A stretch of 64,000 nt of DNA, taken from positions 67,833 through 131,832 of the forward strand of contig CAYRNW010000004.1 in assembly GCA_964425745.1 (NCBI GenBank). The letters are read 5' to 3'. Origin of the DNA: an uncultured Eubacteriales bacterium. Its GTDB lineage: Bacteria > Bacillota > JAAYKD01. Positions 1 to 64,000 of this stretch are shown here, one piece after another (the stretch's first letter is position 1; every line of letters starts with the position of its first letter). Under the pieces are notes generated by a model. It was not told where the DNA came from. It did not search any database and worked only from the letters and a program-made list of their open reading frames with translations. A program made the translations under genes and the position numbers.

Positions 1-824
1 CCCGCTGTGCAGAGGTTTTCTTTGATCCCCTTTATAAGAGCGATATTGAAGAAGTGGTGAAAGGCGCTGCTCAACGGTTGAAAATCAACCTCGAAGACGG
101 TGCCGAGACCCTCATTGCCGAGCACACCGACGAAGCGCGCAAAGCCGTCAATATTTTAGCCGACAGCTATGGTTATGTCATTTCCCGCATGGAAGGCAAA
201 CTTGATCGCCGTAAAAGTGTGAATGTTTCAGTAGCTGATGTCCAAGAGATCTTACAAATCAGCCGTATTTCCCCACAGGCACCCGGAAAATCTTCTCCGA
301 TTGGTAAGGTTGGTCAAATCTTCGGTTTAGGCGCATTTGGCTTTACCGGCTCTGTTTTAGAAATCGAAGCCGCAGTCTTCCCCACCCAAGAACCGGGAAA
401 GGGTCAAATCCGTTTCAACGATACCGCAGGCAGTATGGCCAAGGATTCCATCTTTGTGGCTTCTACCGTAATACGCAAAACGTTGAACATTCGCTTGAAC
501 GACTACGATGTCCATGTCAACTTTATTGGGGGCGGCAATGTCGACGGACCCTCTGCCGGTGCTGCGCTCACCTTAGCCTTGATCAGCGCCTTACAAAATA
601 AGCCTTTGCGTCAAGACATTGCAATGACCGGAGAAATCTCCTTACAAGGGTTGATCAAGCCGGTAGGTGGACTATACGGAAAGCTCTACGGGGCTGCTCG
701 CGCAGGTCTAAAGGAGATCCTAATTCCGGAAGAAAATCGCAAAGAATTACCTGCAGAAATGTATGGCGTTCGTCTGGTAGCGGTTCAGACTATTGAAGAA
801 GCCATGAAATTAATGTTATTATAA
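1..824 (+). CDS. Lon-like ATP-dependent protease, C-terminal S16 proteolytic domain. It is 5'-partial and runs off the window start.
   Basis: The ORF is in frame to position 1. The translation carries the S16 signature 'GPSAGAALTLALISAL...MTGEISLQG'. Confidence 0.6.
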   Translation, partial: RCAEVFFDPLYKSDIEEVVKGAAQRLKINLEDGAETLIAEHTDEARKAVNILADSYGYVISRMEGKLDRRKSVNVSVADVQEILQISRISPQAPGKSSPIGKVGQIFGLGAFGFTGSVLEIEAAVFPTQEPGKGQIRFNDTAGSMAKDSIFVASTVIRKTLNIRLNDYDVHVNFIGGGNVDGPSAGAALTLALISALQNKPLRQDIAMTGEISLQGLIKPVGGLYGKLYGAARAGLKEILIPEENRKELPAEMYGVRLVAVQTIEEAMKLMLL

Positions 825-846
825 AGATTGACAGGAAGGGAGTGTT

Positions 847-2169
847 ATGATGCCGGAGCAGATGATGCCTAACAACCCGGAAGCCGAACAGTCGGTATTG
901 GGTTCTCTCATCATTGAACGCAATGCTGTGACGAGTGTTATGGAAGAGTTGCAAGAAACCGATTTTTATCGGGAGAGTCATCGCCAAATCTTTGCTGCCG
1001 CTTATGCACTCTATGCCCGTGGTGAGCCATTAGACTTAATCACCTTAGTCGCTGAGTTGAGGAGGCGTCAGAACTTAGAAAGTGCCGGGGGACTCAGTTA
1101 CTTGAATCAATTGGCCGAAATTGTTCCAACCACCGCCAATCTCCCCTCATACATCAAAGAGCTGCAAGACAAGGCCACCTTGCGTGCTATGATCATGAGT
1201 GCTCACAAAATTACCAATCTGTCTTTTACCGGTGAAGAATCCGCTCGCGACATTCTCAACACCGCCGAAAAAGAATTCCTCACCATAGCAAATCGGCGTG
1301 GGGGCGGCGCAACCTATTCTTCCATTGGAAATATTCTCTTTCACACCTATACCGAACTCGAAGTTCTGATGAATAAACGCGCAAGCGTTACCGGAGTTAG
1401 CACCGGGTTTTATGATCTCGACAAATTCACCGCCGGATTCCAAAATTCCGACCTTTTGATTTTGGCAGCTCGGCCGGGTGTTGGTAAAACCACAGTCATG
1501 ACCAATATCATGCAACATGCCGCGGTCACGACCAAAGTTCCCAGCGTATTTTTCAGTTTGGAAATGTCCAAAGAGCAGTTGGCGCAAAGAATTTTGTGCT
1601 CCGAGTCCGGGGTTGACCTCTATAAACTGCGCAACGGTTTTTTGGAGGACGCCGATTGGGAGAAAATCACCAAAGCCATAGGTCCGTTATCTTCCTCTCC
1701 AATCTACATTGACGATACTCCTTCGCTCTCCGTGGTCGAGTTTCGCTCTCGTTTGCGCCGTATGAAAGCAGAATTGGGCATTGGTTTTGTGGTGATTGAC
1801 TACCTACAGCTGATGACCTTAGACAGCAAACCCGAATCGCGCCAACAAGAAATTTCCTTCATTTCGCGAACCTTAAAAGCCATTGCCAAAGAATTGAATG
1901 TGCCCATTTTAGTTGCCTCCCAACTGAATCGTGGCGTGGAAAATCGAAACGATAAACGCCCGATGATGTCCGACTTATTGGAGTCGGGGGGGATTGAGGC
2001 CAATGCCGACGTGGTTATGTTTTTGTATCGAGATGATTACTACAATACCAATAGTGAAGACCCCAACGGAGCTGAGATTATTATTGCAAAACAAAGAAAT
2101 GGTCCTACCGGGACGGTCAACCTTTTTTTCTTGAAAAATATCAACCGTTTTGTCAACAAAGATAAATAG
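847..2169 (+). CDS. dnaB: replicative DNA helicase DnaB
   Basis: 440 aa. The N-terminus 'EAEQSVLGSLI' is DnaB-like. A Walker A 'ARPGVGKTT' and RecA-like C-domain motifs are present. Confidence 0.9.
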   Translation: MMPEQMMPNNPEAEQSVLGSLIIERNAVTSVMEELQETDFYRESHRQIFAAAYALYARGEPLDLITLVAELRRRQNLESAGGLSYLNQLAEIVPTTANLPSYIKELQDKATLRAMIMSAHKITNLSFTGEESARDILNTAEKEFLTIANRRGGGATYSSIGNILFHTYTELEVLMNKRASVTGVSTGFYDLDKFTAGFQNSDLLILAARPGVGKTTVMTNIMQHAAVTTKVPSVFFSLEMSKEQLAQRILCSESGVDLYKLRNGFLEDADWEKITKAIGPLSSSPIYIDDTPSLSVVEFRSRLRRMKAELGIGFVVIDYLQLMTLDSKPESRQQEISFISRTLKAIAKELNVPILVASQLNRGVENRNDKRPMMSDLLESGGIEANADVVMFLYRDDYYNTNSEDPNGAEIIIAKQRNGPTGTVNLFFLKNINRFVNKDK

Positions 2170-2190
2170 AGCAAGGAGAATATAGACCTT

Positions 2191-3573
2191 ATGGCAACGA
2201 AGTATGATGTAATTATTGTTGGAGCCGGCCCTGCCGGTATTTTCTCTGCGTTGGAATTGAGCAAACTCCAACCCACATGGAAGGTTCTTGTGCTGGAAAA
2301 AGGCCAAGACATTACCAAGCGTTACTGCCCTATGCATGACAAGCATATCCCTTGTCAACATTGCCGCCACTGTGCCATTACTTCCGGATGGGGAGGCGCC
2401 GGCGCCTACTCCGACGGGAAACTGACCTTAACCACAGAATACGGGGGTTGGCTGGGAGATTTCATTGGTAAACGAGACCTTGAAAATACAATTGCAGAAG
2501 TGGACCAAATCTATTTAAATTATGGGGGTAGCCCCATTGTCTACGGAATGGATGAAGAGAAAATCAAGGAAATCCAACGTTCGGCAGCGACCGCAGACTT
2601 GAAATTACTTCCTGCAAAAATTCGGCACTTAGGCACCGATAAAAATTACGAGATCTTAGTCAACATGCGTAAAGACTTGCAAGACAAAGTTGAAGTACGC
2701 ACTGAGACTGCAGTAGAACAGTTTTTGGTAAAAGATCAGACTGTGGTTGGCGTTATTCTCAAAGACGGAACCCTTATTGAAGGACGTTACATCATAGCAG
2801 CCCCGGGTCGGGAAGGCCATGAATGGTTCTCAGAAGAGGCGAAGCGTTTAAAGCTACCCACTACCAATAATCAAGTGGATATTGGAGTGCGAGTGGAACT
2901 GCCGGCCGTGGTCATGTCACACTTGACCGATGTCATCTATGAATCAAAATTCATCTACTACTCCCGTTCCTTCGATGATCAAGTCCGTACCTTCTGCATG
3001 AATCCATACGGAGAAGTGGTCATGGAGAACACTCGAGGTTTAGTAACAGTTAATGGGCACAGCTATGCCGACAAGCGCACCGAGAACACCAACTTTGCTC
3101 TCTTGGTTGCCAAAACGTTTACGCACCCCTTTAAAGAGCCCATTACTTATGGTAAAAACATTGCCGCCTTAGCTAACATGCTAGGGGAAGGTGTTATTGT
3201 ACAACGCTTAGGCGATTTGCAATCGGGTCGGAGATCTACTCATGAAAGAATTCAACGCGGATTAGTGACTCCAAGCCTCATGGAAGCGACCCCCGGAGAT
3301 TTGAGCTTAGTCCTGCCATACCGTCACATGGTTAGCATTATGGAGATGTTGGAAGCCTTAGATAAAGTAGCTCCCGGTGTTGCAAGCCGTCACACATTAC
3401 TGTATGGCGTAGAAGCAAAATTCTATTCCAACCGCATGCAGGTTAGCAGTCAATTAGAAACCCAAGTCCGTAATCTCTTTGCAGTTGGGGACGGAGCCGG
3501 TATTACCCGAGGTTTAGTACAAGCTTCTTCTGCCGGGTTGATTGCTGCAAGAGCAATTGCCGAACGAGAGTAG
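2191..3573 (+). CDS. FAD-dependent oxidoreductase (COG2509-like)
   Basis: The N-terminal dinucleotide fold reads 'YDVIIVGAGPAGIFSA'. Length is 460 aa. Confidence 0.6.
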   Translation: MATKYDVIIVGAGPAGIFSALELSKLQPTWKVLVLEKGQDITKRYCPMHDKHIPCQHCRHCAITSGWGGAGAYSDGKLTLTTEYGGWLGDFIGKRDLENTIAEVDQIYLNYGGSPIVYGMDEEKIKEIQRSAATADLKLLPAKIRHLGTDKNYEILVNMRKDLQDKVEVRTETAVEQFLVKDQTVVGVILKDGTLIEGRYIIAAPGREGHEWFSEEAKRLKLPTTNNQVDIGVRVELPAVVMSHLTDVIYESKFIYYSRSFDDQVRTFCMNPYGEVVMENTRGLVTVNGHSYADKRTENTNFALLVAKTFTHPFKEPITYGKNIAALANMLGEGVIVQRLGDLQSGRRSTHERIQRGLVTPSLMEATPGDLSLVLPYRHMVSIMEMLEALDKVAPGVASRHTLLYGVEAKFYSNRMQVSSQLETQVRNLFAVGDGAGITRGLVQASSAGLIAARAIAERE

Positions 3574-3646
3574 TAAAAATTAAACAATATTTTCAACCAG
3601 TGAACTGATTTTGCAAAATTCTTTGAAAAACAACATGCCTTTTTGA

Positions 3647-3675
3647 TTGACAAGATGGCTATCGTTGTGTATTAT
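3647..3675 (+). promoter_or_regulatory. sigmaA-type promoter for the tRNA pair: TTGACA, 17 nt spacer, extended -10 tgTATTAT
   Basis: Read directly from the sequence, about 20 nt upstream of tRNA-Lys. Confidence 0.5.
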
Positions 3676-3695
3676 ATACGAGCATGGTTTTGCAA

Positions 3696-3770
3696 GGGAT
3701 ACTAGCTCAGGGGTAGAGCACCCGCCTTTTAAGCGGGGTGTCGATGGTTCGATCCCATCGTATCCCACCA
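3696..3770 (+). tRNA. tRNA-Lys (anticodon TTT)
   Basis: Acceptor stem GGGATAC/GTATCCC. Anticodon loop CTTTTAA. T-arm GGTTCGATCC. 3' CCA encoded. Confidence 0.85.
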
Positions 3771-3775
3771 GTTTC

Positions 3776-3851
3776 GGGAGCTTAGCTCAGTTGGTAGAGC
3801 ATCTGCCTTACAAGCAGAGGGTCAGCGGTTCGAGCCCGTTAGCTCCCACCA
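3776..3851 (+). tRNA. tRNA-Val (anticodon TAC)
   Basis: Cloverleaf GGGAGCT...AGCTCCC. Anticodon loop CTTACAA. Matches the canonical Firmicutes tRNA-Val(UAC). 3' CCA encoded. Confidence 0.85.
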
Positions 3852-3856
3852 CAAAA

Positions 3857-3897
3857 AAGAAGACCGGATTTCAACTTGAAATCCGGTCTTCTTTTTC
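3857..3897. terminator. bidirectional rho-independent terminator
   Basis: A-run, hairpin AAGAAGACCGGATTTC/GAAATCCGGTCTTCTT, then a T-run. It sits between the convergent tRNAs (+) and the 3898-4221 gene (-). Confidence 0.7.
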
Positions 3898-4221
3898 TTA
3901 TTCTTTCTTTTTGGGTTTGCGTTTTGGTTTCGGCTTGGCAGCCAACTCCTGTTCATGTTCAATATACGCTTTTAGATCCGATAAAATTTTATCTTGGGCC
4001 TTTTTCGCATTTTGATCTTTTTGCTTTGTATCTAACCCTTGTTGAATGGCTTCGCTCAGTTTAGAATCTTCTGTTTCTAAATAGTCCACAAATGCGTCAG
4101 GAAAGACGAATGTTCTCTCTGCATGCTCAAACTGAATGTCAATGCGATCCTCATGCACACTAATGATTTTACCTTTACCCAGTGCTCTATGAGTGACAGC
4201 AACCCCCACGAAATCCTTCAT
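3898..4221 (-). CDS. small hypothetical protein with a lysine-rich C-terminal tail
   Basis: 107 aa ORF immediately downstream of trpB. No recognisable family. Confidence 0.45.
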   Translation of the reverse strand: MKDFVGVAVTHRALGKGKIISVHEDRIDIQFEHAERTFVFPDAFVDYLETEDSKLSEAIQQGLDTKQKDQNAKKAQDKILSDLKAYIEHEQELAAKPKPKRKPKKKE

Positions 4222-4309
4222 AGTACCCCTTCTCTTTCACGACGTGAATCTTCGATTTCTTAGTATTATCTATAGTATAACACAGATTCACGAGAAACAA
4301 AAGGGGTTC

Positions 4310-5530
4310 CTATTCTTCAAGAGCCAGATTCTGGGTATAACGTGCAATCGCTGCTACATCTTTGTCCCCACGGCCAGAAAGATTGATTAACAAAATCTGA
4401 TCTTTGCGCATCGTGGGAGCTATCTTCATTGCCTGCGCCACAGCATGGCTGCTTTCAATGGCAGGAATGATTCCTTCCGTGCGTGACAATAAGGTAAAGG
4501 CTTCTACAGCCTCGTCATCGGTAATTGCAACATAGGTTCCACGGCCACTGTCCCGTAGATACGCATGTTCCGGGCCAACTCCGGGATAATCCAACCCAGG
4601 AGAAATGGAATAGACGGGGGCCATTTCACCGGCTTGATCCAGATTAAAATAGGTGTGCATGCCATGGAAAGTCGCGGGTTTCCCTAAGGTCAAGGTGGCA
4701 GCGTGGTCGGGGGTATCTAATCCCCTTCCAGCGGCTTCGCAACCAATCAACGCAACTTCGTTGTGGGGGATAAACTCATAAAATGCACCAATAGCATTAC
4801 TACCGCCTCCAACACAAGCGATGACGGCATCGGGTAAACGACCTTCAACAGCCAACATTTGCTCTTTGGCTTCACGGCTGATTACTCGTTGGAATTCTCG
4901 TACCATTTCCGGGAAGGGGTGTGGCCCTACGGCAGAACCTAATAAATAATAGGTATCATCATGACGTTCAACCCAAGCCATTAGGGCGGCATCGACGGCA
5001 TCTTTTAGAGTTTGTGTGCCTTCCTTTACCGCAACCACTTTAGCGCCCAATAGTTCCATGCGGTAAACGTTAAGTGCTTGGCGTTGCGTATCCTCATATC
5101 CTTGATATACGACACATTCCATACCCATGAGGGCTGCCGCTGTTGCTGTAGCTACCCCGTGTTGTCCGGCTCCGGTTTCGGCAATCAGGCGAGTTTTCCC
5201 CATCCTTTTAGCCAAAAGGGCTTGCCCTAATACATTATTAATCTTATGAGCTCCGGTGTGATTCAAATCTTCGCGCTTCAAATAGATTTTTGCTCCGCCG
5301 AGGTGTTCGCTTAAGCGTTTGGCGTGATACAACAAGGATGGACGACCTGCGTATTCTAGGCATAAGCGTCGATACTCCAATTGAAATGCCGGATCATTCT
5401 TGGCTTCGTCCCAAGCGGCGGCAACTTCTTGAACGGTCTCGACTAGTACAGACGGAACGAATTGCCCTCCAAAATCACCAAAAAAACCTACTCTTGCTGC
5501 GTCTCTGTTTGTTTCACTCATGGTTTTCAC
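4310..5530 (-). CDS. trpB: tryptophan synthase beta chain
   Basis: 406 aa with PLP-lysine context 'HTGAHKINN' and 'GGGSNAIG'. No other trp gene is adjacent. Confidence 0.9.
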
Positions 5531-5589
5531 CCGATTTCATCTGATGGCATGAAACAATCCTTTCTTTTTTTGTTGCGGTGTGGTTCGCA

Positions 5590-5880
5590 TGGTATAAAAA
5601 AAGCCTTCATCCCCTACGAAGGGACAAAGGCTTAAAAAGCTTCTGCGGTACCACCCAATTTGACAACTGTGACGTTGCCCACTTTATCGCATACCATCAT
5701 ATGCGCTTCCCTAGGTAACGGAGGAAGTTGCCGTCAGTGCCTACTCTCGCAAAGAAATGCTTTACGATTTCTGACTGCCCTCACAAGTCCATTCGACAAA
5801 AGGGTTGTTACCGCACTCCCAGCAACGGCGGCTCTCTGGAAACAATCATTTTTGTGTACTCGTCTTGTTCAATGGTTTGT
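5590..5880 (-). promoter_or_regulatory. T-box riboswitch leader with Trp (UGG) specifier
   Basis: Minus-strand RNA carries the Stem I AGAGAG motif, the specifier context 'GAA UGG A' (UGG at 5789-5791) and the T-box sequence 'AAUUGGGUGGUACCGCAG' (about 5646-5664). A terminator hairpin and U-run follow (about 5596-5640), about 65 nt before the trpB ATG. Confidence 0.8.
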
Positions 5881-5884
5881 GATG

Positions 5885-5913
5885 ATTATAATCTGTGAAA
5901 TCCTCCTTGTCAA
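5885..5913 (-). promoter_or_regulatory. consensus sigmaA promoter (TTGACA, 17 nt, TATAAT) driving the T-box leader and trpB
   Basis: Minus strand reads ttgacaAGGAGGATTTCACAGATtataat. Confidence 0.6.
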
Positions 5914-5969
5914 GGGGGTTCTTACGATTTTTTTCGCAGCGGGGTCTGACCCCTTTTTAAAAAATCCTC

Positions 5970-8762
5970 CTAATACTCTAATCGGACACTGCTTCCTTCC
6001 GGTCGCTTGCTGACGATGATTTTTTTGTCGATGCGTTCTCGCAGTTCGCTGACATGGGAGATAATCCCCACCAATCGGCTGCCTTCGCTCAGTTGCATCA
6101 ACATTTGAATGGCTTTTTCCAAAGATTCCGCATCCAAGGATCCAAACCCTTCATCGATAAACATGGTGTCGATCTCAACCCCGCCGCTGTGTTGTTGCAC
6201 CACGTCGGACAATCCCAAGGCTAAGGCTAACGAAGCTTCAAAGGATTCCCCGCCGGAAAGCGTTTTGACACTCCTCAATTTTCCGGTATGGGCATCGTGA
6301 ACCACCAAGTCTAAGCCACTCTTACTACGCATATCGATTGGCTCTTCCGAACGATGCAGCCGATAACGGTAATTGGTCATGATCCCTAATCTGAGATTCG
6401 CTGCTTGAATAATGCGATTGAAGTAAAATCCTTGCACATACGCCTCGAAGGTAAGGCGTTCTAAGCCTTTTGCCTGGCCGTTGGCGGTCGCGGCTAATTC
6501 CTGCACTAAGAAAAGCTCTTCTTCCATGGCGGCCATCTCTTTGCCTTGCTTTTCAATTCCGCGAATCAACGCTTGGTGCTTCTGCAACCGCAACTCATGC
6601 AACAAGATCTCTTCTTCCAACCTCGTTTTCTCTTCTAGCTTTTGATTCTTTTCTGCTTCTACCTTTAAAACCTCGAGCACCGGTCGTTGAGCTAACTGCT
6701 TTTCTAAGGCTTCGATTTGACCCAAAGATTGATCCAGATAGCCTTGTTGCCGACGAAGCTCCTGCTCCGCATTCTCCAACTCCCTCTTGAGGCGTGTCGA
6801 CTCATTGGTTTTTGTTTGAATCAAGTTGTTGACCTGCGCTAAATTCTCGTAGGGAAGTTCCTTGCGGAGGGTCTCGATTTGCAACTTTTTTTGGGTAATG
6901 GTTTCGGTGAGAGCTGTGACCTTATTCGACAACTGCACAACATCGGTTAAGGCTTGCGTATGATCACCTTGCAGTCTTTCCATGCGCTTCTTGCTGAGAA
7001 TCGCTTGTTGCCAGGCTTGCTCGGCTTCTTTCAACTCTTGCTGACGATTTTTTTGTAATCGTTCAACCTCTTGTAAGCCCTTTTGGATTAAGGGTTCCCA
7101 TCTTACGGTATCACGGGCTTCCTCTTCCGGTGCCCATTGATTCTGGATTAGACAATCCTCGATTTGTTGACGTATCAGCTCAAGACTGCTGCGATAACCG
7201 GCTGCTTTTTCCGAAGCACTGTGCCGGCGTTGCTGTAAGCGCTTTTCTTGTGCTTCTTCCGCTTGTAAAACATCATCATCGATATCATCCCCGGTGACCA
7301 TGGCCGGACTGGGATGGTCTACAGCCCCGCAAACCGGACAAGGCTGTCCTACACTCAACTGTTTGGCCAATAAGCCGGCTTGGGCCCGATAAAAACGGCT
7401 TCTCAGATCTTGAACAAGATCGACTTGGTGTTGGTGCTCTTGCTCAGCCTGTAGCACTTCGGATTGTTGACGTTTCAGATTTTGTTCGTTCAGCACATAG
7501 GTTTGCCATTGCCTGTGAAGGCTTTTCCAGCGTTCGCTTTCTTGTTGAGCTTGTTCTACTAGAGCTTTGGCTGCTTCAACGGCTCCCTCTTTTCCATCGA
7601 CCTCAGCCAGAGTTTTACGAAGCTGCTCGATTTCTTGAACCAAGTGCTGAATTTCATCTTGTTTTCCTCGGTGCCTCGTCTGAGCGATGGCGCTTTCCTT
7701 TTCTAGAGTGGACATCTCTTGTTCCAAGTTCGATAATGTCTGAAACTTTGGCAACATCTGACGGAGCACAACCAACTCTTGCAACAATCTTTCGATGCTA
7801 CTCTCCGAAGCTTTGGCTTCTTTTTGCCTGATTAGCGCCTGTTCAACCGCAGTTTTCAAGGTTTGCTCTTTGGCTTGTTCGATTTGGAGCTGTTGTTGCA
7901 ACTTCTGCTGTGCTTGTGCTTCTTGTAACTGCCGTTCCAAGCGGTTCAGTTCTTCGGTGAGTACGTTCTTCTGCTCCTGTAACCCCGCAATTTGCTTGGC
8001 ATCTAAGGCATTGCCTTGCTTTAACAAGTCACACAAACGCAGCCAATTTTGAGCATTGGCCTCTTGCTGCCACTGCTTGAGTGATTCGCTCCGAAGGGAA
8101 TCTTCTTCAGTGAGAGGTTTTGTGTCTGCCTGGAGGGCTTCTTGGAGGATTGCTCGTTTCAGATCTCCATGCTGCTTATTCAATTCATCGGCAGCCCGTT
8201 TGAGATCATCTTGCAATTTTAGGCAATATTGGGTATGAAATAGCCTTCGGAAAATCTCGCTGCGGTTACCGGTATCGGCTAAAAGTAATCTTAGAAAATC
8301 CCCTTGTGCAATCATCACAATTTGAGAAAACTGATCGTGATTGATGCCTAAAATATCTTCCACCGCTTGGGTGACCAATTTACGATTGCTCTGGGTATGA
8401 CCATCGGGATACACCAAATACGCATCGGCTTCCGCTTTGGTCTCCTTCTGACCTCGTTTGGAAGGACGCATATATTCTAAATTGCGATTCACCGTGTACA
8501 CTTTTCCGGCGTATGAAAATTCGAGCTCCACTTCGGTTTTAACATCGGGCGGAGCATAATCGCTGCGTAACATCTTGGAGTCGCGATTCACACCGCTGGC
8601 TTCTCCGAACAATGCATAGGCGATTGCATCGAAAATCATCGTCTTTCCTGCTCCGGTATCTCCGGCAATCAGAAATAAGCCACGATCTAGGGCGGCAAAA
8701 TCAATTTCAACCCGTTGGGCATAGGGCCCGAACGCTTGCATAGTCAGCTTGATCGGTTTCAC
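5970..8762 (-). CDS. sbcC: exonuclease SbcC (Rad50-like ATPase)
   Basis: 930 aa. N-terminal Walker A 'GDTGAGKT', long coiled coils, zinc-hook 'CPVCG', C-terminal signature and D-loop. Confidence 0.85.
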   Translation of the reverse strand: MKPIKLTMQAFGPYAQRVEIDFAALDRGLFLIAGDTGAGKTMIFDAIAYALFGEASGVNRDSKMLRSDYAPPDVKTEVELEFSYAGKVYTVNRNLEYMRPSKRGQKETKAEADAYLVYPDGHTQSNRKLVTQAVEDILGINHDQFSQIVMIAQGDFLRLLLADTGNRSEIFRRLFHTQYCLKLQDDLKRAADELNKQHGDLKRAILQEALQADTKPLTEEDSLRSESLKQWQQEANAQNWLRLCDLLKQGNALDAKQIAGLQEQKNVLTEELNRLERQLQEAQAQQKLQQQLQIEQAKEQTLKTAVEQALIRQKEAKASESSIERLLQELVVLRQMLPKFQTLSNLEQEMSTLEKESAIAQTRHRGKQDEIQHLVQEIEQLRKTLAEVDGKEGAVEAAKALVEQAQQESERWKSLHRQWQTYVLNEQNLKRQQSEVLQAEQEHQHQVDLVQDLRSRFYRAQAGLLAKQLSVGQPCPVCGAVDHPSPAMVTGDDIDDDVLQAEEAQEKRLQQRRHSASEKAAGYRSSLELIRQQIEDCLIQNQWAPEEEARDTVRWEPLIQKGLQEVERLQKNRQQELKEAEQAWQQAILSKKRMERLQGDHTQALTDVVQLSNKVTALTETITQKKLQIETLRKELPYENLAQVNNLIQTKTNESTRLKRELENAEQELRRQQGYLDQSLGQIEALEKQLAQRPVLEVLKVEAEKNQKLEEKTRLEEEILLHELRLQKHQALIRGIEKQGKEMAAMEEELFLVQELAATANGQAKGLERLTFEAYVQGFYFNRIIQAANLRLGIMTNYRYRLHRSEEPIDMRSKSGLDLVVHDAHTGKLRSVKTLSGGESFEASLALALGLSDVVQQHSGGVEIDTMFIDEGFGSLDAESLEKAIQMLMQLSEGSRLVGIISHVSELRERIDKKIIVSKRPEGSSVRLEY

Positions 8763-9925
8763 ATCTTCACCTCCTCTTGAGCTTGCAGAAAGCGCCGCAA
8801 GATGGCATCGGAAGCCTCACTCAACGGCCGCTGCTGTTGTTGCATATAGAAGCTCCGAAAAAGCTCGTAAGGAGATTCAAACTGAACCGGCTCCATGGCT
8901 CCTAGCTGATCTCTCATTTGTGTATCGTGCAAAAATTCTAGGCGCATCACATTGGGGTAGGTTCCTCGCAGCTTAGCCATGGCATCGATCACAGCAACAT
9001 CGGTTAACGTCACTTGTAAATAATCTTCGCTTTGCTGACCGGCAACAAATTCCGGTGAAAGTACTTCCTCGAGAGAGCCTTGGATGCTACGCATGGCATG
9101 CTTGGGGTGCAGTGGCAGTAATTCGATTTCCACATCGCCTTTGCTCTTAATATGTACTAGGGGTACCGTTTTGGGTTGGTTCGCCTCTGAAAAAGAATAG
9201 GCTAAGGGGGAGCCACTGTAGCGAATGGTTTCGCGGCTGATTTTTTGAGGTTTATGTAAGTGACCCAATGCGACGTAATCAAAGGCGTTGAATACGCCGA
9301 CATCGATTTGGTCCACACCCCCTACCACAAGCGTTTCCGATTCGCTGCGTTCCGGTGTGGTCGAACCACCGGCCACAAACTGATGCGCCAGCAGAATATG
9401 GCGCGTGTTTTCTTTAAGAGGATGCTGTTCGAGTACTTTGGCAATGGCTGCCTGATAATCGTGCGGCTCGACTTCAGGGTAAAAGGGACGCACCTGCATC
9501 GGTTTTAAAAAGGGCATCAGGTGAATCTGTAGCTCCCCGTATTCATCTTCTACGGTAACCGTTTTCAATTGACCGTCGTAGAGTGGAGAAAGATGGATGT
9601 TCGAATCGGCCATAATCCGGCTGCCATAGGCGATACGTTCGGCGGCGTCGTGATTTCCACTCACGGCACAGCAGAGTAAATTGCGTTTGCGAATCTCGGT
9701 GAGGAAGGAGTCGAATAATTCAACCGCTTCACCGCTGGGCTGCAACTTGTCGTAGATATCACCACTAATCAAGAGACCGTTGACCTCGTGCTGATCGGCC
9801 AATTGCAAAATCTGCTGTAAAATCAGCCGCTGATCTTCCAATAACGAAAATTCATGGATCCGCTTGCCGATGTGCAAATCGGATAGGTGCAGGAATTTCA
9901 TAAGGCGATGCTCCTCCCTTATCAT
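8759..9925 (-). CDS. sbcD: exonuclease SbcD (Mre11-like phosphoesterase)
   Basis: 'MKFLHLSDLHIG' metallophosphatase motifs. Overlaps sbcC by 4 nt. Confidence 0.85.
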   Translation of the reverse strand: MIREEHRLMKFLHLSDLHIGKRIHEFSLLEDQRLILQQILQLADQHEVNGLLISGDIYDKLQPSGEAVELFDSFLTEIRKRNLLCCAVSGNHDAAERIAYGSRIMADSNIHLSPLYDGQLKTVTVEDEYGELQIHLMPFLKPMQVRPFYPEVEPHDYQAAIAKVLEQHPLKENTRHILLAHQFVAGGSTTPERSESETLVVGGVDQIDVGVFNAFDYVALGHLHKPQKISRETIRYSGSPLAYSFSEANQPKTVPLVHIKSKGDVEIELLPLHPKHAMRSIQGSLEEVLSPEFVAGQQSEDYLQVTLTDVAVIDAMAKLRGTYPNVMRLEFLHDTQMRDQLGAMEPVQFESPYELFRSFYMQQQQRPLSEASDAILRRFLQAQEEVKM

Positions 9926-9975
9926 GCAGAATTTATTCCTTTTTATTATACCATTTCGGTGAATGCTGTCAACGC

Positions 9976-10016
9976 AGTTAAAAACAGGCTGCCTCCGTAA
10001 AACGGAAGCAACCTGT
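9976..10016 (-). terminator. probable rho-independent terminator after the carboxypeptidase gene
   Basis: Minus-strand hairpin ACAGGUUGCUUCCG/CGGAGGCAGCCUGU followed by UUUUUAAC. Confidence 0.5.
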
Positions 10017-10054
10017 GAGGTTCATGTGCGAGCGCCGATTGAAAAAATCTTAGT

Positions 10055-11548
10055 TTAGAAATAAATCTCGGTGTATTTCTCTTTGAGGAAACGGACATAA
10101 TGTTGTGGGTCAAACGATGAACCGGTGGCTTGGACCATGAGTTCATCCGGCGTGAGTAAGCCGCCATGACGATGGATCTTGTCTTTTAACCAGGCATTGA
10201 TTGTCTCCATGCGGTCATTGGCGATTTCACGTTCTACATCGATCTCATTGCAGAGTGCGTAGTAGAATTGTGCTCCGTAAGCGGTGCCGAGAGCATAGGT
10301 TGGGAAGTAACCAAAGGAGCCATTGGCCCAATGGGTATCTTGTAATATGCCTTCGGTGTCGGTTTTAGGACGAACGCCTAAGTAGGACTCGATCTTATCG
10401 TTCCACATTTCCGGTAATTTATTGATATCGTAATCACCCGACATGATTTCACGTTCCAATTCGTAACGAACCATGATATGGCTGGAATAAGTGAGTTCAT
10501 CGGCATCCAAACGAATCAAGCCTGGTTTGCTGCGGTTTGCCATGCGGTAAAAAGAATCGGGGTCGAAGCCGGCCAATTGCACCGGGAAAATGGTTTGCAG
10601 TTTGTAGAAATGGCGTTGCCAGAACGCGCGGCTACGACCTACATAGTTCTCGTAGAAGCGTGATTGGCTCTCACCTATACCCATGCCTGCTCCACCAATA
10701 TTCTTGCCTTCATGGGCAGGGTCGCCCTGCTGAGAGTGAATGGCATGACCCATCTCATGCATTCCCAGGAAGATGGAGGCAGGGAGGTAATTTTCCAGAT
10801 AACGGGCAGTGACGCGAACATCATTATAAGAAGCACCACTGGTAAAAGGATGAGCGGATTCGCTGATCATACCGCGCTTTAGATCATAACGAAGCGCTCC
10901 GGCTAAATATTCTAAGAACTTGCGTTGGTCGGCTTTCGGGTAGTATTGATACAGGGCACTGTCGTCAATCTTTCGGCCTTCGGCATGTACTTTTTTGGTA
11001 AAAGGCACTAAATCACTGCGTAAGGTGCCAAAGAAATGGTCATACCGCTCAATGGTCATGCCTTCTTCGTAATCGTCTAAGAGGGTATTATACGGGTGAT
11101 CCACAAAGCCACGATATTCGGCTGATTTTTTGTTGTGCTCAATGTTCTTCGCTAAATAGGGAGCAAACATGGCAAAATCATTTTTCTTTTTAGCTTCTTC
11201 CCAAACTCTTTGGGCTTTGGCGGTATCTTGCTGACGTGCAACCATTTCTTCTTTGGGTACTTTTTCGAATTTACGAATTGCTTTCAGAAATTTTCCGGCC
11301 GCTACTTTGTCGAGAGCGTCGATATCATCCATTTGGCTTACTTTTTCAAGCATTTCGAGGTTTTTGGGGTCACGTTGCATGCTCATATTATCGGTTGCTA
11401 AAATTCCCAACATCTTGTTGCGATAAGCAGCCGACATCGGCGGTGCAGCAGTAGAAGCATCCCAACTGATGTGGAACATTGCGAAGCGGAAGGCGGCCAT
11501 GTGGTTTTGGTAGTCTTTAAACTGTTTGATCAACAAATCTTTGTCCAT
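10055..11548 (-). CDS. carboxypeptidase Taq (peptidase M32)
   Basis: 497 aa with HEMGH zinc motif plus the M32 'HPF' and 'DxRxT' motifs. Confidence 0.85.
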   Translation of the reverse strand: MDKDLLIKQFKDYQNHMAAFRFAMFHISWDASTAAPPMSAAYRNKMLGILATDNMSMQRDPKNLEMLEKVSQMDDIDALDKVAAGKFLKAIRKFEKVPKEEMVARQQDTAKAQRVWEEAKKKNDFAMFAPYLAKNIEHNKKSAEYRGFVDHPYNTLLDDYEEGMTIERYDHFFGTLRSDLVPFTKKVHAEGRKIDDSALYQYYPKADQRKFLEYLAGALRYDLKRGMISESAHPFTSGASYNDVRVTARYLENYLPASIFLGMHEMGHAIHSQQGDPAHEGKNIGGAGMGIGESQSRFYENYVGRSRAFWQRHFYKLQTIFPVQLAGFDPDSFYRMANRSKPGLIRLDADELTYSSHIMVRYELEREIMSGDYDINKLPEMWNDKIESYLGVRPKTDTEGILQDTHWANGSFGYFPTYALGTAYGAQFYYALCNEIDVEREIANDRMETINAWLKDKIHRHGGLLTPDELMVQATGSSFDPQHYVRFLKEKYTEIYF

Positions 11549-11576
11549 GAGAGTTCCCCTTTCTTGGTCTGTGTTA

Positions 11577-12830
11577 TTATTTACCGGCGTAGTATTCGGC
11601 TACGCTGTAAGGATACGGTTTGAAGGCGATGGGTTGTTCGTGATTCAAGAAGGCCAGTGCAAAAGCAACCGTAGCGGCTGCCCCATGAATCATCGCTTTT
11701 TCGTCGATATCGAAAAATTGGTTGTGAATCTCGGCACCGCTGCCGACTTCAGAATTGGTAATGCCCAATTTTCCGTAAAACGATGGAGCATAGTTGGCAA
11801 AGGCCGGGAAACTTTCGGAACCCATGGCAGGCTCGCCTTCGGTAATCCATTCGGCACCTAAGACTTCTGCTACGGCATTGCGCGCAATTTGAGTGGCAGT
11901 GGGGTCATTGATGGTGGGTCTGCCCACTTTAATGGTATATTCGATTTCACAGCGATATAATTTGGCAATGGTTTCGGTCATTTCATGCAAATACGCCACT
12001 AAGGGTTTGGCGGTTTTTTCGGTGTGGAAGAAACGAATGCTACCAGCAAATTCTGCCACATCGGGTATGACATTATGTACATGTCCCGATTGGATTTTAG
12101 CAATCGAGAAGGTGACCGGCTCAAAAGGATGGGTGAATTTCATGGGGGCTTTGTAGATTTCGTCTAATAAAGCCAGCATGCAATCAATAGGATTGATCGA
12201 AAGATCGGGGCGAGAACCGTGACCTCCACGACCGATGATTTTATAGCGCAAAGCAATGGCTCCGGCCATAACTCCGCCCGGACGAATACCGAGCATACCG
12301 GTAGGCATATCTTGGAAGACATGCAAGGCCCAAGCACCGTCGAAGGTGATATGATGCTCTTCTAAATATTCCATAATAAAGCGGAGATTGCCACCACCTT
12401 CTTCACCACGTTCGAACACCAGCATGACCTCGCCAGTAATTACTTCCTTGTTCTCAGAAAGGATCTTAGCGGCTCCCAAAAGCATTGCTGTATGTGAATC
12501 GTGCCCGCAAGCATGCATTACACCCGGGTTTTCACTGACACAAACGCGAGGGCCTTTTAAATTGTTTTCCGGTTCTTGCACCGGCAAAGCATCGATATCG
12601 GCGCGAAGCACAACCCTCTTACCGGATTTTTGCCCTTTGATGAACCCCAGTACACCACCATTTTCAACTTCGATGGTAGGGATGTTTAGGGTTTTCAATT
12701 GTTCTAAAATATACGCAACCGTTTGATCTTCTTTCCCGGTCAACTCCGGATGCCGATGAATATGGCGACGATGTTGCACCATATAATCGAAGGTGTCCTT
12801 CGCCTGTTGTAAAATATCCACGTGAGTCAC
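11577..12830 (-). CDS. M20D family amidohydrolase (N-acyl-amino acid or hippurate hydrolase-like)
   Basis: 'HRHPELTGKE' and 'CGHDSH' metal-binding motifs. Confidence 0.8.
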   Translation of the reverse strand: MTHVDILQQAKDTFDYMVQHRRHIHRHPELTGKEDQTVAYILEQLKTLNIPTIEVENGGVLGFIKGQKSGKRVVLRADIDALPVQEPENNLKGPRVCVSENPGVMHACGHDSHTAMLLGAAKILSENKEVITGEVMLVFERGEEGGGNLRFIMEYLEEHHITFDGAWALHVFQDMPTGMLGIRPGGVMAGAIALRYKIIGRGGHGSRPDLSINPIDCMLALLDEIYKAPMKFTHPFEPVTFSIAKIQSGHVHNVIPDVAEFAGSIRFFHTEKTAKPLVAYLHEMTETIAKLYRCEIEYTIKVGRPTINDPTATQIARNAVAEVLGAEWITEGEPAMGSESFPAFANYAPSFYGKLGITNSEVGSGAEIHNQFFDIDEKAMIHGAAATVAFALAFLNHEQPIAFKPYPYSVAEYYAGK

Positions 12831-12899
12831 TCCTTTACAATCTGTTCTCTATTTAATTAGAGATGACTCTTGGAAAATCCTTCGTGTATCTAAAAAGTC

Positions 12900-13481
12900 T
12901 TAAACCACGGGCGGGAGTATTGCCTGCATATGGATGATATTGGCGGCTTCAAGATGAATCGTCGTCGGTGAATCCTCTGGGGATGAAAGCAGAACCAGCA
13001 GTTCATCGCGTTGTAGATGCAGGGTCTCATCCTTTGTTTGCACAGATCCGGGCTGGGTGAAATAGAATGCGTCCAAGGTCAAATGTTGATTCCCGCCAAT
13101 GGAGAAATCCTGTGGTTGAGCAAGGTGTGTCATAGTTCCGGGCACCCCGCGAAGCATGAGATTGAGATCTTGAGTTTGACCACGGCTGAGCGTTTGCCAA
13201 TCCCCCGGAAACTCATGGACTTGCAAGGGCTGCAAGACCAAAGAGATTTGCGTGTTATGAGTGAGCGTAAGCGGGGCATCTAAAGGGGTAAGAAAGCGAT
13301 GGACTCCCGGCAAAGGCGTGAATAAAGACTCCGGCAATTCCACCTTAGCGGTGCTAATACGACATTGAAAATCACGCTTGCTATAATGAGCCTCTGGTGG
13401 CCAGATCAGCCATTCCGTGGTGGTGCCCCCACTCCATCCGCTTACCTTGGCCTCACTTCTTTTAATAATTTTTAGTTCCAT
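12900..13481 (-). CDS. HutD/Ves family cupin-like protein
   Basis: About 190 aa with a 'WSGGTTTE' motif. Start is placed at MELKII, which has the RBS GGAGGT, not at the upstream M of the ORF track. Confidence 0.55.
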   Translation of the reverse strand: MELKIIKRSEAKVSGWSGGTTTEWLIWPPEAHYSKRDFQCRISTAKVELPESLFTPLPGVHRFLTPLDAPLTLTHNTQISLVLQPLQVHEFPGDWQTLSRGQTQDLNLMLRGVPGTMTHLAQPQDFSIGGNQHLTLDAFYFTQPGSVQTKDETLHLQRDELLVLLSSPEDSPTTIHLEAANIIHMQAILPPVV

Positions 13482-13613
13482 ATGACCTCCATTTTGATGT
13501 AATAGTTGGGGACGGTTCTCTCCCCCTTTTTCAACCACAGAGACAGTTCATTGAAACCACAAGGGGACGGTTCTGTAAAGAACTGTCCCTGTGGTTTCCC
13601 TTGTGTTTCAAGG

Positions 13614-13870
13614 AAGAGAACCTTCCCTAAAGCCAGTCCTTAAACTCAAGAAGACATTTGAGCAAAAGATTCCTGTAGGGCGGCTTCTGACCGAAGGTCG
13701 GCAGAGCCCGAGGGAACTTTTGCGAAACTTACATAATTCTGGTAAAAAACCAAGGGAGAGAACCTTCCCTAAAGCCAGTCCTTAAACTCAAGAAGACATT
13801 TGAGCAAAAGATTCCTGTAGGGCGGCTTCTGACCGAAGGTCGGCAGAGCCCGAGGGAACTTTTGCGAAAC
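13614..13870. repeat. tandem direct repeat, two copies of about 115 bp (period about 142 bp), intergenic
   Basis: Sequence 'gagaaccttccctaaagccagtcc...gagggaacttttgcgaaac' occurs at about 13614-13728 and about 13756-13870, essentially identical. Confidence 0.8.
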
Positions 13871-14539
13871 CTATTGTGCAAAATCGCCGTGGTAGGAGAT
13901 GAGTGAAACATTGAGGACGTTTTCGATTTGAGCGATTCGGTCTGAGATTTGCAAATTTTGATCTTTCAGATACATCTCCAAGGTCATCTCGGTGGTATCC
14001 TTTTTGGTGATTTTGGAGCGGATGATGTAATTCATCTTTCCCAGTACTTCGTTAATTTCCGGCAATGCTTCGTTCTTGAAGCTGATTACCAATAAATACA
14101 CCAGTTTTCGAGGTTTCAACTTGGTCAGAAGCCAAAACGCCAATCCAACCATGAGGTTCCCGAAGAGCACCACCCAATAAATGCGAGCCCCCACGCCTAT
14201 CCCGGCTGCGACCGCCCAGAACAAGAAGATAAGATCAATCGGGTCTTTGATCGCGGTACGGAACCGAACAATCGACAACGCACCGACCATACCAAGGGAC
14301 AAGATGATGTTGGAAGAGATGGTCGCTACAATCATGGCCGAAATAATGGTCATCATCGCCACCGACACATTGAAGTTATGGCTGTAGAGCACGCCTCTGT
14401 AACAGGTGCGGTAAATCATATAGATAAACATCGCCACTGCCAAGGACATGGCCATAACAATGAGGACCCCTACCAAAGAGAGATCTGTGGCCGAACCACT
14501 CAAGAATGCATTTTTGAAAATGTCTTGAAATGTTGTCAT
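13871..14539 (-). CDS. DUF4956 multi-pass membrane protein
   Basis: Hydrophobic N-terminal two-thirds and a soluble C-terminus. Start at MTTFQDIF (RBS TAGGAGA), immediately after the VTC stop. Confidence 0.55.
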   Translation of the reverse strand: MTTFQDIFKNAFLSGSATDLSLVGVLIVMAMSLAVAMFIYMIYRTCYRGVLYSHNFNVSVAMMTIISAMIVATISSNIILSLGMVGALSIVRFRTAIKDPIDLIFLFWAVAAGIGVGARIYWVVLFGNLMVGLAFWLLTKLKPRKLVYLLVISFKNEALPEINEVLGKMNYIIRSKITKKDTTEMTLEMYLKDQNLQISDRIAQIENVLNVSLISYHGDFAQ

Positions 14540-15279
14540 AATGCTGATTCTCCTAATGCATGATATTGCATTGCCGGATTGCGCTGAAATTGAGCGTTCC
14601 GACAATAGATGTACTTGGATACTGCTTCACGGCGATGAACGGGAATTTGAACCGCTGCATGGATATAGGCGGGCAAATAATCATCGTATTTGACTTCCAA
14701 AACCAAGGTATTGGGTTCTAAAACATTGATCAAAGTCACATTTCGGTCAAAAATATTGGATGAATCGATTCCGGCTTGCAAATTCTGATCAAAGGTAATG
14801 CGGACATTCCCTTCCTCCATAACATACACTTCACGAACATAATCGACAATCACTGCCGGGGCTAGCAATTTGGTTCGCATATCCCAAAACATATCTTTGG
14901 CCATGTCGGAATTCTTTTCTAGCAAAAACTCTAAATTCTCTTTACGGATTAACCAAAAAAACTCCTCTTTACTGAGCGTAATCGATTTCTTACTGATAAA
15001 GTCTCCAAATTTCTCTTTGCGCTCCAACTTGATGTTATCGTCACTCAAGTTATAAATGCGCACCCGATATTTTTGTCTGAACTGTACTCCGGAAAGTTTT
15101 TCGAAATAGGCGGTATGATAGATATCGTCAAAATAAAGGCTGCGAATATGATACCCTTCCTCCCCGCTATTTTCATCGGGTTGCATCATGGTACTCAAGC
15201 GTGCTTTGAGGGCTGCAAATTCCTGCTCGTGAATGATGTACTTGAACTCGTGGCGCAGGGTGTTATTGAGATATTTCAT
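14536..15279 (-). CDS. VTC-domain (polyphosphate-polymerase-like, CYTH-related) protein
   Basis: About 247 aa starting at MKYLNN (RBS GGAGGGTGGG). The 'HEFKYII' N-terminus is typical of bacterial VTC domains. Confidence 0.6.
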   Translation of the reverse strand: MKYLNNTLRHEFKYIIHEQEFAALKARLSTMMQPDENSGEEGYHIRSLYFDDIYHTAYFEKLSGVQFRQKYRVRIYNLSDDNIKLERKEKFGDFISKKSITLSKEEFFWLIRKENLEFLLEKNSDMAKDMFWDMRTKLLAPAVIVDYVREVYVMEEGNVRITFDQNLQAGIDSSNIFDRNVTLINVLEPNTLVLEVKYDDYLPAYIHAAVQIPVHRREAVSKYIYCRNAQFQRNPAMQYHALGESAL

Positions 15280-16991
15280 TCTCCCACCCTCCGTTCCATG
15301 ACCACACAACCATAATAGGTATCGCCTTTGGAATCTTCTGCGACATTGCTGCTGGTTTGTCGTTGCCCATTCTGGTCTGTCGCCACAATGCGCACAAAGG
15401 TGGTCACCGAAGGCAAGCTCTCAACGAAGATCTGCCCGTCCTGAGTGGGCGCACTGGCGAACAGAATCACTTGGAAATCTGCCGATGAAGAAACCTCAAG
15501 ATGATATTGAGTCACGCGCCCGCTTTGGGCATTATCGGTCAAATAGGTAACGGAGGCACCTTCCCCTACCCGCTCCACTTTAGTAATCGTGGGAGGTGTG
15601 GGCAACTGGGCATTTGCAAGAAAGGCCTGGTAATTATATGCTACAATTTCCGGAATACTGGCAATGTACGGTTCAACATAGGTCGCAGCCCGAGGTAAGA
15701 GCCCGATTTCGGGAACACTGTAGAGAAACTTCAAAATACTCTTCTGATACGTCAATGTCTGCTGTCCAATCCATTCTGCAGAGAATACTTGATACACCTC
15801 TTCCACTTTACTGCGCAGCTTTTCCAAGTTTCCCGGCACATTTAAGTAGCGTCGATAGAGCAAATTATTATACAAAAATCCGGCGCCTTCAAAGGAAGAG
15901 GCGATTTTCTGATCATCTTTTCCCTCCAAATGATACAAAGCGTCTTCAAAAGAGGATGGCATCAGGTACCAAGTCAGTGAGTTCTGCGGTGAATACAAAA
16001 GGTACTCTTCTTCAAAGGCATTGTAATTGGAGAACAAGATATTGACCGCTGCAAACGTCAACAAGTTTTCTTCGTTAAAATACTTCCCCACCAGTTCTTC
16101 CATGGCTACAGATTCATCTTGTAACAAATCCAACATATGCAGCAATTTTTCATGGGTATCGGCATTACGAATATTCAAAACCTCTTCGAAATCGTCGCTA
16201 TTATAGGTGGAGTCGGTCTTCTCTTTTAAGGACTCCGGCTCTCTTGCGAACGTGAAATCCTCGGCACGGTATAAACTACCGTTGACATCTAAGCCATGCG
16301 CAGTCAGATATGCGGTGTTCGGTTGTTCAAGGTAGGTGTAGATTCCCATGTCTTGATATGCAGCAAGATTTTCCGAAGTCGTATCCTGTACAAACAAGCG
16401 CACAAACCCCGTCCGTAAAGACCCAATGTCTTCTAATTCTTCCAGCAAATCAAAGCCCAGCTTTTGCTTCATCCGAGATAAATCATTGCGATTCTTGAGT
16501 AAATTGATCGTCTTCATATCATTCCAGGTTCCGGCTCGATCATAAAGCTTGATCTGATACGAACGCAAGCGAATCTTTTCGGTATTGCCTTTGATGGTGA
16601 TTTTACCGTTAGCATCGGTCTCGCCAAAGCCAAAAAGTGATGCTCCAACCGATGAGGTTTCGCTACCTTCACTCATAATCACGTTGCAGAAGGGTTCTTC
16701 GCCTTCCACTAATTCGCTGTCGGTATAGTTGTTCAGATCAGAAAACGTATATTCCTTACTGAGATCACGATCAACACCCGTTTGAACGATGAGATACAAA
16801 TGCCGAATGCTGCCATCTTCATCTTTGTCATAAATACTCTTCTCTTCACTAAATGGTCTACCGTTGAGCACACTTGCCTCAATATCCCATGTTTCTTGAT
16901 CATAATAATAGGATTCGTCGTAGACATACGGGGTATTGCATCCGCTCAAGAGCAGAAGCACAAGCAAGAGCAAAAACAAACGTCGCTTCAT
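15276..16991 (-). CDS. CotH-like kinase family lipoprotein (putative), with a C-terminal FN3-like region
   Basis: Lipobox 'LLSGC'. Paralogous to the 17011-18771 product (shared block 'R(T/S)xFxRxxxxDxT...YxxxGxYTxxEQPN...HGLDxNGxLY'). The CotH call is inferred from the conserved CotH/VTC/DUF4956 neighbourhood. Confidence 0.45.
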   Translation of the reverse strand: MKRRLFLLLLVLLLLSGCNTPYVYDESYYYDQETWDIEASVLNGRPFSEEKSIYDKDEDGSIRHLYLIVQTGVDRDLSKEYTFSDLNNYTDSELVEGEEPFCNVIMSEGSETSSVGASLFGFGETDANGKITIKGNTEKIRLRSYQIKLYDRAGTWNDMKTINLLKNRNDLSRMKQKLGFDLLEELEDIGSLRTGFVRLFVQDTTSENLAAYQDMGIYTYLEQPNTAYLTAHGLDVNGSLYRAEDFTFAREPESLKEKTDSTYNSDDFEEVLNIRNADTHEKLLHMLDLLQDESVAMEELVGKYFNEENLLTFAAVNILFSNYNAFEEEYLLYSPQNSLTWYLMPSSFEDALYHLEGKDDQKIASSFEGAGFLYNNLLYRRYLNVPGNLEKLRSKVEEVYQVFSAEWIGQQTLTYQKSILKFLYSVPEIGLLPRAATYVEPYIASIPEIVAYNYQAFLANAQLPTPPTITKVERVGEGASVTYLTDNAQSGRVTQYHLEVSSSADFQVILFASAPTQDGQIFVESLPSVTTFVRIVATDQNGQRQTSSNVAEDSKGDTYYGCVVMERRVGE

Positions 16992-17010
16992 AGACTCCCT
17001 CCTCTCATGT

Positions 17011-18771
17011 TTACTTTAGGATGATCATATCTCCATCTTGAATTTGAATAGCTCGTAATCCATATTCAATGTAGGAGTTTCCTGCTGCGTCCGTCACAAC
17101 ATAGCGATCGTAACCTACCTGACGATTTCCCTTATTGTCGAATACGACGGCTGACCAGAAATAGATCCCGTTCGGTAGTTGCACAGAAGGTGTGATATTG
17201 GTCAAGCTGGTTTCTTCGCGGTATATGCTGCTGCCTGTCCGGTTTCTATAATCAGTGAAAATTGAGAATTCATAGTAGACCCGGTCGGCCTGCAAATCGG
17301 TTGACGGAGACCAATTGAAGGTGATTTTCTGATCCTCTGCTTGTTTTGGAGAACCTAAAAAAATGGGCATGGGATTCTCTTTTGTATTGTAATACAAGTT
17401 ATAACAAAAGGTTATGCGGTTTTGAAAGTCGGCAATATTGACTCGAATTTCATCCGCATCGGTGTCATCGAAGACCTCATCCAACGAGTTTCGAAATCCT
17501 GAGAGAATGGTATTGGTATAATTTTGGGTCAAGCTTTGCCAATCCTGATTCATCATGATAGCATAAAGTTCCTCGATTCGGTCATCGAGCATTTCCACAT
17601 GCGCCGGATCGCTAAAAAAGCGTTTATGTAAGGTTGTTCCCCAATAGCGAGCTAAGCCGAAGAAGTCTTTCATGCCCCTTGACATAAAGCTTTCCTCACT
17701 CAACATGCATTTATCATAGTCCCAGGGGAGAAAATACCATTTATCGCTATAGGAAGGAGAATACAATAAATAATTTCGTGACATGGTATCATAGTTATTC
17801 AAGAGCAGGTTCATGGCAACCCAGGTCAAATAATTATCGACATCAAAGTATTTCTGAAAGACCGAAGGGAAGTTGCTGCTTGGATTATTGATTTCATCCA
17901 ACATCGTTGCTAATTTGGCATTGTCGGGGTTTTCGCGAATCTTCAGCAACAAAGAAAACATGTCTTTGTCGAATTCCGGATCGTCTACAGGGACTATGTA
18001 GGGAGATTCAAAGAATTCGAAATCGGTAGGTTTATAAAGTGTTCCATTGGGATCTAAGCCATGTTCGTTCAAAAAGGTTTTGTTGGGTTGCTCAACGTGG
18101 GTATAGAGCCCATAATTCACATAACTTGCCTGAGTTTGGGTCCCGTCTTTGATATGTACCCTAAAAAACGAGGTGCGCAAGGAGACCATATCCGGGAAAT
18201 TTGCCATTTGATCAAAACTGAATTTCTGGGCCAAGCGACTCGAATCCGAGGTGTGTTTATTTAAGTTCAAAACTTGCTGCCCATGGAAGGTTCCCTGTCC
18301 GTCGTAGACTTTGATTTTGTACGACTTTTGTTCCTCTAACCTTGCACTCTGCCCTCTCAGTGAGAAGGTAGAATTGACCTGTATGTCTTCGGTATTGAAA
18401 ATCGTCTTCCCGGTATCGGGGTCTACAATATAAACCAAGGCATCCAATTGTGGGTCGGGAGCTAACCCCATAATTTCATTCATCGAAGTTAGATCGTAAA
18501 TACCGCCGGTTTCAGAATCCGTACCCTGATAAACTGTAACATAGAGATCCCAAATCTTATAGCGATCTTCTTCTTTATAAAGGGCAGGATTATCTTGAAT
18601 TCCCAGGGCATCCAATTGAGAAAAGTCGATTTCCGGGGGGATAAACACTTCTTCGGGTGGTTGATACCACCAAAGATAGTACGCAGAGACCGCTACCCCG
18701 CTCAGCAAAACCAAGGCCATGAGCCCATTACGAATTTGCCGTTTGACGTTCTGATTGAGATAAATTTTCAT
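17011..18771 (-). CDS. CotH-like kinase family protein (putative), type-II membrane anchored
   Basis: 586 aa, paralog of 15276-16991. The 5' end overlaps the pelG 3' end by about 44 nt. Confidence 0.45.
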   Translation of the reverse strand: MKIYLNQNVKRQIRNGLMALVLLSGVAVSAYYLWWYQPPEEVFIPPEIDFSQLDALGIQDNPALYKEEDRYKIWDLYVTVYQGTDSETGGIYDLTSMNEIMGLAPDPQLDALVYIVDPDTGKTIFNTEDIQVNSTFSLRGQSARLEEQKSYKIKVYDGQGTFHGQQVLNLNKHTSDSSRLAQKFSFDQMANFPDMVSLRTSFFRVHIKDGTQTQASYVNYGLYTHVEQPNKTFLNEHGLDPNGTLYKPTDFEFFESPYIVPVDDPEFDKDMFSLLLKIRENPDNAKLATMLDEINNPSSNFPSVFQKYFDVDNYLTWVAMNLLLNNYDTMSRNYLLYSPSYSDKWYFLPWDYDKCMLSEESFMSRGMKDFFGLARYWGTTLHKRFFSDPAHVEMLDDRIEELYAIMMNQDWQSLTQNYTNTILSGFRNSLDEVFDDTDADEIRVNIADFQNRITFCYNLYYNTKENPMPIFLGSPKQAEDQKITFNWSPSTDLQADRVYYEFSIFTDYRNRTGSSIYREETSLTNITPSVQLPNGIYFWSAVVFDNKGNRQVGYDRYVVTDAAGNSYIEYGLRAIQIQDGDMIILK

Positions 18772-20227
18772 GATCTTGGTTCACTTCCTCTTGACCGTTT
18801 AAGCGGTTAATCCAGGATTCTAAATTCTTGCCTTTGTTTTCTTCTTCGGGCACTTGGGAACAGAAAATAATATAATCGACCGAATTCAGGGTTTTACGCA
18901 AATATAATAATGCTGCAATCAAAGTAACGATCGAGGCAAAAACAATGCCCAGCCCATAGAATTCCGCCCCCAGCTGCACTGTCAGCAACGTAAAAATCGT
19001 ATTTAAGAGTAAAAACAAGGTTGTAATGTGTAAACAGTCGACGTAATTTTCAAAATATTGCATCAGGGTGCAGGCCAAAAACATAAAATAGGTGAAGAGA
19101 AATCCTGCTACCATATTGGGGAATACTTCAATCACGGTAGAAGAGAGACCCAGCAAAGGTAAAACCGCAATTCCCACCACAACACATATCAGCGAGATTA
19201 AGATCTGTAATTCAGCAACAAAGAAAAATTCTTGCCACATTTGGCGCTGCATCAACCGCTTTGCTCGCTCAATCTCAGCCCCGGTTTGGGTGTTGATTGC
19301 ACGGAGATAATCGCGAAAATAATCATAAAACGAAGTTTCCATGCGGACCACAAACAAAACAATAGCCGGTAAGATACTTAAAACGCCCAATGCCGTTGCC
19401 ATGTCGAATTCATCGGAAAAGATAAAGACGGAGATTGAATTTTGGGTTTTGTAATAGCCCCAAAAGATAAAGTTTTGCACATAGATCCCCAAGGTGTAAA
19501 AGGTATTAAACCAAAAAAGCGAAGGATACTTGCCCATGTAGAGCAAAAAATCAAAATAACGAGTCGAAGGAACTTGAAAATACTTCTTGACTCCCATTAA
19601 GATTCCGCCCGCAACCACAGTCATTCCAAAGGCAAATGCTCCTACTAAGGCTGTCGTCATCGAGAATTGATGATCCCAAAACCGTAAGGTTGCATAGGAG
19701 CCCAGAAAGGCAATGATCATGCCGACGATAAAACTTCTAGAAATCTGTGCGTAGTCTTTCAAAGCGGAGACATAGACCATGAGAATAAAGATAATGCCGA
19801 CCATCATATAAAGTAGATACGCAAAAATCGACAAAGCTAAGCTTAATTGTGCTTTCCACAATAGAACGACCGCAGGAATTGAAGCCAAAGAACAATAGAT
19901 TGCCAACGCTCCATAAACCGAGGCGAAAATATCCTCCGTCTTATCTCCCCACATCATATCGGCGATATACCGTGAAATTATGATGCACAAGCCACTGGTA
20001 AAAATCAGAGGGAAAACAAAGGAGTATAAGATAATCGAAGAATACAGGCGTTGATCATTCAAAGGCATATCGGAATTCAGCAAAAACAGTTTTACTGAAA
20101 TCAGAGCCCCGATTACAATCAGCAAATGCCCAATGGTGGAAAAGACCGAGTACAAAACAGCACTGAATTTTGCCGTCAGCGATTGACGTCGAAAAAGTTT
20201 TTTTAGTTCAAAGCCAATTCCTGCCAT
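18728..20227 (-). CDS. pelG: PelG polysaccharide-exporter-like membrane protein
   Basis: Starts 'MAGIGFELKKLF', the conserved PelG N-terminus. About 12 TM segments. Confidence 0.75.
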   Translation of the reverse strand: MAGIGFELKKLFRRQSLTAKFSAVLYSVFSTIGHLLIVIGALISVKLFLLNSDMPLNDQRLYSSIILYSFVFPLIFTSGLCIIISRYIADMMWGDKTEDIFASVYGALAIYCSLASIPAVVLLWKAQLSLALSIFAYLLYMMVGIIFILMVYVSALKDYAQISRSFIVGMIIAFLGSYATLRFWDHQFSMTTALVGAFAFGMTVVAGGILMGVKKYFQVPSTRYFDFLLYMGKYPSLFWFNTFYTLGIYVQNFIFWGYYKTQNSISVFIFSDEFDMATALGVLSILPAIVLFVVRMETSFYDYFRDYLRAINTQTGAEIERAKRLMQRQMWQEFFFVAELQILISLICVVVGIAVLPLLGLSSTVIEVFPNMVAGFLFTYFMFLACTLMQYFENYVDCLHITTLFLLLNTIFTLLTVQLGAEFYGLGIVFASIVTLIAALLYLRKTLNSVDYIIFCSQVPEEENKGKNLESWINRLNGQEEVNQDHENLSQSERQTANS

Positions 20228-20266
20228 TTCAGTCCTCCCCTTTCCCTTTGATTTTTTAGATCATCA

Positions 20267-21718
20267 TTAGATTTTCTCGTCTATAGGCTTTTTCTCCGGA
20301 TCTAACTCGTTATACAAGCGACGATATGCATCAATGAATCGTCCCTCAGAAAAGTAGCGAATCATGCGCTCGCGCCCTGCTTTACCGTATTGCTTTTGCA
20401 AATCCGGCGTTGTGATAATCTTAATGATATGTTCGGCAATTTGCTCGTAGTCCATGATTGGTACCAATAGACCTGCCGGTCCTAAATCATCCCCTTGTTT
20501 GCCTAAGAACAGCTCTTTACAACTGCCGACATTGGTCGAAACACAAGCAACGCCTGCCGCCATTGCTTCCATGAGTGCTAACGGTTGCCCCTCGCTAATC
20601 GAGGTCAAGACCATGACATCCATTCGTCCCACATACTCTTTGACATTGACCCGACCGGTAAATTGTAAATCGCCAATCCCCAGCTCTTTCCACAAAGCAA
20701 TACACTCCTGATAATACTCCGGGGCCTCGTCGGTAGGACCGATTAAATAAAAATAAGCATTGGGAACGCGTCGTTTCACAATATCGAAAGCATACAACAT
20801 GGTTTTGATGTCTTTGATTGGAGTCACCCGAATCACAGCTCCGACATTAAGTCTTCCTGCTTCTTCGGCTGTTTTGCCGGGTAAATTGCTAAACCCTTCT
20901 ACATTGACCCCATTGGAGATGACTTCGCAGTATAAAGGATCGGCACCCAATTCAATTTGGATGCGACGGTTGGTCTCAAACAAGGCTACAATACGATCGG
21001 CTGCCCGATATGCTCCTACGGAAAGGCTTTTGAAATAGTCAATCCAGAGCCGTTTGAAGCTTTTTTGCACCCAAGCCGCTACAATGATCTCTTCCTCTCG
21101 CTCCCTCGAATAGATTCCATGTTCTGTGATCAGCAGACTTCCTCCATATAAATGTTTTCCCATCGCTCCGGCAATCCCTGCATAGCCCGTGGACACCGTT
21201 TGATACAAATCGGCTTTGGGAGGTGGATTATTTAAAATGTGAAACAAAGTCATATACATAGACCGCATAGTCCAGACAAAGTCTACGAACCGTGTATCCC
21301 CGTATTGCTTGTTATACACCTCTTTGACAATATCATAGAAATCACTCCCTAAGAGAAAATTGCGTATGACCCGGTCTCCACGCTGAAAGAAGTCGAAAAT
21401 CATATTCCATTGATCCAGATTCGAAAGCATTAATCGGCGAATCTCATCGATCTCCCATTTGGCTGTCACGGTTGGCTTAGGAATTAAGCCTGCATTTTTT
21501 TCGCTCTTCAAGCTAATATCATTTAAAAATACTTCTTGGGCTCCTGTAACATTAGCCGGTAAGGTATATAAGAACTGTCCTTGTTTTTCCGAATCCGGCA
21601 TGATTGTATACAAAACGTATTCATGCTCCGGAAAGTTCCGAATCAATTGTTGTACCCAGGAGGACACCCCACCAACGATGTACGGATAACAGCCCTCCGC
21701 AATAAGGCATATTTTCAT
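20267..21718 (-). CDS. pelF: PelF GT4 glycosyltransferase
   Basis: 'EGCYPYIVGGVSSW' N-terminus and a GT-B/GT4 C-domain. Confidence 0.75.
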   Translation of the reverse strand: MKICLIAEGCYPYIVGGVSSWVQQLIRNFPEHEYVLYTIMPDSEKQGQFLYTLPANVTGAQEVFLNDISLKSEKNAGLIPKPTVTAKWEIDEIRRLMLSNLDQWNMIFDFFQRGDRVIRNFLLGSDFYDIVKEVYNKQYGDTRFVDFVWTMRSMYMTLFHILNNPPPKADLYQTVSTGYAGIAGAMGKHLYGGSLLITEHGIYSREREEEIIVAAWVQKSFKRLWIDYFKSLSVGAYRAADRIVALFETNRRIQIELGADPLYCEVISNGVNVEGFSNLPGKTAEEAGRLNVGAVIRVTPIKDIKTMLYAFDIVKRRVPNAYFYLIGPTDEAPEYYQECIALWKELGIGDLQFTGRVNVKEYVGRMDVMVLTSISEGQPLALMEAMAAGVACVSTNVGSCKELFLGKQGDDLGPAGLLVPIMDYEQIAEHIIKIITTPDLQKQYGKAGRERMIRYFSEGRFIDAYRRLYNELDPEKKPIDEKI

Positions 21719-21735
21719 AGGGAGCCCTCCTTTCT

Positions 21736-23535
21736 CTATTTTTGTAGAATGACTTCTTCACTCTGAAGGGTTATCACATAATAATTGCCGGTGTATTTTT
21801 CAACGGTATAGCCTTCCCCCGGCAGAATCGGCCATTCGCTTCTCAGCACAAACTGCATTCCTAAATATCCCTTAGCTACCTTAATCGCAATACTATCGGC
21901 CGTTTCAGAATAAGAAAACTCCGCATTTTGACTTTGCTCTGTAATCATTGCAGCTTGGCGAATCGTCGTATGCTCTACACCCGGGTAGCTTTGGATTAAT
22001 TCGGTGGTGGCAATGAACTCCTCGGTCCATTGGGGAAATGTCATCCGACTGTTTTCCAATACCTGATTGACATTCAGTGTCATGGAAGCCATGCCTTGCG
22101 CTAATAATGTATTACGAACCGTCCAGCGCATTCCGTCAAAACACGAGACCAGGGTATAATAGTAGAGATTTTCTATAACCGGATCTCTCTCCATGTCTCG
22201 AATCAACTGATCCGGGTACAAACGGCGACAGGTCAGAGCTAGGACGGAAAGATTGGGATCTAATTCCGGTAATTTTGCTAAAACTTCCGGTGCAATTCTC
22301 CCTTGCGGGGGCATATAAGTCGTAATAGTATATTTCGGGAAAATCCGTTCCAGCGGACTTTTGGCTGCTTGCAACGATTCCTCGATACTAGCAAAGGAAG
22401 ACCAAGGGATAAACCAGCCCATCTCTTGCAGTTGACCCTCTAGACCGAAGGGTCTCATACTAAAGCCATGAAAGGCAATCTCTCCGCCGTTTTGCAAAAC
22501 TTCTGCTGCATAGAGTTTAAAATCATTGATTGGAAATTGGTTCGACTGAAAATCGGTATCGGTATTCTCGTCATACGATAACACATAGGATAACACCGGT
22601 TTGACGTGAAAGTCTCGCATCAATCGGGTTATCAGCGGCCAGATCCGGCTTTGCATCATTTTATCGTAACTTAATTTTTCAGTCTCCATCATCGCTGAAT
22701 CCTCCACCTGATAAGGCGAAGCAAACTCCTCTAACAACAGTGTTGCTGTTCCGGAAATCGGATACAGAAACGAAGCGAGGTTCTTCTGTTTTAAAGTACG
22801 ATACAACACTTCCATGATCAGACCACGACTTTGATACGAGCTGAGAAAGTCACAATTGCTGATGTATAACATACCTTTTTCAAGATTTCGAGACCAAAAC
22901 AAGGGGTTCTCATCTTCATCGTGGAGATAAACCAAACAGTCTGGACGCAATCGCACCTGATACCGCAAGGGGATCGGTGCTTCAAAGCTGTAAACCTCCC
23001 CTTTCGGTCCTATGAGACCTTCGGCATCGATCAACTGGTTACATGAAATTTTGGTGGCTTTCTCAATGAGACCAAAGCTTGTAGATATTGAAATGTACGA
23101 ATCTGAGTTTTCCGGCACAATTGGGAAATAAGCCGTGGCGCCTTCTTCCACACAATTGAAAACCTCCTGCAGTAATGGGGCTCGGTCATAGCGTGCTAGA
23201 AGGATGATAATCAAGGGGTATTCGCTCAAAGAGACCTCTTCTTCCACCGAAATCAGGTCGTATTGCAATTTCGTTTTCTTTAACAACGACTGGAAGTTTT
23301 CTAAAACGTAATCTCGATCTGCGGCCAAAGGATCATACAGCAAAGCGATTTTATCGAGTTTATGTGTGTTCTCAACACTTACACCCGAACCCATGGCTTG
23401 AAAAACCGGGTACTCCGGTGCCAGGTAACGTTCGTTGTTATAAAAAATATCCATTTTGGAAATTTGCAGGGCAATGATTACGATAAGAAACAACCCCAGC
23501 ATTAACAAGGTTTTTTGAGAACTGTTTTCTTTCAT
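21736..23535 (-). CDS. PelA-like polysaccharide deacetylase/DUF2194-type protein (putative)
   Basis: 599 aa with an N-terminal TM anchor. The call rests on position between pelE and pelF, as in Gram-positive pel operons. The family is not confirmed by motif. Confidence 0.4.
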   Translation of the reverse strand: MKENSSQKTLLMLGLFLIVIIALQISKMDIFYNNERYLAPEYPVFQAMGSGVSVENTHKLDKIALLYDPLAADRDYVLENFQSLLKKTKLQYDLISVEEEVSLSEYPLIIILLARYDRAPLLQEVFNCVEEGATAYFPIVPENSDSYISISTSFGLIEKATKISCNQLIDAEGLIGPKGEVYSFEAPIPLRYQVRLRPDCLVYLHDEDENPLFWSRNLEKGMLYISNCDFLSSYQSRGLIMEVLYRTLKQKNLASFLYPISGTATLLLEEFASPYQVEDSAMMETEKLSYDKMMQSRIWPLITRLMRDFHVKPVLSYVLSYDENTDTDFQSNQFPINDFKLYAAEVLQNGGEIAFHGFSMRPFGLEGQLQEMGWFIPWSSFASIEESLQAAKSPLERIFPKYTITTYMPPQGRIAPEVLAKLPELDPNLSVLALTCRRLYPDQLIRDMERDPVIENLYYYTLVSCFDGMRWTVRNTLLAQGMASMTLNVNQVLENSRMTFPQWTEEFIATTELIQSYPGVEHTTIRQAAMITEQSQNAEFSYSETADSIAIKVAKGYLGMQFVLRSEWPILPGEGYTVEKYTGNYYVITLQSEEVILQK

Positions 23536-24461
23536 ACTTTCGCCCCCTCCTTGCGCCCGATTTGGGGATCGATGAAATAGCGAAAGGACGCCAATCTCTC
23601 TGGAGATAATTGAACTCGACTGGTGCGAATGCGTTGAATAATCTGCTGAAACAATTCTCGCTCTCCAAGAATGTAATAAAGCTCCAAAGCCGCAAAATAA
23701 ACGATTTCGTGATCAAACGCAGTAAGACAATCTGCCATAAAGGCCTTCGCTTCTTGAGCTCTTCCCAAATCTTGCAAGTAAAGCGCAGTATCTTTATAGA
23801 AAGCCATATCCATACCCTCTGCTACACTGATTCTGTCTTCAAAAAGCTTCAAAATTAGATCACAAAATTGGCGCTGATATTTGCGACGGTTTGCCGGATC
23901 TAAAATACCACTTTCAATGTAGTCGTGTAGGGTCTTTGCATAAGAGAGTTTATTTTGTAAAACGCTCTCATCCTCCTGTACCAGTTTACTCAGTTCAATC
24001 ACGGAGTTGTCGAACTTTCGTTTGATTTCCGTAAGAGCGGAAGAAGCATAATGGGAAACTTCGGTATCGGGATCGGACAACGCTTTTTTTAGTTCTTTGA
24101 CATATTGCAAAGAGTCGCTGCTGAAAATTCTCATAACAGCATCTCGGCGAGTTGCTACATCTTCGAAAAGCAAAATATCGGTTAAGGACGCTGTATGCAG
24201 GTCACGTTGCCGATCTGCCTGAAACAAGGGGGGACCCTCTTCTTTCGAAAACTCTTTATACTGTTCAACAGCTGCCTGATTTTCTTGTGTTTTTCTCTGC
24301 ATGAGCCAAACGAAGAAGCCACCGATCAAAGGTAAAAAGAAGGCGATGAACCAATTCATCAAGAAAAATCGTTGCTTTCTCGTAATCATAATCACCAACA
24401 GAACTACGATGAGTACAACATAATAGAGGAGCAAAACCCATTGAAACGCCATTTCCAGCAT
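23532..24461 (-). CDS. PelE-like membrane/TPR-like protein (putative)
   Basis: 309 aa with two N-terminal TM helices and a helical repeat C-terminus. Translationally coupled (ATGA) to the downstream gene. Confidence 0.4.
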   Translation of the reverse strand: MLEMAFQWVLLLYYVVLIVVLLVIMITRKQRFFLMNWFIAFFLPLIGGFFVWLMQRKTQENQAAVEQYKEFSKEEGPPLFQADRQRDLHTASLTDILLFEDVATRRDAVMRIFSSDSLQYVKELKKALSDPDTEVSHYASSALTEIKRKFDNSVIELSKLVQEDESVLQNKLSYAKTLHDYIESGILDPANRRKYQRQFCDLILKLFEDRISVAEGMDMAFYKDTALYLQDLGRAQEAKAFMADCLTAFDHEIVYFAALELYYILGERELFQQIIQRIRTSRVQLSPERLASFRYFIDPQIGRKEGAKV

Positions 24462-24484
24462 GGTGTGTTCCTCCTAACTCCTCT

Positions 24485-26614
24485 TTACTTGTCTAAAATC
24501 TGCGACTCAATTCCGGCTTTTTGTAAACGCTCCACAACAATGGTGGCTTCGCTGGGAGAGGTTGTCAACAAGAGCGCTCCAACTCCACCCGTACTAAGCC
24601 GTCCAATTTCATCGGTGTCTCGTAGGAAGCGCCGAGTCTTAGCTGCAGTTTCTACCATCTCTTGATCAGTTGCCAGGATTTGCAATACGGTATATTCAAT
24701 ACCACTATTCTCCCAGCCCTTTTTTGCGAAGCTAATGACCTTCTGAAAATTCTCTGCTTTCATGATATCGCTCGAACCCTCAAAAGTATATTGATCCATT
24801 AAGGTTTCATATATGTGAGCGTTCCTGTAAGCATCATCCAACAAATCTTTGGTGATATGTAAAACGTTCATGTAATAGAGCGTTAATTTATCGAACGCCA
24901 TATTCTCTATCATCACCAAGACCGTGACATGATTGTTAACCGATATGGGGAGAATCACCGAGGGCATATCCGGATTCAAATATTGGTTTGTATAGAACCG
25001 GTTGTTTTGAACAATATCAAGAAGCACAGAATTTTCGGTGATGTTATACGATTTGTGGAATTTGGCGGGCTGCTCGCCGATGTAGAGTAGCCGGCGCATA
25101 AAATTACTGCCAGGCTGTCGTACAAAGAGTGAGATGTTGGGTTCGTCGGTGAGATCACGAATGGAGGTTAGCGTTCCCCAGAAAATGTCCTGTTGTGAGA
25201 GCGAGTTTAGGCTTTTAATCGAAGCATATAATTTCCCTAACCCGGATTCATACTTCAAAATTCGAGTTTCTTGCTCCATTTTAATCTGTCCTAAGTCACT
25301 ATTGATTTGGCGCATAATCTCCAATTCTTTACTCAAATCCTCGATTTGTAATTGCCTCTCGTGAATCGCAAAATTCTTCCGTTCCAATACATAGCCAATG
25401 CTCATCGCAATCACTAGTGCTTGTACCATCTGCAACAAGACATTGACATTGGAAAAAGTTGCAACAATACTATAGCCGTCCAAAAGTGAATTGATCACGT
25501 AATAGCCACTGACTAAAATAGCGGAAAAAATTCCTTGATTGATGCCAAAAACAATGGAAATGAAGATCAGGTAGATTGTGAGGTACTGAGTAATGAAGGT
25601 ATCGGAGTATCCGGTTTGCCAATACGTAAGATACGCCAATGCCGAAAACAAGGCAAGGTTTTCAATCGTTCGCCAAAATCCTGTATGGGAAGCTCTTTCT
25701 CGCTTCACAATTGCTTTTTTAACCCGTCTCGAGTCTTGATGCCACTGTACCGTTGATTCAATCATGACAGCAACATTTCGCCGCAAAACCAGACCCAATT
25801 CCATGGCGGCTTTGAGTCCATAATGAGTTGGTTCTTCTCCGCTTTTATTTCTGCCTATGAGGACTTTGCTAGGCCGAGCAAAAATCAACCCTTTGCTGTG
25901 CAGCTCTCGATATATCTCATTGGCCAACTCTTCCCCCGAAATCGGATTTGCGGGAACGATGTTGTATACGCCCTCGATACTGTCATTCAAACTACGAACA
26001 ATGGCTTCTACAGCATCTCCGGCTGCAACCAAATAGTGAAATCCATGAAGTCCCACTTGAATTTTGCCTTCTTGCAGGGCTTGCTCCACCATCTCAAATG
26101 CGACCGTCGTCGAATCCAACGTTTCATACTCTCCGGTAACCATGGGGAGCCGCAAAAAGATATTGAAAAATCGATCCTTGGGTCTGAAGCTCAAAAATGC
26201 CTGCTCACACAAGACATGCGTTCTGGCATCAATACTTAAAGGCGCTACCTCATCGGTTTCGGCTTTCAATCCTTCACCATAAACAGAAACATTTGAAAGA
26301 TAAATTATTTTCGCAGTTTCATGTAAAACCGAAAGTTCTGCAAGTGCTGTGACTTCAGTAACTTTTTTTATAGAATCCTCGATGGTCAGTACTTCTTTGC
26401 AATCGGCATACAGAATAACCTCAGGCTTTTCCGCAGCGAAAATATCTTTCAAGCTCCTGAGGTCACTGCTCACATATTTAGAATGCGGCACGTTGGCCGA
26501 GTGCTCCGGCTGCTTGTTTTGATAAACACCTACCACTCGGTAATGATCACGGTAGAAACGGATAATGCTATGGATCCCTAAAAAACGCTCGGCTCCAATG
26601 ACCATAATTTTCAT
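24485..26614 (-). CDS. pelD: PelD-like c-di-GMP receptor with N-terminal NAD-dependent epimerase domain (Gram-positive type)
   Basis: N-terminal Rossmann fold 'MKIMVIGAERFLG', central TM block, C-terminal GAF/degenerate-GGDEF region with a candidate RxxD ('RDTD'). Confidence 0.55.
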   Translation of the reverse strand: MKIMVIGAERFLGIHSIIRFYRDHYRVVGVYQNKQPEHSANVPHSKYVSSDLRSLKDIFAAEKPEVILYADCKEVLTIEDSIKKVTEVTALAELSVLHETAKIIYLSNVSVYGEGLKAETDEVAPLSIDARTHVLCEQAFLSFRPKDRFFNIFLRLPMVTGEYETLDSTTVAFEMVEQALQEGKIQVGLHGFHYLVAAGDAVEAIVRSLNDSIEGVYNIVPANPISGEELANEIYRELHSKGLIFARPSKVLIGRNKSGEEPTHYGLKAAMELGLVLRRNVAVMIESTVQWHQDSRRVKKAIVKRERASHTGFWRTIENLALFSALAYLTYWQTGYSDTFITQYLTIYLIFISIVFGINQGIFSAILVSGYYVINSLLDGYSIVATFSNVNVLLQMVQALVIAMSIGYVLERKNFAIHERQLQIEDLSKELEIMRQINSDLGQIKMEQETRILKYESGLGKLYASIKSLNSLSQQDIFWGTLTSIRDLTDEPNISLFVRQPGSNFMRRLLYIGEQPAKFHKSYNITENSVLLDIVQNNRFYTNQYLNPDMPSVILPISVNNHVTVLVMIENMAFDKLTLYYMNVLHITKDLLDDAYRNAHIYETLMDQYTFEGSSDIMKAENFQKVISFAKKGWENSGIEYTVLQILATDQEMVETAAKTRRFLRDTDEIGRLSTGGVGALLLTTSPSEATIVVERLQKAGIESQILDK

Positions 26615-28776
26615 GGCTGCTCACCTGCCTGCCTCTGCACATTCAGCGTGTCCAAACTCTGGGGCATTGCTAAATGGTAGCCCTGACCCAAGGAAATGCC
26701 AATCTGATACAAACTCTGCACCTGTTCTTCTGTTTCAATCCCTTCTGCTACACAGAGGATGTTTAAATTCTCGCAATAATCGCGAATGCTCTTGATCATA
26801 TAAAAAGACTTTTCATCGTTGAGAATATTTGACATCAGCTCAATGGGTATTTTAAGCCCGTCAAATTTTACTTGAGCCAACATGATATTATTGGAAAATC
26901 CGGTTCCATAATCATCGGCAATGATTTTGATTCCAGAACTCTTCAATTGCTCCGCTTTCACCATAACTTCTTCGGGCTTATTATAAATATGCTCAGTCAA
27001 CTCAATGTACAATTGTTTTCCTTGACGAGCCAAGACATTGGCCAACGCTTTCATTTCATCGAGGATCGGCGTGTTGCCTAAAATATTCACCGAAATATCG
27101 GTCGGAATTTCTCCGTTCAGCGCCAATGCATGGATTTTTTTGAAGATCATGCGGTCCAATTCCACATCCAGCCCGGCAACCACACAGTCTCCGATAAACT
27201 CACCGGTATTCGAATAGACTTCATTATGGACGCGGAGTAGCGCTTCTAAGAAAAGTATTTCTTTAGAAGCAATCTTCAAGATCGGTTGAAAGACGAGTGA
27301 AAAATCTCCGCGACTTATGATCCCCGGTAAATAACGCAACCTCAACAAGCGCTGATTATACTGCTCGTATTGCGAAGGAACAAACAAATAGACATCACTG
27401 TTTTCCTGATTATCGGTCCGATATTTGCAAAAATTGAGCTTTTTGAGAACTTCGTCAACATCACTGAGCGTTTGCACCCGTAAACTTTCCGTATACAAGG
27501 CCCCGATTTTTGCTTTCATAGCAAATTGCTTCTCTTGTACGACATAGACATCACTAAAAACTTCTACCAAACGACGTAATGCTTTATGTTCTTGGCCCTC
27601 TTTGGGATTTTCTTGTAGGGTAAACAAGAGTTCTCCGGTTTTGACGGAATAAATTTGTGCTTGTGGAAATTCTTTTCGCAACACATTGGCAATTGTTTTA
27701 AAACAAGCCAACTCAAACTCGGTTTCATAAACCGTGCTTTTCTGAAAATCCAAATTCAAGCGCAATGAAGCAAAGAGCATGAACTCCGTGGAGGCTTTAC
27801 AGTAGTCTAGAATGCCTTCTTTCATTACTGGATAGCCGGGAAATCCGGTCACATAATCGCGTGCTTTCGCCCGATATAGCACCTCGGTACGAGAAGTTTG
27901 CTTGGTAATGTCACGAATCACCCCTAAGTAGCCCCCCAGCAATCTGGGATACGCAAAATATTCTATAAAAATCTCCTGGCCGGTTGCCGGTGTGCTAAAA
28001 AGAGTCCGCTCCACTTTTCGATTCGTAACCCGAACATGGGCTTCCGTAGAATCTCCAAGCAACTGTTGAAACTCCTCTAACGGCATGATCAACCGCGGGA
28101 GCTCCAAATCTTCGGCACATTTCCGGGAAAAATGCACTTGCTTTTTCTGTTCGTTCACCCAAAAAACGTAGAGGTTATCATATTTGGTAAGCAACTCCAG
28201 AAAATATCGGCTAAGATAAACGGACCCAAGCAGGTTCTGGGGAAAAAATGCTGCTATGGTTAAAGTTAAAATCAGGCCTAATGTGGCCACAAAAACTGCC
28301 AGGGTCAAAAGTACTTCGGCATCGTAGCGACCCAAATACCCATTGATATGAATTTCAGAAAAAACCACCGGTACAACGCTAAAAAGCAGGAGACCTGCCA
28401 TGATTTCCTTTTTCAATTTGCTGAATAAGAAGCCAGCAGCGACGGCGAGTAAGGCCACGGCATACCACAGGGAAAACGGAGAAAAGTAAACGCTGAGTAG
28501 ATAAAGCGGAGCAAAGCTAATCAAGCTTCGCCAAGAAAATTTAAGTGTGAGAAAAAATAACAGCAGGAATTTTAGATTCAAAACTGCTTGATCCTGCACG
28601 TAAAAGACGTGCGAGTTGAGCAAAAAACAAGCTCCACCCAAAAAGAAGCCAACAATCCAATCGCGGCTGCTAGGCGAGTAATCAAAATAGTTATGGATCA
28701 TTGTAGCAAGAACAAAAAGTGCGACAAAAATCCCAAATCCGGAAAGAATGTAACCCATTAGATCAATTATTGGCAT
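26611..28776 (-). CDS. membrane-anchored EAL-domain c-di-GMP phosphodiesterase with degenerate GGDEF (CdgF-like)
   Basis: Multi-TM N-terminus. C-terminal EAL motifs 'EALLRV', 'DDYGTGFSN', 'KFDGLKI'. Overlaps pelD by 4 nt. Confidence 0.7.
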   Translation of the reverse strand: MPIIDLMGYILSGFGIFVALFVLATMIHNYFDYSPSSRDWIVGFFLGGACFLLNSHVFYVQDQAVLNLKFLLLFFLTLKFSWRSLISFAPLYLLSVYFSPFSLWYAVALLAVAAGFLFSKLKKEIMAGLLLFSVVPVVFSEIHINGYLGRYDAEVLLTLAVFVATLGLILTLTIAAFFPQNLLGSVYLSRYFLELLTKYDNLYVFWVNEQKKQVHFSRKCAEDLELPRLIMPLEEFQQLLGDSTEAHVRVTNRKVERTLFSTPATGQEIFIEYFAYPRLLGGYLGVIRDITKQTSRTEVLYRAKARDYVTGFPGYPVMKEGILDYCKASTEFMLFASLRLNLDFQKSTVYETEFELACFKTIANVLRKEFPQAQIYSVKTGELLFTLQENPKEGQEHKALRRLVEVFSDVYVVQEKQFAMKAKIGALYTESLRVQTLSDVDEVLKKLNFCKYRTDNQENSDVYLFVPSQYEQYNQRLLRLRYLPGIISRGDFSLVFQPILKIASKEILFLEALLRVHNEVYSNTGEFIGDCVVAGLDVELDRMIFKKIHALALNGEIPTDISVNILGNTPILDEMKALANVLARQGKQLYIELTEHIYNKPEEVMVKAEQLKSSGIKIIADDYGTGFSNNIMLAQVKFDGLKIPIELMSNILNDEKSFYMIKSIRDYCENLNILCVAEGIETEEQVQSLYQIGISLGQGYHLAMPQSLDTLNVQRQAGEQP

Positions 28777-28906
28777 GATGTCCTCCTCCCTGCACTGGTA
28801 GGGGATGTTTGTTGGTTTCTCTATGATTCTGTTATTCCTATTCTACTATAGTTTCTCCAAACATACAATCAAAGACCTGCAAAACTCCGTTTTAAATTTC
28901 CTCACC

Positions 28907-28935
28907 TTGACGAGAACGCCACTTCGCGTTACAAT
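28907..28935 (+). promoter_or_regulatory. sigmaA-like promoter (TTGACG, 17 nt, TACAAT) for the 28983 gene
   Basis: Read directly from the sequence. Confidence 0.4.
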
Positions 28936-28982
28936 TATTCTGTAGAATTTGCTTCTAATTTACAGAAAGAAGGAAGTACACG

Positions 28983-29738
28983 ATGCATGAATTACGTAGA
29001 AAATTCCATGTCACGGCTTTAATTCCTTTCGGCGTTGCTGCATCTTGTTGTCTGGGAATTTTGACACACAGCACGATGCAAAACGGGGATTTCATGGCGG
29101 CTATTTTCAAAGCCTTTACCATTCAAAGCAACATCTGGGCTGGCAGTATTGCCCTCCTTGGTTTGGGTTTTTCTTGGTTTAGCAAGAACAAATCCGGACC
29201 TGCATGGCTGGAACCCATTCGTTTTATGTTTACCACCTCAATCACGCTGACCTGGCTGGTATTTGCGATTCTTTTGACACCAACCATGAGCTTGAGTTAC
29301 CTGCTTTCGCAGTCGAATTTCTATTTGCATAGCTTAACCCCCATTTTGAGCGTGATCGATTACATCCGTCAACCTAACGATAGGGTTCCCTTCAAAAACC
29401 TTTGGACCGTCATGATCATGCCGATTTTATATAGTCTCTACTTCTTTGTGGAATACGCCTATACCGGAGAAATGCCGGTGCGCTATTTCTTTATGGACTA
29501 TCGAAAACACGGCTGGTTCGGTATCAGTCGCAAGGGCTTGGGCGTTGTTTATTGGATGATCCTTTTACTGACTACGCTAGTCGGTATTGGCCGTAGCTTG
29601 TTGGCCTTGCGCGAATGGGGTAAAAAAGATCCTCTGAAAACCTCACTATGGACAGCTGGCATCATGCTCTTGATTTCTGCGGTCATGGTCTTGGTTCGCT
29701 CAAGAATGCCCTCCACAGAAAAGGACTCTTCTAATTAG
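28983..29738 (+). CDS. hypothetical integral membrane protein
   Basis: 251 aa with about 6 TM helices. Confidence 0.45.
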   Translation: MHELRRKFHVTALIPFGVAASCCLGILTHSTMQNGDFMAAIFKAFTIQSNIWAGSIALLGLGFSWFSKNKSGPAWLEPIRFMFTTSITLTWLVFAILLTPTMSLSYLLSQSNFYLHSLTPILSVIDYIRQPNDRVPFKNLWTVMIMPILYSLYFFVEYAYTGEMPVRYFFMDYRKHGWFGISRKGLGVVYWMILLLTTLVGIGRSLLALREWGKKDPLKTSLWTAGIMLLISAVMVLVRSRMPSTEKDSSN

Positions 29739-29829
29739 GAAGGGTCTTTTTTTAGAAAGGATTTTTCGTTTTTGTTGCGAATCTTACTGGAAGAACATTA
29801 CACACAGAGAAAAAGAGGAGGAAATCAAT

Positions 29830-30936
29830 ATGGATGTTCAAGCGTATCGTAAACTTTTCCCCGTCACTCAAAATTATGTATTTTTAAACAATGCTGCAGA
29901 ATCCCCGCTCAATGAACCCTTCCGCCTAAAACTAGAGGACTATTTAAAGGTCTGCTCCACTGCCCCGCAAGAGAAGCCCTCTACCGTGCGCGAGGAGGTT
30001 CGAGCTCGTTTAGCCCAACTGCTTGGCGGCTCAGCAGACGAATACGCCTTGGTCACCAGCACCGGTGTTGGGGTTAGCATTGTCGCGGCTGGGTATCCTT
30101 GGCAAGAGGGAGACAATATTGTAGTTCCCGCTGACGAACATTGGAACAATACCTTTCCCTGGCTGGCGTTACGAGAAAAAAATGTGGATGTGCGTATTGT
30201 GCCCGTGGATGAGCATAATCGCATTAAAGTTGAAGATGTGGCCGCTCGAGTCGATGCCAACACTAAAATCGTGGCTGCAGCAGCGGTTCGGTTCAATTCT
30301 GGATTTCGCAGTGATTTAAAAGCCCTGAGTAGCCTAGCACACAAGGTGGGAGCCCTATTTTTGGTCGACGGTATTCAAGCTACCGGAGTGATGCCTTTGA
30401 ATGTTGAAAAAGATGGCATCGATATCCTCTGCTGCGCCGGCTTTAAATGGTTGCTCGGTATGCCCGGCACCGGCTTTTTATATGTGCGTTCCGATGTGCA
30501 ACGCCGAATCAACCCCAGCATGCCTGGCATGTTCGCTGCCGAGAATATCTTTACCGATTTGAATTATCATGAAGACGCCCGCCGCTTTGAGACCGGCTCC
30601 ATTGCCTATTCTTTATTCCATGCCTGGACGGCAGGGCTGGATATTCTGCTCGAAGTCGGCGTTGAGAATATCTACACTCGTGTCATGCATTTGATCGACC
30701 TGCTGATTAAGGGCATTCGCGCCAAAGGTCATACATTATTATCCCCCGTGGAAACACAGGCCGAACGTTCTTCGATTTTGATTTTCAGTGTCGGCGATGC
30801 TGCAGCCAACAAAGCCTTATACACCGCCTTGCGTGTTAAGGGAATTATCGTTACCTACCGCTCCGGCACGATTCGTGTCAGCCCCTCCTTCTTCAATACC
30901 GAAGAGGAGATTGCTGCATTCGTAGAGGCGATTTAA
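29830..30936 (+). CDS. class V aminotransferase / cysteine-desulfurase-like PLP enzyme
   Basis: 368 aa, class V fold pattern. Confidence 0.7.
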   Translation: MDVQAYRKLFPVTQNYVFLNNAAESPLNEPFRLKLEDYLKVCSTAPQEKPSTVREEVRARLAQLLGGSADEYALVTSTGVGVSIVAAGYPWQEGDNIVVPADEHWNNTFPWLALREKNVDVRIVPVDEHNRIKVEDVAARVDANTKIVAAAAVRFNSGFRSDLKALSSLAHKVGALFLVDGIQATGVMPLNVEKDGIDILCCAGFKWLLGMPGTGFLYVRSDVQRRINPSMPGMFAAENIFTDLNYHEDARRFETGSIAYSLFHAWTAGLDILLEVGVENIYTRVMHLIDLLIKGIRAKGHTLLSPVETQAERSSILIFSVGDAAANKALYTALRVKGIIVTYRSGTIRVSPSFFNTEEEIAAFVEAI

Positions 30937-31007
30937 ACCCAAATTCACAGGGTTCGCAGGTTTTCAGGTTATCAGATCCTCAGAATCACTAATCACTTAA
31001 TAAAAAA

Positions 31008-31049
31008 ACGGAACACCTCGAAAAAAATCGAAGTGTTCCGTCTTTTTTT
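31008..31049. terminator. bidirectional rho-independent terminator
   Basis: A-run, hairpin ACGGAACACCTCG/CGAAGTGTTCCGT, then a T-run, between convergent genes. Confidence 0.7.
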
Positions 31050-31782
31050 ATTCTTCCGGTGCTTCCCCTTTGCGAGCGGCTGCAATGACTGCAAAGTACG
31101 GTTGCAGTTGATCTCTGCGAACTTGAAGCTTTTGTAAATAGGCATCGGCTAAGGCTTTTTGAAAAGCCTTCAAAGCTTCCGGGTCCGGCACTGGTTCGGG
31201 CACTTGGCTGTATTGGATTAAGAAAACGGTGCGAGCAATGTCGTAAAGCGCTGGTCCTTTGCAGACATTCATAAAGTCGAGTACCACACTTTTGTCTTCG
31301 TGAATCATGATATTACCAGGGTGAAAATCGCCATGACAGAGTTGCTTGCCTTCGGGCAAATCCTTCAATTGATGCAGGGCTACTTCACGTTCGGTTTGGC
31401 TCAAAGCTGTCGCTTTTTCAATGCCCCAACGCAAGAACCCTTTGTACGACGGTAGCTCATCCAGCTGATTTTGCATGATCAATGGATGGAGCTCTGCTAA
31501 CCTTGCAGCACACCCTTCTGCATCTAGGGTTCTCAGCACCCACTCTAAGAGCGATTCTCCCAAGACGTGGTCATAGACAATACCATAGCGATGTTGCCAA
31601 GAGATCATTTCATAGGCTTTCGGCTTAGGAAAGTTCAGGGTATTTAGCAGCTGGCCTAACCGAAATTCCTTTTCCACAGCACTTTGCGGGTAACCCGGAA
31701 TAAAGAGTTTCAGCACTTTCCCTGCTTCCCAGGTATAGACTTCTGCGGTTCTACCGATACCGATTATTTTATGCTCAGTCAT
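31048..31782 (-). CDS. aminoglycoside-phosphotransferase (APH)-family kinase
   Basis: 'HGDFHPGNIMI' catalytic loop. Confidence 0.7.
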   Translation of the reverse strand: MTEHKIIGIGRTAEVYTWEAGKVLKLFIPGYPQSAVEKEFRLGQLLNTLNFPKPKAYEMISWQHRYGIVYDHVLGESLLEWVLRTLDAEGCAARLAELHPLIMQNQLDELPSYKGFLRWGIEKATALSQTEREVALHQLKDLPEGKQLCHGDFHPGNIMIHEDKSVVLDFMNVCKGPALYDIARTVFLIQYSQVPEPVPDPEALKAFQKALADAYLQKLQVRRDQLQPYFAVIAAARKGEAPEE

Positions 31783-31790
31783 ACGATCGC

Positions 31791-32783
31791 CTACCCTAAT
31801 ACTTCGTCTAAAAGCGCTTCACCCTTGGCAAAGCGGACTGCATTTTCTACCACTTCCACCAATTCTTTGCGCTTGCCTTCAAAGCTCATATCGGCCGCAT
31901 GGGGTGTAATCACTACATTCTCTAACGAGAACAGCTCTTTGATCAGGGGGTTCTCTAAGCCCCCGGTGGTGCGCACTTCCACTTCGTGCTCCACCACATC
32001 AATGCCGGCGCCCCAAATCCATCCTTCTTTCAACGCAGTGACTAAATCCTGGTCTACCACTACTTTGCCGCGGGAAATATTAATATAAATCGCGGTCGGT
32101 TTCATCATTTTGAACTTTTCGGCATTCATAAACCCTGTGGTCTCTGCCGTAAGTGGGGTGTTGGTGGTTACGAAATCGGCTGTGCGTAGCAGGGTTTCTA
32201 AATCGACAAAGGTGGCGTTGCATTCTTTCTCGAAGGCGGGGTTGGGTTTGCGGTTGTGGTAGATCACCTTCATATTAAAACCAGCTGCCTTGCGAGCAAT
32301 ATCTTGGCCAATGCTACCTGCACCAATAATGCCGAGCGTCGCACCGGTCAGATCCATGCCTAAACGACCGCCGTCGCCATGTTGCCATTGCCCAGTTTTA
32401 GCGCGGGTGTTGCGAGCTGGTATCATTTTTGCCACCGCCAACATGAGGGCTAAAGCGTGCTCGGAACAGACATCGCGTTTGGCCCAAGCGTTATTGGAAA
32501 AACGGATTCCTTTGGCGCGGGCATGAGCAACATCGAAGCCGTCGTAACCTGCCGAAGTGCTGGAAATGTATTTGAGGGTGGTCAATTGATCGACGACTTG
32601 TTTGTTGAAACGGGCAGTTCCACAAATAGCGACATCGACTCCATTGAGCCAGGAAACCAATTCATTGCCGGTGGGCAGCGCGTGCAGTTCGTCAACTTCG
32701 TTGCAAACAACATCGTAGTAGGGTTCCAGTTGATCTAAATACTCGCGGTCCAGTTGTTTTTCAATATAGAGTTTCATTTTCAT
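31791..32783 (-). CDS. D-isomer-specific 2-hydroxyacid dehydrogenase
   Basis: NAD-binding 'GIIGAGSIGQ' and catalytic R/E/H pattern. Confidence 0.8.
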   Translation of the reverse strand: MKMKLYIEKQLDREYLDQLEPYYDVVCNEVDELHALPTGNELVSWLNGVDVAICGTARFNKQVVDQLTTLKYISSTSAGYDGFDVAHARAKGIRFSNNAWAKRDVCSEHALALMLAVAKMIPARNTRAKTGQWQHGDGGRLGMDLTGATLGIIGAGSIGQDIARKAAGFNMKVIYHNRKPNPAFEKECNATFVDLETLLRTADFVTTNTPLTAETTGFMNAEKFKMMKPTAIYINISRGKVVVDQDLVTALKEGWIWGAGIDVVEHEVEVRTTGGLENPLIKELFSLENVVITPHAADMSFEGKRKELVEVVENAVRFAKGEALLDEVLG

Positions 32784-32906
32784 AAGAATACCCTCCCTGT
32801 TTGAATATTGTTAATTTCAACTTGAAGGACCAATTTCCTTCTGTGTACAAAGGAAAAGCTTCCCAAAATTAGGAAGCTTTGTTGTTGAACGCTTACAGGA
32901 CAAAAT

Positions 32907-34775
32907 TTATCTGGAATTCCAATTTTCTAGTACTGTATAAGCGAAGGAGGTTGAAATACTGAGCCAACATTCAGTAACACTAACGTCGGTCCAGGTGGGT
33001 TTGGCCATGGCGATAAGAGCATTGGCGCGGTTGATGTATTTACCCAAATCATAAAAGCTCTGGCCCTTGTATTCCGGATCCCAAATGGCATTGATTTGAT
33101 TATAGATCTCTTGAGAAATCGCCAATTGCTTCTTCAAATCGGTGAGATCGACACGCTCCTGCATATTTCCGGCTGTATAAATACGTGTGTTGGCAAAACC
33201 CGGATCGTTCAACTCATTATAATCGTTCTTGATTCCGTTGTAGGGATCATGAGAAGTTAAAAACGTATACCCCACCGCAGCAATATCTTTGCCACTGCTT
33301 TCCATGAGTCCGTACATTGAAGTCCCTGCAGCATCATGTTGGAAATACCAAATCGCTTCGCCCCCTGCAAAATAGACCTGATGCACATAGTTCAAGATTT
33401 TTACACCAGAAGAATTGATCACACTTTTACTATCCCACGGGGAATCCGATTCCAGCACTATGAAATAAAGTGAGGTATCGGTATAAACGGTTTCAATTCC
33501 ATAATAGCCGCCTCTTCTTACGATTTCCACGTTCTTACTGTTGACCACACCTTCCATAACCGGATAGGTGGCGTTTTCAACAAGGAAGAATCCGTAGCCC
33601 AAAGGTACAATTTTGCCATAGAGGTTACCATAGGCACTGCGGAATGCAGCTTCGTCAGCAGCGTCGGCAGCGGTAAGATTCTTGGTTTCTACCCAATCAT
33701 CTTTGTAATCCCAGTAGCCGTTATGTCTGGCAAGCACATCTTCCGGGAGAGTAATATATTCATTGGTCGGCCAGAACCTGACCCGTCCGTCTCCACCAAA
33801 AACAGCATTGAGATTATCGGCTTTCTCCCAGACGACCTTACCGGTCGTATCGATAAGCAGGGTATAGATTACACCATTTCTCATTTCATGAACACAAGCA
33901 ACGCCATACTTGAAGGCCGAGACATTGAAATACTTCTCCGGAATGATCATATTTCCAGCCGGATCAATGTATCCGTATTTGGTTTCATTATTATAGTAAC
34001 TAGAACTGGCTTCTTCTTCGGTAGCGGTTGTAACCGGCATGAGACCATTACTAAATCGTAATGTGCTCAGCACATCAAAATCAGCTCTGTAATTGGTCCT
34101 TAATACCGGTTTCATGGCGTCGTTCAATAGTGTCATAACATAATCCCAAGATTCCACGCTCTTGGCACTCAAGCCAATAAAATAACCTTCTCCGGCAGGA
34201 TAAATGATATTATCAAAATCATCGGTGTAATTAGGAGTCACCCAAACCGGAGTTTTCAAAGGAGCAACATAGGAAATGCTGGTATCTATACCGATGGTGG
34301 CAGAAGCCGCATCCCAGGTGACCCCAATGTCAAAGGTTTGACAAAGATCTCTCAATTTGAAAAAATTGTTATCATTAATGGTAAAAGCTCCCAAAATGAT
34401 GCGCTTACCGTCTTTATAAATCGATGAGGAGTTGAAAAAGGCTGTTTTCTGAGCTCCGTCACCCATAACCAACTCCGTTCCGGTTGCGACATAGCTTTTA
34501 CCGGAAAGTAAATTGATTGCCCCCACAGAACCGTCCCATGTGACATTGAATTGCTTACTGCTTTCATTAACCACTTTAGCTATATCTCTTAGCTTAAAGT
34601 AATTGAAGCCGTCAATGTTGTAGGCCTCGAAATTGGTCAGTTCGCCATCGACTAAAACCCTAGATTTGTTGGAATTCACAGAAAAACTGGACCGTACTTC
34701 GGCTGCCACTGCAAGCCCTGAAATTACGATCAGAACTAAAAGTATAAGGAATCCATTGACCCGCCATTTTCGCAT
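32907..34775 (-). CDS. secreted protein with two copper-amine-oxidase-N-like domains and WG-type repeats
   Basis: Signal peptide. Repeated 'FNYFKLRDIAKVV' and 'NNFFKLRDLCQTF' motifs. Confidence 0.45.
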   Translation of the reverse strand: MRKWRVNGFLILLVLIVISGLAVAAEVRSSFSVNSNKSRVLVDGELTNFEAYNIDGFNYFKLRDIAKVVNESSKQFNVTWDGSVGAINLLSGKSYVATGTELVMGDGAQKTAFFNSSSIYKDGKRIILGAFTINDNNFFKLRDLCQTFDIGVTWDAASATIGIDTSISYVAPLKTPVWVTPNYTDDFDNIIYPAGEGYFIGLSAKSVESWDYVMTLLNDAMKPVLRTNYRADFDVLSTLRFSNGLMPVTTATEEEASSSYYNNETKYGYIDPAGNMIIPEKYFNVSAFKYGVACVHEMRNGVIYTLLIDTTGKVVWEKADNLNAVFGGDGRVRFWPTNEYITLPEDVLARHNGYWDYKDDWVETKNLTAADAADEAAFRSAYGNLYGKIVPLGYGFFLVENATYPVMEGVVNSKNVEIVRRGGYYGIETVYTDTSLYFIVLESDSPWDSKSVINSSGVKILNYVHQVYFAGGEAIWYFQHDAAGTSMYGLMESSGKDIAAVGYTFLTSHDPYNGIKNDYNELNDPGFANTRIYTAGNMQERVDLTDLKKQLAISQEIYNQINAIWDPEYKGQSFYDLGKYINRANALIAMAKPTWTDVSVTECWLSISTSFAYTVLENWNSR

Positions 34776-34845
34776 GCTGTAATCCTCCTCTATATCATTA
34801 CAGCTCTATTCCTGTTCGGGGTTTGGATTCCTTTATTCTACTTGA

Positions 34846-36963
34846 TTATTTTTTCCAATTTCGTAACATTTTTAGGGCATCTTCTTCGCTTAAACTTTTG
34901 GCAAAGTAAAAACCCTGCACCTGGTCACACCCATGCTCGATCAGATAATTGAGTTGCAACTCATCTTCTACCCCTTCTGCTACCACGCAGTGCCCCATTT
35001 TGTGAGCCATGGAAATGATATCTCCTAAAATCACTTTTTCCGGAGCAAGCTCACGAAGCTTCCAAACAAAGGCTTTATCAATCTTCAAGCTGTTGATATT
35101 CAGATCCTGTTCGCGAGCCAAGGAGGAATAGCCGGTGCCAAAATCATCGATGGCGATTTGAAAACCATAATCCATGAGCGATTTCAGGATTCGATTCACC
35201 TCTTGATGACTGGAAATATAAATGGATTCCGTAATTTCCAAGCCAATTTGTTGAGGAGATACCTGCATTTTTTTAACCAGGGTCGTAAGACTAACGTAAA
35301 AATCCGGTTTTAACAATTGTGTTGCAGAAAGATTAACCGCGACTTGAATTTCCTTTTCACCCAAATCCTCAAGCTTTTTTAGAAAAGTAAAGGCTTTGAG
35401 CAGAATATTTTGGCCAAGTTCGGTCATCAGTTTTGCTTTTTCAGCGACTGGGATAAACTCAACAGGAGAAATCCGACCTAAGGCTTCGGTCCGAATTCTG
35501 GCAAGAGCTTCAAAGCCACTGATCTTCCGGGTTTTCAGATCAATAATTGGCTGATACTCTAAATAGAAACTGCTACAATCGATATCTGCTGCAATACAGG
35601 ACAACTCCTGTTTGATTTTTTCTTCTCGATTGATTTCTGCTTCCATTGCAGCATCAAAAACACAGCAGGCAACGCCTTTATCATGAATGGTCAATGCCTT
35701 CTCCGATGCAATCAGCAATTTTTTCAATAATTGATTCACATCTTGCTCGTTAGCTGGGTCGATTTCTAAGATGCCAAGACCCCCATTCAAACGTTCCGCC
35801 ACCAACATTGGTTCCAGCAAAGCGATGATCGCATCACGGAGGATTTGAATCTCTGCTTCTGCCTCTTCACTACCATTGAACAAATAGAAGACAAACCGAG
35901 TTTCATGAGTGCTAAATAACAAACGATTCTTTGAGCTAAGAAAACGCAAGGTATCGGCAATCTGTTTCATCAGTTCTTGCGTATAATGAAAGCCATAGGT
36001 CGTGGTCAGTATTTGTATGGAGCTGAGGTTTATGCTAAACAAAGCTCGCTTCCCCTGCGGTGGAAGCAATCTGTGTTGAGACAACAATTTTTCCAAGGAA
36101 GAGCGGTTCAGTAATCCGGTCCAACGGTCATGCTCAGCATCATATTTCAAGCGATTCTCCATTTGTTTGCGATCGGTGATATCGATAATAATCCCTTCCA
36201 GCGTATCATACTCGCCTTGGGAATTTCGAATCCCTTCTCCCAGCTCCAAGACCCATTTGCGTTTTCCGCTCGCTGTTATAATTTCATACTCATACGAAAA
36301 GGAAAGATTGTGTGCAAAAACGCGCTCCCACTCGCGGCGAAGCAGCTCACGATATTCCGGGGCAATCAACTCATTGAAGCTAAGATCCTTATTATCTAAT
36401 AATCGTTCTGCCGCGTAACCGGTCAAATTGAAACAGCCTTCTGAAACATACTTCATTGTCCAATTGTCATCATTTAAACACCGATACGCAAGTCCCGGTA
36501 AATGAGCCAACAAGACGGCCTTGCCTCGTTCACTTTCAACCAAAGCACTTTCCATGATTTTGCGGTCGGTAATGTCTTGAATCAAACTGACATGATTATA
36601 TTGAAACCTTTCGCCAAGAATTAGGCGTGTTACCGTCATATGAACCCAAACAATCGAGCCATCCGGTCGAATAAACCGTTTCTCCATGGCGTAGTTGTCG
36701 ATCTCTTCGGCTAAGAAGCGTGTGTAGTAGCGCAAATTCTCTGCAATATCATCGGGGTGTGTAATGCTTGCCCAGCCAACTCGACGAAGTTCTTCTTTAC
36801 TTCTGCCTGTGATTTTTTCGTACATAGGGTTGATACGGAAGGTTTCAGCTTCTTCTGCTGTTTGGGCTTCCGAATTAAAAGAAATGGCAATCCCTATGGG
36901 TGATTGTTGAAAAATCGCATCATAAATATTGATCTGCCGGAGCAATCGCTCTTGATTCAGCAT
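34846..36963 (-). CDS. PAS-PAS-(degenerate GGDEF)-EAL signalling protein (c-di-GMP phosphodiesterase)
   Basis: EAL motifs 'FEALARI' and 'DDFGTGYSSL', with upstream PAS-like segments. Confidence 0.75.
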   Translation of the reverse strand: MLNQERLLRQINIYDAIFQQSPIGIAISFNSEAQTAEEAETFRINPMYEKITGRSKEELRRVGWASITHPDDIAENLRYYTRFLAEEIDNYAMEKRFIRPDGSIVWVHMTVTRLILGERFQYNHVSLIQDITDRKIMESALVESERGKAVLLAHLPGLAYRCLNDDNWTMKYVSEGCFNLTGYAAERLLDNKDLSFNELIAPEYRELLRREWERVFAHNLSFSYEYEIITASGKRKWVLELGEGIRNSQGEYDTLEGIIIDITDRKQMENRLKYDAEHDRWTGLLNRSSLEKLLSQHRLLPPQGKRALFSINLSSIQILTTTYGFHYTQELMKQIADTLRFLSSKNRLLFSTHETRFVFYLFNGSEEAEAEIQILRDAIIALLEPMLVAERLNGGLGILEIDPANEQDVNQLLKKLLIASEKALTIHDKGVACCVFDAAMEAEINREEKIKQELSCIAADIDCSSFYLEYQPIIDLKTRKISGFEALARIRTEALGRISPVEFIPVAEKAKLMTELGQNILLKAFTFLKKLEDLGEKEIQVAVNLSATQLLKPDFYVSLTTLVKKMQVSPQQIGLEITESIYISSHQEVNRILKSLMDYGFQIAIDDFGTGYSSLAREQDLNINSLKIDKAFVWKLRELAPEKVILGDIISMAHKMGHCVVAEGVEDELQLNYLIEHGCDQVQGFYFAKSLSEEDALKMLRNWKK

Positions 36964-37073
36964 AAAATGCCTCCGTTCCGAAGATAAATCGGCACAAGGA
37001 ACGCTATTACCTTTCTATTATTTTCTGCCAAAATCCTGCAGAAAAAAAACAGAGTCTCAAGAACACATCATTC

Positions 37074-38375
37074 CTAGATGCAGTAAGCCGCATATAATGG
37101 TATCGATCTCAGTCCATCTTCTTCTCCGAAATTTTTCAGAGAGAGCCGAATGGTATAAGCGGGATGATACGCACCCCGAAACACAGATAGACTTCTGGAA
37201 CGAACGTGCTCGCCTTTTTTAACTTCAATCCCGATGATTTGATTCCCCTTTTGTAACACAAAGTCCACCTCGGCTTGGCTGTTACTCTCCCAATAGTAAA
37301 GAGGATACCCACTGGCAGCGAACTGTTGGGCAACATAGTTTTCGGTTACTGCTCCCATAAAGGTGTTCCCTTCACCAAGGAGGATGGTTTGCTGTGACAT
37401 TCCCGACATTGCTACCAACAAACCCGTGTCACCCATGTAAAGTTTAAAAGCAGATAACTCAGCGTACACCGAAATTGGTTCTACCGCTTGATTAATCTTT
37501 TGGCATTTCAGAACAATTCCGGCAAGATGGAGCCATTCGATGGAAGAACCAAAAAGTGCCGTACTGCCTCCCTTTTGGATGACCTTGTACTGAAACTTTT
37601 TGTTTTCTTTTGCCAATTGAGCAGGGATAGACTGGTAGCAAGCTCTGATTTTTACGGTATCGGTAGGGCTTGAATACTTCGCCATATCTGCAACATAATT
37701 GTCTAAAATTTCGTTCTGAACTAAGGAGATGTCTATGAAACTCTTTTCTCTTAAGAATGCATTAATACTGGCAGGCATACCGCCAACAATTACGTATTCT
37801 CTGTATAATTCGATTGCCTTCTGATGTAAGGCTTCCGGAAGTTTGCTCAACTGTTGAAAAGCATTTCTGATTTCTTCTTCCAAGAAGCTTTCCCCACGTG
37901 CCCAAAGATATTCCTCAAAATCAAGGGCATGGAGAACCAGTGTTTCAACTTTGCCAACCGGAAAAGAATAGTGTTGCCGGTTGATAGCGACCCCAAGTAA
38001 ACTTCCTGCAGCCGCAATGTGATATTGAGGTGTTTCCTCACAAAAGTATTTAAGCGAAGTCAGTGCTCGTTCGCAGGATTGGATTTCATCTAAGATTACC
38101 AGGGTCTCTCCGGGGATAATCTTTTCTCCAAAAGAAGATTCCAGATACCGCAGAATTCTTTCAGGTGTGATATTGTTGTCAAAGTAAGACGCGATGTTGA
38201 GATTTGTTTCTAAATTCACATAGACAACGTTGCTGAAATGTGCATTGCCAAAGTCTCTTAAAATATAGGTCTTTCCAACCTGTCTGGCTCCATTGATGAG
38301 AAGGGGTTTTCTGTCAATTGCTTTATTCTTCCAAGCAAGCAACGAGCTCTCGATTTTTCGTTTCATTCTATTCAC
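37074..38375 (-). CDS. AAA-family ATPase with DUF4143 (AAA_14 type)
   Basis: Walker A 'GARQVGKT'. 433 aa. Paralogous in architecture to the 60395-61582 product. Confidence 0.7.
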   Translation of the reverse strand: MNRMKRKIESSLLAWKNKAIDRKPLLINGARQVGKTYILRDFGNAHFSNVVYVNLETNLNIASYFDNNITPERILRYLESSFGEKIIPGETLVILDEIQSCERALTSLKYFCEETPQYHIAAAGSLLGVAINRQHYSFPVGKVETLVLHALDFEEYLWARGESFLEEEIRNAFQQLSKLPEALHQKAIELYREYVIVGGMPASINAFLREKSFIDISLVQNEILDNYVADMAKYSSPTDTVKIRACYQSIPAQLAKENKKFQYKVIQKGGSTALFGSSIEWLHLAGIVLKCQKINQAVEPISVYAELSAFKLYMGDTGLLVAMSGMSQQTILLGEGNTFMGAVTENYVAQQFAASGYPLYYWESNSQAEVDFVLQKGNQIIGIEVKKGEHVRSRSLSVFRGAYHPAYTIRLSLKNFGEEDGLRSIPLYAAYCI

Positions 38376-38493
38376 CTCACGCCACTATAATATATGAAAA
38401 TGACAGTTAAGTCAAGAAAAGTACGAATTTAACATACTTTTTTGGACTTAACTGTCATTCGTGTTGGGGCTCACCGTTTCCCAAGGACTACCC

Positions 38494-39246
38494 CTAAATC
38501 TCTAAAAACAGTTTCAGCATGAAAGAAATCAAGAATGTCACCAACATCATAGAAAAACTTTTCAACCCATACCAGTTATTCTTTGCTTTCTGAATCTTCC
38601 AATCTACCGCTTGATAACGTGTCAGATAATTCGTGGGCTCAAGTGTTGCTAAAAACGCTTTTTGGGGCTGCACGTTTAGGATCCTTTGAAACAGATCCAC
38701 AAAAAAACTGACCAATAACCCTATTAGAAAAAAGTAGTCCTTAGAAGATTTTTTGAAACTGGGGATACTATACATAATATAGGCGGCCACAAGGATGACG
38801 GCAACCTCGAAAAGAATCGGCAAGTAGAAGTTAGACCGGGCTGTTTTAATGGGAGCATAGTTGAGATTGTTTCTCCAAAACCAGTCATCCATAGCATTCT
38901 TATCTTCCGTAACAAAGATGTGGAAAACAACATCTTTCTCAAACCAATTTTTATTCATAGAAGTAACCAACTTCCAGCCAGCGCGTTCCAAGGTTCCTTG
39001 AAGAGATGCATCCAACTGTGTCGGACCTAGAAGAAGGCGATACGTCAGCTCTTTCGACATCGATTTTTCATAGGTAAACGAATAATTGTTAGCAGAAATC
39101 TGTTTCAGTTCAAAACCCTCTTTGGCCTGATCCGCTAAGAAAGACTCCAATTCCCGAACATAAAAAGGGCTAAACGGAACAGGTCTCGAGACTTCGTTCT
39201 CGTTTTTTGGCACAACTCGCTCGGTTCGAATAAACAACTCTGCCAT
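38494..39246 (-). CDS. hypothetical membrane protein (possibly DUF2812-like)
   Basis: Soluble N-terminal domain followed by C-terminal TM helices. Confidence 0.35.
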   Translation of the reverse strand: MAELFIRTERVVPKNENEVSRPVPFSPFYVRELESFLADQAKEGFELKQISANNYSFTYEKSMSKELTYRLLLGPTQLDASLQGTLERAGWKLVTSMNKNWFEKDVVFHIFVTEDKNAMDDWFWRNNLNYAPIKTARSNFYLPILFEVAVILVAAYIMYSIPSFKKSSKDYFFLIGLLVSFFVDLFQRILNVQPQKAFLATLEPTNYLTRYQAVDWKIQKAKNNWYGLKSFSMMLVTFLISFMLKLFLEI

Positions 39247-39357
39247 GGAGATTCACCGCCCTAACGTTTTTGGATACTCGATTTTGTGTTTGCACTTTAT
39301 TTCACCGAAAGAGTGGTAAACTCCTCTGTTTTTCCTCAAATTGCTTCTGTTAAAATC

Positions 39358-40083
39358 TTACCTCGAAACAATCTCTTCAATCTTCCCGTCTTTCAGCTTC
39401 ACCACGCGGTCGGCAATCTCTGCCACTTCTGGGTTGTGGGATGCCACAATGACCGTAACCCCTTGTTGGTTCAACTTGCGCATGAGGTCCAGTACCATGG
39501 TGTGGTTGGCACTATCGAGGTTTCCGGTAGGCTCATCTGCCAATAACAACGAGGGCTGATTCATCATAGCTCTGGCGATGGCCACACGCTGTTCTTGCCC
39601 CCCCGATAATTCTCCCGGGAAATGATGCATACGATCTGCCAAATCCACCTGGCGTAGTAACTCCTCTGCACGCTCCTGCACTTCTTTTGGAGGCTTGAGC
39701 TTAGTCACATATTTTGCCGGTTGCATTACATTCTCCAAAGCGGTTTTGTCTTCAAGTAAGTTATAGTCTTGAAAGATGAAGCCGATCTTTTCAGCCCGAA
39801 AAGCAGATAGCTTTTTGTCGTTCGTGCTCGACAAGTAGCCCAAGCTTTCGGTCCCTGCCAGCATTTCATCTTCAAAGCGGTAGCTCCCCTCCTCGGGTTG
39901 TAGAAGCGTCCCCAACAAGTAAAGGAAGGTTGACTTACCGCTACCAGAGGGCCCCCACAGAGTAATCCATTCGCCACGGCGAACTTCTAAATTTGCCTGA
40001 TCGAGTGCACGAATTTCTACCTCGCGCTTATGATAAATCTTACTCATATCTTTGACTGTCAGTAATGGACGATATCCTTCCAT
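39358..40083 (-). CDS. ABC transporter ATP-binding protein (MacB/LolD/FtsE type), copy 1
   Basis: Walker A 'GPSGSGKST', signature 'LSGGQQQR', Walker B 'LLLADEPT'. Confidence 0.9.
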   Translation of the reverse strand: MEGYRPLLTVKDMSKIYHKREVEIRALDQANLEVRRGEWITLWGPSGSGKSTFLYLLGTLLQPEEGSYRFEDEMLAGTESLGYLSSTNDKKLSAFRAEKIGFIFQDYNLLEDKTALENVMQPAKYVTKLKPPKEVQERAEELLRQVDLADRMHHFPGELSGGQEQRVAIARAMMNQPSLLLADEPTGNLDSANHTMVLDLMRKLNQQGVTVIVASHNPEVAEIADRVVKLKDGKIEEIVSR

Positions 40084-40102
40084 GGTTTTCTACTCCTTTC
40101 CC

Positions 40103-41269
40103 TTACCGTTTCAACTCGGCTATAGCTTGTTCAAGTATATTTAACATGACGACATTGTCTTCTTTATTGCCCAGGGTCAAACGGCAAATCCATTCGTTGA
40201 TCATGATTCCTTGTTCATCGAACAAGAAGAAACTATTCAACCTCACATCTCGATCATCTGCTTCTACCAACATGGGGTGAATAGTAGGACCTAGATTGAA
40301 TCTCCGCACCATTTCATAGGATTGATCTTCGTAAATCAGTAAATCTGGATACTTCTGTCGCAAACTCTCTGTTTCTTTCAAATATACATTTATTTGAATC
40401 TCATAGAAATTACGATAATACCACTCGATTTTTGTCTCCGCGTCCTCACGGTGCGCCAGTTCTTGTTGTATGATTGGGTACCTTGTATGCGCATCGGTAG
40501 TTGGTAGAACAACCACCACTTGTATCTGATCTTCTAAAGTATCGAGCAAAGTATATAATTGCAAGTTGGAGTTTCCAATTGTCCAAAGAATCAACAAGGT
40601 GGGTTTGGTTATTTTCAGTACTTCTTTTTCTTGTGTTTCCGACCGAACTAAGCAAAGCTCATGCAAAGGCTTACCGATTTGCACCGGTATTAGTGTTTCT
40701 TCTGCCGTGACTAAATAGGAATAAACATCTTCATACTGCCCAACTGCATAATAGAAATACTGCCTTTGAATCACCCCGTCTTCCAACAACCAAATCATAG
40801 GGTGAAAGTTTTTTATAATGTTCAGATAATCTTGCTTAAATCCCAGTTTCATTAAATCACTCAGCTGCATTTTGACCAGTGCGCAATTGGCAGGTAAATC
40901 CATCACCTCATAGAAAGGCAAACCGCGATTTACAGCCAATCCGGCAATCAATAGCGTAACGGGAGCAACCTCGGCAAGCTGCAATAATTCTTCCATAAAC
41001 AATTCTTCGTATAAGGTATCGCTGCCCGATGTCAAGATAACGAAGCCATCCTGTATTCCTGAAACGGGAAACATATCTCCTGGCTGCGTTTGAATGTATT
41101 CACGTTGTTTTGTTACTTCTTCTTCTGAAAAAGGTTTTAACACACTCCATAGCTTGGGAGCGTCTTGAGAAATAACAGGTTCTTTTTTTTGCGGTTGACA
41201 TCCGCTGAGTAAAACAAGGAGAAACACTAAAAACATAACGCTTATTTTCACCAAGAACGACCGTTTCAT
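40103..41269 (-). CDS. lipoprotein of an uncharacterised family ('family A'), copy 1
   Basis: Lipobox 'LLSGC'. Paralogs at 47731-48900 and 53765-54931, and a distant one at 51505-52578. Confidence 0.55.
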   Translation of the reverse strand: MKRSFLVKISVMFLVFLLVLLSGCQPQKKEPVISQDAPKLWSVLKPFSEEEVTKQREYIQTQPGDMFPVSGIQDGFVILTSGSDTLYEELFMEELLQLAEVAPVTLLIAGLAVNRGLPFYEVMDLPANCALVKMQLSDLMKLGFKQDYLNIIKNFHPMIWLLEDGVIQRQYFYYAVGQYEDVYSYLVTAEETLIPVQIGKPLHELCLVRSETQEKEVLKITKPTLLILWTIGNSNLQLYTLLDTLEDQIQVVVVLPTTDAHTRYPIIQQELAHREDAETKIEWYYRNFYEIQINVYLKETESLRQKYPDLLIYEDQSYEMVRRFNLGPTIHPMLVEADDRDVRLNSFFLFDEQGIMINEWICRLTLGNKEDNVVMLNILEQAIAELKR

Positions 41270-41288
41270 AGGTTCTGACCTCCCTTCC

Positions 41289-43859
41289 TTACAGCAATTC
41301 TCCAGGTTCTTTACGCGAGAACAAAACTGCCGGTAGCCAAGCCGTCAAGATTGCGCTCAGCAAACACAGCAAGAGAGGCCCGAATATTAGTAATGCGACA
41401 TTGGGCGTAAGCCTTAAGTTCTGACCCGATAGATACTGCTGTAAAAACGATATTCCCGTTGCCAATAGCCCAGCTGCAACAAAAGGATAACCGGTTCTTT
41501 TCATAAGTTGAATGACAATTTGTTGAGCGGTAGCACCGATGGTTCTTTGTATACCTGTGTATTTCGAAATTTCTCGCGTCTTGACAATGGTAAAAGCAAA
41601 CAGACCAAAACATGTTTGCAGAATCAGCAGAGCAATCAGGAACCACGAGGTATACATGTAGCTGCGCTGCATATCGAGAGTGCGCTGCAAATCATAAGAC
41701 GGTTCAATTACTTTAATATCCGGTGTTTCCCGCAGCTTCTCGCTGAGTTGTTGATATAATTCTTTTATTCTGGTATAGTCGCTGTTTCTTATGATGATTT
41801 GCGGCGCAACTTTGTTCTGCCAAAAGGTGTCTTTATTTTTTTCATCGGTTGTATAAATACTGAGCAACGGGAAGCTCAACCCTGGCCGCTCCATATAGTC
41901 ACCCAAATCAATGATTCCGACGATTTTTTTAGTTTCTTTCGGACCGTAGCTATAGAATTCTACCTCTTTTCCTACAGCATTTTCCACTGAAGTAAATAGG
42001 ACTTCTGCCAATTCTCTTCCCACCGCTATTTCTTCATATCGCTGCGGCCAACTGCCTAGGCTGACGTCTAACCCTTGGGTTTCGGTATACTTTCCGGCAG
42101 TAACGATAAGGTTAGTTGTATACTGTACTCCATTCACTAGAAAGGAGTATCTTGAATAGGAGCCTTGCCAAGCAATACTTTCTTCTTCCACTCCCATTTC
42201 AACTAGTTTGCCGATATAAGCGCTCGGTAGATGTGCTTCATTGACTTGATGTACACTTTGAATTTGTATCAAGTCAAATTGAGAGGTTATCAGCTTTGTC
42301 TCCAGACGGTCTGTTTCCATGATGGTGGACCAGGTACTTTGCTGTATGGCAAGAACGAGCAAGAAAAAGGTCAGTACACTGAGTTCCCGCCGAAAATCAA
42401 TTTTCCCCCATTGGAATCGTGATTTCCCTTTTAAGGCGTCGATAGGACTCTGCCCTAAGACAAAGAAGGAACAGATTACACTACTGAAAGGGGCAAAGCA
42501 CAAGGTGATGATTAGAAACGGAACGAGCGAACTGATTTGAAAGACATACCGGATGTCCAGAAAATGGTAGCAAATATTTAGCACCAACCACAACCCGGGT
42601 AGGGATATGGAAGCCGCTCCTAACGAAAGGTTCAAGTAGTTCTTAGCATACTCCAATTCGATTTGGTCGGTGCCCGAACCCATAGAACGGCGTATCGCAA
42701 TGGCTTTACGCTCTTGATATAAATGCAACATGAGCAAAGACGTGATCAGGAGCATGGAAATGCCCACCATTTTCATAAACAAATTAATAAGAGGAGCTAA
42801 TTCCGCATACTCCATACCGATTTTGAGCGGGGGGGTCAAATCGACCGGGATAGAATAGACCTCTGCCTGAAAGCGATCTTCGAAGGTATCGAGGACTTTT
42901 CGCAAGGTTAATGAAATGTTTTCTTTCTGATCGATTTTAATCAAGAGGTAGTTGGAAGGTTCCGGGTTAAAAAAAGAATTGGCTTCTTCTTCAAGCTTGC
43001 TGCCTTCCAGGTATAAACCGGAATCACTGGTGTTTCCTAGGTCAGCATTAAGTTCTTCCTGAGTTGCCGCCTTTCTCTCAAGAGGATAATGGAGTTCAGC
43101 CGTCATACGGCTCAAGAAAGCTGTATCATCCCCGTAATCAAGATATACCCTGCGGTCGGTATCACTCGGATAAATCTGAGAACCTGTCCATTGTAAGGAT
43201 GTTAAGATTTTCTGTGGGTAAAGATACTCCAGCGAAGTTAAAAAACTAGGTTTCCAATCGAAAAGATCAATTGGAGCTCCCTCGAAATAAAAACCTGCCG
43301 CATCATAGATGTTCTTCATGGGTAACCCGAATTCCCATTTGTGACTTTCGTTCGCATACGCTCCCAACACCGCCCAATTATGATCCAATTCGTCGGGTAA
43401 GCGATCTGCTTCCGGGGCCAATTGCATGATTCTGAAATAGCTTGGTTCCACAAACAATGTCTGAACAGCGTCATGGAAATAGGACATCGTACCAAGCAGC
43501 GTTTCTGTAGGGCGATTCTCTTCATAATGCGTAAAAATGACGCGATTTTTCGCGACCAAGGATACTTCTTCCACATGTTCAATTTCTTTGATCTGTTTAC
43601 TGTCTGCTGTTGTAAAGTACTCGGATGTAGAAAGTGCTGTATCGTAATCCCAGCCAATAGCATAGATTAAAGTCTGATCTTTTTTCTTTTCTTCATCGAG
43701 TTGAACTTCAATTCCACTGCTTAAGCTGGCTGCAGCCATGACGCAGATCTCGAATAAGAGTATGCTTGTAAACAGAATCACAGAAATCGTCCTAGTCATT
43801 GGTTCCATGGAACGAAAACGCTGGTACAAATTCCTTATGGTTTGGTTTAGTTTACTCAT
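41289..43859 (-). CDS. ABC transporter permease, tandem FtsX-like (MacB-like), copy 1
   Basis: About 857 aa. Start set at MSKLNQT (RBS GAGGTG). It has two 4-TM FtsX blocks, each preceded by a large extracytoplasmic domain. Confidence 0.8.
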   Translation of the reverse strand: MSKLNQTIRNLYQRFRSMEPMTRTISVILFTSILLFEICVMAAASLSSGIEVQLDEEKKKDQTLIYAIGWDYDTALSTSEYFTTADSKQIKEIEHVEEVSLVAKNRVIFTHYEENRPTETLLGTMSYFHDAVQTLFVEPSYFRIMQLAPEADRLPDELDHNWAVLGAYANESHKWEFGLPMKNIYDAAGFYFEGAPIDLFDWKPSFLTSLEYLYPQKILTSLQWTGSQIYPSDTDRRVYLDYGDDTAFLSRMTAELHYPLERKAATQEELNADLGNTSDSGLYLEGSKLEEEANSFFNPEPSNYLLIKIDQKENISLTLRKVLDTFEDRFQAEVYSIPVDLTPPLKIGMEYAELAPLINLFMKMVGISMLLITSLLMLHLYQERKAIAIRRSMGSGTDQIELEYAKNYLNLSLGAASISLPGLWLVLNICYHFLDIRYVFQISSLVPFLIITLCFAPFSSVICSFFVLGQSPIDALKGKSRFQWGKIDFRRELSVLTFFLLVLAIQQSTWSTIMETDRLETKLITSQFDLIQIQSVHQVNEAHLPSAYIGKLVEMGVEEESIAWQGSYSRYSFLVNGVQYTTNLIVTAGKYTETQGLDVSLGSWPQRYEEIAVGRELAEVLFTSVENAVGKEVEFYSYGPKETKKIVGIIDLGDYMERPGLSFPLLSIYTTDEKNKDTFWQNKVAPQIIIRNSDYTRIKELYQQLSEKLRETPDIKVIEPSYDLQRTLDMQRSYMYTSWFLIALLILQTCFGLFAFTIVKTREISKYTGIQRTIGATAQQIVIQLMKRTGYPFVAAGLLATGISFLQQYLSGQNLRLTPNVALLIFGPLLLCLLSAILTAWLPAVLFSRKEPGELL

Positions 43860-43901
43860 CTTACACCTCAATTTAAGACACATTAAAAACATTAATTGGA
43901 T

Positions 43902-44993
43902 TTATTGTTTGCCGAAATATTGCTCAACAAGCAAAAGTGGATCTTGGTAATCTCCTGTTTCTGAAAACGCACTATTTACCAGCATTAAGAAAAAGCGACT
44001 AACAATTTCGTTGTTTTCATTCACGATGATCATACTCGGGTATTGATATAGATTTAGCTTTACGCCTAACTCGTTATAGTCGTCGGTATATACTGCACAA
44101 CTCTCATTGAGTATATTCAGCAATCCTGTAACTCTCTCCTTTTGCATTAGCTGACCAGTCTTAATGCTTTCATATGATTCCTCAGATATTTCAAACTCGC
44201 CATAATAAGCATCCATCTCTTGAAAAGCTTCTAGCATATAAGCCCCATTATTATTAATCACAATAGTTGGTTTTATTGGCCATTCCTGCTTCAGTATCCA
44301 AGACGCAGCATCCATGCAAATTGAACATTCCGGTGAAAGTGTAATTAGGATTTTCTTTCCTTTTTCATTATAAGTAAGCGGTTCACCATTTTCTCTTTTA
44401 AGGTACAATTCCGGGAAAGAACCTCCTAGACCTGCTATTTTTACCGTTGAAAGATAATCACTCAATAAAAGGAAGTCTTTGATTTTTTTCCAATCCTGCA
44501 CACGGAAATTACTGTATTTGTTAACTACGGTTCTGTTTCTAACGCTGTAAAGGACAGGAAGACGACCTAAGGTATACTCTGCTATATCCGTTTCTTTTAA
44601 CAGAATTATTTCACTGCCTTTGGGCAGTGCTTGTGATAGCTGATCATCTCGAGTTTCACCTTCTTTGATGACTGCAATATAGGTAATCGGTTGTGCGTAG
44701 TCTATATTCACAAGATTTAAAACTAAATTGTTAACCAATCCCTCATATCCATCACAAATGAAAACCATATTGTATGTTGTTTCTATTGGGAAAAAATCAT
44801 CTATATCTAAACCAAGATACACTTTTGTAAAGTACATTTCACTGTCATTCTTACTCGTCATTAGCTTATATTCTATTTCGTCATCTTTTTCTCTATTCAT
44901 CAATTCGCTGTTATTGCTGCAGGAAGTTAGAACAAAAAGCAATACTATTGAAAACAGCAACAGGAATGTTTTATCGTTTCGGTGAACTAACAA
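43902..44993 (-). CDS. lipoprotein with C-terminal thioredoxin-like CxxC domain ('family B'), copy 1
   Basis: Lipobox 'LTSC'. 'LTLSPECSICMD...YPSMIIVNENNEIV' follows the thioredoxin beta1-CxxC-alpha1 and cis-Pro pattern. TTG start with RBS AGGAGAGGG. Confidence 0.5.
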   Translation of the reverse strand: MLVHRNDKTFLLLFSIVLLFVLTSCSNNSELMNREKDDEIEYKLMTSKNDSEMYFTKVYLGLDIDDFFPIETTYNMVFICDGYEGLVNNLVLNLVNIDYAQPITYIAVIKEGETRDDQLSQALPKGSEIILLKETDIAEYTLGRLPVLYSVRNRTVVNKYSNFRVQDWKKIKDFLLLSDYLSTVKIAGLGGSFPELYLKRENGEPLTYNEKGKKILITLSPECSICMDAASWILKQEWPIKPTIVINNNGAYMLEAFQEMDAYYGEFEISEESYESIKTGQLMQKERVTGLLNILNESCAVYTDDYNELGVKLNLYQYPSMIIVNENNEIVSRFFLMLVNSAFSETGDYQDPLLLVEQYFGKQ

Positions 44994-45061
44994 GCTACCC
45001 TCTCCTTATACGATATTGTTGTAGAAATCTGCAACTCATGCGGATATTAAGCTATATGGTG

Positions 45062-45355
45062 CTACTTAGTCACAACTAATGGCAAAGCTTTCAAATAGCC
45101 GCATGGCACGGGGTAATATGCACATCTTCTTGAAATCTCGACCTGATTGATGTAATATATTTCCAAATCGGGATTATATGGATCTGAAGCCCCGCACATA
45201 CCGCAAAAAACACAGTAGCATGTAGTTTCACCAGGTACTACTAATTGTGCTGCCATACAATCCATTCCACAAGGATTAGCATTTGCAAATGCAAGAGAAC
45301 TAAGCATAATACTGAAAACAATAGTAAACGAGAGCATCCTAGTCAATTTCGACAT
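45062..45355 (-). CDS. Sec-signal small secreted protein with 8 Cys (about 70 aa mature), paralog 1
   Basis: Start at MSKLTRM (RBS GGAAAGGGGA) and a signal peptide ending AFA/NA. Mature part 'C..C..C.C..CG.C...PY.PDL...Y.N.VE..R.C.Y.PVPCG..K' is shared with 55032-55310. Confidence 0.6.
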   Translation of the reverse strand: MSKLTRMLSFTIVFSIMLSSLAFANANPCGMDCMAAQLVVPGETTCYCVFCGMCGASDPYNPDLEIYYINQVEISRRCAYYPVPCGYLKALPLVVTK

Positions 45356-45823
45356 ATGAATTCCCCTTTCCATTTTTTATGTTACATGCATCCGCATGAG
45401 TTGCACAGGCATCATAACTTTATAAATACAAGATAATTGAAAGTTTCTTTATTATTAGTGTAAATTACGGACACTAAACACCACGTGCACGGGCAAATAA
45501 CGCCAGTCCATCGGAGTTTTAACACCAGTCAATCGTTAAAACATCACCAGTGAAACGGAAGTAAACACCAACATAATGGCTTGACAATAAAGAAACCTAG
45601 TGGCATCATAAAAGTGCGTTTACTCATATGCAGGATAAGGCAACGCTGAGGAGCGACCTGAGCGGTATATGAGGTTTTGCGGGAGAGTGATGCCATAAAA
45701 GGTGTCGCTCTTTTCTTTTGCGTTTAAGCGAAAGATAACAAGATTCATGAAATCACTCTCCTGGTAAAACTAAAGCGAAAAACCTTGGGGGTGCGGGGGC
45801 AAAGCCCCCGGTGATACTAAGAA

Positions 45824-46597
45824 CTAGATCTCATCCAAACTTTTTAATTCGTGACGTTCGCGCATGGATTTCTTGCCTTGAATCATAATCTCAACAGCAT
45901 TGTGAACAATACGATCCATAATGGCATCTGAGATAGGGCTGCTACTTTCAGAGTTAGCATTCATTCGCTCATACCAATCATTGGTATCGTACTGGGTGCA
46001 GAAAATTGTAGAGCCACCAGAGCAGCGAGTTTCAATGATTTCAAGTAGATTGTAGGACTCTTGTAGGGTGAGACTGCGAATAAGCCATTCATCCAAAATC
46101 AACAAGTCAACTTTTTTGTTACTCTTAATGACTTTCTTAAATTCTCCTGCGATTTGTGCCAAGCTTAGTTCTTCCAATAGTTCAGGTAAGCGGATATAAC
46201 GCACTGTTTTAAACTTTCTACATGCTGCATTACCCAATGCACAAGCCAGATATGTTTTACCATTTCCAGAAGCACCTTTGAGAATAATGTGGTGTCCTCC
46301 CTCCATGTATTTACAAGTGGAGAAGCGAATAATTTGTCCCTTATCTAAACGACGATCCTCGTGGTATTCAATCCCTTCAATGGTTGCACCTGGAATGGCG
46401 AAATGTGCGTTGCGAATGAAGCGCAACAATTTATTTCGTTGTCTTTGATTCCATTCCGAATCGACAAGTAGTGAAAGCCTTTCCTCAAAACCTAATTGGT
46501 TATAGGAGCGTGGATCCTGCATTTGTATTTCGAACTCAGAAGCCATGGCACTAAACCGAATTACTCGAAGTAACTCGACCGTAGATTGGTTGATCAT
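45824..46597 (-). CDS. istB: IS21-family transposition helper ATPase IstB
   Basis: 'ILKGASGNGKTYLACALG' Walker A. Start at MINQSTVELL, overlapping the istA 3' end. Confidence 0.8.
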   Translation of the reverse strand: MINQSTVELLRVIRFSAMASEFEIQMQDPRSYNQLGFEERLSLLVDSEWNQRQRNKLLRFIRNAHFAIPGATIEGIEYHEDRRLDKGQIIRFSTCKYMEGGHHIILKGASGNGKTYLACALGNAACRKFKTVRYIRLPELLEELSLAQIAGEFKKVIKSNKKVDLLILDEWLIRSLTLQESYNLLEIIETRCSGGSTIFCTQYDTNDWYERMNANSESSSPISDAIMDRIVHNAVEIMIQGKKSMRERHELKSLDEI

Positions 46598-46958
46598 TGT
46601 GGTTACCTCCTTTTCGGAAGTAATCAGCTCCATGGGTAATGCCCTGTTTGTTCGGAATTGTCTCTTGTGTAGTAACCTGAACTTTATCCTGTCCATTTTT
46701 CAAGATTGTCGTAAGGGTTCGAATGCTTGGTGTTTGTGTAAATGCCAAGAGACGTTCGCAAGCTTTCTCCAGTCGCTTCGCTCCATACCGTTCGGAGAGC
46801 TTAATCAAGCTGGCACATGCCTTGAAACCCTGCTCAACTTCTCTCCCCAAAGAAAGGAAATATTGCATAACCGCAGCTGTTTTTGGTCCTACTTCAAGAC
46901 TCCAAGCTGTAAAACTTTCACTGTTGTAGGTTAAAAATTTCTTGTGTTCAGGTGTCAT
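46551..46958 (-). pseudogene. istA: IS21 transposase IstA, C-terminal fragment only
   Basis: About 135 aa in the usual IS21 overlap arrangement with istB. The catalytic N-terminal two-thirds are missing. Confidence 0.55.
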
Positions 46959-46979
46959 AGTTTGCTTTGGAGCTGTTAT

Positions 46980-47711
46980 CTACTTCATATTAACTTCCAC
47001 TTCTTCAATCTTGCCATCCTTGAGTTTAACAACCCGATCAGCAATTTCAGCGACCTCGGGGTTGTGTGAAGCTACGATCACCGTCATTCCTTCTCGATTG
47101 AGTTTCTGCATGAGATCGAGCACCATTTTGTGATTTGCACTGTCAAGATTGCCAGTGGGTTCATCAGCTAACAACAAAGAAGGCTGGTTCATCATTGCTC
47201 GGGCTATTGCTACCCGTTGCTCTTGTCCACCCGATAATTCTCCCGGAAAATGTTGCATACGATCACCTAAGTCTACCTGACGCAGCAACTCCATGGCGCG
47301 CTCTTGGACTTCTTTTTGGGGTTTGAGCTTAGTCACATATTTTGCCGGTTGCATTACATTCTCCAAAGCGGTTTTGTCTTCAAGTAAGTTATAGTCCTGG
47401 AAGATGAAGCCGATTTTTTCAGCCCGAAATGCAGATAGCTTTTTGTCATTCGTACTAGATAAGTAGCCCAAGCTTTCGGTTCCGGCCAGCATTTCATTTT
47501 CAAAACGATAGCTACCTTCCTCAGGTTGTAGCAACGTCCCCAACAAATAAAGGAAGGTTGACTTACCGCTACCAGAGGGTCCCCACAAAGTAATCCATTC
47601 GCCACGGCGAACTTCTAGATTTGCCTGATCGAGTGCACGAATTTCTACCTCGCGCTTATGATAAATCTTACTCATATCTTTGACTGTCAGTAATGGACGA
47701 TATCCTTCCAT
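46980..47711 (-). CDS. ABC transporter ATP-binding protein (MacB/LolD/FtsE type), copy 2
   Basis: Over 90% identical to copy 1 at protein level. The C-terminus diverges ('EEVEVNMK'). Confidence 0.9.
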
Positions 47712-47730
47712 GGTTTTCTACTCCTTTCCC

Positions 47731-48900
47731 TTACCGTTTCAACTCGGCTATAGCTTGTTCAAGTATATTTAACATGACGACATTGTCTTCTTTATTGCCC
47801 AGGGTCAAACGGCAAATCCATTCGTTAACCAAAATCCCTTTTTCATTGAATAAGAAAAAACTGTTTAATTCCGCAAATCGATCATCTACTTCTTTCAACA
47901 TAGGGTGAGTAAGATGAACTAAATTGAACCTTCGAACAATTTCATAAGATTGGTCCTCGAATATCATCAAATAAGGATACATTTGGGCTATACTTTCCAG
48001 TCGAGCCATATATTTATTCATCAGAAAATCATAGTTTTTTCTAGAAAACCATTCGATTTTTTCTTCAACATTTTCTCGTGTTGCCAGTTCGTGCAATAAT
48101 ACAGGGAATCGCGTTCGCACTTCAGTATTCTGTAAAACTAGTATGATTTGCACTTTCTCTATGAGAGGATCAATTAACGCACTCAGTTGCGGAAGTGAAT
48201 TCTCTAAAGACCAATGTATCATTAAAGTCGGTTCGGAGATCTTAATCGTTTCCTTTTCTTGAGAGCTCGATCGAACAAGAACAAGTTCTTGTAATGCTTT
48301 GCCGATTTCTACCGGAAACATAGAAACTTCATCTGTAGTAAAATGAGTGTAAACATCTTCATATTGCCCAACTGCATAATACAGATATTGCCTTTGAATC
48401 ATCCCGTCTTTTACTTGCCAAATCGTAGGATGATAGTAATAGATTAGATTCAAGTAATCTTGCTCGAAACCTAAACTCAATAAGTCACTCAACTTCAGTT
48501 TTACTACTTCAGAATTGCTGGGTAGAGTCATAACTTCATAGAAGGGTTCTGAGCGGAGCGGTGCCAGTCCGGCAATAAGCAACGTGACCGGAGCAAGATC
48601 AGCTAATTGTAAGAGGTCTTCCATGCAAAGTTCTTCATAGAGGGTATCACTTCCAGATGTTAGGATAACGAACCCGTCTTCTATACCAGGAATTGGAAAC
48701 TCATCTCCCGGTTTCGTATTGATATACTTGCGTTGTTTAAGTTTTTCTTCCTCTGAAAGGGGTTTCAGCACACTCCATAGTTTAGGTGCATCTTGATCTA
48801 CAACTGGCTCTATTTCTTTTTGAGGTTGACATCCACTAAGTAAGATGACTAGAAACACCAAGAATAAAACACCCATCTTGATAAAAAAGGAGCGATTCAT
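47731..48900 (-). CDS. family-A lipoprotein, copy 2
   Basis: Start at MNRSFF (RBS AAGGAAGGTGG). The last about 30 aa are identical to copy 1. Confidence 0.55.
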   Translation of the reverse strand: MNRSFFIKMGVLFLVFLVILLSGCQPQKEIEPVVDQDAPKLWSVLKPLSEEEKLKQRKYINTKPGDEFPIPGIEDGFVILTSGSDTLYEELCMEDLLQLADLAPVTLLIAGLAPLRSEPFYEVMTLPSNSEVVKLKLSDLLSLGFEQDYLNLIYYYHPTIWQVKDGMIQRQYLYYAVGQYEDVYTHFTTDEVSMFPVEIGKALQELVLVRSSSQEKETIKISEPTLMIHWSLENSLPQLSALIDPLIEKVQIILVLQNTEVRTRFPVLLHELATRENVEEKIEWFSRKNYDFLMNKYMARLESIAQMYPYLMIFEDQSYEIVRRFNLVHLTHPMLKEVDDRFAELNSFFLFNEKGILVNEWICRLTLGNKEDNVVMLNILEQAIAELKR

Positions 48901-48919
48901 ATGTTGATAACCACCTTCC

Positions 48920-51487
48920 TTACAGCAAATCTCCGGGTTCTTTTCGCGAGAATGCCACTGCCGGTAACCAAGATGCAAAAATTGCACTCCCTATACATAA
49001 CAGGAAGGGTCCGAAAATCAGGATTACCGCTTCGCTTGTATACCACAAAGTCTGACCTGAGGTTGTTTGTTGCAGTAGTGAAAGTCCAGTTGCCAATACT
49101 CCTGCTACTACAAAAGGAAAACCAGTACGCTTCATCAGTTGACGAATGATTTGTTTGGCAGTCGCACCCATGGTTCTTTGGATTCCGGTGTATTTGGAAA
49201 TCTCGCGTGTTTTTACTATGGTGAAAGCAAATAACCCGAAACAGGTTTGTAAAACTAGCATACCAATGAGAAACCATGAAGTCAGCATGACACTGTGCTG
49301 CATGTCCAGAGTACGCTGTAAATCAAACGAAGGTTCAATGACTTTTATATCGGGTGTCTCGCGGTATTTTTCACTGAGTTGCTCATGCAATTCCTGGATC
49401 CTACCGTAGTCACTATTCCTAATAATGAGTAGCGGTGCCACTTTGTTTTGCCAAAACGTGTCTTTGTTCTTTTCATCCGTGGCATAGATACTGAGTAATG
49501 GATAACCTAATTCGGGCCGCTCCATGTACTCACCCAGTGTGACAATTCCTACAATTCGTTTACTCTCTCTCGTCCCGTAGCTGGGGAATTGCATCACTTT
49601 CCCTAAAGCCTCTTCTGCTGAGCCAAACAATGTCTCTGCTAGTTCTTCCCCTACTGCAATTTCCTCGTATTCTTGTGGCCAATAACCCTGACTCACCAAC
49701 AATCCTTGAGATTCTTGGTAATGACCGGCGGTGACCACCAAGTTGGTGGTAAATTGCATACCATCTACATAAAAACTAAATCTCGGATACGTTCCCTGCC
49801 AGCCTATACTCTCTTCTTCTACCCCTAGCCCGGTGAGTTTATATATGATTTCGCTGGGTAAATGATCTTCGTTTACCTTATGAATACTTTGAATTTGTAT
49901 CATATCAAACTGAGAGGTTCGTAGTTTTGCTTCCAGTTTAGCTGTTTCCATAATGGTAGACCAGGTGCTTTGTTGTATGACGACAATCAATAAAAAGAAA
50001 GTCACAACACTAAGCTCGCGCCGGAAATCAATTTTACCCCATTGGAATCGTGATTTCCCTTTTATGGCATCAATCGGACTCTGACCCAAAACAAAGAACG
50101 AACAAATTACACTACTGAACGGGGCGAAGCTCAAGGTGATGATTAGAAACGGAACGAGCGAACTGATTTGAAAGACATACCGGATGCCCAGAAAATGGTA
50201 GCACATATTTAGCACCAACCACAACCCGGGTATGGATATGCAAGCCGCTCCTAACGAAAGGTTCAAATAGTTCTTAGCATACTCCAACTCGATTTGGTCG
50301 GTGCCCGAACCCATGGAACGGCGAATAGCTATGGCCTTTCTTTCCTGATACAAATGCAACATAAGTAAAGAAGTAATGAGAAGCATGGAAATACCGACCA
50401 TGGACATAAACAACTGAATGAGAGGTTGCAATTCTTCGTTATCCATACCAATTTTAAGAGGTGGTATGAGTTCCACAGGGATTGAATAAACCTCACCTTG
50501 AAAGCGATCTTCAAAGGTATCGAGGATCTTTCGCAGAGTTAATGAGATGTTCTCTTTTGAATCAATCTTAACCAGCAAGTAGTTATACGGTTCTGGGTTA
50601 AAAAATTCTCTGGCAAGGGTTTCTTCTTTGCTTCCTTCTATATAATAACCAACATGCTCATTGGAATTTCGTTTCACCCAAAATTCCTCCATAGTAACCA
50701 GCATCCTTGGTAAAGCAAAATGCAACCCAGCGTTGCTTCGGGCTATAAAATTTTGATCACTCGCATAGTCAAAGTAAACAAGCTCATCCCCAGGAAGCGG
50801 TTTCACCGGATTAGAGATCCATTTTAAGGAGGACATGACGATTTGAGGATATTCTTTTTCGACTGATACCGGTGAATCTGGTTTGAAATTCAAAAACTCC
50901 ACATATGTCCCTGCAAAATCAAATCCTTTAGTGTCATAAATATTGTTCAGGGTTGATCCAATCTCCCATTGGTGAAGTTGAGATACAGCTGCACCTAAAA
51001 CAGCCCAATTTTGGTCGAGTTCATCTGGTAAACGATCCGTCTCAGATGCCATCTGCATAATTCTGAAATAGCTGGGTTCAACAAATATCGAAGGAACAGA
51101 TTTCCTGAAAACCATAGAACCTGAAGAGGTTTCAATTCTCTTGTCTGGCTCATAGTGCATCAAATATTCGCGATTGTTGGCTACTAATGAAACTTCTTCC
51201 ACATGATCAATTTCGAGAACCAACTTTTTATCATCTGAGGAAAAAAACTCTACGGGTGTTACCTTGGAATTATAATTCCATCCAATGGCATACACTAAGG
51301 TCTGGTCTTCCTTTTTTTCGTTTTCTAATTGAACCTCAACCCCATTACTTAAGCTTGCGGCTGCCATGACACAAATCTCGAACAAGAGTATGCTTACAAG
51401 CAAAATCATCGTGATAACTTTACTAATTGGCTCTTTTATCTTGAAACGATAAACCATTTGCTTAATCCTGGTTAGTTTCATCGGCAT
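48920..51487 (-). CDS. ABC transporter permease, tandem FtsX-like, copy 2
   Basis: 855 aa. The central TM block is nearly identical to copy 1. Confidence 0.8.
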   Translation of the reverse strand: MPMKLTRIKQMVYRFKIKEPISKVITMILLVSILLFEICVMAAASLSNGVEVQLENEKKEDQTLVYAIGWNYNSKVTPVEFFSSDDKKLVLEIDHVEEVSLVANNREYLMHYEPDKRIETSSGSMVFRKSVPSIFVEPSYFRIMQMASETDRLPDELDQNWAVLGAAVSQLHQWEIGSTLNNIYDTKGFDFAGTYVEFLNFKPDSPVSVEKEYPQIVMSSLKWISNPVKPLPGDELVYFDYASDQNFIARSNAGLHFALPRMLVTMEEFWVKRNSNEHVGYYIEGSKEETLAREFFNPEPYNYLLVKIDSKENISLTLRKILDTFEDRFQGEVYSIPVELIPPLKIGMDNEELQPLIQLFMSMVGISMLLITSLLMLHLYQERKAIAIRRSMGSGTDQIELEYAKNYLNLSLGAACISIPGLWLVLNMCYHFLGIRYVFQISSLVPFLIITLSFAPFSSVICSFFVLGQSPIDAIKGKSRFQWGKIDFRRELSVVTFFLLIVVIQQSTWSTIMETAKLEAKLRTSQFDMIQIQSIHKVNEDHLPSEIIYKLTGLGVEEESIGWQGTYPRFSFYVDGMQFTTNLVVTAGHYQESQGLLVSQGYWPQEYEEIAVGEELAETLFGSAEEALGKVMQFPSYGTRESKRIVGIVTLGEYMERPELGYPLLSIYATDEKNKDTFWQNKVAPLLIIRNSDYGRIQELHEQLSEKYRETPDIKVIEPSFDLQRTLDMQHSVMLTSWFLIGMLVLQTCFGLFAFTIVKTREISKYTGIQRTMGATAKQIIRQLMKRTGFPFVVAGVLATGLSLLQQTTSGQTLWYTSEAVILIFGPFLLCIGSAIFASWLPAVAFSRKEPGDLL

Positions 51488-51504
51488 TGCAATTCACCTT
51501 TCTC

Positions 51505-52578
51505 TTAAGGTTGCCTTGTCTTCAGAACCTCGATAATCTGATGATACACATAGGTTGATTCATCTTCTATAGGAACTAACTTATTTTCGCAAGTCCATTG
51601 AGCTATCAATAGCCCGTTTGTATCTAGTAGATAGATAATACATTTGCTTGTCGCCTTATCCTTAGAAAAGCGATTTGTGATTTCGAGGTTCATATCCTCG
51701 TACCATGTGATGTTGTGCCATCTTTTTTTTAATGTTGTTAGAGCAGTTGGGTATTCTTCTACTAGTTTCTCCCAATCCTGATACATTCTTTCTCGTGATT
51801 CTGTTAATTCTATGTCAGGTCTCTGTTCAACTAGCTCTTTCAATAACGGGAAATAGCGATATGGGAAAAACGAGTTTACAACAGGCACGACACGATAAGG
51901 CTGCACAGATAATTCATCGATTAAGCGGTAGATTGGTTCTTCATTACCCCATATTTCAAATTCAATCAATAATGTAGGTTGATCTATTGTTAGAATGACT
52001 TTTTCATGGTCAATAGGCATACTAAGCGGTAATTCTTCAACAGAGTAAGGGTTGTTTATTAGTAACTTGAAATACTCAAAATCAATACCCGGTTGAAGGT
52101 TCAACCATTGATCAACGATGATGCCCTTAGATATTCTCCATAATTTTGGGTAATAAGATTCGCCAACCCGCTTATTCTTATATACCTTTTCGAGTTCGTT
52201 ACTCTCAATTTTTCGTAATGTTATATTAGATTGTTCAAGCAAATATTCATACAAATTGTGTGCTTCATCATCATTAGGAAGGTTTTCATAGAGAATAGTT
52301 AGTGACTTATCTGAAAAGGCGTTCGAAAATTCCTTCACCATTATGTTACTTGTTCCAAATTGAAAGGAATATGTTAACAAGATGAACTCATTATCGATTT
52401 CTTTTATGGGAAAACCATCTCCCACCTTGGTACTAACGTGAGCTAGATTCGACAATTCTTCAGTTGTTAACGGCGATAAAACCATGCGTTTGATTCCAGA
52501 TAGCTCATTTTGTTTTGTTTCAACCACTTCCTGAGACGAACAACCAATGATCAACACAAATATGCCTATATATAGCAA
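51505..52578 (-). CDS. lipoprotein, distant member of family A (start codon uncertain)
   Basis: 'IIGC' lipobox. Shares 'GDGFPIKEIDNEFILLT' and C-terminal blocks with family A. An upstream in-frame AGGAGGTG RBS suggests an earlier non-ATG start. Confidence 0.4.
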   Translation of the reverse strand: MLYIGIFVLIIGCSSQEVVETKQNELSGIKRMVLSPLTTEELSNLAHVSTKVGDGFPIKEIDNEFILLTYSFQFGTSNIMVKEFSNAFSDKSLTILYENLPNDDEAHNLYEYLLEQSNITLRKIESNELEKVYKNKRVGESYYPKLWRISKGIIVDQWLNLQPGIDFEYFKLLINNPYSVEELPLSMPIDHEKVILTIDQPTLLIEFEIWGNEEPIYRLIDELSVQPYRVVPVVNSFFPYRYFPLLKELVEQRPDIELTESRERMYQDWEKLVEEYPTALTTLKKRWHNITWYEDMNLEITNRFSKDKATSKCIIYLLDTNGLLIAQWTCENKLVPIEDESTYVYHQIIEVLKTRQP

Positions 52579-52645
52579 AAGTAGTTTAATGAATTTTGAC
52601 CTTTTCGTAATCTCACCTCCTGAAGACTTGTTATAATCCGTCTTG

Positions 52646-53749
52646 TTATTTAGCTAAATCTAACGGATTTTCATATCCTTCAAATAGATTCTTGCCTTCA
52701 GGATTTACCAAAGTAATCACCCTAGCATGTTTTAAACAGCCATTCTCATCTGTGATTACCATGAAAGGATAACCAATTTCAACGAAATTCTTTTTCAAAT
52801 CACCAAGGCTGTCCTTTAAAACAGTAAAGTCATCACCTAACAATTCAATATAAGCTTTAACCTTTTCGCGCATTCCCAAATCCCATTGTTGCATTTGTGT
52901 TAGGAGTTCCTCATCTACTATAACTTGAGGGAAAGAATCCTTGAAATTTTCAATTGAGTCTGAATAGTATGAACTATCATCAATAATAATCGTCGGCTTT
53001 ACTTTCCAATCAGATTGTTTTATCCATGGTATTATATCAGAACATATTGAGCACGTCGGTGATAAAAACAAATAGCATTGTTTACCATTTGTATTAAGCT
53101 CGATTTCATGGTCTGTTTCATCAAAAAGGCTCAAAATCGGAAATTTCTCTCCCTCAATAAATGATGATTTTGTAATGCCTATGTGTTTTTTTGAGCTCAT
53201 GATTTCGTTAATCTCTGGCCAATCTTGAAATCTGATATTCGCTTTCTTATATTCTACAATTCCATCTTTAATATAGTAAATTGCAGGAAAAGAACCAATT
53301 GACCATTTATTCAACATATTATCGTCATAATAAATTATTTCTGTATCTTCCGAAAGACCATTTATTATCTGATCTAACATTGAAGAATTTTCTTCCGTCC
53401 TTGCAGGGAGCAAAGAAGTAATGTCTTTGATTTCATTCTGGTAGCATAACTGTACTATCATTGTGGTAATCAAATCCAAAGTTCCATTCAAAACCAAAAT
53501 ATAGCCTTCATTAGATTTTTCCGGATAGAGTTCCTGGGTTTTTATTTTACCATTTAGCTCTTCTAGCAGACCATCAGTAAATTTTTTACTTGTAGCAACT
53601 AAAAACTCCTTATTATCATAGCCACTTTTAACTTTAAGATCGTTAACTCTAAAATGACAGGCGCTTAGTAAAAAGCAAATCAATATCAAAATAAAAAAGG
53701 TTTTCGGTTTTTCACTTCTTCTTCTGTTTGCTCGCAACACATCAATCAC
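52646..53749 (-). CDS. family-B thioredoxin-like CxxC lipoprotein, copy 2
   Basis: 'LSAC' lipobox and a 'LFLSPTCSICSD' CxxC motif. Confidence 0.5.
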   Translation of the reverse strand: MIDVLRANRRRSEKPKTFFILILICFLLSACHFRVNDLKVKSGYDNKEFLVATSKKFTDGLLEELNGKIKTQELYPEKSNEGYILVLNGTLDLITTMIVQLCYQNEIKDITSLLPARTEENSSMLDQIINGLSEDTEIIYYDDNMLNKWSIGSFPAIYYIKDGIVEYKKANIRFQDWPEINEIMSSKKHIGITKSSFIEGEKFPILSLFDETDHEIELNTNGKQCYLFLSPTCSICSDIIPWIKQSDWKVKPTIIIDDSSYYSDSIENFKDSFPQVIVDEELLTQMQQWDLGMREKVKAYIELLGDDFTVLKDSLGDLKKNFVEIGYPFMVITDENGCLKHARVITLVNPEGKNLFEGYENPLDLAK

Positions 53750-53764
53750 CTCTAATTGCCCAAC

Positions 53765-54931
53765 TTATTTCAACTCAGTTATTGCTTGCTCCAAAATAGT
53801 CAGCATTTCATATCTGTCTTCTTGATTCCCCAAAGTCATGCGGCACTGCCAGTCTTTAACCAAGATACTTTTTGCATTGAACAGGTAGAACGAATAAAGC
53901 ATAACTCCACGGTCCTCTCCTTTCATCAACGAGTAATGCAGAATCTGTAAAGAATTCAGCCTACGTATCATTTCGTGATTTTGATCTTCATATATCTTCA
54001 ACTCGGGATATAGTTTCATTATATTGTTGATGTTACTTAGTTCAACTGATGTTTGGTTTTTCATACTTTCAATATATTTCCATTCAATTCTATCTTCAGC
54101 ATCATAAGACGATGCTAAAGCTTCTAAAAGCACAGGATAACGAGTGCGAATATCTGTTGTCTTAAGCACCAGAAATATCTGCACCTTGTTCTGAAAATAG
54201 TCTAAGAAGGTTTGTAGCAATGCATTTGAATTCTCAAATGACCAAAGAATAAGCAGAGTTGGCCGGTCTATTTGAACCAGTTCTCTCTCTTGACCTCGTG
54301 CCTGAACCAAATATAATTTTTGCAAGGGTTGTCCAACTTGAATCGGCGAAATCATGGAATCATCGTTTGTGAAGTGCTCATATATATCTGCATATTGACC
54401 GACTACATAATAAAGATATTGATTTTGGATAATACCCTTCTCTATTTGCCAAACTGCTGGATGATAGTATTTTTCAATTTCAATATAATCTTCATCAAAA
54501 CCCAAACTAATCAAACCATTTCTATCAATCTTAACAATCTCAACATTTGTTGGGAGTTGAATCTTATCAAAGAATGAATTAGAAGCAGGAGATACTAATC
54601 CGGCAATTAAGATAGTTATTGGGGCTAAATCAGATAGTTGCAAAAGTTCACGCATACATAACTCTTCATAGAGATTTGGTCCCCCTGTAGTAAGTATTAT
54701 ATACCCATCTGTTAAGCCCTTAATTGGAAACTCGCTGTTTACTACTGTGTCAATGTATTGATGCTGTTTTACTCTTTCTTCTTGCGATAAAGGTTTTAAG
54801 ACACTCCATAATTTCGGTTCCTCAATGTTCTCCTTAGGTGTCACATTTTTCATTGATTGACACCCACTGAGTAATACTATTAAGAACACTATTAGTGTGA
54901 CGAAAGCATTGTTATAGATGGAGTGCTTCAT
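53765..54931 (-). CDS. family-A lipoprotein, copy 3
   Basis: 'LLSGCQS' lipobox. C-terminus 'RMTLGNQEDRYEMLTILEQAITELK' parallels copies 1 and 2. Confidence 0.55.
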   Translation of the reverse strand: MKHSIYNNAFVTLIVFLIVLLSGCQSMKNVTPKENIEEPKLWSVLKPLSQEERVKQHQYIDTVVNSEFPIKGLTDGYIILTTGGPNLYEELCMRELLQLSDLAPITILIAGLVSPASNSFFDKIQLPTNVEIVKIDRNGLISLGFDEDYIEIEKYYHPAVWQIEKGIIQNQYLYYVVGQYADIYEHFTNDDSMISPIQVGQPLQKLYLVQARGQERELVQIDRPTLLILWSFENSNALLQTFLDYFQNKVQIFLVLKTTDIRTRYPVLLEALASSYDAEDRIEWKYIESMKNQTSVELSNINNIMKLYPELKIYEDQNHEMIRRLNSLQILHYSLMKGEDRGVMLYSFYLFNAKSILVKDWQCRMTLGNQEDRYEMLTILEQAITELK

Positions 54932-55031
54932 TTCATTATCATCTCCAATTCTCGAGAATAAGTAATTCGCTTTATGTATATAATGACTAATTTACGCACG
55001 TTAGGTTTGTATAGCCATGCTGGAGATTATA

Positions 55032-55310
55032 CTACCTACTCGGCAATTCCATACCTTTTATCCAACCACAAGGTACTGGTCTATATGTGCAGTATCTGTT
55101 TACCTCAACATAGTTTTGATAAACTACAGCTAGATCAGGAGTGTAAGGTTCATATGAGCACCACCCGCAAAGTGTACATACACAATAGGTGTTATCGGCA
55201 TTACAATCTACTACATCAGCAATGGCGCACATTGGATTGGCAAGAGCAAAAGACGAAAATAGTGTGGACAACAATCCAAACAACATTATTATAATCAAAT
55301 ATTTTTTCAT
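55032..55310 (-). CDS. Sec-signal small secreted 8-Cys protein, paralog 2
   Basis: Start at MKKYLII (RBS AAAGGAGA). Signal peptide ends ALA/NP. Cys pattern is conserved with paralog 1. Confidence 0.6.
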   Translation of the reverse strand: MKKYLIIIMLFGLLSTLFSSFALANPMCAIADVVDCNADNTYCVCTLCGWCSYEPYTPDLAVVYQNYVEVNRYCTYRPVPCGWIKGMELPSR

Positions 55311-55490
55311 TTTCTTTTCTCCTTTTATTAAATCCAGCATGGCTATCTATCAATGCTGGTGAAATACCTAAAGTTAACTCCAGCATATCAAGCGAAAAAC
55401 TTATTCACCAGGTTTTCCTCACATAAACCCAACATACTTTAGTGAGTAAGGATACTATGCTATTATACGAACTCTATATTTAACCGTTAT

Positions 55491-56543
55491 TTAGTTAAAT
55501 AAGCCGAACAATCCAGTAACGAAAAGATAAAACCCCAGGCTCAGTGTAATTGCACGAGCAAAAGTGTTAAGATATTGGTTTTTGAGCTGGCCTTGCACAA
55601 TCAGTGCGTTTTTACCAAAAAACATTAACAGAATAATCAAAACCATGGGTAATGCAAAGGCTGCGTTATATAAAACAAGGCGCCATAAATAACCTGTTGT
55701 ATCTTTCGTAGATATGTAATATATGGTTGGTAGGTAGATTTGACCTGTACAGATAAATTCAAACATTGAACTACATAAGCCGATAATAAACACGGACAGC
55801 AGCCCAATACTTCTTGCTCTCAAATTGCCAATCACTTTACCTAATTTCAGCTTGACTTTATTCCCTTTTCCCTGATTACTTCCAATAGAAGATATCACTA
55901 AGAGTAACCCCATCAAAATATAAATGAATGGTGCTGCAACACGCAGGAAGTCAAATCTCACAACTAATTGTCCTAATCCAATACCCAATAGGAAATAAAC
56001 AGATGTCACTCCGAAAACAAATACGAGCCCACATTGTAATAATCTATCTCTGTCTTTGTTGGCTATAATCGCTAACAATATCAACAACACATTGAGAGTG
56101 CATGGATTTAAGCCATCAGAAAGACCTGCCACAAAAACCCCCCATTCAGTCAAGGAGCTTACTGTTACACTATCTTTTGAGGATCCCCCCGATAGAAATG
56201 CTTTGAGGCTATCTTCATCCGAAAATCCGATTTGAGCATTATCCCCATAAAAGAATGCAGGGACTTGACCAGCCAGCGATGGCGCTTTATCGCAATCAAC
56301 CAATAATTGCATCATGAGAGATAAACTTCCGGGATCTTGAATATTATATTTTTCAACCGCAAGACCGTCTGCTTCGAGCTTTTCAACTATTGGCTCTGCC
56401 TGCTGGCAACTGCTACAGTAGGGTGAATAGAAGAAAAATAGTGTTGTTTCTTCCTTTGCATTACCCTGAGCTTTGCTAAAAATCAGTGGAGAAAAGGTGC
56501 TGCATAAAATCAAGCAAAGAAAAAATACTTTGAACCTTCTCAC
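55491..56543 (-). CDS. thioredoxin-like domain fused to a CcdA/DsbD-family thiol-disulfide membrane transporter
   Basis: N-terminal 'FFFYSPYCSSCQQ' CxxC. Membrane domain carries the CcdA hallmark 'GLNPCTLNVL' and a second Cys ('FICTGQ'). Confidence 0.7.
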   Translation of the reverse strand: MRRFKVFFLCLILCSTFSPLIFSKAQGNAKEETTLFFFYSPYCSSCQQAEPIVEKLEADGLAVEKYNIQDPGSLSLMMQLLVDCDKAPSLAGQVPAFFYGDNAQIGFSDEDSLKAFLSGGSSKDSVTVSSLTEWGVFVAGLSDGLNPCTLNVLLILLAIIANKDRDRLLQCGLVFVFGVTSVYFLLGIGLGQLVVRFDFLRVAAPFIYILMGLLLVISSIGSNQGKGNKVKLKLGKVIGNLRARSIGLLSVFIIGLCSSMFEFICTGQIYLPTIYYISTKDTTGYLWRLVLYNAAFALPMVLIILLMFFGKNALIVQGQLKNQYLNTFARAITLSLGFYLFVTGLFGLFN

Positions 56544-56619
56544 ATTCTTCCCTCCTAAACAGAAGCCAAAATAATTTTAATTCATCAAATAGCATTTGCA
56601 TAAAATCAAATCTACTATA

Positions 56620-56647
56620 ATTATATGCCTGTTCAAAATGGTTTCAA
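56620..56647 (-). promoter_or_regulatory. sigmaA-like promoter (TTGAAA, 16 nt, TATAAT) upstream of the trx-ccdA gene
   Basis: Read from the minus strand. The -35 abuts the 18-bp perfect palindrome at 56646-56687. Confidence 0.45.
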
Positions 56648-56714
56648 TAGTAAGATGTTACTAATTGAGTAGTAACATCTTACTATTTCTACACTAAACG
56701 AGTCTAACTTGGGG

Positions 56715-56912
56715 TTACTTCTTCATCTTACCCGCTATGAGCGAGGCCACATATACCACTCCGGCTAAGACAATAAGTGGAATCATGACATAAGCAGAGG
56801 TTACCTTAAAAAACACATTAACAATGAGAATGACCAAAAGGATGACAAGCACCAGTCCTGTTAGTTTTTCCTGCAAGGGCGAGAAACGGTAAGGATGTCT
56901 GGGTTCTGGCAT
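56715..56912 (-). CDS. small 2-TM membrane protein (65 aa)
   Basis: ORF between permease 3 and the trx-ccdA promoter. Supported only by hydrophobicity and position. Confidence 0.3.
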   Translation of the reverse strand: MPEPRHPYRFSPLQEKLTGLVLVILLVILIVNVFFKVTSAYVMIPLIVLAGVVYVASLIAGKMKK

Positions 56913-56931
56913 TGAAAAAACCTCCTTCTTT

Positions 56932-59601
56932 TTACATTAGGTTTGCAGGCGGAATTTTGGCAAAGCGTTGTGCCGGTTGCCAAGCCGCCAAGATACACAA
57001 GAGCATAGATACTACTATGGGGATTAAGGTAACTATATAATCTCTAGGATACACTTGCGAAAGCCCTTGATCTGCAAAAAACACACCAAAGCCGAAAATA
57101 CACCCTAGTAAAGCAGCCGGTAAGAACGGCCAAATCGATTCAATGAAGATAGCCCGGGCAATTTGGGCTTGAGTTGCCCCGAGAGAACGTTGGATCGCTA
57201 CTACACGGGCTAATTCTCTGGTGCGAATCAAGGTAAACGAGAGAACCGCAATCCCGATTTGTAAGACCTCCAACAAGATGAACATCCACACGGTATAAAG
57301 GAAGGTTTTCTGCAATTGGCGAGTTTGTTCTAAGTCATAAAGCTTTTCTTTGATCTTCAACAAGGGAACACTCGACTGATTCAACCAGTTCTGCAAGGCG
57401 GCTCTGGCGTCTTGGATTCGGTTGAAGTCCTCACTGCGAAGAATAATGAGGGGCTTTAGGACCTCCTTCCAGATGCTACTATCGTTTGCTTGGGAACTCA
57501 TAAATACTGTTGCATTGGGGTTGTCTAAATTGGGACGTTCTACATCTTCTTTGGCATCGACTACTCCTACGACTGTATAAGGTGAACCCTGGGGTTGGAA
57601 ACGTAGGGTTTGCCCCAAAGCAAGCTGTGAGGTTCCAAACAATGCTTTGGCTATTTGGTTACCTAATACCACCTCTTGCGGCCTTTGTATCCAATTACCG
57701 TGTAGCAAATTCAAACTTTGAGCGTTCAAAGTATCTCCCTGGCAAAGTGATAGGTATGCTATGTATTTCTCTTGTTCCAGCCACAGACTTGCTTGCGGCA
57801 CGGTTCCCTGCCAAGCCAAACCCTCTACATCGATACCTAAGTTTGCGATGATTTGCAAATATGCCGGAGGTAAGTGGTCTTGACCCGTATTTCTAACGCT
57901 TTCCAGCGTGACCCGGTCGAAACCGGCTTGCCGTATTTGATTGTCTACCACGTTCATATCTTTTAAGGCGGTTAAGCTACTGTAGGTGACCACAGCAATG
58001 ACCACCAAGAAAGTTGCCCAAACCAAGTCTCGGCGGAGATCGAAAATCCACCATTTCATACTCTTATCGCCCGATACTACCGCCATGGGCTCATATTTCA
58101 AAATGAAAAACAGAGGTAAGAAACTGCAAGTGGGACCCAAAAACACGGTGAGGGGGAGCATGGTGACGATGGTGTCTGGAGAAAGATACGAAATAATGCT
58201 GAACTGGCTCTGCACCAGAATTAAGAACATGTAGACTAATATCACCGATAAAACATTCGCAGGCACACTTAAGCGCAGATATTGTAGAAAGTATTCCAAC
58301 TCGATTTCGGCTTCGGTGGAGCCCAGGGAGCGTTTCATGGCGATGTTTTTTCTTTCCTGAAAGCCATGCATGGTGACAAGAGCTAACATGAGTAACAACG
58401 AAACAGCAGCCAGGTTATAACTAACTTTCTTTAAGGGAACAATGGACTCCTCAGTCATAGCAACCACACCGCGAGTGCCGCTATCGATTTGAATCGCTTT
58501 CACTTTATCTCCGTAAAGAGGGCGCAGATACTTCAGAATGGCTTCTACCGTGGTTTCGGCATGCTCCGCCGAGTCGATTCGGACAAATAAGTAGTTATAA
58601 GGTTTCTCGAAACCGTAGCCAATGTCTTTTTGCATACTATAGTCGGGGATATCGTTGTAGATTTCCCACTTTTTGAAGATGTATTCTTGTATGGATTTCG
58701 ATTCGTAGAGACCTTCACCACCTGGCCCAGTCCATGGTTCATAATCCAACAAAGGTTCTGTCCTTTGGCTGTATACTTCTTTGAATTCCTCCCACGTCAC
58801 ATAGACTGTAGGGGCACGCTTGGGCAGGCGGGCAATACGAGCTCCTAGATCTTCATCGCTGCCATAATCCAAATATGCATAATGATCATACTTGGTCAGC
58901 AAATCTTCCTCTTGCCTGTAAACCAGGCTGCCCAACACTGTTTGCGGGTATTGCTCGTTTAAGGGAATGAGTGGATCTGGTTGGAAGTTTTTCCTCTCTT
59001 CTCTAACCTGATCCGGTGTTCCGGAAAAGAAGGCTTGAAAACCATAACTGGCAAAAATTCTTTGAAAGGGTTCGCCAATTTCCCATGCGGTGCGTTGCTC
59101 TAGGGTCACACCTAAAACCGCCCAATCTTTATCGGTAAAAGTAGGTAAACGGCCTTTGTAGGTAGGATATTCGAAAACTTGGAAAAAACTCGGCTCAACA
59201 TAAGCAGCTTCTACCGTAAGCCAACGAGTCTCTGAATCTTCCTCACCAAAGGGGGATAAGTACCCCAATGGGTCCTCGAAAGCTTTCTCCGGAAAATAAG
59301 TGAATTTGGCATCGAGCGAGACCAGCGAAGCTGCTTTGACGTGCGAGATTTTCTCTACAGCTTCCCGGTCTTGGGTAGACATATACTCAATTTGGGGGGC
59401 ATCGTAATCGTAATCCCACGATACCATATAAATAATAGGGTTTTGCTGATCAAGCAAGCGGAATAGCCGCGTCTGCATGCCATCGCGTATAGCCGCGGAA
59501 AGCTGGAAGCAAAAACTAAACAAGAGGATGCTGCAAAAAAGAGCAATTAGAATCAGACGAGAAATAGGTTCCATGCGACGAAATTCCTGAATGCGTTTCA
59601 T
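56932..59601 (-). CDS. ABC transporter permease, tandem FtsX-like, copy 3 (divergent, no adjacent ATPase gene)
   Basis: About 890 aa with the same two-block architecture. ATG at MKRIQEF has RBS GAGGAGTG. The ORF-track start 59610 is a GTG a few codons upstream. Confidence 0.75.
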   Translation of the reverse strand: MKRIQEFRRMEPISRLILIALFCSILLFSFCFQLSAAIRDGMQTRLFRLLDQQNPIIYMVSWDYDYDAPQIEYMSTQDREAVEKISHVKAASLVSLDAKFTYFPEKAFEDPLGYLSPFGEEDSETRWLTVEAAYVEPSFFQVFEYPTYKGRLPTFTDKDWAVLGVTLEQRTAWEIGEPFQRIFASYGFQAFFSGTPDQVREERKNFQPDPLIPLNEQYPQTVLGSLVYRQEEDLLTKYDHYAYLDYGSDEDLGARIARLPKRAPTVYVTWEEFKEVYSQRTEPLLDYEPWTGPGGEGLYESKSIQEYIFKKWEIYNDIPDYSMQKDIGYGFEKPYNYLFVRIDSAEHAETTVEAILKYLRPLYGDKVKAIQIDSGTRGVVAMTEESIVPLKKVSYNLAAVSLLLMLALVTMHGFQERKNIAMKRSLGSTEAEIELEYFLQYLRLSVPANVLSVILVYMFLILVQSQFSIISYLSPDTIVTMLPLTVFLGPTCSFLPLFFILKYEPMAVVSGDKSMKWWIFDLRRDLVWATFLVVIAVVTYSSLTALKDMNVVDNQIRQAGFDRVTLESVRNTGQDHLPPAYLQIIANLGIDVEGLAWQGTVPQASLWLEQEKYIAYLSLCQGDTLNAQSLNLLHGNWIQRPQEVVLGNQIAKALFGTSQLALGQTLRFQPQGSPYTVVGVVDAKEDVERPNLDNPNATVFMSSQANDSSIWKEVLKPLIILRSEDFNRIQDARAALQNWLNQSSVPLLKIKEKLYDLEQTRQLQKTFLYTVWMFILLEVLQIGIAVLSFTLIRTRELARVVAIQRSLGATQAQIARAIFIESIWPFLPAALLGCIFGFGVFFADQGLSQVYPRDYIVTLIPIVVSMLLCILAAWQPAQRFAKIPPANLM

Positions 59602-59880
59602 TCTCCACACTCCTCATTCATGAAGTCTTCTAGAATCGTCGATATTTTCTATGCGATTTCCATTTTGTTTCATGTGCCTCTTTTTGATTATTTTTATCTC
59701 ATTGCATAATTCTGCATAATTTTCAAAACTCCTTCAAATGATTCTTCTTTTTTCATAATTTTATTTCGCACCGGGGTCAGACCCCGGTGCGAAATAAGGT
59801 GGGGTTTTGTGAGTTGGTTACTGAACTCAAAATGTTTATGGTGTATTCTTCATAACGATCAATACGAGGAGGACGATACC

Positions 59881-60201
59881 ATGTTTTCATTTTTGCAAAA
59901 GAGCACCGGCAAGACCATTCGCATGAACGATATTGACCCTTTGGTAGGCAAGGTAGAATTGCTAGACATCCGTGAGCCTTATGAGTACAAGGCCGGAACC
60001 TTAAAGACCGCTAAGAATGTTCCCATGAATGAACTGATGGCGAACCCAGACAAACATATGAAAAAAGGCACCACGTATTATCTATTCTGTCTGTCCGGAT
60101 CGCGGAGTCAGTTTGTATGCCGCAAACTTTCAGCCGAAGGTTATGATGTAATCAACATGCTGGGTGGCATGGGTGTTTACTGTGGAATCCATAAGGTTTA
60201 G
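59881..60201 (+). CDS. single-domain rhodanese (sulfurtransferase)
   Basis: Start at MFSFLQK (RBS GAGGAGGA). Active-site loop 'CLSGSRS'. Confidence 0.7.
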   Translation: MFSFLQKSTGKTIRMNDIDPLVGKVELLDIREPYEYKAGTLKTAKNVPMNELMANPDKHMKKGTTYYLFCLSGSRSQFVCRKLSAEGYDVINMLGGMGVYCGIHKV

Positions 60202-60214
60202 GTACATACGAGGA

Positions 60215-60249
60215 AATCCCCCGAGAGGCGCTCGGGGGATTTTGCTTTG
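60215..60249 (+). terminator. rho-independent terminator after the rhodanese gene
   Basis: Hairpin ATCCCCCGAG/CTCGGGGGAT followed by TTTGCTTTG. Confidence 0.7.
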
Positions 60250-60394
60250 TCATAAGGTAATTACAAGACCGAACCCACGAAGTTTTCATAGTATACTTTA
60301 AAAAATCTATTATACACATAAGTTTTTATAGTTAACTATAAAAAGTTGACAAATTAACAAAGTTATTATATGATATCTTCAAGGAGGCGAGATT

Positions 60395-61582
60395 ATGGTA
60401 CAACGAACAGAATATTTAGATCAACTGAAAAAATTGGTGAATCATAAACTCATCAAAGTCATAACAGGCGTTCGACGTTGTGGAAAATCGACTCTGTTGG
60501 AACAATTCCGTCAACATTTACTGGAAACAGGAGTTAAGCCGGAGCAAATCATCTCTATTAACTTTGAAGATCTTGCTTTTGAATCCTTAATGGACTATCG
60601 AGCCTTATATGACTATGTGAAGCAAAGTCTAAATGAGGATACGATGACCTATATTTTCTTGGATGAGATTCAAAATGTAAATCAATATCAAAAAGCTGTA
60701 GACAGCTTATTCATACAAAAGAATGTGGACCTGTATATAACGGGCTCTAATGCCCATCTGTTATCTGGAGATTTAGCAACGCTTTTATCAGGAAGATATG
60801 TGGAAATCAGCATGCTTCCTCTCTCTTTTTCTGAATTTGTGCAAGAATTCCAAGGAGAGGAGAAACAAGTATGGAATCAATATCTCCGTTTTGGTGGGTT
60901 TCCATATTTGACGGCCTTAGATGATGAGACAACGAAAAGAGAATACTTGTCTGGGATTTACCATACCGTTTTATTAAAAGATGTTGCGACTCGCAATCGC
61001 ATCAGTGACATCAATTTATTGGAAAGTATTCTTCGGTTTCTTGCTGACAATATTGGAAGCATCGTATCTAGCAAAAAAATCGCCGATAGTTTAGTATCAT
61101 ACGGTAGAAAAGTCACTTCCATTACAGTTGAGAACTACCTCCGAGGTTTGGGGGATGCTTATGTCATCTACAAGGTTGGTAGGTATGACATTAAAGGGAA
61201 GCAGCACCTAAAATCTTTAGAAAAGTATTATTTAGTTGACACCGGGTTGCGGCAAGTATTGTTGGGTGAACGGTCTTCTGACATTGGTCATGTGCTAGAA
61301 AATATCGTCTATTTAGAACTGATCCGAAGAGGTTACCGGGTCAGTATTGGCAAAGCGGGAGAATACGAAATCGATTTTGTAGCCGAACGCGGAAGTGAAA
61401 GAATTTACTATCAAGTTGCAGCTACGGTTTTAGATCCGAATACCTTTCAACGTGAACTTCGCCCGCTCACATTGGTAGACGATTATTATCCTAGGTATAT
61501 TTTAACTTTAGATGAAGTTCCCTTGGGCGAAAGTGGGATCAATCAGGTTAACATCCTCGATTTTCTTATGCAGAGAGTATGA
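60395..61582 (+). CDS. AAA-family ATPase with DUF4143
   Basis: Walker A 'GVRRCGKST'. 395 aa. Confidence 0.7.
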   Translation: MVQRTEYLDQLKKLVNHKLIKVITGVRRCGKSTLLEQFRQHLLETGVKPEQIISINFEDLAFESLMDYRALYDYVKQSLNEDTMTYIFLDEIQNVNQYQKAVDSLFIQKNVDLYITGSNAHLLSGDLATLLSGRYVEISMLPLSFSEFVQEFQGEEKQVWNQYLRFGGFPYLTALDDETTKREYLSGIYHTVLLKDVATRNRISDINLLESILRFLADNIGSIVSSKKIADSLVSYGRKVTSITVENYLRGLGDAYVIYKVGRYDIKGKQHLKSLEKYYLVDTGLRQVLLGERSSDIGHVLENIVYLELIRRGYRVSIGKAGEYEIDFVAERGSERIYYQVAATVLDPNTFQRELRPLTLVDDYYPRYILTLDEVPLGESGINQVNILDFLMQRV

Positions 61583-61642
61583 GGAACGCTTAAGAAAACA
61601 GCGGAAGCATTACGTTGCTTCCGCTGTTTTTGTAAGAGATGT

Positions 61643-62173
61643 CTATCGATCCAGTATAAGCCTTCTCAATTCTTCTACCGTTTCAACAACATGAGTCGCA
61701 CCGGCTTTTTCCAGTTCCTCGCGACTTCCAAAGCCGAAAAGCACCCCAATGGAATCCATATGGTTTGCCTGGGCTCCAAGAATGTCGTGTTCACGGTCAC
61801 CGATCATAATGCAGTCGTCGGCGAAGAGTTCCATCTGTTTTAAGATGTGGGCGATGATCTCGCCTTTGTTGCGGCGGGAGTTATCGAGGTTGCTGCCGCA
61901 AATGAAAGTGAAATACTGGTGCAGCCGAAAATGCTCCAGGATTCTTATGGCATAGGGTTCTGGTTTTGAAGTTGCCAGAACTATTTTGTAACCCCGGCTT
62001 GTGAGTTCAGGCAAGAGAGTGTCGATACCCAAATAGAGCTCGTTTTCAAAAATACCGGTTTGGGTGAAATACTCGCGATAATGCTCTATGGCCTGTTGAG
62101 CTTGAGATTCACTGAAACCATAGAGGGTACGGAAGCTGTCGAGATCGAAAAGAAGATATTGGTATTTCATCAT
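61643..62173 (-). CDS. HAD-superfamily hydrolase (phosphatase-like)
   Basis: Motif I 'LLFDLD', motif II 'LATSK', motif IV 'GDREHD'. Confidence 0.7.
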   Translation of the reverse strand: MMKYQYLLFDLDSFRTLYGFSESQAQQAIEHYREYFTQTGIFENELYLGIDTLLPELTSRGYKIVLATSKPEPYAIRILEHFRLHQYFTFICGSNLDNSRRNKGEIIAHILKQMELFADDCIMIGDREHDILGAQANHMDSIGVLFGFGSREELEKAGATHVVETVEELRRLILDR

Positions 62174-62527
62174 TTACTCACTCCATATTTTTCTCGGTAT
62201 GTCCGTAGCGACGGGAGTTTATCATGCCCGAGGATGATTCCGTTTTCTATGGCTGCGATGATATCGTCAATGGTCACAATGGAATGCACAAGGATGCCAA
62301 AGTCGCGTTCTACTTCTTGTATAGCGGAGTTTTCGGTGAGTCCTTTTTCCAGGCGATCGACCGAAACCAGCATATCGGTCACTTTGACTTTTGCAATACG
62401 CGCAATTTTAGCCATGGCTTCGCGCAACACTTTTCCTGAGGTAATCGCGTCTTCAACGATGAGCAAACGATCGCCGTCTTTGAAGTTATAACCGACGATT
62501 ACGCCACCCTCTCCGTGGTCTTTGACT
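62170..62527 (-). pseudogene. orotate/purine phosphoribosyltransferase-like C-terminal fragment (N-terminal half absent)
   Basis: Frame reads 'KDHGEGGVIVGYNFKDGDRLLIVEDAITSGKVL' (PRPP-binding loop). A TGA lies immediately upstream in frame. The nearby strong RBS and ATG sit in another frame and give only 18 codons. Confidence 0.4.
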
Positions 62528-62633
62528 TCTTTTGTAATTCATAGATCCACCTCCGCAATCTAAGAATACCACGCTATGAAAAAAATGCAATCACTGCTTT
62601 GGAGATATTTATACAAATATTGGTTGAGTTTAT

Positions 62634-62643
62634 GGGGGGGGGG
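62634..62643. repeat. G10 homopolymeric tract about 90 bp upstream of abiEi
   Basis: 'tatggggggggggttagac'. Seen directly in the sequence. Confidence 0.9.
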
Positions 62644-62733
62644 TTAGACTACGATTTAGAAGTTGTAGAGGAAGTAGTTGCTATTTCGTTACAAATAGTA
62701 TATATTATTTATAACGAAAGGGAGTGAAGGATT

Positions 62734-63372
62734 ATGCGACCAAATTACCTGCAACTGATAAAGGAAAGAATCGATTCCGCCGCGCCTAGCTCAGTATTTG
62801 TTCCATCCGATTTTTTTGATATCACTAGGGCTTCCGGTGTCAATATGTGCCTAAAACGATTACTTGAAACGGGTGATCTTTATCGCTTATCAAGAGGGAT
62901 TTTTGTGAAACCTAGATACAGTACGGTTCTAGAATCAATAATACCTCCTAGAGCAAATGATATAGCTCAAGCCATCGCTCGAAACTATGGTTGGACAGTC
63001 ATTCCCTTTGGTGATACTGCTTTAAATACTCTTGGGTTATCTACGCAAGTTCCTGCAGTTTGGAATTATGTTAGCGATGGCCCGTATAAGGTATATGCAA
63101 TTGACGGAAGGATCATTAAATTTAGACATACAGACCTGAAAAACGAATTAATCGGATTGTCATATAAGTTAGCTTTGGTGATACAAGCAATAAAGGCAAT
63201 AGGTAAAGATAAAATAACCCAGCATGAGGTTCGTCTTCTATCCATGAGATTAAGTCCAGAAGAAAAGAAAACCTTACTACTCGAAAGCCAACGAGTCACT
63301 GCCTGGGTTTACGAAGTAATCAAGAAAATCTGCTTGGAGGATGAAAATGAGACAACTTGCAATTTGGGATAG
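62734..63372 (+). CDS. AbiEi-family antitoxin / wHTH transcriptional regulator (type IV TA)
   Basis: 'GDLYRLSRGIFVKP' motif. Overlaps the downstream nucleotidyltransferase gene. Confidence 0.55.
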   Translation: MRPNYLQLIKERIDSAAPSSVFVPSDFFDITRASGVNMCLKRLLETGDLYRLSRGIFVKPRYSTVLESIIPPRANDIAQAIARNYGWTVIPFGDTALNTLGLSTQVPAVWNYVSDGPYKVYAIDGRIIKFRHTDLKNELIGLSYKLALVIQAIKAIGKDKITQHEVRLLSMRLSPEEKKTLLLESQRVTAWVYEVIKKICLEDENETTCNLG

Positions 63373-64000
63373 TCAAAATCGAGAAGAATTCTTCCTTTTG
63401 ACTTCTAAGGATATTGGCCTGCCTGAAGCATTAGTCGAAAAAGACTTTTGGGTTTGTTATACACTAGACCACTTGTTCCATTTTAGCCCTTGGCAGAAGC
63501 AGTTCGCCTTCAAGGGCGGAACCAGTTTATTCAAATGTTTCGGCCTCATTAGCCGTTTTTCTGAAGACATAGATTTAATTCTTGATTGGCGCGTACTCGG
63601 CTTCACAGCAGATGATTTATGGAAGAAACGGAGTAGAACCAAACAAGATCTGTTTAATAAGGAAGTGAATGCTGCAACTGCTGTTTTCCTTCGTGAGACC
63701 TTTCTTCCTCAATTGCAAATCGAGTTTAGTAGCCTACTGAAAGAGGATTTTTCACTCTGGATAGACGGTGCTGACCCTCAAACCGTCCATTTTGCTTATC
63801 CGCGAGTATTTACGAATGAAGTTATCATCAGTGAAATTCGCCTTGAAATCGGTGCTTTAGCTGCCTGGACGCCAACACAAGCGGCTAATGTAACTTCTTT
63901 TGTGGCACAAAGGTATCCAAATATCTTCGAAAAGCCTTCCACAATGATTCTGACTACCTCTCCCGAGCGAACTTTTTGGGAAAAGGTTACTATTTTGCAC
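63342..64000 (+). CDS. AbiEii/AbiGii-family nucleotidyltransferase toxin (DUF1814), 3'-partial
   Basis: 'FKGGTSLFKCFGLISRFSEDIDL' motif. The ORF runs off the window end. It is absent from the ORF track because there is no stop. Confidence 0.65.

What the first reader, a model, noticed from the sequence alone, without database searches (positions are those of the whole stretch)
13871..18771. CotH-CotH-VTC-DUF4956 cassette fused to the 3' end of the pel operon
Directly after pelG come two paralogous putative CotH-kinase-like proteins (one a lipoprotein, one membrane-anchored, one with an FN3-like tail), a VTC (polyphosphate-polymerase-like) domain protein and a DUF4956 membrane protein. The first CotH-like ORF overlaps pelG by about 44 nt. 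This conserved cassette of unknown function appears here to be co-transcribed with an exopolysaccharide operon. That suggests phosphorylation or polyphosphate-type modification of the Pel polymer or matrix proteins.
Basis: partly seen in the sequence, partly recalled or inferred. Interest (0 to 1): 0.7.

Follow-up and report, generated by a model that had tools for sequence, protein, structure and literature searches.

The report
Known CotH–VTC–DUF4956 add-on of pel operon
The four genes after pelG are the accessory module already published for Gram-positive Pel biofilm operons; this copy adds one detail, because the second CotH "kinase" has lost its catalytic residues and probably partners the active one.

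Summary
On the minus strand, pelG (20227..18728) is followed by CotH-1 (18771..17011), CotH-2 (16991..15276), a VTC protein (15279..14536) and a DUF4956 protein (14539..13871). All four pass Pfam thresholds. Junctions are a 44-nt overlap, a 19-nt gap and two ATGA overlaps. No credible terminator or promoter lies between them.

The association is not new. Whitfield et al. 2020 described cotH, a polyphosphate polymerase and DUF4956 contiguous with pelDEADAFG. A 2025 mBio study found that deleting the CotH or DUF4956 homologue in Streptococcus intermedius changes Pel level and aggregation.

I found three points that were not in the papers I could search:
- CotH-2 belongs to a lipoprotein clade that has lost the catalytic Asp/Asn/Asp triad, and it always follows an intact, membrane-anchored CotH.
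- PelG and CotH are one polypeptide in several genomes.
- The CotH+VTC+DUF4956 trio also occurs without pel.

Most likely mechanism (inferred, about 0.4): an envelope phosphorylation module docked at PelG. VTC and DUF4956 may supply polyphosphate across the membrane. The biochemistry is untested.

The parts
26611..28776 (-). Multi-TM EAL-domain protein; first gene of the apparent 10-gene operon (context). Its stop overlaps the pelD start by 4 nt.
   Evidence: Pfam EAL, E 2.9e-38. The same EAL-first layout occurs in L086.
24485..26614 (-). Epimerase-PelD fusion (context).
   Evidence: Pfam Epimerase at residues 3-219, E 1.2e-12. Whitfield 2020 reports that this fusion correlates with the accessory genes.
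23532..24461 (-). PelE-like protein (context).
   Evidence: Assigned by position and by weak HEAT/TPR-like Pfam hits. An iterated HMM recovers it in 50 ORFs of the surveyed loci.
21736..23535 (-). PelA deacetylase-like protein, DUF2194 (context).
   Evidence: Pfam PF09960, E 6.4e-43.
20267..21718 (-). PelF glycosyltransferase (context).
   Evidence: Pfam DUF3492 plus GT1. NCBIfam PelF equivalog, 367 bits against a cut-off of 100.
18728..20227 (-). PelG.
   Evidence: Pfam PF16933, E 8.4e-110, full length.
18728..18771 (-). 44-nt pelG/cotH-1 overlap; cotH-1 is in the +1 frame relative to pelG.
   Evidence: Read from the sequence. Conserved in L085 and L001. The hairpin at 18726-18714 is no better than shuffled sequence: z -0.86, 45 of 200 shuffles fold as well.
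17011..18771 (-). CotH-1: signal-anchored, extracytoplasmic CotH kinase with an intact catalytic D-N-D triad and an FN3-like C-terminal tail.
   Evidence: Pfam CotH, E 1.5e-48. Matches 5JD9 at E 3.3e-12. Triad alignment. TM helix at residues 16-34.
15276..16991 (-). CotH-2: lipoprotein CotH paralog whose triad is degenerate (N-E-S), so a predicted pseudokinase; FN3-like tail.
   Evidence: Pfam CotH, E 5.5e-33. Triad. AF2 model pLDDT 87.4. Foldseek to 5JDA, E 1.7e-14, TM 0.81, and FN3 hits for residues about 469-565.
14536..15279 (-). VTC/TTM polyphosphate-polymerase-like protein; cytoplasmic, with no hydrophobic segment.
   Evidence: Pfam VTC, E 2.2e-37. K13, R72, R74 and K88 align to Vtc4 K200, R264, R266 and K281 and are invariant in 19 homologues. 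No TM segment.
13871..14539 (-). DUF4956 membrane protein: five hydrophobic helices plus a C-terminal ACT-like domain.
13753..13770 (-). First terminator-like hairpin plus T-run downstream of the operon.
   Evidence: Consensus scan; a weak 5-bp stem.

Best explanation
Identity (shown, confidence about 0.95). These four genes are the 'second accessory gene group' of Gram-positive pel operons: cotH, a polyphosphate-polymerase-like VTC gene and DUF4956. Here they form the 3' end of a 10-gene unit, EAL-pelD(epimerase fusion)-pelE-pelA_DA-pelF-pelG-cotH1-cotH2-VTC-DUF4956. This copy has no DUF4832 hydrolase gene and has a duplicated cotH.

Mechanism (inferred, confidence about 0.4). The trio is a self-contained envelope phosphorylation module that has been docked onto the Pel export platform.
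1. The cytoplasmic VTC protein is a triphosphate-tunnel enzyme that keeps the Vtc4 catalytic Lys/Arg residues. It would make polyphosphate from ATP.
2. DUF4956 has five TM helices in an N-out/C-in orientation, an invariant basic motif at the cytoplasmic face and an ACT-like regulatory domain. It would gate or conduct that product to the outer face of the membrane.
3. The membrane-anchored, catalytically intact CotH-1 sits beside PelG, and is literally fused to PelG in some genomes. It would phosphorylate an extracytoplasmic substrate, either nascent Pel or a Pel-machinery or matrix ectodomain.
4. The lipoprotein CotH-2 has lost the catalytic Asp/Asn/Asp. It would act as a pseudokinase partner or scaffold, in the way Fam20A serves Fam20C.
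The net effect would be to tune how much Pel is made and how adhesive it is, not to make Pel itself.
For: Shown:
- Domain assignments.
- Translationally coupled junctions and no significant terminator or promoter.
- The same gene order in the nearest relatives and in Clostridia, Bacilli and Collinsella.
- Published genetics: deleting the S. intermedius CotH homologue lowers Pel, deleting the DUF4956 homologue raises Pel, and both cut aggregation by more than 50% in sputum medium.
- PelG-CotH single-polypeptide fusions in five independent sequences, each with a full PelG domain, a basic linker, a TM helix and a full CotH domain.
- CotH proteins of this neighbourhood carry a lipobox or a signal anchor, both in pel loci and elsewhere. 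VTC has no hydrophobic segment.
- VTC keeps K13, R72, R74 and K88, equivalent to Vtc4 K200, R264, R266 and K281. All are invariant in 19 homologues. PDB entry 9umg carries Ala at the two Arg positions.
- CotH-1 keeps D/N/D. CotH-2 has N/E/S. B. subtilis D228Q and D251A are catalytically inactive.
- Every tandem pair examined is an intact CotH followed by a degenerate one.
- CotH+VTC+DUF4956 also occurs without pel in at least 17 loci. VTC and DUF4956 therefore travel with an extracytoplasmic CotH rather than with Pel as such.

Inferred:
- An extracytoplasmic kinase needs a phosphoryl donor outside the cell, and the only constant partners are a cytoplasmic polyP-polymerase-like enzyme and a membrane protein.
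- The carbohydrate-binding-type modules on non-pel CotHs (CHB_HEX_C, Fn3_assoc) and the LysM domains on some pseudo-CotHs point to glycan-rich substrates.
Against: - The S. intermedius VTC deletion (SIR_1593) showed no aggregation phenotype, unlike the CotH and DUF4956 deletions. That argues against a strict VTC to DUF4956 to CotH pathway.
- I found no report of any bacterial VTC-domain protein making polyphosphate.
- To my knowledge no kinase-fold enzyme is known to use polyphosphate as a donor.
- DUF4956 has no demonstrated transport activity. Its nearest structural relatives are ACT regulatory domains and the C-terminal domain of MgtC, which is a regulator and not a channel.
- DUF4956 is unrelated in sequence to the DUF202 TM domains of the yeast VTC channel.
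- Phosphorylated Pel has never been reported.
- Operon status rests on gene structure alone, with no RNA data.
Confidence: 0.4

Rival explanations
1. Regulatory protein-kinase model (the hypothesis of Whitfield et al.). CotH-1 is a Ser/Thr protein kinase that switches Pel synthesis or export by phosphorylating a component of the Pel machinery. VTC and DUF4956 act separately on intracellular phosphate/polyphosphate or energy homeostasis, in an MgtC-like way, and export nothing.
For: - CotH is a proven protein kinase in spores.
- The authors proposed regulation by phosphorylation.
- The DUF4956 C-terminus resembles the ACT-like MgtC C-terminal domain, and MgtC acts as a regulator.
- The CotH and DUF4956 deletions move Pel levels in opposite directions.
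- The PelG-CotH fusion fits a machinery substrate.
Against: - The kinase domain is predicted to be outside the membrane, where ATP is scarce, so a donor problem remains.
- The model does not explain why VTC and DUF4956 accompany extracytoplasmic CotH in loci with no pel genes.
- This organism already has c-di-GMP control, with an EAL gene in the operon and a PelD, so an extra switch is not obviously needed.
Confidence: 0.25
2. Polyphosphate-as-matrix model. VTC and DUF4956 export polyphosphate, which acts as the polyanionic partner that cross-links cationic, partly deacetylated Pel, much as eDNA does in Pseudomonas. The CotH proteins mainly bind or organise the polymer at the surface.
For: - VTC catalytic residues are conserved.
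- The membrane partner is always adjacent (81 DUF4956 ORFs were detected across the 84 surveyed loci).
- Pel's cationic nature and its ionic binding to eDNA are established knowledge, not tested here.
- The DUF4956 deletion gives more Pel but less aggregation, as expected if a cross-linker were missing.
- FN3, LysM and CHB_HEX_C binding modules occur on CotH proteins.
Against: - The VTC deletion had no aggregation phenotype.
- The intact D-N-D triad is conserved in 110 of the best 150 cluster representatives, which argues that catalysis by CotH matters.
- The trio occurs without any cationic polysaccharide locus nearby.
Confidence: 0.15
3. Mere adjacency. The cassette is an independent module that happens to lie next to pel, with no functional link.
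For: - The trio exists on its own in many genomes.
- None of the four accessory genes was required for Pel production in S. intermedius.
Against: - The pelG-cotH order is conserved in two phyla.
- The reading frames overlap by 44 nt.
- PelG-CotH fusions exist.
- Published deletion phenotypes affect Pel level and aggregation.
Confidence: 0.05

Closest known systems
Accessory gene group 2 of Gram-positive pel operons (Whitfield et al. 2020, PMC7112168; S. intermedius SIR_1594-SIR_1591, PMC12345266)
   Same: [quoted passage not shown]
- PelD carries the N-terminal epimerase domain that these authors found to correlate with the accessory genes.
- CotH has an FN3-like tail, and DUF4956 combines a TM domain with an ACT domain.
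   Different: - There is no DUF4832 glycoside hydrolase gene in this operon.
- Two CotH genes are present instead of one, and the second is catalytically degenerate.
- An EAL gene is translationally coupled in front of pelD, so c-di-GMP control is probably present here, unlike in streptococci.
Bacillus CotH spore-coat kinase (PDB 5JD9/5JDA)
   Same: - Same kinase-like fold: the CotH-2 model matches 5JDA at TM 0.81, and CotH-1 hits 5JD9 at E 3.3e-12.
- CotH-1 keeps the residues that align with D228 and D251, whose mutation inactivates B. subtilis CotH.
   Different: - Spore CotH works in the mother-cell cytoplasm on coat proteins CotB and CotG.
- These proteins are membrane- or lipid-anchored outside the cell.
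- They carry an extra N-terminal beta domain and a C-terminal FN3-like domain.
- They are encoded in a polysaccharide operon.
Eukaryotic VTC complex (Vtc4 catalytic tunnel domain plus TM channel)
   Same: - VTC-family triphosphate-tunnel domain with the Vtc4 K200, R264, R266 and K281 equivalents.
- It is always paired with a membrane protein, as expected for synthesis coupled to translocation.
   Different: - No SPX domain.
- No DUF202-type TM helices, and the catalytic protein itself is soluble.
- The membrane partner (DUF4956) is a separate protein unrelated in sequence.
- Activity has never been shown for a bacterial member.
Fam20A (pseudokinase) / Fam20C (secretory-pathway kinase) pair
   Same: - Works like it only: an extracytoplasmic atypical kinase is paired with a paralog that has lost its catalytic residues.
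- The two are co-encoded and co-conserved.
   Different: - This is an analogy, not a demonstrated homology.
- No interaction or activation data exist.
MgtC / YhiD / SapB family
   Same: - Some database entries name DUF4956 homologues 'YhiD'.
   Different: - No Pfam MgtC hit, even at E up to 10.
- No sequence match to solved MgtC domains.
C. perfringens NELoc-2 (CP4_0460-0468, PMC2879425)
   Same: VTC-domain genes, small membrane proteins annotated 'tubulin/FtsZ' (probably DUF4956; I did not verify this) and a CotH gene lie together.
   Different: - The cluster is next to a HEAT-repeat protein and a GT2 'chitin synthase', not pel.
- It shows that the module can accompany another polysaccharide synthase.

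Membership tests
Gram-positive pel operon with cotH/PPP/DUF4956 accessory genes (Whitfield 2020) | pelD, pelE, pelA_DA, pelF and pelG present, co-oriented and in that order | tested here: met
   Pfam and NCBIfam. PelE was assigned by position and by an iterated HMM only.
Gram-positive pel operon with cotH/PPP/DUF4956 accessory genes (Whitfield 2020) | cotH, VTC ('PPP') and DUF4956 contiguous with, and downstream of, pelG | tested here: met
   Junctions: -44, +19, -4 and -4 nt.
Gram-positive pel operon with cotH/PPP/DUF4956 accessory genes (Whitfield 2020) | N-terminal epimerase domain on PelD | tested here: met
   PF01370 at residues 3-219 of the 709-aa protein.
Gram-positive pel operon with cotH/PPP/DUF4956 accessory genes (Whitfield 2020) | DUF4832 glycoside hydrolase gene in the cluster (streptococcal/clostridial form) | tested here: not met
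   A tandem repeat follows the DUF4956 stop. The next gene's ortholog in L085 hits Pfam HutD. No DUF4832 was seen among the window ORFs I scanned. The authors themselves describe variants without it.
CotH kinase family (PF08757) | HMM match above the gathering threshold | tested here: met
   CotH-1 166 bits and CotH-2 115 bits against a cut-off of 23.8.
CotH kinase family (PF08757) | Catalytic Asp, Mg-binding Asn and Mg-binding Asp (B. cereus chain positions 224/229/247; B. subtilis D228 and D251) | tested here: met
   Met for CotH-1 only: D-N-D. I mapped B. subtilis D228 and D251 by the 23-residue spacing and the conserved motifs; this mapping is an inference.
CotH kinase family (PF08757) | The same catalytic triad in CotH-2 | tested here: not met
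   N-E-S. The whole CotH-2 clade (20 homologues at 39% identity or more) is degenerate. CotH-2 has the CotH fold but is not predicted to be an active kinase.
CotH kinase family (PF08757) | Kinase-like fold | tested here: met
   CotH-2 AF2 model (pLDDT 87.4) against 5JDA: E 1.7e-14, TM 0.81. CotH-1 was not modelled.
CotH kinase family (PF08757) | Phosphotransferase activity and substrate | not testable with these tools
   Needs biochemistry.
VTC / triphosphate-tunnel polyphosphate polymerase (PF09359) | HMM match above threshold; a VTC-type rather than a CYTH-type tunnel domain | tested here: met
   129 bits against a cut-off of 23, covering profile positions 2-230 of 235. No CYTH hit.
VTC / triphosphate-tunnel polyphosphate polymerase (PF09359) | Tunnel residues equivalent to Vtc4 K200, R264, R266 and K281 | tested here: met
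   K13, R72, R74 and K88 are invariant in alignment A1 and align to Vtc4. I recalled the Vtc4 residue numbers from Hothorn 2009; the R264A/R266A sequence of entry 9umg supports them.
VTC / triphosphate-tunnel polyphosphate polymerase (PF09359) | C-terminal half of the tunnel (Vtc4 E426, S457, K458 region) | tested here: inconclusive
   The HMMER alignment to Vtc4 stops at profile position 169. E195, K197, S221 and K222 are invariant among bacterial homologues, but I did not map them to Vtc4.
VTC / triphosphate-tunnel polyphosphate polymerase (PF09359) | SPX domain and DUF202-type TM channel subunits of the eukaryotic complex | tested here: not met
   The protein is a 247-aa soluble single domain. 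Its partner is DUF4956. It may work like VTC but is not a member of that complex type.
VTC / triphosphate-tunnel polyphosphate polymerase (PF09359) | Polyphosphate synthesis from ATP | not testable with these tools
   The papers I searched contain no biochemical report for a bacterial member.
DUF4956 (PF16316) / MgtC-like | PF16316 match above threshold | tested here: met
   33.6 bits against a cut-off of 30.6. 7,998 homologues with E up to 1e-5 among the 8,000 candidates scored.
DUF4956 (PF16316) / MgtC-like | C-terminal ACT-like (ferredoxin-fold) domain, as in MgtC | tested here: met
   [not shown]
DUF4956 (PF16316) / MgtC-like | Sequence membership of the MgtC family (PF02308) | tested here: not met
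   No MgtC hit at E up to 10. A profile search of PDB sequences found nothing.

The most novel reading that the evidence does not exclude
CotH + VTC + DUF4956 is a dedicated bacterial system for phosphorylation outside the cytoplasmic membrane that brings its own energy supply.
- VTC/DUF4956 would be a prokaryotic polyphosphate synthase-translocase, a functional analogue of the eukaryotic VTC complex built from an unrelated membrane subunit.
- It would feed phosphoanhydride donor to a surface CotH kinase that is docked on, and in some genomes fused to, the PelG exporter.
- A pseudokinase paralog would control that kinase.
- The kinase would phosphorylate the nascent Pel polysaccharide. Pel from these Gram-positive bacteria would then be a phosphorylated polymer, chemically different from Pseudomonas Pel.
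Probability: 0.2. Interest if true: 0.85.

Novelty: new member of a known kind. Interest (0 to 1): 0.4.

Why it matters
Pel is a widespread biofilm and virulence polysaccharide. The role of the cotH/VTC/DUF4956 genes attached to Gram-positive pel operons is an acknowledged open question. This locus does not open that question, but it sharpens it in three ways.
- A kinase/pseudokinase pair predicts a regulated enzyme rather than a structural protein.
- PelG-CotH fusions place the enzyme at the polymer exit site.
- The pel-independent trios show that VTC and DUF4956 serve CotH, not Pel.

If polyphosphate export to an extracellular kinase were demonstrated, it would be a new way for bacteria to power chemistry outside the membrane. 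It would also be the first function for bacterial VTC-domain proteins.

Tried and rejected
1. Terminator between pelG and cotH-1. The consensus scan flags a 5-bp hairpin at 18726-18714, right after the pelG stop. It folds no better than shuffled sequence (z -0.86, 45 of 200 shuffles) and is not conserved in L085 or L001. Rejected. Promoter-like and terminator-like hits in the region are at chance level: 36 found against 30.9±5.3 expected, and 19 against 17.9±4.1.
2. FN3 tails by HMM. Pfam gives no FN3 hit on either tail, even at E up to 10. Only the structure comparison supports an FN3-like fold, and with weak E-values.
3. DUF4956 as a sequence member of MgtC, or as a relative of any solved protein. 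No hit.
4. Foldseek against AFDB for the DUF4956 model. That library was unavailable.
5. My iterated CotH HMM drifted onto Lamin-tail (LTD) domains and wrongly called CotH in L014 and L022. Pfam corrected this. A kinase-domain-only HMM built from pel-type CotHs was in turn too insensitive for the LTD-type CotHs.
6. The original CotH kinase paper (Nguyen 2016) is not held. The catalytic residues were taken from PMC7821199 and mapped by spacing and motif.
7. Programmed +1 frameshifting across the 44-nt overlap to produce a PelG-CotH fusion. I considered this only as an idea; there is no slippery site or other evidence.
8. NCBIfam has no model for any of the four cassette proteins.

Full report
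**What is in the sequence.** All genes of interest are on the minus strand. Ten co-oriented ORFs run from 28776 down to 13871:
- an EAL protein (28776..26611)
- an epimerase-PelD fusion (26614..24485)
- a PelE-like protein (24461..23532)
- the PelA deacetylase-like DUF2194 protein (23535..21736)
- PelF (21718..20267)
- PelG (20227..18728)
- CotH-1 (18771..17011, 586 aa)
- CotH-2 (16991..15276, 571 aa)
- a VTC protein (15279..14536, 247 aa)
- a DUF4956 protein (14539..13871, 222 aa)

PelF also meets the NCBIfam equivalog, at 367 bits against a cut-off of 100.

**Junctions and operon status.** The pelG stop is TAA at 18730-18728. The cotH-1 ATG is at 18771, preceded by GAGGAAG, which gives exactly the 44-nt overlap reported. 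The other junctions are as follows:
- cotH-1 and cotH-2 are 19 nt apart, with a strong GAGAGGAGGGAG ribosome-binding site.
- cotH-2/VTC and VTC/DUF4956 both form ATGA stop-start overlaps.
- The mechanical TTG starts listed for VTC (15309) and DUF4956 (14605) are upstream of the starts supported by Shine-Dalgarno sequences and by the N-termini of homologues.

Promoter-like and terminator-like matches across 12.5-30 kb are at chance frequency: 36 found against 30.9±5.3 expected, and 19 against 17.9±4.1. One weak hairpin falls right after the pelG stop. It is no more stable than shuffled sequence (z -0.86) and is not conserved in relatives. The RBS, the ATG and the overlap are conserved. The first terminator-like element after the cluster lies at 13770-13753, inside a 142-nt tandem duplication. 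Co-transcription is thus well supported by structure, but no RNA data were available.

**It is already known.** Whitfield et al. 2020 (PMC7112168) defined a 'second accessory gene group', consisting of CotH, a polyphosphate polymerase, DUF4956 and DUF4832. It is contiguous with pelDEADAFG in streptococci and clostridia, with a variant in bifidobacteria. They noted that it correlates with an epimerase domain on PelD, and they proposed that CotH regulates Pel by phosphorylation.

The 2025 mBio study of S. intermedius (PMC12345266) deleted each accessory gene:
- The CotH deletion (SIR_1594) made less Pel.
- The DUF4956 deletion (SIR_1592) made more Pel.
- Both lost more than half of their aggregation in sputum medium.
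- The VTC deletion (SIR_1593) and the DUF4832 deletion (SIR_1591) showed no aggregation change.

The window matches this pattern, including the epimerase-PelD fusion.

**The two CotH proteins differ.** CotH-1 hits B. cereus CotH (5JD9) at E 3.3e-12 and CotH-2 at 4.2e-5. B. subtilis CotH is inactivated by D228Q or D251A (PMC7821199). In the B. cereus chain, the Asp of NFDG and the first Asp of PWDYD are 23 residues apart, the same spacing. An Asn lies five residues after the first Asp, as in the HRDxxxxN loop of canonical kinases (this mapping is an inference).

CotH-1 has D-N-D at these positions. CotH-2 has N-E-S. The pattern is systematic:
- Every single-copy CotH in 40-odd non-redundant pel loci is D-N-D.
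- In every tandem pair (the window, L001/2, L005, L006, L085, L086, L087) the first copy is D-N-D with a signal anchor. The second is degenerate, and it has a lipoprotein N-terminus in the window and in every relative except L006, whose second copy ends in SSC.
- In L003 and L009 a degenerate copy lies after DUF4956 instead.
- L018 is an exception. Its second CotH belongs to a different (CHB_HEX_C) class and is intact.

The 20 closest homologues of CotH-2 (39% identity or more) all lack PWDYD. An exhaustive phmmer search of 1.84 billion cluster representatives returned only 459 relatives. Of the best 150, 110 are D-N-D and about 37 have a substituted triad. Some of the degenerate ones carry LysM domains.

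The AlphaFold model of CotH-2 is confident (pLDDT 87.4, pTM 0.87). It superposes on 5JDA (E 1.7e-14, TM 0.81), and residues about 469-565 match FN3 domains. CotH-1 and CotH-2 are collinear to the C-terminus (27% identity, E 1e-58), so both have that tail. Pfam FN3 models do not detect it. I found no paper that describes CotH pseudokinases in this context.

**VTC and DUF4956.** The VTC protein has no hydrophobic segment. In an alignment of 19 homologues (41-76% identity to the window protein), R9, E11, K13, R68, K70, R72, R74, E86, K88, E195, K197, S221 and K222 are invariant. HMMER alignments to Vtc4 place K13, R72, R74 and K88 on Vtc4 K200, R264, R266 and K281. PDB entry 9umg carries Ala at both Arg positions.

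**Comparative genomics.** The window's own proteins are rare in databases. The closest VTC homologues are 91% and 82% identical, both on short contigs. The next, at 76%, lies on a 2.9-Mb contig with the identical gene order. A 94%-identical DUF4956 lies on a syntenic JGI contig (L085). The best GTDB representative is a Trichococcus MAG at 61%. The source is therefore probably an uncultured Bacillota, perhaps in Lactobacillales (inference).

I surveyed 84 loci around VTC homologues. These are the 80 most similar in GTDB plus four others, and about 45 are redundant Collinsella.
- 58 carry pel genes followed by CotH-VTC-DUF4956. They include Cytobacillus, Paenibacillus, Clostridium, Faecalibacterium, Roseburia and Collinsella.
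- In L082, and apparently in L013, the trio precedes a PelF-like gene. Downstream of that gene L082 also has an HD-GYP protein and a GH114 hydrolase.
- At least 17 loci have the trio with no pel gene in the available flanks. Ten encode a roughly 1000-aa LTDx3-CHB_HEX_C/Fn3_assoc-CotH protein next to VTC and DUF4956. Six encode VTC-DUF4956-CotH, five of them with a lipoprotein CotH. One more is L021. All of these that I aligned (eleven) keep D-N-D.
- Five of them (L020, L037, L049, L068, L073) have 8 kb or more of pel-free flank on both sides.

This qualifies the statement in the mBio paper that the synteny is not found outside pel loci. The C. perfringens NELoc-2 table shows VTC, a small membrane protein and CotH beside a GT2 synthase, which is consistent with this. 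Where start codons are clear, these CotHs have a lipobox or a signal anchor.

**PelG-CotH fusions.** Five independent sequences encode a full PelG domain (Pfam positions 1-452) and a full CotH domain in one polypeptide. They are P0277, P0356, P0369 and the ORFs L034:6889-9999 (Paenibacillus sp. PL91) and L015:6889-9999. In the three whose linker I inspected (P0277, L034, L015), the domains are joined by a basic linker, one TM helix and a lipobox-like LSAC. This Rosetta-stone fusion argues that CotH works physically at PelG. It also fixes the predicted topology: PelG C-terminus inside, CotH outside. In the window, cotH-1 is in the +1 frame relative to pelG across the 44-nt overlap. A 1-nt indel would convert one form into the other (inference).

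**Mechanism.**

Shown:
- domain identities and conserved catalytic residues
- predicted locations
- translational coupling
- conserved neighbourhood and gene fusions
- the published deletion phenotypes

Inferred: the trio is an autonomous envelope phosphorylation module recruited to Pel.

I favour a model (about 0.4) in which VTC makes polyphosphate. DUF4956 gates or conducts it. CotH-1 at PelG phosphorylates nascent Pel or an ectodomain. CotH-2 acts as a Fam20A-like pseudokinase partner.

Reasoning:
- An extracytoplasmic kinase needs a donor outside the cell.
- Its only constant genomic partners are a cytoplasmic polyP-polymerase-like enzyme and a membrane protein.
- Glycan-binding-type modules on related CotHs hint at carbohydrate substrates.

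Main counter-evidence:
- The S. intermedius VTC deletion had no phenotype.
- No biochemistry exists for bacterial VTC or DUF4956.
- DUF4956 resembles a regulator (MgtC) rather than a channel.

Rivals:
- a regulatory protein kinase with an intracellular role for VTC and DUF4956 (0.25)
- exported polyP as an anionic cross-linker of cationic Pel (0.15)
- functionally unlinked adjacency (0.05)

**Verdict.** The finding is real, correctly located and correctly annotated, but it rediscovers a published operon architecture. This locus is a new member, from a poorly sampled lineage, of a known kind. The features I could not find in the searched papers came from the follow-up: a conserved kinase/pseudokinase CotH pair, PelG-CotH fusions, and the independence of the trio from pel. 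Interest is moderate at 0.4. The biochemical function remains an open and testable question, but a Pel specialist would not be surprised by the association itself.

Noticed in passing
window 13609-13873: A 142-nt unit is tandemly duplicated (1.8 copies, 98-99% identical), starting right at the DUF4956 stop codon. It occurs nowhere else in the window. The syntenic relative L085 has only a 172-nt spacer at this position. The first copy holds the only terminator-like hairpin after the operon (13770-13753).
   Followed up: partly
window 26611-28776 (-) and 34846-36963 (-): Two c-di-GMP proteins. A multi-TM EAL protein overlaps the pelD start by 4 nt, and the same EAL-first layout occurs in L086. 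A PAS-GGDEF-EAL protein lies about 6 kb upstream of the operon. The PelD C-terminus contains an RDTD (RxxD-type) motif. I did not test whether it binds c-di-GMP.
   Followed up: partly
L034:6889-9999, L015:6889-9999; proteins P0277, P0356, P0369: PelG and CotH are encoded as a single polypeptide of about 1040 aa, with a full PelG domain and a full CotH domain. The three sequences inspected (P0277, L034, L015) have a basic linker, a TM helix and a lipobox-like motif between the two domains.
   Followed up: yes
L016, L020, L025, L030, L031, L033, L050, L051, L053, L084: A second class of the trio, with no pel genes nearby: CotH proteins of about 1000 aa with up to three Lamin-tail domains, a CHB_HEX_C/Fn3_assoc module and an intact D-N-D triad, next to VTC and DUF4956. 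These are mostly Christensenellales and Clostridia MAGs.
   Followed up: partly
L014:8320-11370 and L022:8263-11363: A variant without CotH. A 360-aa membrane-anchored protein with two Lamin-tail domains is followed by a VTC protein with an N-terminal extension of about 190 aa and unknown function, then DUF4956. The cluster sits beside comEC and holA.
   Followed up: no
proteins P0266 and P0307: CotH paralogs with degenerate triads (Q-D-H and K-D-D) carry two C-terminal LysM domains. This suggests pseudo-CotH proteins anchored to peptidoglycan.
   Followed up: no
L082:8296-20622 (Dethiobacter MAG); L013 is similar: A rearranged pel-like locus. CotH-VTC-DUF4956 comes first, followed by a PelF-like glycosyltransferase, three proteins with no Pfam hit (415, 537 and 600 aa), an HD-GYP protein and a GH114 hydrolase. 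No recognisable PelG is present.
   Followed up: partly
window 39358-44993 and 46980-52578, with 45824-46696 between them: Two paralogous four-gene modules, each with a protein of about 860 aa. The one I scanned (41289-43892) has FtsX permease domains. They flank an IstB/IS21-type ATPase gene.
   Followed up: no
window 52000-56600: GC falls to 0.34-0.35, against 0.41-0.48 elsewhere. The ORFs at 52646-53749, 53765-54931 and 55491-56543 have no Pfam hit. The region may have been acquired horizontally.
   Followed up: no
window 5617-5881 (-), 3696-3767 (+) and 3776-3848 (+): A T-box leader (103 bits) lies upstream of the gene at 4310-5530. Two tRNA genes are also present.
   Followed up: no

Follow-up and report, generated by a model that had tools for sequence, protein, structure and literature searches.

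Pel is among the most widespread biofilm polysaccharides, and current models of eDNA binding and matrix building give a central place to the cationic charge that PelA creates by deacetylation. The locus described here, from an uncultured clostridial bacterium (Eubacteriales/Bacillota), has a conserved PelA homolog from which most of the catalytic residues are gone.

Gene content and organization of the locus

The window, by which we mean the whole 64-kb stretch of DNA that was analyzed, contains ten tightly packed, co-oriented genes on the minus strand between 13871 and 28776. From 5' to 3' along the operon, the features are:

28777..28982, minus strand: leader/promoter region, a 206-nt intergenic stretch between the EAL gene and a divergent Pr6Pr-family membrane protein gene
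26611..28776, minus strand: membrane-anchored predicted c-di-GMP phosphodiesterase, 721 aa (Pfam EAL PF00563, 132 bits)
24485..26614, minus strand: class III PelD, 709 aa (degenerate SDR, transmembrane region, GAF, degenerate GGDEF with intact I-site)
23532..24461, minus strand: PelE-like scaffold, 309 aa (two N-terminal membrane helices and TPR/HEAT-like helical repeats)
21736..23535, minus strand: PelA_DA homolog, 599 aa (DUF2194, CE26-CBM114 fold family; degenerate active site)
20267..21718, minus strand: PelF, GT4 glycosyltransferase (polymerase), 483 aa (NCBIfam equivalog NF038011)
18728..20227, minus strand: PelG, polytopic membrane exporter, 499 aa (PF16933)
17011..18771, minus strand: CotH1, extracytoplasmic membrane-anchored CotH-family kinase (Pfam CotH, 166 bits)
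15276..16991, minus strand: CotH2, CotH-family pseudokinase lipoprotein (Pfam CotH, 115 bits)
14536..15279, minus strand: VTC-domain protein, triphosphate-tunnel polyphosphate polymerase-like, cytoplasmic, 247 aa (Pfam VTC, 129 bits)
13871..14539, minus strand: DUF4956 membrane protein, last operon gene (PF16316, 34 bits)
13753..13770, minus strand: terminator-like hairpin and T-run (consensus scan and sequence), about 100 nt past the last stop codon

An initial annotation had described minus-strand genes at 18728-28776 as a Gram-positive-type Pel locus with the order PelD-PelE-PelA_DA-PelF-PelG and a PelG starting MAGIGFEL. Family matches and ORF order agree with this description, and the ends of the six minus-strand ORFs in this interval coincide exactly with the coordinates it gave. 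PelF and PelG are both Pel-specific rather than members of another EPS system. PelF scored 367 bits against NF038011 (cutoff 100) and 256 bits against DUF3492, has a Glycos_transf_1 (GT1) domain, and is 85-97% identical to its counterparts in relatives. PelG matched PF16933 with 368 bits across profile positions 1-452 of 452 and has many hydrophobic segments. Neither PelD nor PelE had a Pel-specific Pfam match. The AF2 model of the latter is all-helical (pLDDT 75 overall, ~90 at residues 150-290) with fold matches to generic TPR only (E 0.01-0.08), and its DPDTEVSHYAS motif is invariant in 20 homologs. We call this protein PelE-like solely from its position between pelD and pelA_DA and its architecture.

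Successive junctions along the operon measure -4, 23, -4, 17, 39, -44, 19, -4, and -4 nt. A strong ribosome-binding site occupies each of the 23-, 17-, and 39-nt gaps (PelD/PelE, PelA/PelF, and PelF/PelG), and the 3' end of pelG overlaps the start of cotH1 by 44 nt. ATGA overlaps had been reported at several junctions, but only two of them fall inside 18728-28776 (EAL/PelD and PelE/PelA), with two more downstream (CotH2/VTC and VTC/DUF4956). The tight coupling supports the proposal of a single operon, although one that does not end at pelG, as CotH1, CotH2, VTC, and DUF4956 follow to 13871. Ahead of the ATG of the EAL gene is a strong ribosome-binding site, GGGAGGAGGA. The leader contains one sigma-70-like match (28872-28845), such matches occurring at chance frequency in the region. 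The terminator-like hairpin sits within a 123-nt duplicated element, and the next gene lies 332 nt beyond the operon; promoter and terminator calls from the consensus scan are both at chance level.

Gene content and order were the same in relatives L005-L008, L010, and L013 as far as each fragment reaches, down to 28% PelE identity, with all ten genes visible in L008. A comparison with a close relative, covering nine of the ten genes (the EAL gene through VTC), gave dN/dS values of 0.015-0.076. All nine have intact reading frames and show strong purifying selection. No PelA_H, DUF4832 hydrolase, GH166, or other hydrolase was present among the ORFs of 150 aa or more that were scanned in the window, and ORF scans of the window found no galE. 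Precursor supply and turnover therefore lack a local explanation. L008 is likewise without a DUF4832 gene after DUF4956. We conclude that the locus is very probably a ten-gene operon for a Pel-type exopolysaccharide, of the class III PelD type, with cotH, polyphosphate-polymerase, and DUF4956 accessory genes. The locus itself is not new, since it belongs to a known Gram-positive Pel type, while some of its variant features are undescribed.

Predicted c-di-GMP receptor and phosphodiesterase

As initially annotated, PelD carries an N-terminal Epimerase domain (PF01370, 48 bits). This SDR domain is degenerate, with GxxGxxG changed to GAERFLG, the catalytic Tyr to D129, and the catalytic Lys to H133. 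Class III PelD is defined by an N-terminal SDR without GxxGxxG and the catalytic Tyr/Lys, and by a retained C-terminal GGDEF (PMC7890745); this protein combines a degenerate SDR with a retained GGDEF domain. The GAF/degenerate-GGDEF C-terminus is present and its RxxD I-site is intact. When the AF2 model of this region (pLDDT 84) was searched with Foldseek, the top PDB matches were the P. aeruginosa PelD structures 4etz, 4eu0, 4dmz, and 4dn0 (E 3.5e-9), and profile alignment placed the RxxD in register with the I-site of the cyclase 3ign. All three predicted c-di-GMP-binding residues are kept (R665, D668, and R696). They correspond to R363, D366, and R395 of B. cereus PelD, on which both c-di-GMP binding and biofilm formation depend (PMC7112168). 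Across family representatives, R665 occurs in 96 of 98, D668 in 98 of 98, and R696 in at least 90%. PelD is a predicted c-di-GMP receptor. The proposed c-di-GMP control is supported at the protein level only, via PelD; no riboswitch, including a c-di-GMP riboswitch, was found in the leader.

The c-di-GMP enzyme gene reported next door proved to be translationally coupled upstream of pelD (ATGA). Its product consists of an N-terminal multi-pass membrane domain, with hydrophobic segments falling in residues 1-180, a degenerate GGDEF, and an active-type EAL. Alignment to DosP and TBD1265 revealed EALxR, N, ExxE, DDxGTG (DDFGTG), K, EGxE (EGVE), and QG to be all present, and these motifs are kept in four relatives (L005, L006, L008, and L013). 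The GGDEF position reads KTGEL in the window and KTGEL, KSGEL, or LFGEY across the set with relatives. Pfam finds no GGDEF domain in this protein, and RxxD is absent upstream of KTGEL. The protein is predicted to degrade c-di-GMP, and its motifs suggest that it functionally resembles the phosphodiesterase CdgE.

PelA_DA with a degenerate active site

The PelA_DA homolog has a single N-terminal membrane helix (residues 5-33), scored 147 bits against DUF2194 (PF09960), and matched the B. cereus PelA_DA structure 9zau (E 3.6e-21). The catalytic and metal-binding residues of the B. cereus protein are D262, D263, H350, H354, R458, H488, and D491 (PMC13254593). In the window, these seven positions are occupied by E, E, H, M, L, N, and Q, such that DD became EE, HxxxH became HxxxM, R458 became L, H488 became N, and DD became NQ. 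By alignment, nearly all catalytic residues of a CE26 de-N-acetylase are missing. The initial description of a PelA-like deacetylase is therefore right as to family (DUF2194), but the residues for catalysis are lacking. The same or a similar loss recurs in six to seven relatives, including L005, L006, L007, L011, and L013, and the 28% identical protein of L008 loses a different residue set. In contrast, B. cereus and Cetobacterium PelA_DA keep all catalytic residues. The gene nevertheless has a dN/dS of 0.057. B. cereus requires its PelA_DA, a functional Zn-dependent deacetylase, for Pel (PMC13254593), and a dead PelA_DA does not fit easily into a model in which the present system simply works as in B. 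cereus.

Accessory genes downstream of pelG

The genes cotH, polyphosphate polymerase, and DUF4956 are a published accessory set beside class II-IV pelD (PMC7112168), and the S. intermedius cotH and DUF4956 homologs contribute to Pel-dependent aggregation (PMC12345266). CotH1 has an N-terminal membrane helix (residues 16-35) and matches B. cereus CotH (5jd9, E 3e-12). Residue roles in CotH have been assigned to the catalytic Asp (B. subtilis D228), an Asn, and the metal-binding Asp of WDYD (D251) (PMC7821199), and we mapped both proteins to this B. subtilis numbering by motif. The CotH1 motifs NYD...RNY...PWDYD are intact in the window, and L006, L007, and L008 share them. CotH2 has lost the catalytic Asp, the Asn, and the WDYD motif (the window reads NYN...EEY...PSSFED), and L006-L008 show similar losses. 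CotH2 has a lipobox (LLSGC) and a dN/dS of 0.059, and is likewise predicted to be a conserved pseudokinase lipoprotein. The VTC protein matches yeast Vtc4 weakly (3g3q, E 0.002), with conserved equivalents of the Vtc4 residues K200, R264, and R266 (PMC9911596). The DUF4956 protein has weak MgtC/SapB similarity (E 0.002) and hydrophobic segments within residues 11-141.

Proposed mechanism and alternative explanations

In the mechanism that we propose, PelF would polymerize a GalNAc-rich chain at the cytoplasmic face, PelG would export the polymer, and PelE would scaffold the membrane complex. Binding of c-di-GMP at the degenerate GGDEF I-site of PelD (R665, D668, R696) would switch the complex on. 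The first-gene membrane-sensor phosphodiesterase (dead GGDEF, live EAL), translationally coupled to pelD, may lower local c-di-GMP and thereby hold synthesis off; release would come from a signal reaching the membrane domain at its N-terminus, or from a cyclase, encoded at another locus, gaining the upper hand. On the outer side of the membrane, PelA_DA would act as a tethered partner that has lost its deacetylase active site and probably binds carbohydrate and PelG. With that site gone, the polymer would probably be neutral and keep most of its acetyl groups. The active-looking CotH kinase, the CotH pseudokinase lipoprotein, and the VTC/DUF4956 pair may form an accessory phosphate-related module.

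This module admits a bolder reading that we consider rather unlikely, in which the clostridial class III branch, and perhaps the streptococcal class IV as well, has lost deacetylation, PelA_DA has become a carbohydrate-binding, PelG-coupled pseudoenzyme, and a co-inherited phosphate module replaces amine-based charge. Targets for phosphorylation by the module could be the polymer or a matrix protein; alternatively, it could supply extracellular polyphosphate as an ionic cross-linker, with the DUF4956 protein as a possible polyphosphate export channel by analogy to the yeast VTC complex. If true, the chemistry of this Pel matrix would differ from the cationic Pel-eDNA model. An unlikely explanation in the opposite direction is that PelA_DA remains an active de-N-acetylase via a non-canonical site, with Glu-Glu in place of Asp-Asp and one His left, and that the product is ordinary cationic, partly deacetylated Pel. 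The fold family is indeed kept, the swap of the acidic pair is conservative, most lineages still have the first MT2 His and the MT3 PP, purifying selection on the gene is strong, and both of the systems studied depend on deacetylase activity to produce Pel (PMC13254593). However, of the seven catalytic residues listed above, five have changed together: the second metal-binding His to Met/Ile, the base-activating Arg to Leu/Ile/Val, the catalytic acid His to Asn/Asp, and the activating Asp to Gln. These replacements span lineages with 36-87% identity to the PelA_DA of the window, a more distant Fusobacterial homolog keeps every residue in the same alignment columns, and B. cereus enzyme mutants at H350, H354, and H488 are inactive. 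We favor a PelA_DA that has lost its deacetylase active site.

The EAL protein had originally been labeled CdgF-like, CdgF being the diguanylate cyclase that turns on Pel in B. cereus (PMC7112168). We rejected a CdgF-like cyclase, as the intact GG(D/E)EF active site is missing (KTGEL) and the EAL site is complete. Two roles without phosphodiesterase activity, as a positive regulator resembling CdgF or as a c-di-GMP receptor that lacks catalysis, are also quite unlikely for this protein. Many GGDEF-EAL proteins do work as receptors or trigger enzymes, an uncharacterized N-terminal sensor domain permits other outputs, and the analogy to the B. cereus circuit drawn in the initial annotation points the same way. 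Yet, KTGEL without an upstream RxxD or a Pfam GGDEF makes cyclase activity very unlikely, and a dead receptor is difficult to square with every catalytic and metal-binding EAL motif being conserved in four relatives. More broadly, the cluster might merely resemble Pel and belong to another exopolysaccharide system (Eps, Wzx/Wzy, or PNAG-like), or might be a decaying, non-functional locus. Several components are degenerate (the SDR domain, the GGDEF domains, PelA_DA, and CotH2), and PelD and PelE are without Pel-specific Pfam models, but PelF exceeds its equivalog cutoff more than 3-fold, PelG matches its model end to end, and P. aeruginosa PelD ranks first in the whole PDB for the PelD fold. 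Decay is at odds with nine of the ten genes being intact under strong purifying selection, and with an order conserved over deep divergence. This explanation is already largely refuted and we regard it as extremely improbable, leaving a Pel operon with a predicted phosphodiesterase and a catalytically degenerate PelA_DA as the preferred reading.

Comparison with known Pel systems

The locus shares with P. aeruginosa pelABCDEFG the GAF-GGDEF receptor fold of PelD (its top structural match), the PelF and PelG families, and PelE as a membrane TPR protein (here PelE-like, by position and architecture). It differs in having no PelB or PelC (the organism is monoderm), a PelA reduced to a degenerate DUF2194 form, an extra SDR on PelD, and added accessory genes. 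With B. cereus ATCC 10987 (PMC7112168), it has in common the PelD-PelE-PelA_DA-PelF-PelG order, the c-di-GMP receptor residues, and the three-domain PelA_DA family with an N-terminal membrane helix (9zau, PMC13254593). However, B. cereus PelD is class I and has no SDR domain, whereas PelD here does, and B. cereus PelA_DA is active and needed for Pel, whereas the homolog here is without those residues. The B. cereus operon is flanked by pelA_H and galE and is without cotH, VTC, and DUF4956 genes. Its c-di-GMP enzymes (CdgF/CdgE) are encoded elsewhere, while here a phosphodiesterase gene is the first in the operon.

The closest systems are the S. intermedius cluster and the clostridial/streptococcal accessory-gene group of Whitfield et al. 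2020 (PMC7112168). In S. intermedius, pelDEA_DAFG is accompanied by SIR_1594 (CotH), SIR_1593 (polyphosphate polymerase), SIR_1592 (DUF4956/MgtC-like), and SIR_1591 (hydrolase) (PMC12345266). The core order, degenerate SDR on PelD, extracytoplasmic CotH, and contiguous cotH, VTC, and DUF4956 after pelG are common to this group and our locus. Unlike S. intermedius, our locus has a PelD that keeps its GGDEF and I-site (class III rather than class IV), an upstream coupled phosphodiesterase gene, and two CotH paralogs (one kinase-like, one a pseudokinase lipoprotein), and it has no DUF4832 glycoside hydrolase gene. Throughout the clade, pelA_DA is under strong selection after loss of its active site, always together with paired CotH kinase and pseudokinase genes and the polyphosphate-polymerase module, which offers a testable handle on the function of the cotH/VTC/DUF4956 genes. 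The S. intermedius polymer appears to be mostly GalNAc with little deacetylation, which fits the dead PelA_DA here, and active-site loss in PelA_DA provides a testable, sequence-level explanation for that composition.

Gene content and extent of the operon

The interval 18728-28776, read in the initial annotation as a Gram-positive-type Pel operon, contains six ORFs, all on the minus strand, and their limits match those coordinates exactly. Family scans assigned five of the six; the 309-aa ORF, which lies between the genes for the SDR and DUF2194 proteins, had no significant match. The six genes are separated by junctions of -4 (ATGA), 23, -4 (ATGA), 17, and 39 nt, and a good ribosome-binding site is present at every junction. 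However, the operon does not end at pelG, as that annotation had it: pelG overlaps the following CotH gene by 44 nt, and four genes lie downstream of pelG with junctions of 19, -4, and -4 nt among them. The last of these, encoding a DUF4956 protein, is followed by a gap of 332 nt, in which a terminator-like hairpin lies at 13770-13753, and then by an unrelated, hutD-like gene. Because tight junctions continue beyond pelG and are followed by this gap, we delimited the operon as ten genes at 13871-28776, in the following order:

Genes of the operon (13871-28776, minus strand)
EAL protein, minus: PF00563, 132 bits
PelD, minus: 709 aa, N-terminal NAD-epimerase/SDR domain
PelE-like protein, minus: 309 aa
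PelA_DA, minus: DUF2194 protein, 147 bits
PelF, minus: NCBIfam equivalog NF038011, 367 bits (cutoff 100); DUF3492 and GT4
PelG, minus: PF16933, 368 bits, entire model covered
CotH1 (first CotH copy), minus: 586 aa
CotH2 (second CotH copy), minus: 571 aa
VTC-domain protein, minus: 247 aa
DUF4956 membrane protein, minus: 222 aa

Upstream of the EAL gene is a leader of 206 nt, beyond which lies a divergent gene for a Pr6Pr-family membrane protein (28983-29738, plus strand), whose position is kept in the related loci L005 and L006. We found no c-di-GMP riboswitch in the leader, and Rfam detected no riboswitch there or in the rest of the operon. Promoter and terminator scans returned matches at chance level. 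Directly 3' of the DUF4956 stop codon, and slightly overlapping it, are two direct copies of a 123-nt element (13609-13731 and 13751-13873; 98% identical, spacing 142 nt), each with a terminator-like hairpin region. The element does not recur elsewhere in the window, and Rfam does not recognise it.

The core assignment stands: 13871-28776 is a genuine Pel locus of an already published type, and its novelty is modest. We rejected a non-Pel exopolysaccharide system because PelF exceeds its equivalog cutoff and PelG matches the whole of PF16933. A decaying locus was also rejected, because nine of the ten genes are under strong purifying selection. Relative to a relative with ~85% amino-acid identity, their dN/dS values were 0.015-0.076 (DUF4956 was not covered), and these values are approximate since dS is near saturation.

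Relatives and conservation

An identical PelD protein is present on metagenome contigs (ENA, Logan). The nearest genomes are MAGs labelled as uncultured Eubacteriales or Bacillota, with PelD identities of 85%, 61%, and 55%. Our genome scan yielded three loci, and a scan of metagenome contigs with a narrower alignment yielded only one close locus. Repeating the protein search with a 98-sequence PelD alignment returned the same 8 close relatives and nothing else. Among the related loci, L005, L006, L007, and L010 share the gene set and order of the window within the extent of each fragment. Of the more distant lineages, L008 (PelE identity 28%) has the full set of ten, with a GGDEF gene after the last. 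Contig ends limit the view to the genes from EAL to DUF2194 plus part of the next ORF in L013 (PelD identity 45%), and to PelE through PelG in L011. The conserved ten-gene architecture headed by a gene for a predicted phosphodiesterase is new, albeit modestly so.

In L007, from a complete-chromosome Bacillota MAG, the EAL orthologue is in two pieces in different reading frames (7838-9995), overlapping at residues 437-459. A frameshift, a pseudogene, or an assembly error could explain this split.

PelD and the PelE-like protein

The N-terminal domain of PelD aligns with UDP-glucose 4-epimerases. Its Rossmann motif reads GAERFLG and the catalytic Tyr and Lys are replaced by D129 and H133, motifs by which we judge it to be a degenerate SDR domain. 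Among 1.84 billion representatives searched, 356 clusters matched at E < 1e-30; full-length SDR-PelD fusions make up most of the 150 matches listed. Catalytic Tyr and Lys are kept in about one third of 98 sampled PelD-family sequences, which matches the published split between class II (active SDR) and class III (degenerate SDR) PelD (PMC7890745).

Pfam at permissive thresholds detected nothing in the PelD C-terminus. According to the Howell group, the B. cereus PelD C-terminus reportedly lacks a Pfam match as well. Matches of a full-length PelD profile to the PDB were dominated by SDR enzymes, and a profile of residues 425-709 matched GGDEF domains (6khu, E 3e-4; 3ign, E 5e-3), with the family R-x-x-D aligning exactly to the cyclase I-site RxxD. 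For an AlphaFold model of the C-terminus (pLDDT 84, pTM 0.71), the five closest matches in the PDB were all crystal structures of P. aeruginosa PelD (E 3.5e-9 to 3e-8, ~280 columns). The 98 sequences conserve R665 (96/98), D668 (98/98), and R696 (at least 90%), which match in spacing B. cereus R363, D366, and R395, each of which is required for c-di-GMP binding and biofilm formation (PMC7112168). Profile, model, and I-site residues thus place on PelD a GAF/degenerate-GGDEF C-terminus, whose absence would have refuted the initial annotation. We assign it to class III and predict that it is a c-di-GMP receptor.

The model of the PelE-like protein has a pair of membrane helices at the N-terminus, together with a domain of helical repeats (pLDDT ~90 over residues 150-290) that returned only generic TPR matches from the PDB. 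A DPDTEVSHYAS motif is invariant among its homologues, and its architecture and position fit PelE.

Loss of active-site residues in PelA_DA

The window PelA_DA aligns with the crystal structure of B. cereus PelA_DA (9zau, E 3.6e-21), whose key residues are D262 and D263 (MT1), H350 and H354 (MT2), P405, R458, H488, and D491 (PMC13254593). Mutants of H350, H354, and H488 are inactive, and Pel production needs catalysis (2026 study, PMC13254593). The corresponding motifs are replaced in the window.

PelA_DA motifs in B. cereus and in the window
MT1: B. cereus DDFPSP; window EEFASP
MT2: B. cereus HGYNHQP; window HGFSMRP
R458 region: B. cereus FPRIT; window YTLVS
MT5: B. cereus VHPDD; window LNVNQ

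Losses identical or similar to these are seen in L005, L006, L007, L011, and L013, and L008 has a loss pattern that differs from the other lineages. The deacetylase function initially assumed for PelA therefore needs correction. With a dN/dS of 0.057, PelA_DA appears to be a conserved pseudoenzyme with a lost active site rather than a decaying gene. This is a new feature, and we found no mention of it in a limited set of Pel literature.

The far more distant Cetobacterium PelA_DA keeps every catalytic residue in the same alignment columns. It is encoded on a Fusobacterial megaplasmid (Cetobacterium somerae plasmid p1, NZ_CP143320.1, 265-274 kb) whose pel locus has a differing order: pelA_H, GAF-only PelD, DUF2194, a hypothetical gene, pelF, and an unusually long pelG. 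A tblastn search of plasmids with PelA_DA recovered Fusobacterial loci only, a catalytically intact outgroup that is not of the cotH type.

A predicted phosphodiesterase at the head of the operon

Hydrophobic segments span residues 1-180 of the EAL protein, a membrane domain for which Pfam at permissive thresholds gave no family. A GGDEF-homologous region with the signature KTGEL follows. Alignment of the EAL domain to DosP and TBD1265 revealed all catalytic motifs (EALLR, SVN, ELTE, DDYGTG, LKI, EGIE, and QGY), and these motifs and the degenerate GGDEF are retained in four relatives. Given intact EAL motifs beside a degenerate GGDEF, we predict a sensor phosphodiesterase. Pel in B. cereus is switched on by the cyclase CdgF and off by the phosphodiesterase CdgE (PMC7112168), so the earlier label 'CdgF-like' was the wrong analogy. 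ATGA coupling of the EAL gene to pelD suggests that the phosphodiesterase would restrain the PelD receptor locally.

A second c-di-GMP gene (34846-36963, minus strand) lies 6 kb upstream and encodes a PAS-PAS-GGDEF-EAL protein with a detectable GGDEF domain. Its product could either supply or remove the c-di-GMP that PelD would sense.

Other features of the window

Observed outside the operon were:
3696-3848, plus: two tRNA genes, after DnaB and FAD-protein genes
4310-5530: PLP-dependent enzyme gene, with a T-box leader upstream (5617-5881, minus)
37074-38375 and 60395-61582: two AAA_14/DUF4143 ATPase genes
39358-44993 and 46980-52578: a pair of paralogous gene sets, both encoding an ABC ATPase, an FtsX-type permease of ~860 aa, and unknown proteins of ~390-420 aa and ~360 aa
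45824-46696: IS21 IstB-like gene between the two sets
52-56 kb: GC content falls to 0.34-0.35
56932-59610: third FtsX/MacB permease

Accessory genes and comparison with known Pel systems

CotH1 aligns with B. cereus CotH (5jd9), keeps the NYD, RNY, and PWDYD motifs, and has an N-terminal membrane anchor. In CotH2 the motifs are replaced (NYN, EEY, and PSSFED) and a lipobox (LLSGC) is present. Both states are conserved in L006-L008. From these motifs the pair looks like an extracytoplasmic kinase and a pseudokinase, a new feature. Residues equivalent to Vtc4 K200, R264, and R266 (numbered as in PMC9911596) are retained in the VTC protein, and the DUF4956 protein weakly resembles MgtC. We consider it unlikely that phosphate chemistry takes the place of deacetylation in this branch of Pel systems.

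Whitfield et al. described an accessory group that directly adjoins pel in streptococci and clostridia and consists of cotH, a polyP polymerase, DUF4956, and DUF4832; they linked it to SDR-bearing PelD (PMC7112168). The window differs in that it has two CotH genes and, among its scanned ORFs, neither a DUF4832 hydrolase nor galE. The cotH and DUF4956 homologues of S. intermedius play a part in its aggregation, and its Pel is reported to be mostly GalNAc and possibly neutral (PMC12345266). By analogy, the apparent loss of the PelA_DA active site would fit with such a mostly-GalNAc Pel.

What the first reader, a model, noticed from the sequence alone, without database searches (positions are those of the whole stretch)
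39358..60201. Repeated island pairing 8-Cys secreted proteins with thiol-disulfide enzymes, FtsX/MacB-type ABC transporters and a novel lipoprotein family
One minus-strand gene array of about 21 kb encodes the following. (1) Two paralogous Sec-signal proteins, about 70 aa mature, with 8 conserved Cys. (2) A Trx-CcdA fusion, two lipoproteins with a C-terminal thioredoxin-like CxxC domain, and a divergently placed rhodanese. (3) Three tandem-FtsX permeases of about 860-890 aa and two near-identical MacB/LolD ATPases. (4) Four paralogous 'LSGC' lipoproteins of no recognisable family. The gene order partly repeats: peptide, Trx-lipoprotein, permease, family-A lipoprotein, ATPase. No radical-SAM, LanM/LanB, peptidase-C39 or two-component genes are present, so this is not a standard RiPP, lantibiotic or Bce module. 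The Trx/CcdA genes suggest the secreted Cys-rich proteins are the redox substrates (disulfide isomerisation or reduced thiols for metal or cofactor binding). The ABC modules may handle export, release or immunity. I do not recognise this combination as a described system.
Basis: partly seen in the sequence, partly recalled or inferred. Interest (0 to 1): 0.9.

Follow-up and report, generated by a model that had tools for sequence, protein, structure and literature searches.

The report
Cys-rich secreted proteins with redox/ABC island
An uncultured digester Firmicute carries a rare, strain-variable gene island that pairs small secreted proteins with eight cysteines with their own thioredoxin-type redox proteins and MacB-type ABC pumps, a combination matching no curated family or paper I searched, and whose function is still only inferred.

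Summary

Three corrections:
- The "novel LSGC lipoproteins" are not an unrelated family. They are CxxC-less paralogues of the two CxxC lipoproteins, and both types model as TlpA/ResA-like thioredoxin folds.
- An IS21 remnant separates the two modules.
- The rhodanese is linked only by adjacency in close relatives.

The peptide family is nearly unique: three versions among 1.84 billion representative proteins. The gene set still recurs. A third peptide sits beside a CxxC lipoprotein and a permease in another organism. A distant locus carries Trx-CcdA, a CxxC lipoprotein, an unrelated 6-Cys secreted peptide and a tandem-FtsX permease.

The ABC/lipoprotein core also exists without peptides or Trx genes, and close strains differ by whole-gene deletions.

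Best reading (about 0.4): Sec-exported, multi-disulfide effector proteins are matured by a dedicated extracytoplasmic thiol-disulfide relay. MacB-type pumps, each with a thioredoxin-fold partner lipoprotein, then release them or protect the producer. No experiment or expression data support this. I rate it a new variant of known kinds, of moderate to high interest.

The parts
56932..59610 (-). Permease 1: a tandem-FtsX (fused MacB-like) permease of 892 aa, with a large extracytoplasmic domain after TM1 and a MacB_PCD domain between the two FtsX blocks.
   Evidence: Pfam FtsX E = 1.5e-17 (two stretches) and MacB_PCD E = 1.9e-15. Weak NCBIfam ADOP match. TM scan.
56715..56912 (-). Small 65-aa single-TM protein that is conserved with the transporter core.
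   Evidence: One TM helix. Orthologues are present in L011 and in the distant L018 locus.
55491..56543 (-). Trx-CcdA-like fusion: signal/anchor, an extracytoplasmic thioredoxin-like domain (CSSC), then 6 TM helices with Cys148 (NPC, TM1) and Cys265 (CTGQ, TM4).
   Evidence: Weak Pfam Thioredoxin hit, E = 0.0026. TM scan and Cys positions. Motifs are invariant in 8 homologues. JGI names the protein CcdA. There is no Pfam DsbD hit and no PDB CcdA hit.
55032..55310 (-). pepA: a 92-aa precursor with a Sec signal (ALA|NP) and a 68-aa mature protein with 8 Cys. The mature protein is acidic (pI 4.4).
   Evidence: Only 2 clusters were found in 1.84e9 representatives.
53765..54931 (-). CxxC-less thioredoxin-fold lipoprotein (LSGC-1), 388 aa.
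   Evidence: No Pfam hit. Family alignment. Homologous to the CxxC lipoproteins. A single invariant Cys in the family.
52646..53749 (-). CxxC lipoprotein A (CSIC), two-domain and TlpA/ResA-like, 367 aa.
   Evidence: The paralogue B model matches ResA, StoA, CcmG and Etrx2. This gene is precisely absent in strain variant L010.
51505..52578 (-). Divergent CxxC-less lipoprotein (lipobox IIGC), 24% identical to the LSGC type. It lies immediately upstream of permease 2.
   Evidence: Variant L010 shows a fuller signal peptide.
48920..51487 (-). Permease 2: tandem FtsX, 855 aa.
   Evidence: Pfam FtsX E = 7.8e-12 and MacB_PCD E = 5.8e-6.
47731..48900 (-). CxxC-less lipoprotein LSGC-2, 389 aa from the internal ATG.
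   Evidence: called as 389 aa in L002 and L004.
46980..47711 (-). ABC ATPase 1, of LolD/MacB/FtsE type, 243 aa.
   Evidence: Pfam ABC_tran E = 1.5e-31. NCBIfam LolD 217 bits, below the cut-off.
45824..46958 (-). IS21 remnant: a fragment I take to be the truncated C-terminus of IstA, plus IstB. It separates module 1 from module 2.
   Evidence: IstB_IS21 E = 3.3e-43. The IstA assignment rests on the 135-aa ORF with no Pfam hit and on its position next to IstB; that is inference.
45062..45355 (-). pepB: a 97-aa precursor with a Sec signal (ANA|NP) and a 71-aa mature protein with 8 Cys.
   Evidence: dN/dS of 0.105 against pepC.
43902..44993 (-). CxxC lipoprotein B (CSIC), 363 aa.
   Evidence: AlphaFold2 model with pLDDT 60; the C-terminal domain reaches 70-84. 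Foldseek against PDB gives ResA, StoA, CcmG, Etrx2, TlpA and SdbA at E about 2e-5.
41289..43892 (-). Permease 3: tandem FtsX, 867 aa.
   Evidence: Pfam FtsX E = 6.6e-13. 69% identical to permease 2 overall, with the first extracytoplasmic domain most divergent.
40103..41269 (-). CxxC-less lipoprotein LSGC-3, 388 aa.
39358..40083 (-). ABC ATPase 2, 241 aa.
   Evidence: Pfam ABC_tran E = 7.5e-32. 94% identical to ATPase 1.
59881..60201 (+). Single-domain rhodanese placed divergently. It is a neighbour whose membership in the system is doubtful.
   Evidence: Pfam Rhodanese E = 8.9e-12. Syntenic only in close relatives and absent from L018 and L023.
38494..39246 (-). DUF2812 membrane protein downstream of the last ATPase. 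It is a conserved neighbour in close relatives.
   Evidence: Pfam DUF2812 E = 5.6e-9. Same position in L004 and L011.

Best explanation
The island is a strain-variable locus for making and handling small, disulfide-rich extracellular proteins. It is most likely a competition (bacteriocin-like effector plus self-protection) system.

Proposed steps:
1. pepA and pepB are exported by Sec and cut by signal peptidase I. The signal peptides and AXA sites are visible in the sequence; export and cleavage themselves are inferred.
2. Outside the membrane, their 8 cysteines are handled by a dedicated redox relay. A membrane protein built like CcdA carries a fused extracytoplasmic thioredoxin domain. It passes electrons to or from a cognate two-domain TlpA/ResA-like CxxC lipoprotein encoded beside each peptide. 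That lipoprotein forms or shuffles the four disulfides, or keeps the thiols reduced. The folds, motifs and recurrent linkage are shown; the chemistry and its direction are inferred.
3. Each tandem-FtsX permease works with the shared LolD/MacB-type ATPase and with a CxxC-less thioredoxin-fold lipoprotein encoded directly downstream of it. That lipoprotein has lost the CxxC but keeps one invariant Cys. I propose it binds the folded or folding peptide as an adaptor or trap. The pump would then use MacB-style mechanotransmission to expel the peptide from the membrane surface, giving release, producer immunity or both. This whole step is inferred.
For: - The peptides are real, conserved genes. All 8 Cys are invariant in three versions, and dN/dS is 0.105.
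- The CxxC lipoprotein model matches ResA, StoA, CcmG, Etrx2, TlpA and SdbA. The CSIC motif falls just before helix 224-235 of the model.
- The CxxC-less lipoproteins are homologous to the CxxC type and model as thioredoxin folds. One Cys is invariant in all 14 CxxC-less members and absent from the CxxC type.
- The linkage recurs. pepC sits with a CxxC lipoprotein and a permease. L023, L024 and L056 carry Trx-CcdA, a CxxC lipoprotein (hhalign 96.7%), a different 6-Cys secreted peptide and a permease at 24% identity, E = 1e-22. In L055 an ATPase of this type is followed by Trx-CcdA.
- More distant Trx-CcdA homologues lie beside secreted proteins with 10-15 Cys.
- The peptide, its CxxC lipoprotein and the first extracytoplasmic domain of the permease diverge together. 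The figures are peptide 41-49%, CxxC lipoprotein 25% and permease residues 200-300 at 34-38%. In contrast the TM regions stay 82-96% identical and the ATPases 94%.
- The locus behaves like a competition locus. Near-identical strains differ by whole-gene deletions and cassette changes (L004, L010, L011). An IS21 remnant is present. GC drops to 0.34-0.35 over the pepA cassette. The island is flanked by PDC-S01 defence-candidate ATPases, a DUF6088 gene and, just beyond the window, an AbiEii gene.
- Peptide-free relatives keep the pump and lipoprotein core, as orphan immunity loci do.
- There are precedents from established knowledge and from papers the searches listed but which I did not read. 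EntV and pediocin need thioredoxin-family proteins for their disulfides (PMC6606811, PMC4919988). CcdA-to-Etrx lipoprotein relays exist in streptococci (PMC3914529). The next two are from my own knowledge. MacAB-TolC expels a Sec-exported, disulfide-bonded enterotoxin. The lactococcin 972 cluster pairs a Sec-dependent bacteriocin with a dedicated ABC transporter.
Against: - There are no expression, activity or structural data for the peptides.
- The mature peptides are acidic (pI 4.4-4.6, net charge -2 to -4), unlike most membrane-active bacteriocins.
- No regulator and no classical small immunity gene is present.
- The organism is presumably an anaerobe (inferred from its digester/bioreactor source), so there is no obvious source of oxidising power. 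ResA/CcmG-type proteins fed by CcdA are normally reductants.
- The ABC and lipoprotein core exists without any peptide or Trx genes, so its primary role may be something else.
- Variant L010 keeps pepA but lacks CxxC lipoprotein A.
- The CcdA assignment fails Pfam and PDB sequence tests.
- The CxxC lipoprotein model is of only moderate confidence (pLDDT 60).
Confidence: 0.4

Rival explanations
1. The pump and lipoprotein core is a housekeeping cell-envelope machine, for example one that extracts, positions or activates envelope proteins as FtsEX or LolCDE do. The 8-Cys proteins would then be non-toxic extracellular accessory proteins, such as small binding modules for polysaccharide or cell wall, that this lineage inserted into the operon together with their folding catalysts.
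For: - The core occurs without peptide or Trx genes in L012 and in the only GTDB genome hit, L018, where it sits among housekeeping genes.
- Every permease gene except perm1 is followed directly by a CxxC-less lipoprotein, which suggests a fixed complex.
- The peptides are acidic and rich in aromatic residues.
- There is a weak profile match to the chitin-binding CBM73 module 6z41 (E = 0.012). Three Cys align, as do the W and Y residues that the paper lists as putative binding-surface residues.
Against: - The CBM73 match weakens to E = 0.06 with three sequences and vanishes with a single sequence.
- The peptides, their CxxC lipoproteins and the first extracytoplasmic domain of the permease diverge fast. 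Strains differ in gene content. Neither is typical of housekeeping functions.
- The whole family is confined to a handful of metagenomic lineages.
Confidence: 0.2
2. This is a metal or sulfur handling system. The Trx-CcdA relay would keep the 8 cysteines reduced so that the secreted proteins bind metal ions or sulfur species in the sulfidic digester environment. The ABC pumps and the rhodanese would take part in export or detoxification.
For: - The peptides carry a CxCxxCxxC cluster and 8 invariant Cys.
- ResA/CcmG/TlpA-like proteins fed by CcdA normally act as reductants; this is established knowledge, and the fold matches are.
- A rhodanese lies next to the island.
- TlpA and Sco-type relatives, which serve copper-centre assembly, appear among the structural hits.
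Against: - The peptides contain no His and match no known metal-binding family.
- The rhodanese is cytoplasmic and is not conserved with the system.
- No metal-responsive regulator lies in the island. A Trns_repr_metal gene occurs about 6 kb downstream in L011 only.
- MacB-type pumps are not known metal transporters (my knowledge).
Confidence: 0.12
3. The peptides are secreted signalling proteins (pheromones). Their cognate receptor would be the variable first extracytoplasmic domain of the permease or the lipoprotein.
For: The peptide and the permease extracytoplasmic domain diverge together, as in pheromone-receptor pairs.
Against: - No kinase, response regulator or other transcription factor lies in or beside the island.
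- A 7.7-kDa protein with 8 Cys is unusually large for a Gram-positive pheromone (my knowledge).
Confidence: 0.05
4. There is no functional unit. A transporter operon happened to collect unrelated insertions in a recombination hot spot.
For: An IS21 remnant, whole-gene deletions and chimeric ORFs occur among strains, and GC is low over the pepA cassette.
Against: - The same combination recurs with sequences that have diverged to 16-40% identity and in a different gene order.
- All parts are under purifying selection.
Confidence: 0.08

Closest known systems
CcdA-to-thioredoxin-lipoprotein reducing relays of Firmicutes (CcdA-ResA and CcdA-StoA in Bacillus subtilis; CcdA1/2-Etrx1/2 in Streptococcus pneumoniae) and DsbD-DsbC/CcmG in Proteobacteria
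   Same: - A membrane thiol-disulfide transporter with Cys in TM1 and TM4, plus membrane-anchored extracytoplasmic TlpA/ResA-like CxxC proteins.
- The structural matches are to exactly these proteins.
   Different: - Here the membrane protein carries its own fused N-terminal thioredoxin domain, and it fails the Pfam DsbD models.
- The lipoproteins are two-domain proteins of about 360 aa with no Pfam match.
- The presumed substrates are dedicated 8-Cys secreted proteins, not cytochromes, spore-cortex factors or MsrAB.
- The relay is embedded in an ABC transporter operon.
Sec-dependent or disulfide-dependent bacteriocin loci with a dedicated thioredoxin-family helper (EntV + DsbA, pediocin + PedC, sublancin + BdbA/BdbB)
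   Same: A secreted peptide whose activity needs disulfides is encoded next to, or depends on, a thioredoxin-fold oxidoreductase. These loci vary between strains.
   Different: - The peptides here are an unrelated sequence family. They have four potential disulfides and are acidic.
- There is no C39 ABC exporter, glycosyltransferase or small immunity protein.
- The helpers here look like the reductant/isomerase type (ResA/CcmG-like) with a CcdA-like partner.
Lactococcin 972-type clusters (a Sec-dependent bacteriocin followed by a dedicated ABC permease and ATPase)
   Same: A Sec-signal bacteriocin of about 70 aa mature length, followed by a non-canonical ABC permease and a LolD/MacB-like ATPase thought to give immunity. 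The ATPase here scores 189 bits on the TIGR03608 model.
   Different: - The score is below that family's cut-off of 254.85.
- The peptides do not match the Lactococcin_972 model, and the permeases are tandem FtsX proteins rather than the 7-TM family.
- Lactococcin 972 has no cysteines and no redox genes (my knowledge).
MacB-family type VII ABC transporters (MacAB-TolC, LolCDE, FtsEX, YknXYZ)
   Same: - FtsX transmembrane domains with large extracytoplasmic domains, including MacB_PCD, and a LolD/MacB/FtsE-type ATPase.
- Substrates are handled outside the membrane. This includes a Sec-exported disulfide-bonded enterotoxin for MacAB (my knowledge).
   Different: - Here two FtsX halves are fused in one polypeptide of 855-892 aa.
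- There is no membrane-fusion protein. The partner encoded with each permease is a thioredoxin-fold lipoprotein.
LanI lipoprotein plus LanFEG ABC immunity of lantibiotic producers
   Same: The proposed logic is the same: a peptide-binding lipoprotein and an ABC pump together protect the producer.
   Different: There is no sequence or fold relationship, there are no lanthipeptide genes, and the role here is inferred only.

Membership tests
TlpA/ResA/CcmG-like extracytoplasmic thiol-disulfide oxidoreductases (CxxC lipoproteins 52646-53749 and 43902-44993) | Thioredoxin fold with the N-terminal beta-hairpin and central insert typical of TlpA-like proteins | tested here: met
   The AlphaFold2 model of 43902-44993 has a C-terminal domain with pLDDT 70-84. 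Foldseek against PDB returns ResA, StoA, CcmG, Etrx2, TlpA and SdbA at E about 2e-5, with target TM-scores of about 0.6.
TlpA/ResA/CcmG-like extracytoplasmic thiol-disulfide oxidoreductases (CxxC lipoproteins 52646-53749 and 43902-44993) | CxxC motif at the start of the first helix of the thioredoxin fold | tested here: met
   CSIC is invariant in 4 sequences. It lies just before helix 224-235 of the model.
TlpA/ResA/CcmG-like extracytoplasmic thiol-disulfide oxidoreductases (CxxC lipoproteins 52646-53749 and 43902-44993) | Match to curated sequence models (Pfam AhpC-TSA, Redoxin, Thioredoxin_8; NCBIfam) | tested here: not met
   No Pfam or NCBIfam family matches at E <= 0.1. The best PDB profile hit is only E = 0.03 to a thioredoxin-like protein.
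TlpA/ResA/CcmG-like extracytoplasmic thiol-disulfide oxidoreductases (CxxC lipoproteins 52646-53749 and 43902-44993) | Redox activity and its direction | not testable with these tools
   This needs redox-potential measurements and insulin-reduction or isomerase assays.
Thioredoxin-fold superfamily (CxxC-less 'LSGC' lipoproteins) | Thioredoxin-like fold | tested here: met
Thioredoxin-fold superfamily (CxxC-less 'LSGC' lipoproteins) | Catalytic CxxC or a peroxidatic Cys at the canonical position | tested here: not met
   The canonical position reads W-S/T-x-x-N (LILWSFENS) in all 14 members. A different single Cys, WxC[R/E] at position 362, is invariant instead.
CcdA/DsbD family of membrane thiol-disulfide transporters (55491-56543) | Six (or eight) TM helices with one conserved Cys in TM1 and one in TM4 | tested here: met
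   The hydropathy scan shows 6 TM helices after the thioredoxin domain, with Cys148 in the first and Cys265 in the fourth. Both Cys are invariant in 8 homologues.
CcdA/DsbD family of membrane thiol-disulfide transporters (55491-56543) | Match to Pfam DsbD (PF02683) or DsbD_2, or to a solved CcdA/DsbD | tested here: not met
   No such Pfam hit for any of 8 members, even at E <= 10. One member hits SfLAP at E = 3e-4. The PDB profile search has no CcdA/DsbD-named entry among its 42 matches at E <= 10; all but a few are thioredoxin-, PDI- or glutaredoxin-type. The only positive evidence is JGI's own name, 'CcdA'.
MacB / type VII ABC transporters | FtsX transmembrane domain with a MacB-like periplasmic core domain, plus a LolD/MacB-type ATPase | tested here: met
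   FtsX appears twice in all three permeases. MacB_PCD is clear in perm1, borderline in perm2 and not detected in perm3. The ATPase scores 217 bits on LolD and 197 bits on MacB, both below the equivalog cut-offs.
MacB / type VII ABC transporters | Membrane-fusion (MacA/YknX-type) adaptor partner | tested here: not met
   No HlyD or MFP domain is found in any island protein.
Lactococcin 972 bacteriocin cluster | Peptide matching Lactococcin_972, a 7-TM immunity permease, and a TIGR03608 ATPase above cut-off | tested here: not met
   The peptides have no Pfam or NCBIfam hit. The permeases are FtsX-type. The ATPase scores 188.7 bits against a cut-off of 254.85.
BceAB-type peptide-resistance modules | A 10-TM permease with a single large extracellular domain and an adjacent two-component system | tested here: not met
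   The permeases have two FtsX blocks, each preceded by an extracytoplasmic domain. No histidine kinase or response regulator lies in or beside the island.
RiPP systems (lanthipeptide, sactipeptide/ranthipeptide, glycocin) | A modifying enzyme (LanB/C/M, radical SAM or glycosyltransferase) and a leader-peptide protease or C39 ABC exporter | tested here: not met
   None is found among the island proteins or their neighbours. The peptides carry ordinary Sec signals.
Cytochrome c maturation System II (CcdA-ResA-ResBC) | ResB/ResC (CcsBA) haem-handling proteins and CxxCH motifs in the substrates | tested here: not met
   There are no ResB/ResC domains. The peptides contain no His.
CBM73/CBM5 carbohydrate-binding modules (for the 8-Cys proteins) | Significant sequence or fold similarity to a CBM73/CBM5 module | tested here: inconclusive
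   The two-sequence profile hits 6z41 at E = 0.012, with three Cys and the W and Y residues that the paper lists as putative binding-surface residues aligned. E rises to 0.06 with three sequences, and the single sequence gives no hit.

The most novel reading that the evidence does not exclude
This would be a previously undescribed class of Gram-positive protein-toxin system. Sec-exported, four-disulfide effector proteins would be folded by a private DsbD/DsbC-like relay made of a Trx-CcdA fusion and a two-domain CxxC lipoprotein. A catalytically altered paralogue of that same oxidoreductase (CxxC lost, one new invariant Cys) would serve as the substrate adaptor of a fused MacB-type pump. The pump would release the effector and protect the producer. 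Peptide, oxidoreductase and the pump's extracytoplasmic domain would co-evolve as exchangeable cassettes.
Probability: 0.25. Interest if true: 0.75.

Novelty: new variant of a known kind. Interest (0 to 1): 0.58.

Why it matters
If the model holds, it shows how an anaerobic Gram-positive bacterium equips individual secreted proteins with a private disulfide-handling pathway. It would also show a thioredoxin-fold protein recruited, after losing its CxxC, as the partner of a MacB-type mechanotransmission pump. No lipoprotein partner of this kind turned up for that transporter class in my searches.

It would add a new family of multi-disulfide secreted proteins with possible antimicrobial or binding activity. 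It would also give a tractable example of peptide, oxidoreductase and pump cassettes co-diversifying.

The limits are real. The family is confined to a few uncultured digester lineages, and every functional statement is inferred.

Tried and rejected
- **Known-family assignment.** I ran Pfam, NCBIfam and PADLOC on the island proteins I submitted: two of the three permeases in NCBIfam and PADLOC combined, and not all lipoprotein paralogues. The peptides and lipoproteins gave nothing. The ATPases and permeases gave only generic ABC and FtsX hits.
- **Word-indexed homologue search with pepA.** It found only pepA itself. An exhaustive profile search of 1.84e9 representatives found only pepA and pepC. 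The peptide is therefore not a domain of any larger known protein.
- **PDB sequence searches.** With the peptide profiles I found only the weak CBM73 match, which did not strengthen when I added the third sequence. I kept it as a lead, not a finding.
- **CcdA confirmation.** Neither a PDB profile search nor Pfam at E <= 10 on 8 homologues gave a DsbD/CcdA hit.
- **GTDB genome scan with the lipoprotein profile.** It returned one locus only, a 'Bacillota bacterium' MAG without peptides.
- **Metagenome scan with the Trx-CcdA profile.** It returned 27 loci. In my automated screen none carried an FtsX permease or a lipoprotein of this family. Manual reading of the four closest (L028-L031) found secreted Cys-rich proteins beside three of them (L028-L030).
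- **Promoter and terminator scan.** Counts did not exceed shuffled expectation, and no terminator follows either peptide gene.
- **Rfam scan.** Nothing in the island.
- **Extra small Cys-rich ORFs in the intergenic gaps.** None found.
- **Recent duplication of module 1 to give module 2.** Rejected: the modules are only 75% identical in DNA, and the ATPases have dS of about 1.
- **Structure searches.** The AFDB Foldseek library was unavailable. Both structure-prediction jobs went on the lipoproteins, so I could not model the peptide.
- **Literature.** Five searches found no description of this combination.

Full report
**1. What is in the sequence**

The divergent rhodanese follows at 59809-60201. 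Reading in the direction of transcription, the genes are:

| Coordinates | Gene |
|---|---|
| 56932-59610 | permease 1 (892 aa) |
| 56715-56912 | 65-aa single-TM protein |
| 55491-56543 | Trx-CcdA-like protein |
| 55032-55310 | pepA |
| 53765-54931 | LSGC lipoprotein |
| 52646-53749 | CxxC lipoprotein A |
| 51505-52578 | divergent lipoprotein |
| 48920-51487 | permease 2 |
| 47731-48900 | LSGC lipoprotein |
| 46980-47711 | ATPase 1 |
| 45824-46958 | IS21 remnant |
| 45062-45355 | pepB |
| 43902-44993 | CxxC lipoprotein B |
| 41289-43892 | permease 3 |
| 40103-41269 | LSGC lipoprotein |
| 39358-40083 | ATPase 2 |
| 38494-39246 | DUF2812 membrane protein |

Pfam finds FtsX twice in each permease. 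MacB_PCD is clear in permease 1 and borderline in permease 2. Pfam also finds ABC_tran in both ATPases, Rhodanese, IstB_IS21, and only a weak Thioredoxin signal (E = 0.0026) in the Trx-CcdA-like protein. The peptides and all six lipoproteins match no Pfam or NCBIfam family.

No radical-SAM, Lan, C39 or two-component genes occur in or next to the island.

**2. The 8-Cys proteins are real but almost unique**

- pepA and pepB are 41% identical (E = 2e-19).
- Both have typical Sec signals with AXA cleavage sites.
- The mature proteins are 68 and 71 aa. They are acidic (pI 4.4-4.6), carry 8-9 aromatic residues and have 8 aligned Cys, including a CxCxxCxxC cluster.
- A word-indexed search of 5.8 billion proteins found only pepA itself.
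- An exhaustive profile search of 1.84 billion cluster representatives found two hits. One was pepA. The other was a third version, pepC (P0061), which is 67% identical to pepB and has all 8 Cys conserved.
- Mature pepB against pepC gives dN/dS of 0.105 with saturated dS. These are protein-coding genes under purifying selection.
- The only hint of a known fold is a weak profile match to the chitin-binding CBM73 module 6z41 (E = 0.012). Three Cys align, as do the W and Y residues that the paper lists as putative binding-surface residues.
- That match weakens to E = 0.06 with the three-sequence profile and disappears with pepA alone. I treat it as a lead only.

**3. The six lipoproteins are one thioredoxin-fold family**

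- All six lipoproteins align over their full length. The CSIC of the two CxxC proteins falls opposite 'LILWSxENS' in the others.
- Profile-profile comparison of the CxxC-less group with the CxxC group gives 94% probability and E = 1.3e-7 over 297 columns.
- An AlphaFold2 model of CxxC lipoprotein B has overall pLDDT 60, with 70-84 in the C-terminal domain. It matches ResA, StoA, CcmG, Etrx2, TlpA and SdbA by Foldseek at E about 2e-5.

It is, however, a CxxC-less paralogue of the Trx lipoproteins rather than an unrelated family.

The CxxC-less members are not simply cysteine-free. One Cys (WxC[R/E], position 362) is invariant in all 14 of them and absent from the CxxC type. In the model it lies at the end of the strand before the last helix. 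By analogy with thioredoxin, that region borders the substrate groove. This placement is inference; I did not check it on coordinates.

**4. The Trx-CcdA-like protein**

- It has a signal/anchor, a CSSC thioredoxin-like region and six TM helices. Cys148 (NPC) lies in the first helix and Cys265 (CTGQ) in the fourth. Both motifs are invariant in eight homologues.
- This is the CcdA architecture, and JGI names the protein CcdA.
- However, no Pfam DsbD model and no solved CcdA or DsbD is hit, even with a profile.
- I therefore call it CcdA-like in architecture, with family membership unconfirmed.

**5. Recurrence elsewhere**

The window is identical to a 117-kb JGI metagenome contig. The wider protein family appears in ENA, Logan and JGI samples, and one source labels a member 'bioreactor metagenome'.

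Close strains differ by whole genes:
- L004 has only module 1.
- L010 lacks exactly CxxC lipoprotein A and has a different permease after permease 2.
- L011 has a deletion that fuses the Trx domain to the CxxC lipoprotein. It removes the CcdA-like membrane part, pepA and one LSGC gene.

The third peptide, pepC, lies between a permease and a CxxC lipoprotein (LSPDCSIC) that is followed by another permease.

The Trx-CcdA protein has 23 homologue clusters:
- The closest (50% identity) directly follows an ATPase of this transporter type.
- The 39-40% clade (L023, L024, L056) shows Trx-CcdA followed by a CxxC lipoprotein. That lipoprotein is homologous to the window's at 96.7% probability, E = 3e-10. 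In L023 and L024 an unrelated 87-aa secreted 6-Cys peptide follows, and in L023 a tandem-FtsX permease that is 24% identical to permease 1 at E = 1e-22 comes next. The L024 contig ends inside the next, unscored ORF, and L056 ends inside the lipoprotein gene.
- The 34-37% clade lies next to secreted proteins of 230-270 aa with 10-15 Cys.
- In my automated screen of the more distant homologues found in a metagenome scan, none carried an FtsX permease or a lipoprotein of this family.

Conversely, the pump and lipoprotein core occurs without any peptide or Trx gene. That core comprises two permeases, each followed by a CxxC-less lipoprotein, plus one ATPase; L018 also has the small TM protein. It is seen in L012 and in the single GTDB hit, a 2.9-Mb 'Bacillota bacterium' MAG.

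The lipoprotein family has only 10 clusters in 5.8 billion proteins.

**6. Patterns that bear on mechanism**

- The two modules are old duplicates: 75% DNA identity, and ATPases 94% identical in protein with dS about 1.
- Divergence is uneven. The ATPases are 94% identical and the permease TM regions 82-96%. The LSGC lipoproteins are 48-66% identical and the peptides 41-49%. Permease residues 200-300, in the first extracytoplasmic domain, are 34-38% identical. The CxxC lipoproteins are only 25% identical.
- The parts predicted to be outside the cell and to touch the peptide are thus the fastest evolving.
- GC falls to 0.34-0.35 across the pepA cassette, against about 0.42-0.44 around it.
- The island is flanked on both sides by DUF4143 ATPases that match the PADLOC defence candidate PDC-S01. 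A DUF6088 gene lies on one side and, just beyond the window, an AbiEii gene.

**7. Interpretation**

The steps I consider shown:
- Sec-type signals on three conserved 8-Cys proteins.
- A thioredoxin fold with CxxC in the adjacent lipoproteins.
- A CcdA-like membrane protein with a fused Trx domain.
- MacB-type pumps, each paired with a CxxC-less thioredoxin-fold lipoprotein.
- Recurrent linkage of these parts across diverged lineages.

The steps I infer:
- The Trx-CcdA protein and the CxxC lipoprotein act on the peptide cysteines. With ResA/CcmG-like folds and a CcdA-like partner, isomerisation or reduction is more likely than de novo oxidation.
- The CxxC-less lipoprotein binds the peptide and hands it to the pump.
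- The pump releases the peptide or protects the producer.

A bacteriocin-like competition role fits several observations:
- Gene content varies between strains.
- Peptide, CxxC lipoprotein and pump domain diverge as cassettes.
- The island sits in a defence-rich neighbourhood.
- Pump-only loci resemble orphan immunity.

It has precedents in EntV/DsbA, pediocin/PedC, lactococcin 972 with its ABC transporter, and MacAB export of a disulfide-bonded enterotoxin. The first two come from papers the searches listed but which I did not read (PMC6606811, PMC4919988, with PMC3914529 for the streptococcal relays). The last two are from my own knowledge.

Several points weigh against it:
- The peptides are acidic.
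- No regulator and no classical immunity gene is present.
- The habitat is presumably anaerobic.
- The core exists without peptides.
- One strain keeps pepA without its CxxC lipoprotein.

I put this model at about 0.4. The rivals are:
- A housekeeping envelope machine with non-toxic accessory proteins: 0.2.
- Metal or sulfur handling: 0.12.
- Signalling: 0.05.
- No functional unit: 0.08.

**8. Novelty and verdict**

Every domain belongs to a known superfamily: thioredoxin fold, CcdA-like membrane protein, MacB-type ABC. The logic resembles known redox relays and bacteriocin loci, so this is not categorically new.

Four things did not turn up in any curated library or paper I searched:
- The peptide family itself.
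- The two-domain lipoprotein family in its CxxC and single-Cys forms.
- The pairing of thioredoxin-fold lipoproteins with fused MacB-type permeases.
- The assembly of all of these with a Trx-CcdA fusion.

I rate it a new variant of a known kind, with interest of about 0.58. It is a real, rare and mechanistically suggestive system, but it is confined to a few uncultured lineages and has no functional data.

Noticed in passing
window 37074-38375 (-) and 60395-61582 (+): Two AAA_14/DUF4143 ATPases bracket the island. Both match the PADLOC phage-defence candidate PDC-S01 very strongly (E = 3e-169 and 6e-161).
   Followed up: partly
window 62734-63372 (+), and beyond the window end: A DUF6088 protein lies here. 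In the identical contig L001 it is followed by an AbiEii-domain gene, so the pair looks like an AbiE-type toxin-antitoxin next to the island.
   Followed up: no
window 45824-46958 (-): An IS21 remnant. IstB is intact, but the ORF I take to be IstA is reduced to a 135-aa C-terminal fragment that ends 21 nt from the stop of ATPase 1. This suggests the second module arrived or was rearranged by an IS-associated event.
   Followed up: partly
window 59758-59800: A perfect 20-bp stem-loop lies between the divergent starts of permease 1 and the rhodanese. On the plus strand a T-rich tail follows it, just before the rhodanese ORF. Its function is unknown.
   Followed up: no
L011 4849-6255: In a close relative, a deletion fuses the N-terminal Trx domain of the Trx-CcdA protein in frame to the CxxC lipoprotein. 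It removes the membrane domain, pepA and one LSGC gene.
   Followed up: yes
P0007 (ENA contig of 1277 nt): This protein variant begins with the translation of the region upstream of pepA in the window and continues as pepB. In some strain, therefore, a pepB-type peptide occupies the pepA slot, which looks like cassette exchange inside the signal peptide.
   Followed up: partly
L029 2747-5157 and L030 7894-8981: Next to distant Trx-CcdA homologues lie secreted 260-272-aa proteins with 10 Cys. Each is followed by a membrane protein of about 100 aa, and the pair is duplicated in tandem in L029. Neither protein has a Pfam match.
   Followed up: partly
L020 6377-7069 (also L019, L021, L027): A 230-aa secreted protein with 15 Cys, including a very Cys-dense C-terminal third, lies immediately upstream of a 37%-identical Trx-CcdA homologue and downstream of the ATP synthase operon.
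   Followed up: partly
window 15276-28776 (-): A Pel-like exopolysaccharide cluster (PelG, a DUF3492-type glycosyltransferase, DUF2194, an epimerase) sits beside two tandem CotH kinase-family genes.
   Followed up: no
window 5617-5881 (-), 3696-3848 (+): A T-box leader (103 bits) lies upstream of the gene at 4310-5530. Two tRNA genes lie nearby.
   Followed up: no
L012 14586-15680 and L018 15067-16152: In both peptide-free loci, the lipoprotein after the second permease is split into 110-aa and roughly 240-aa ORFs at the same place. L018 also has an LSGC gene split into 106 and 275 aa. These may be conserved pseudogenes, or programmed or sequencing frameshifts.
   Followed up: no
window 52579-52645 and L010 2922-4025: In the window, the lipoprotein at 51505-52578 starts with a short signal peptide that lacks a charged N-region. 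In strain L010, which lacks the upstream CxxC lipoprotein gene, the same gene has a full 'MKRLRLTILLLL...' signal peptide.
   Followed up: partly
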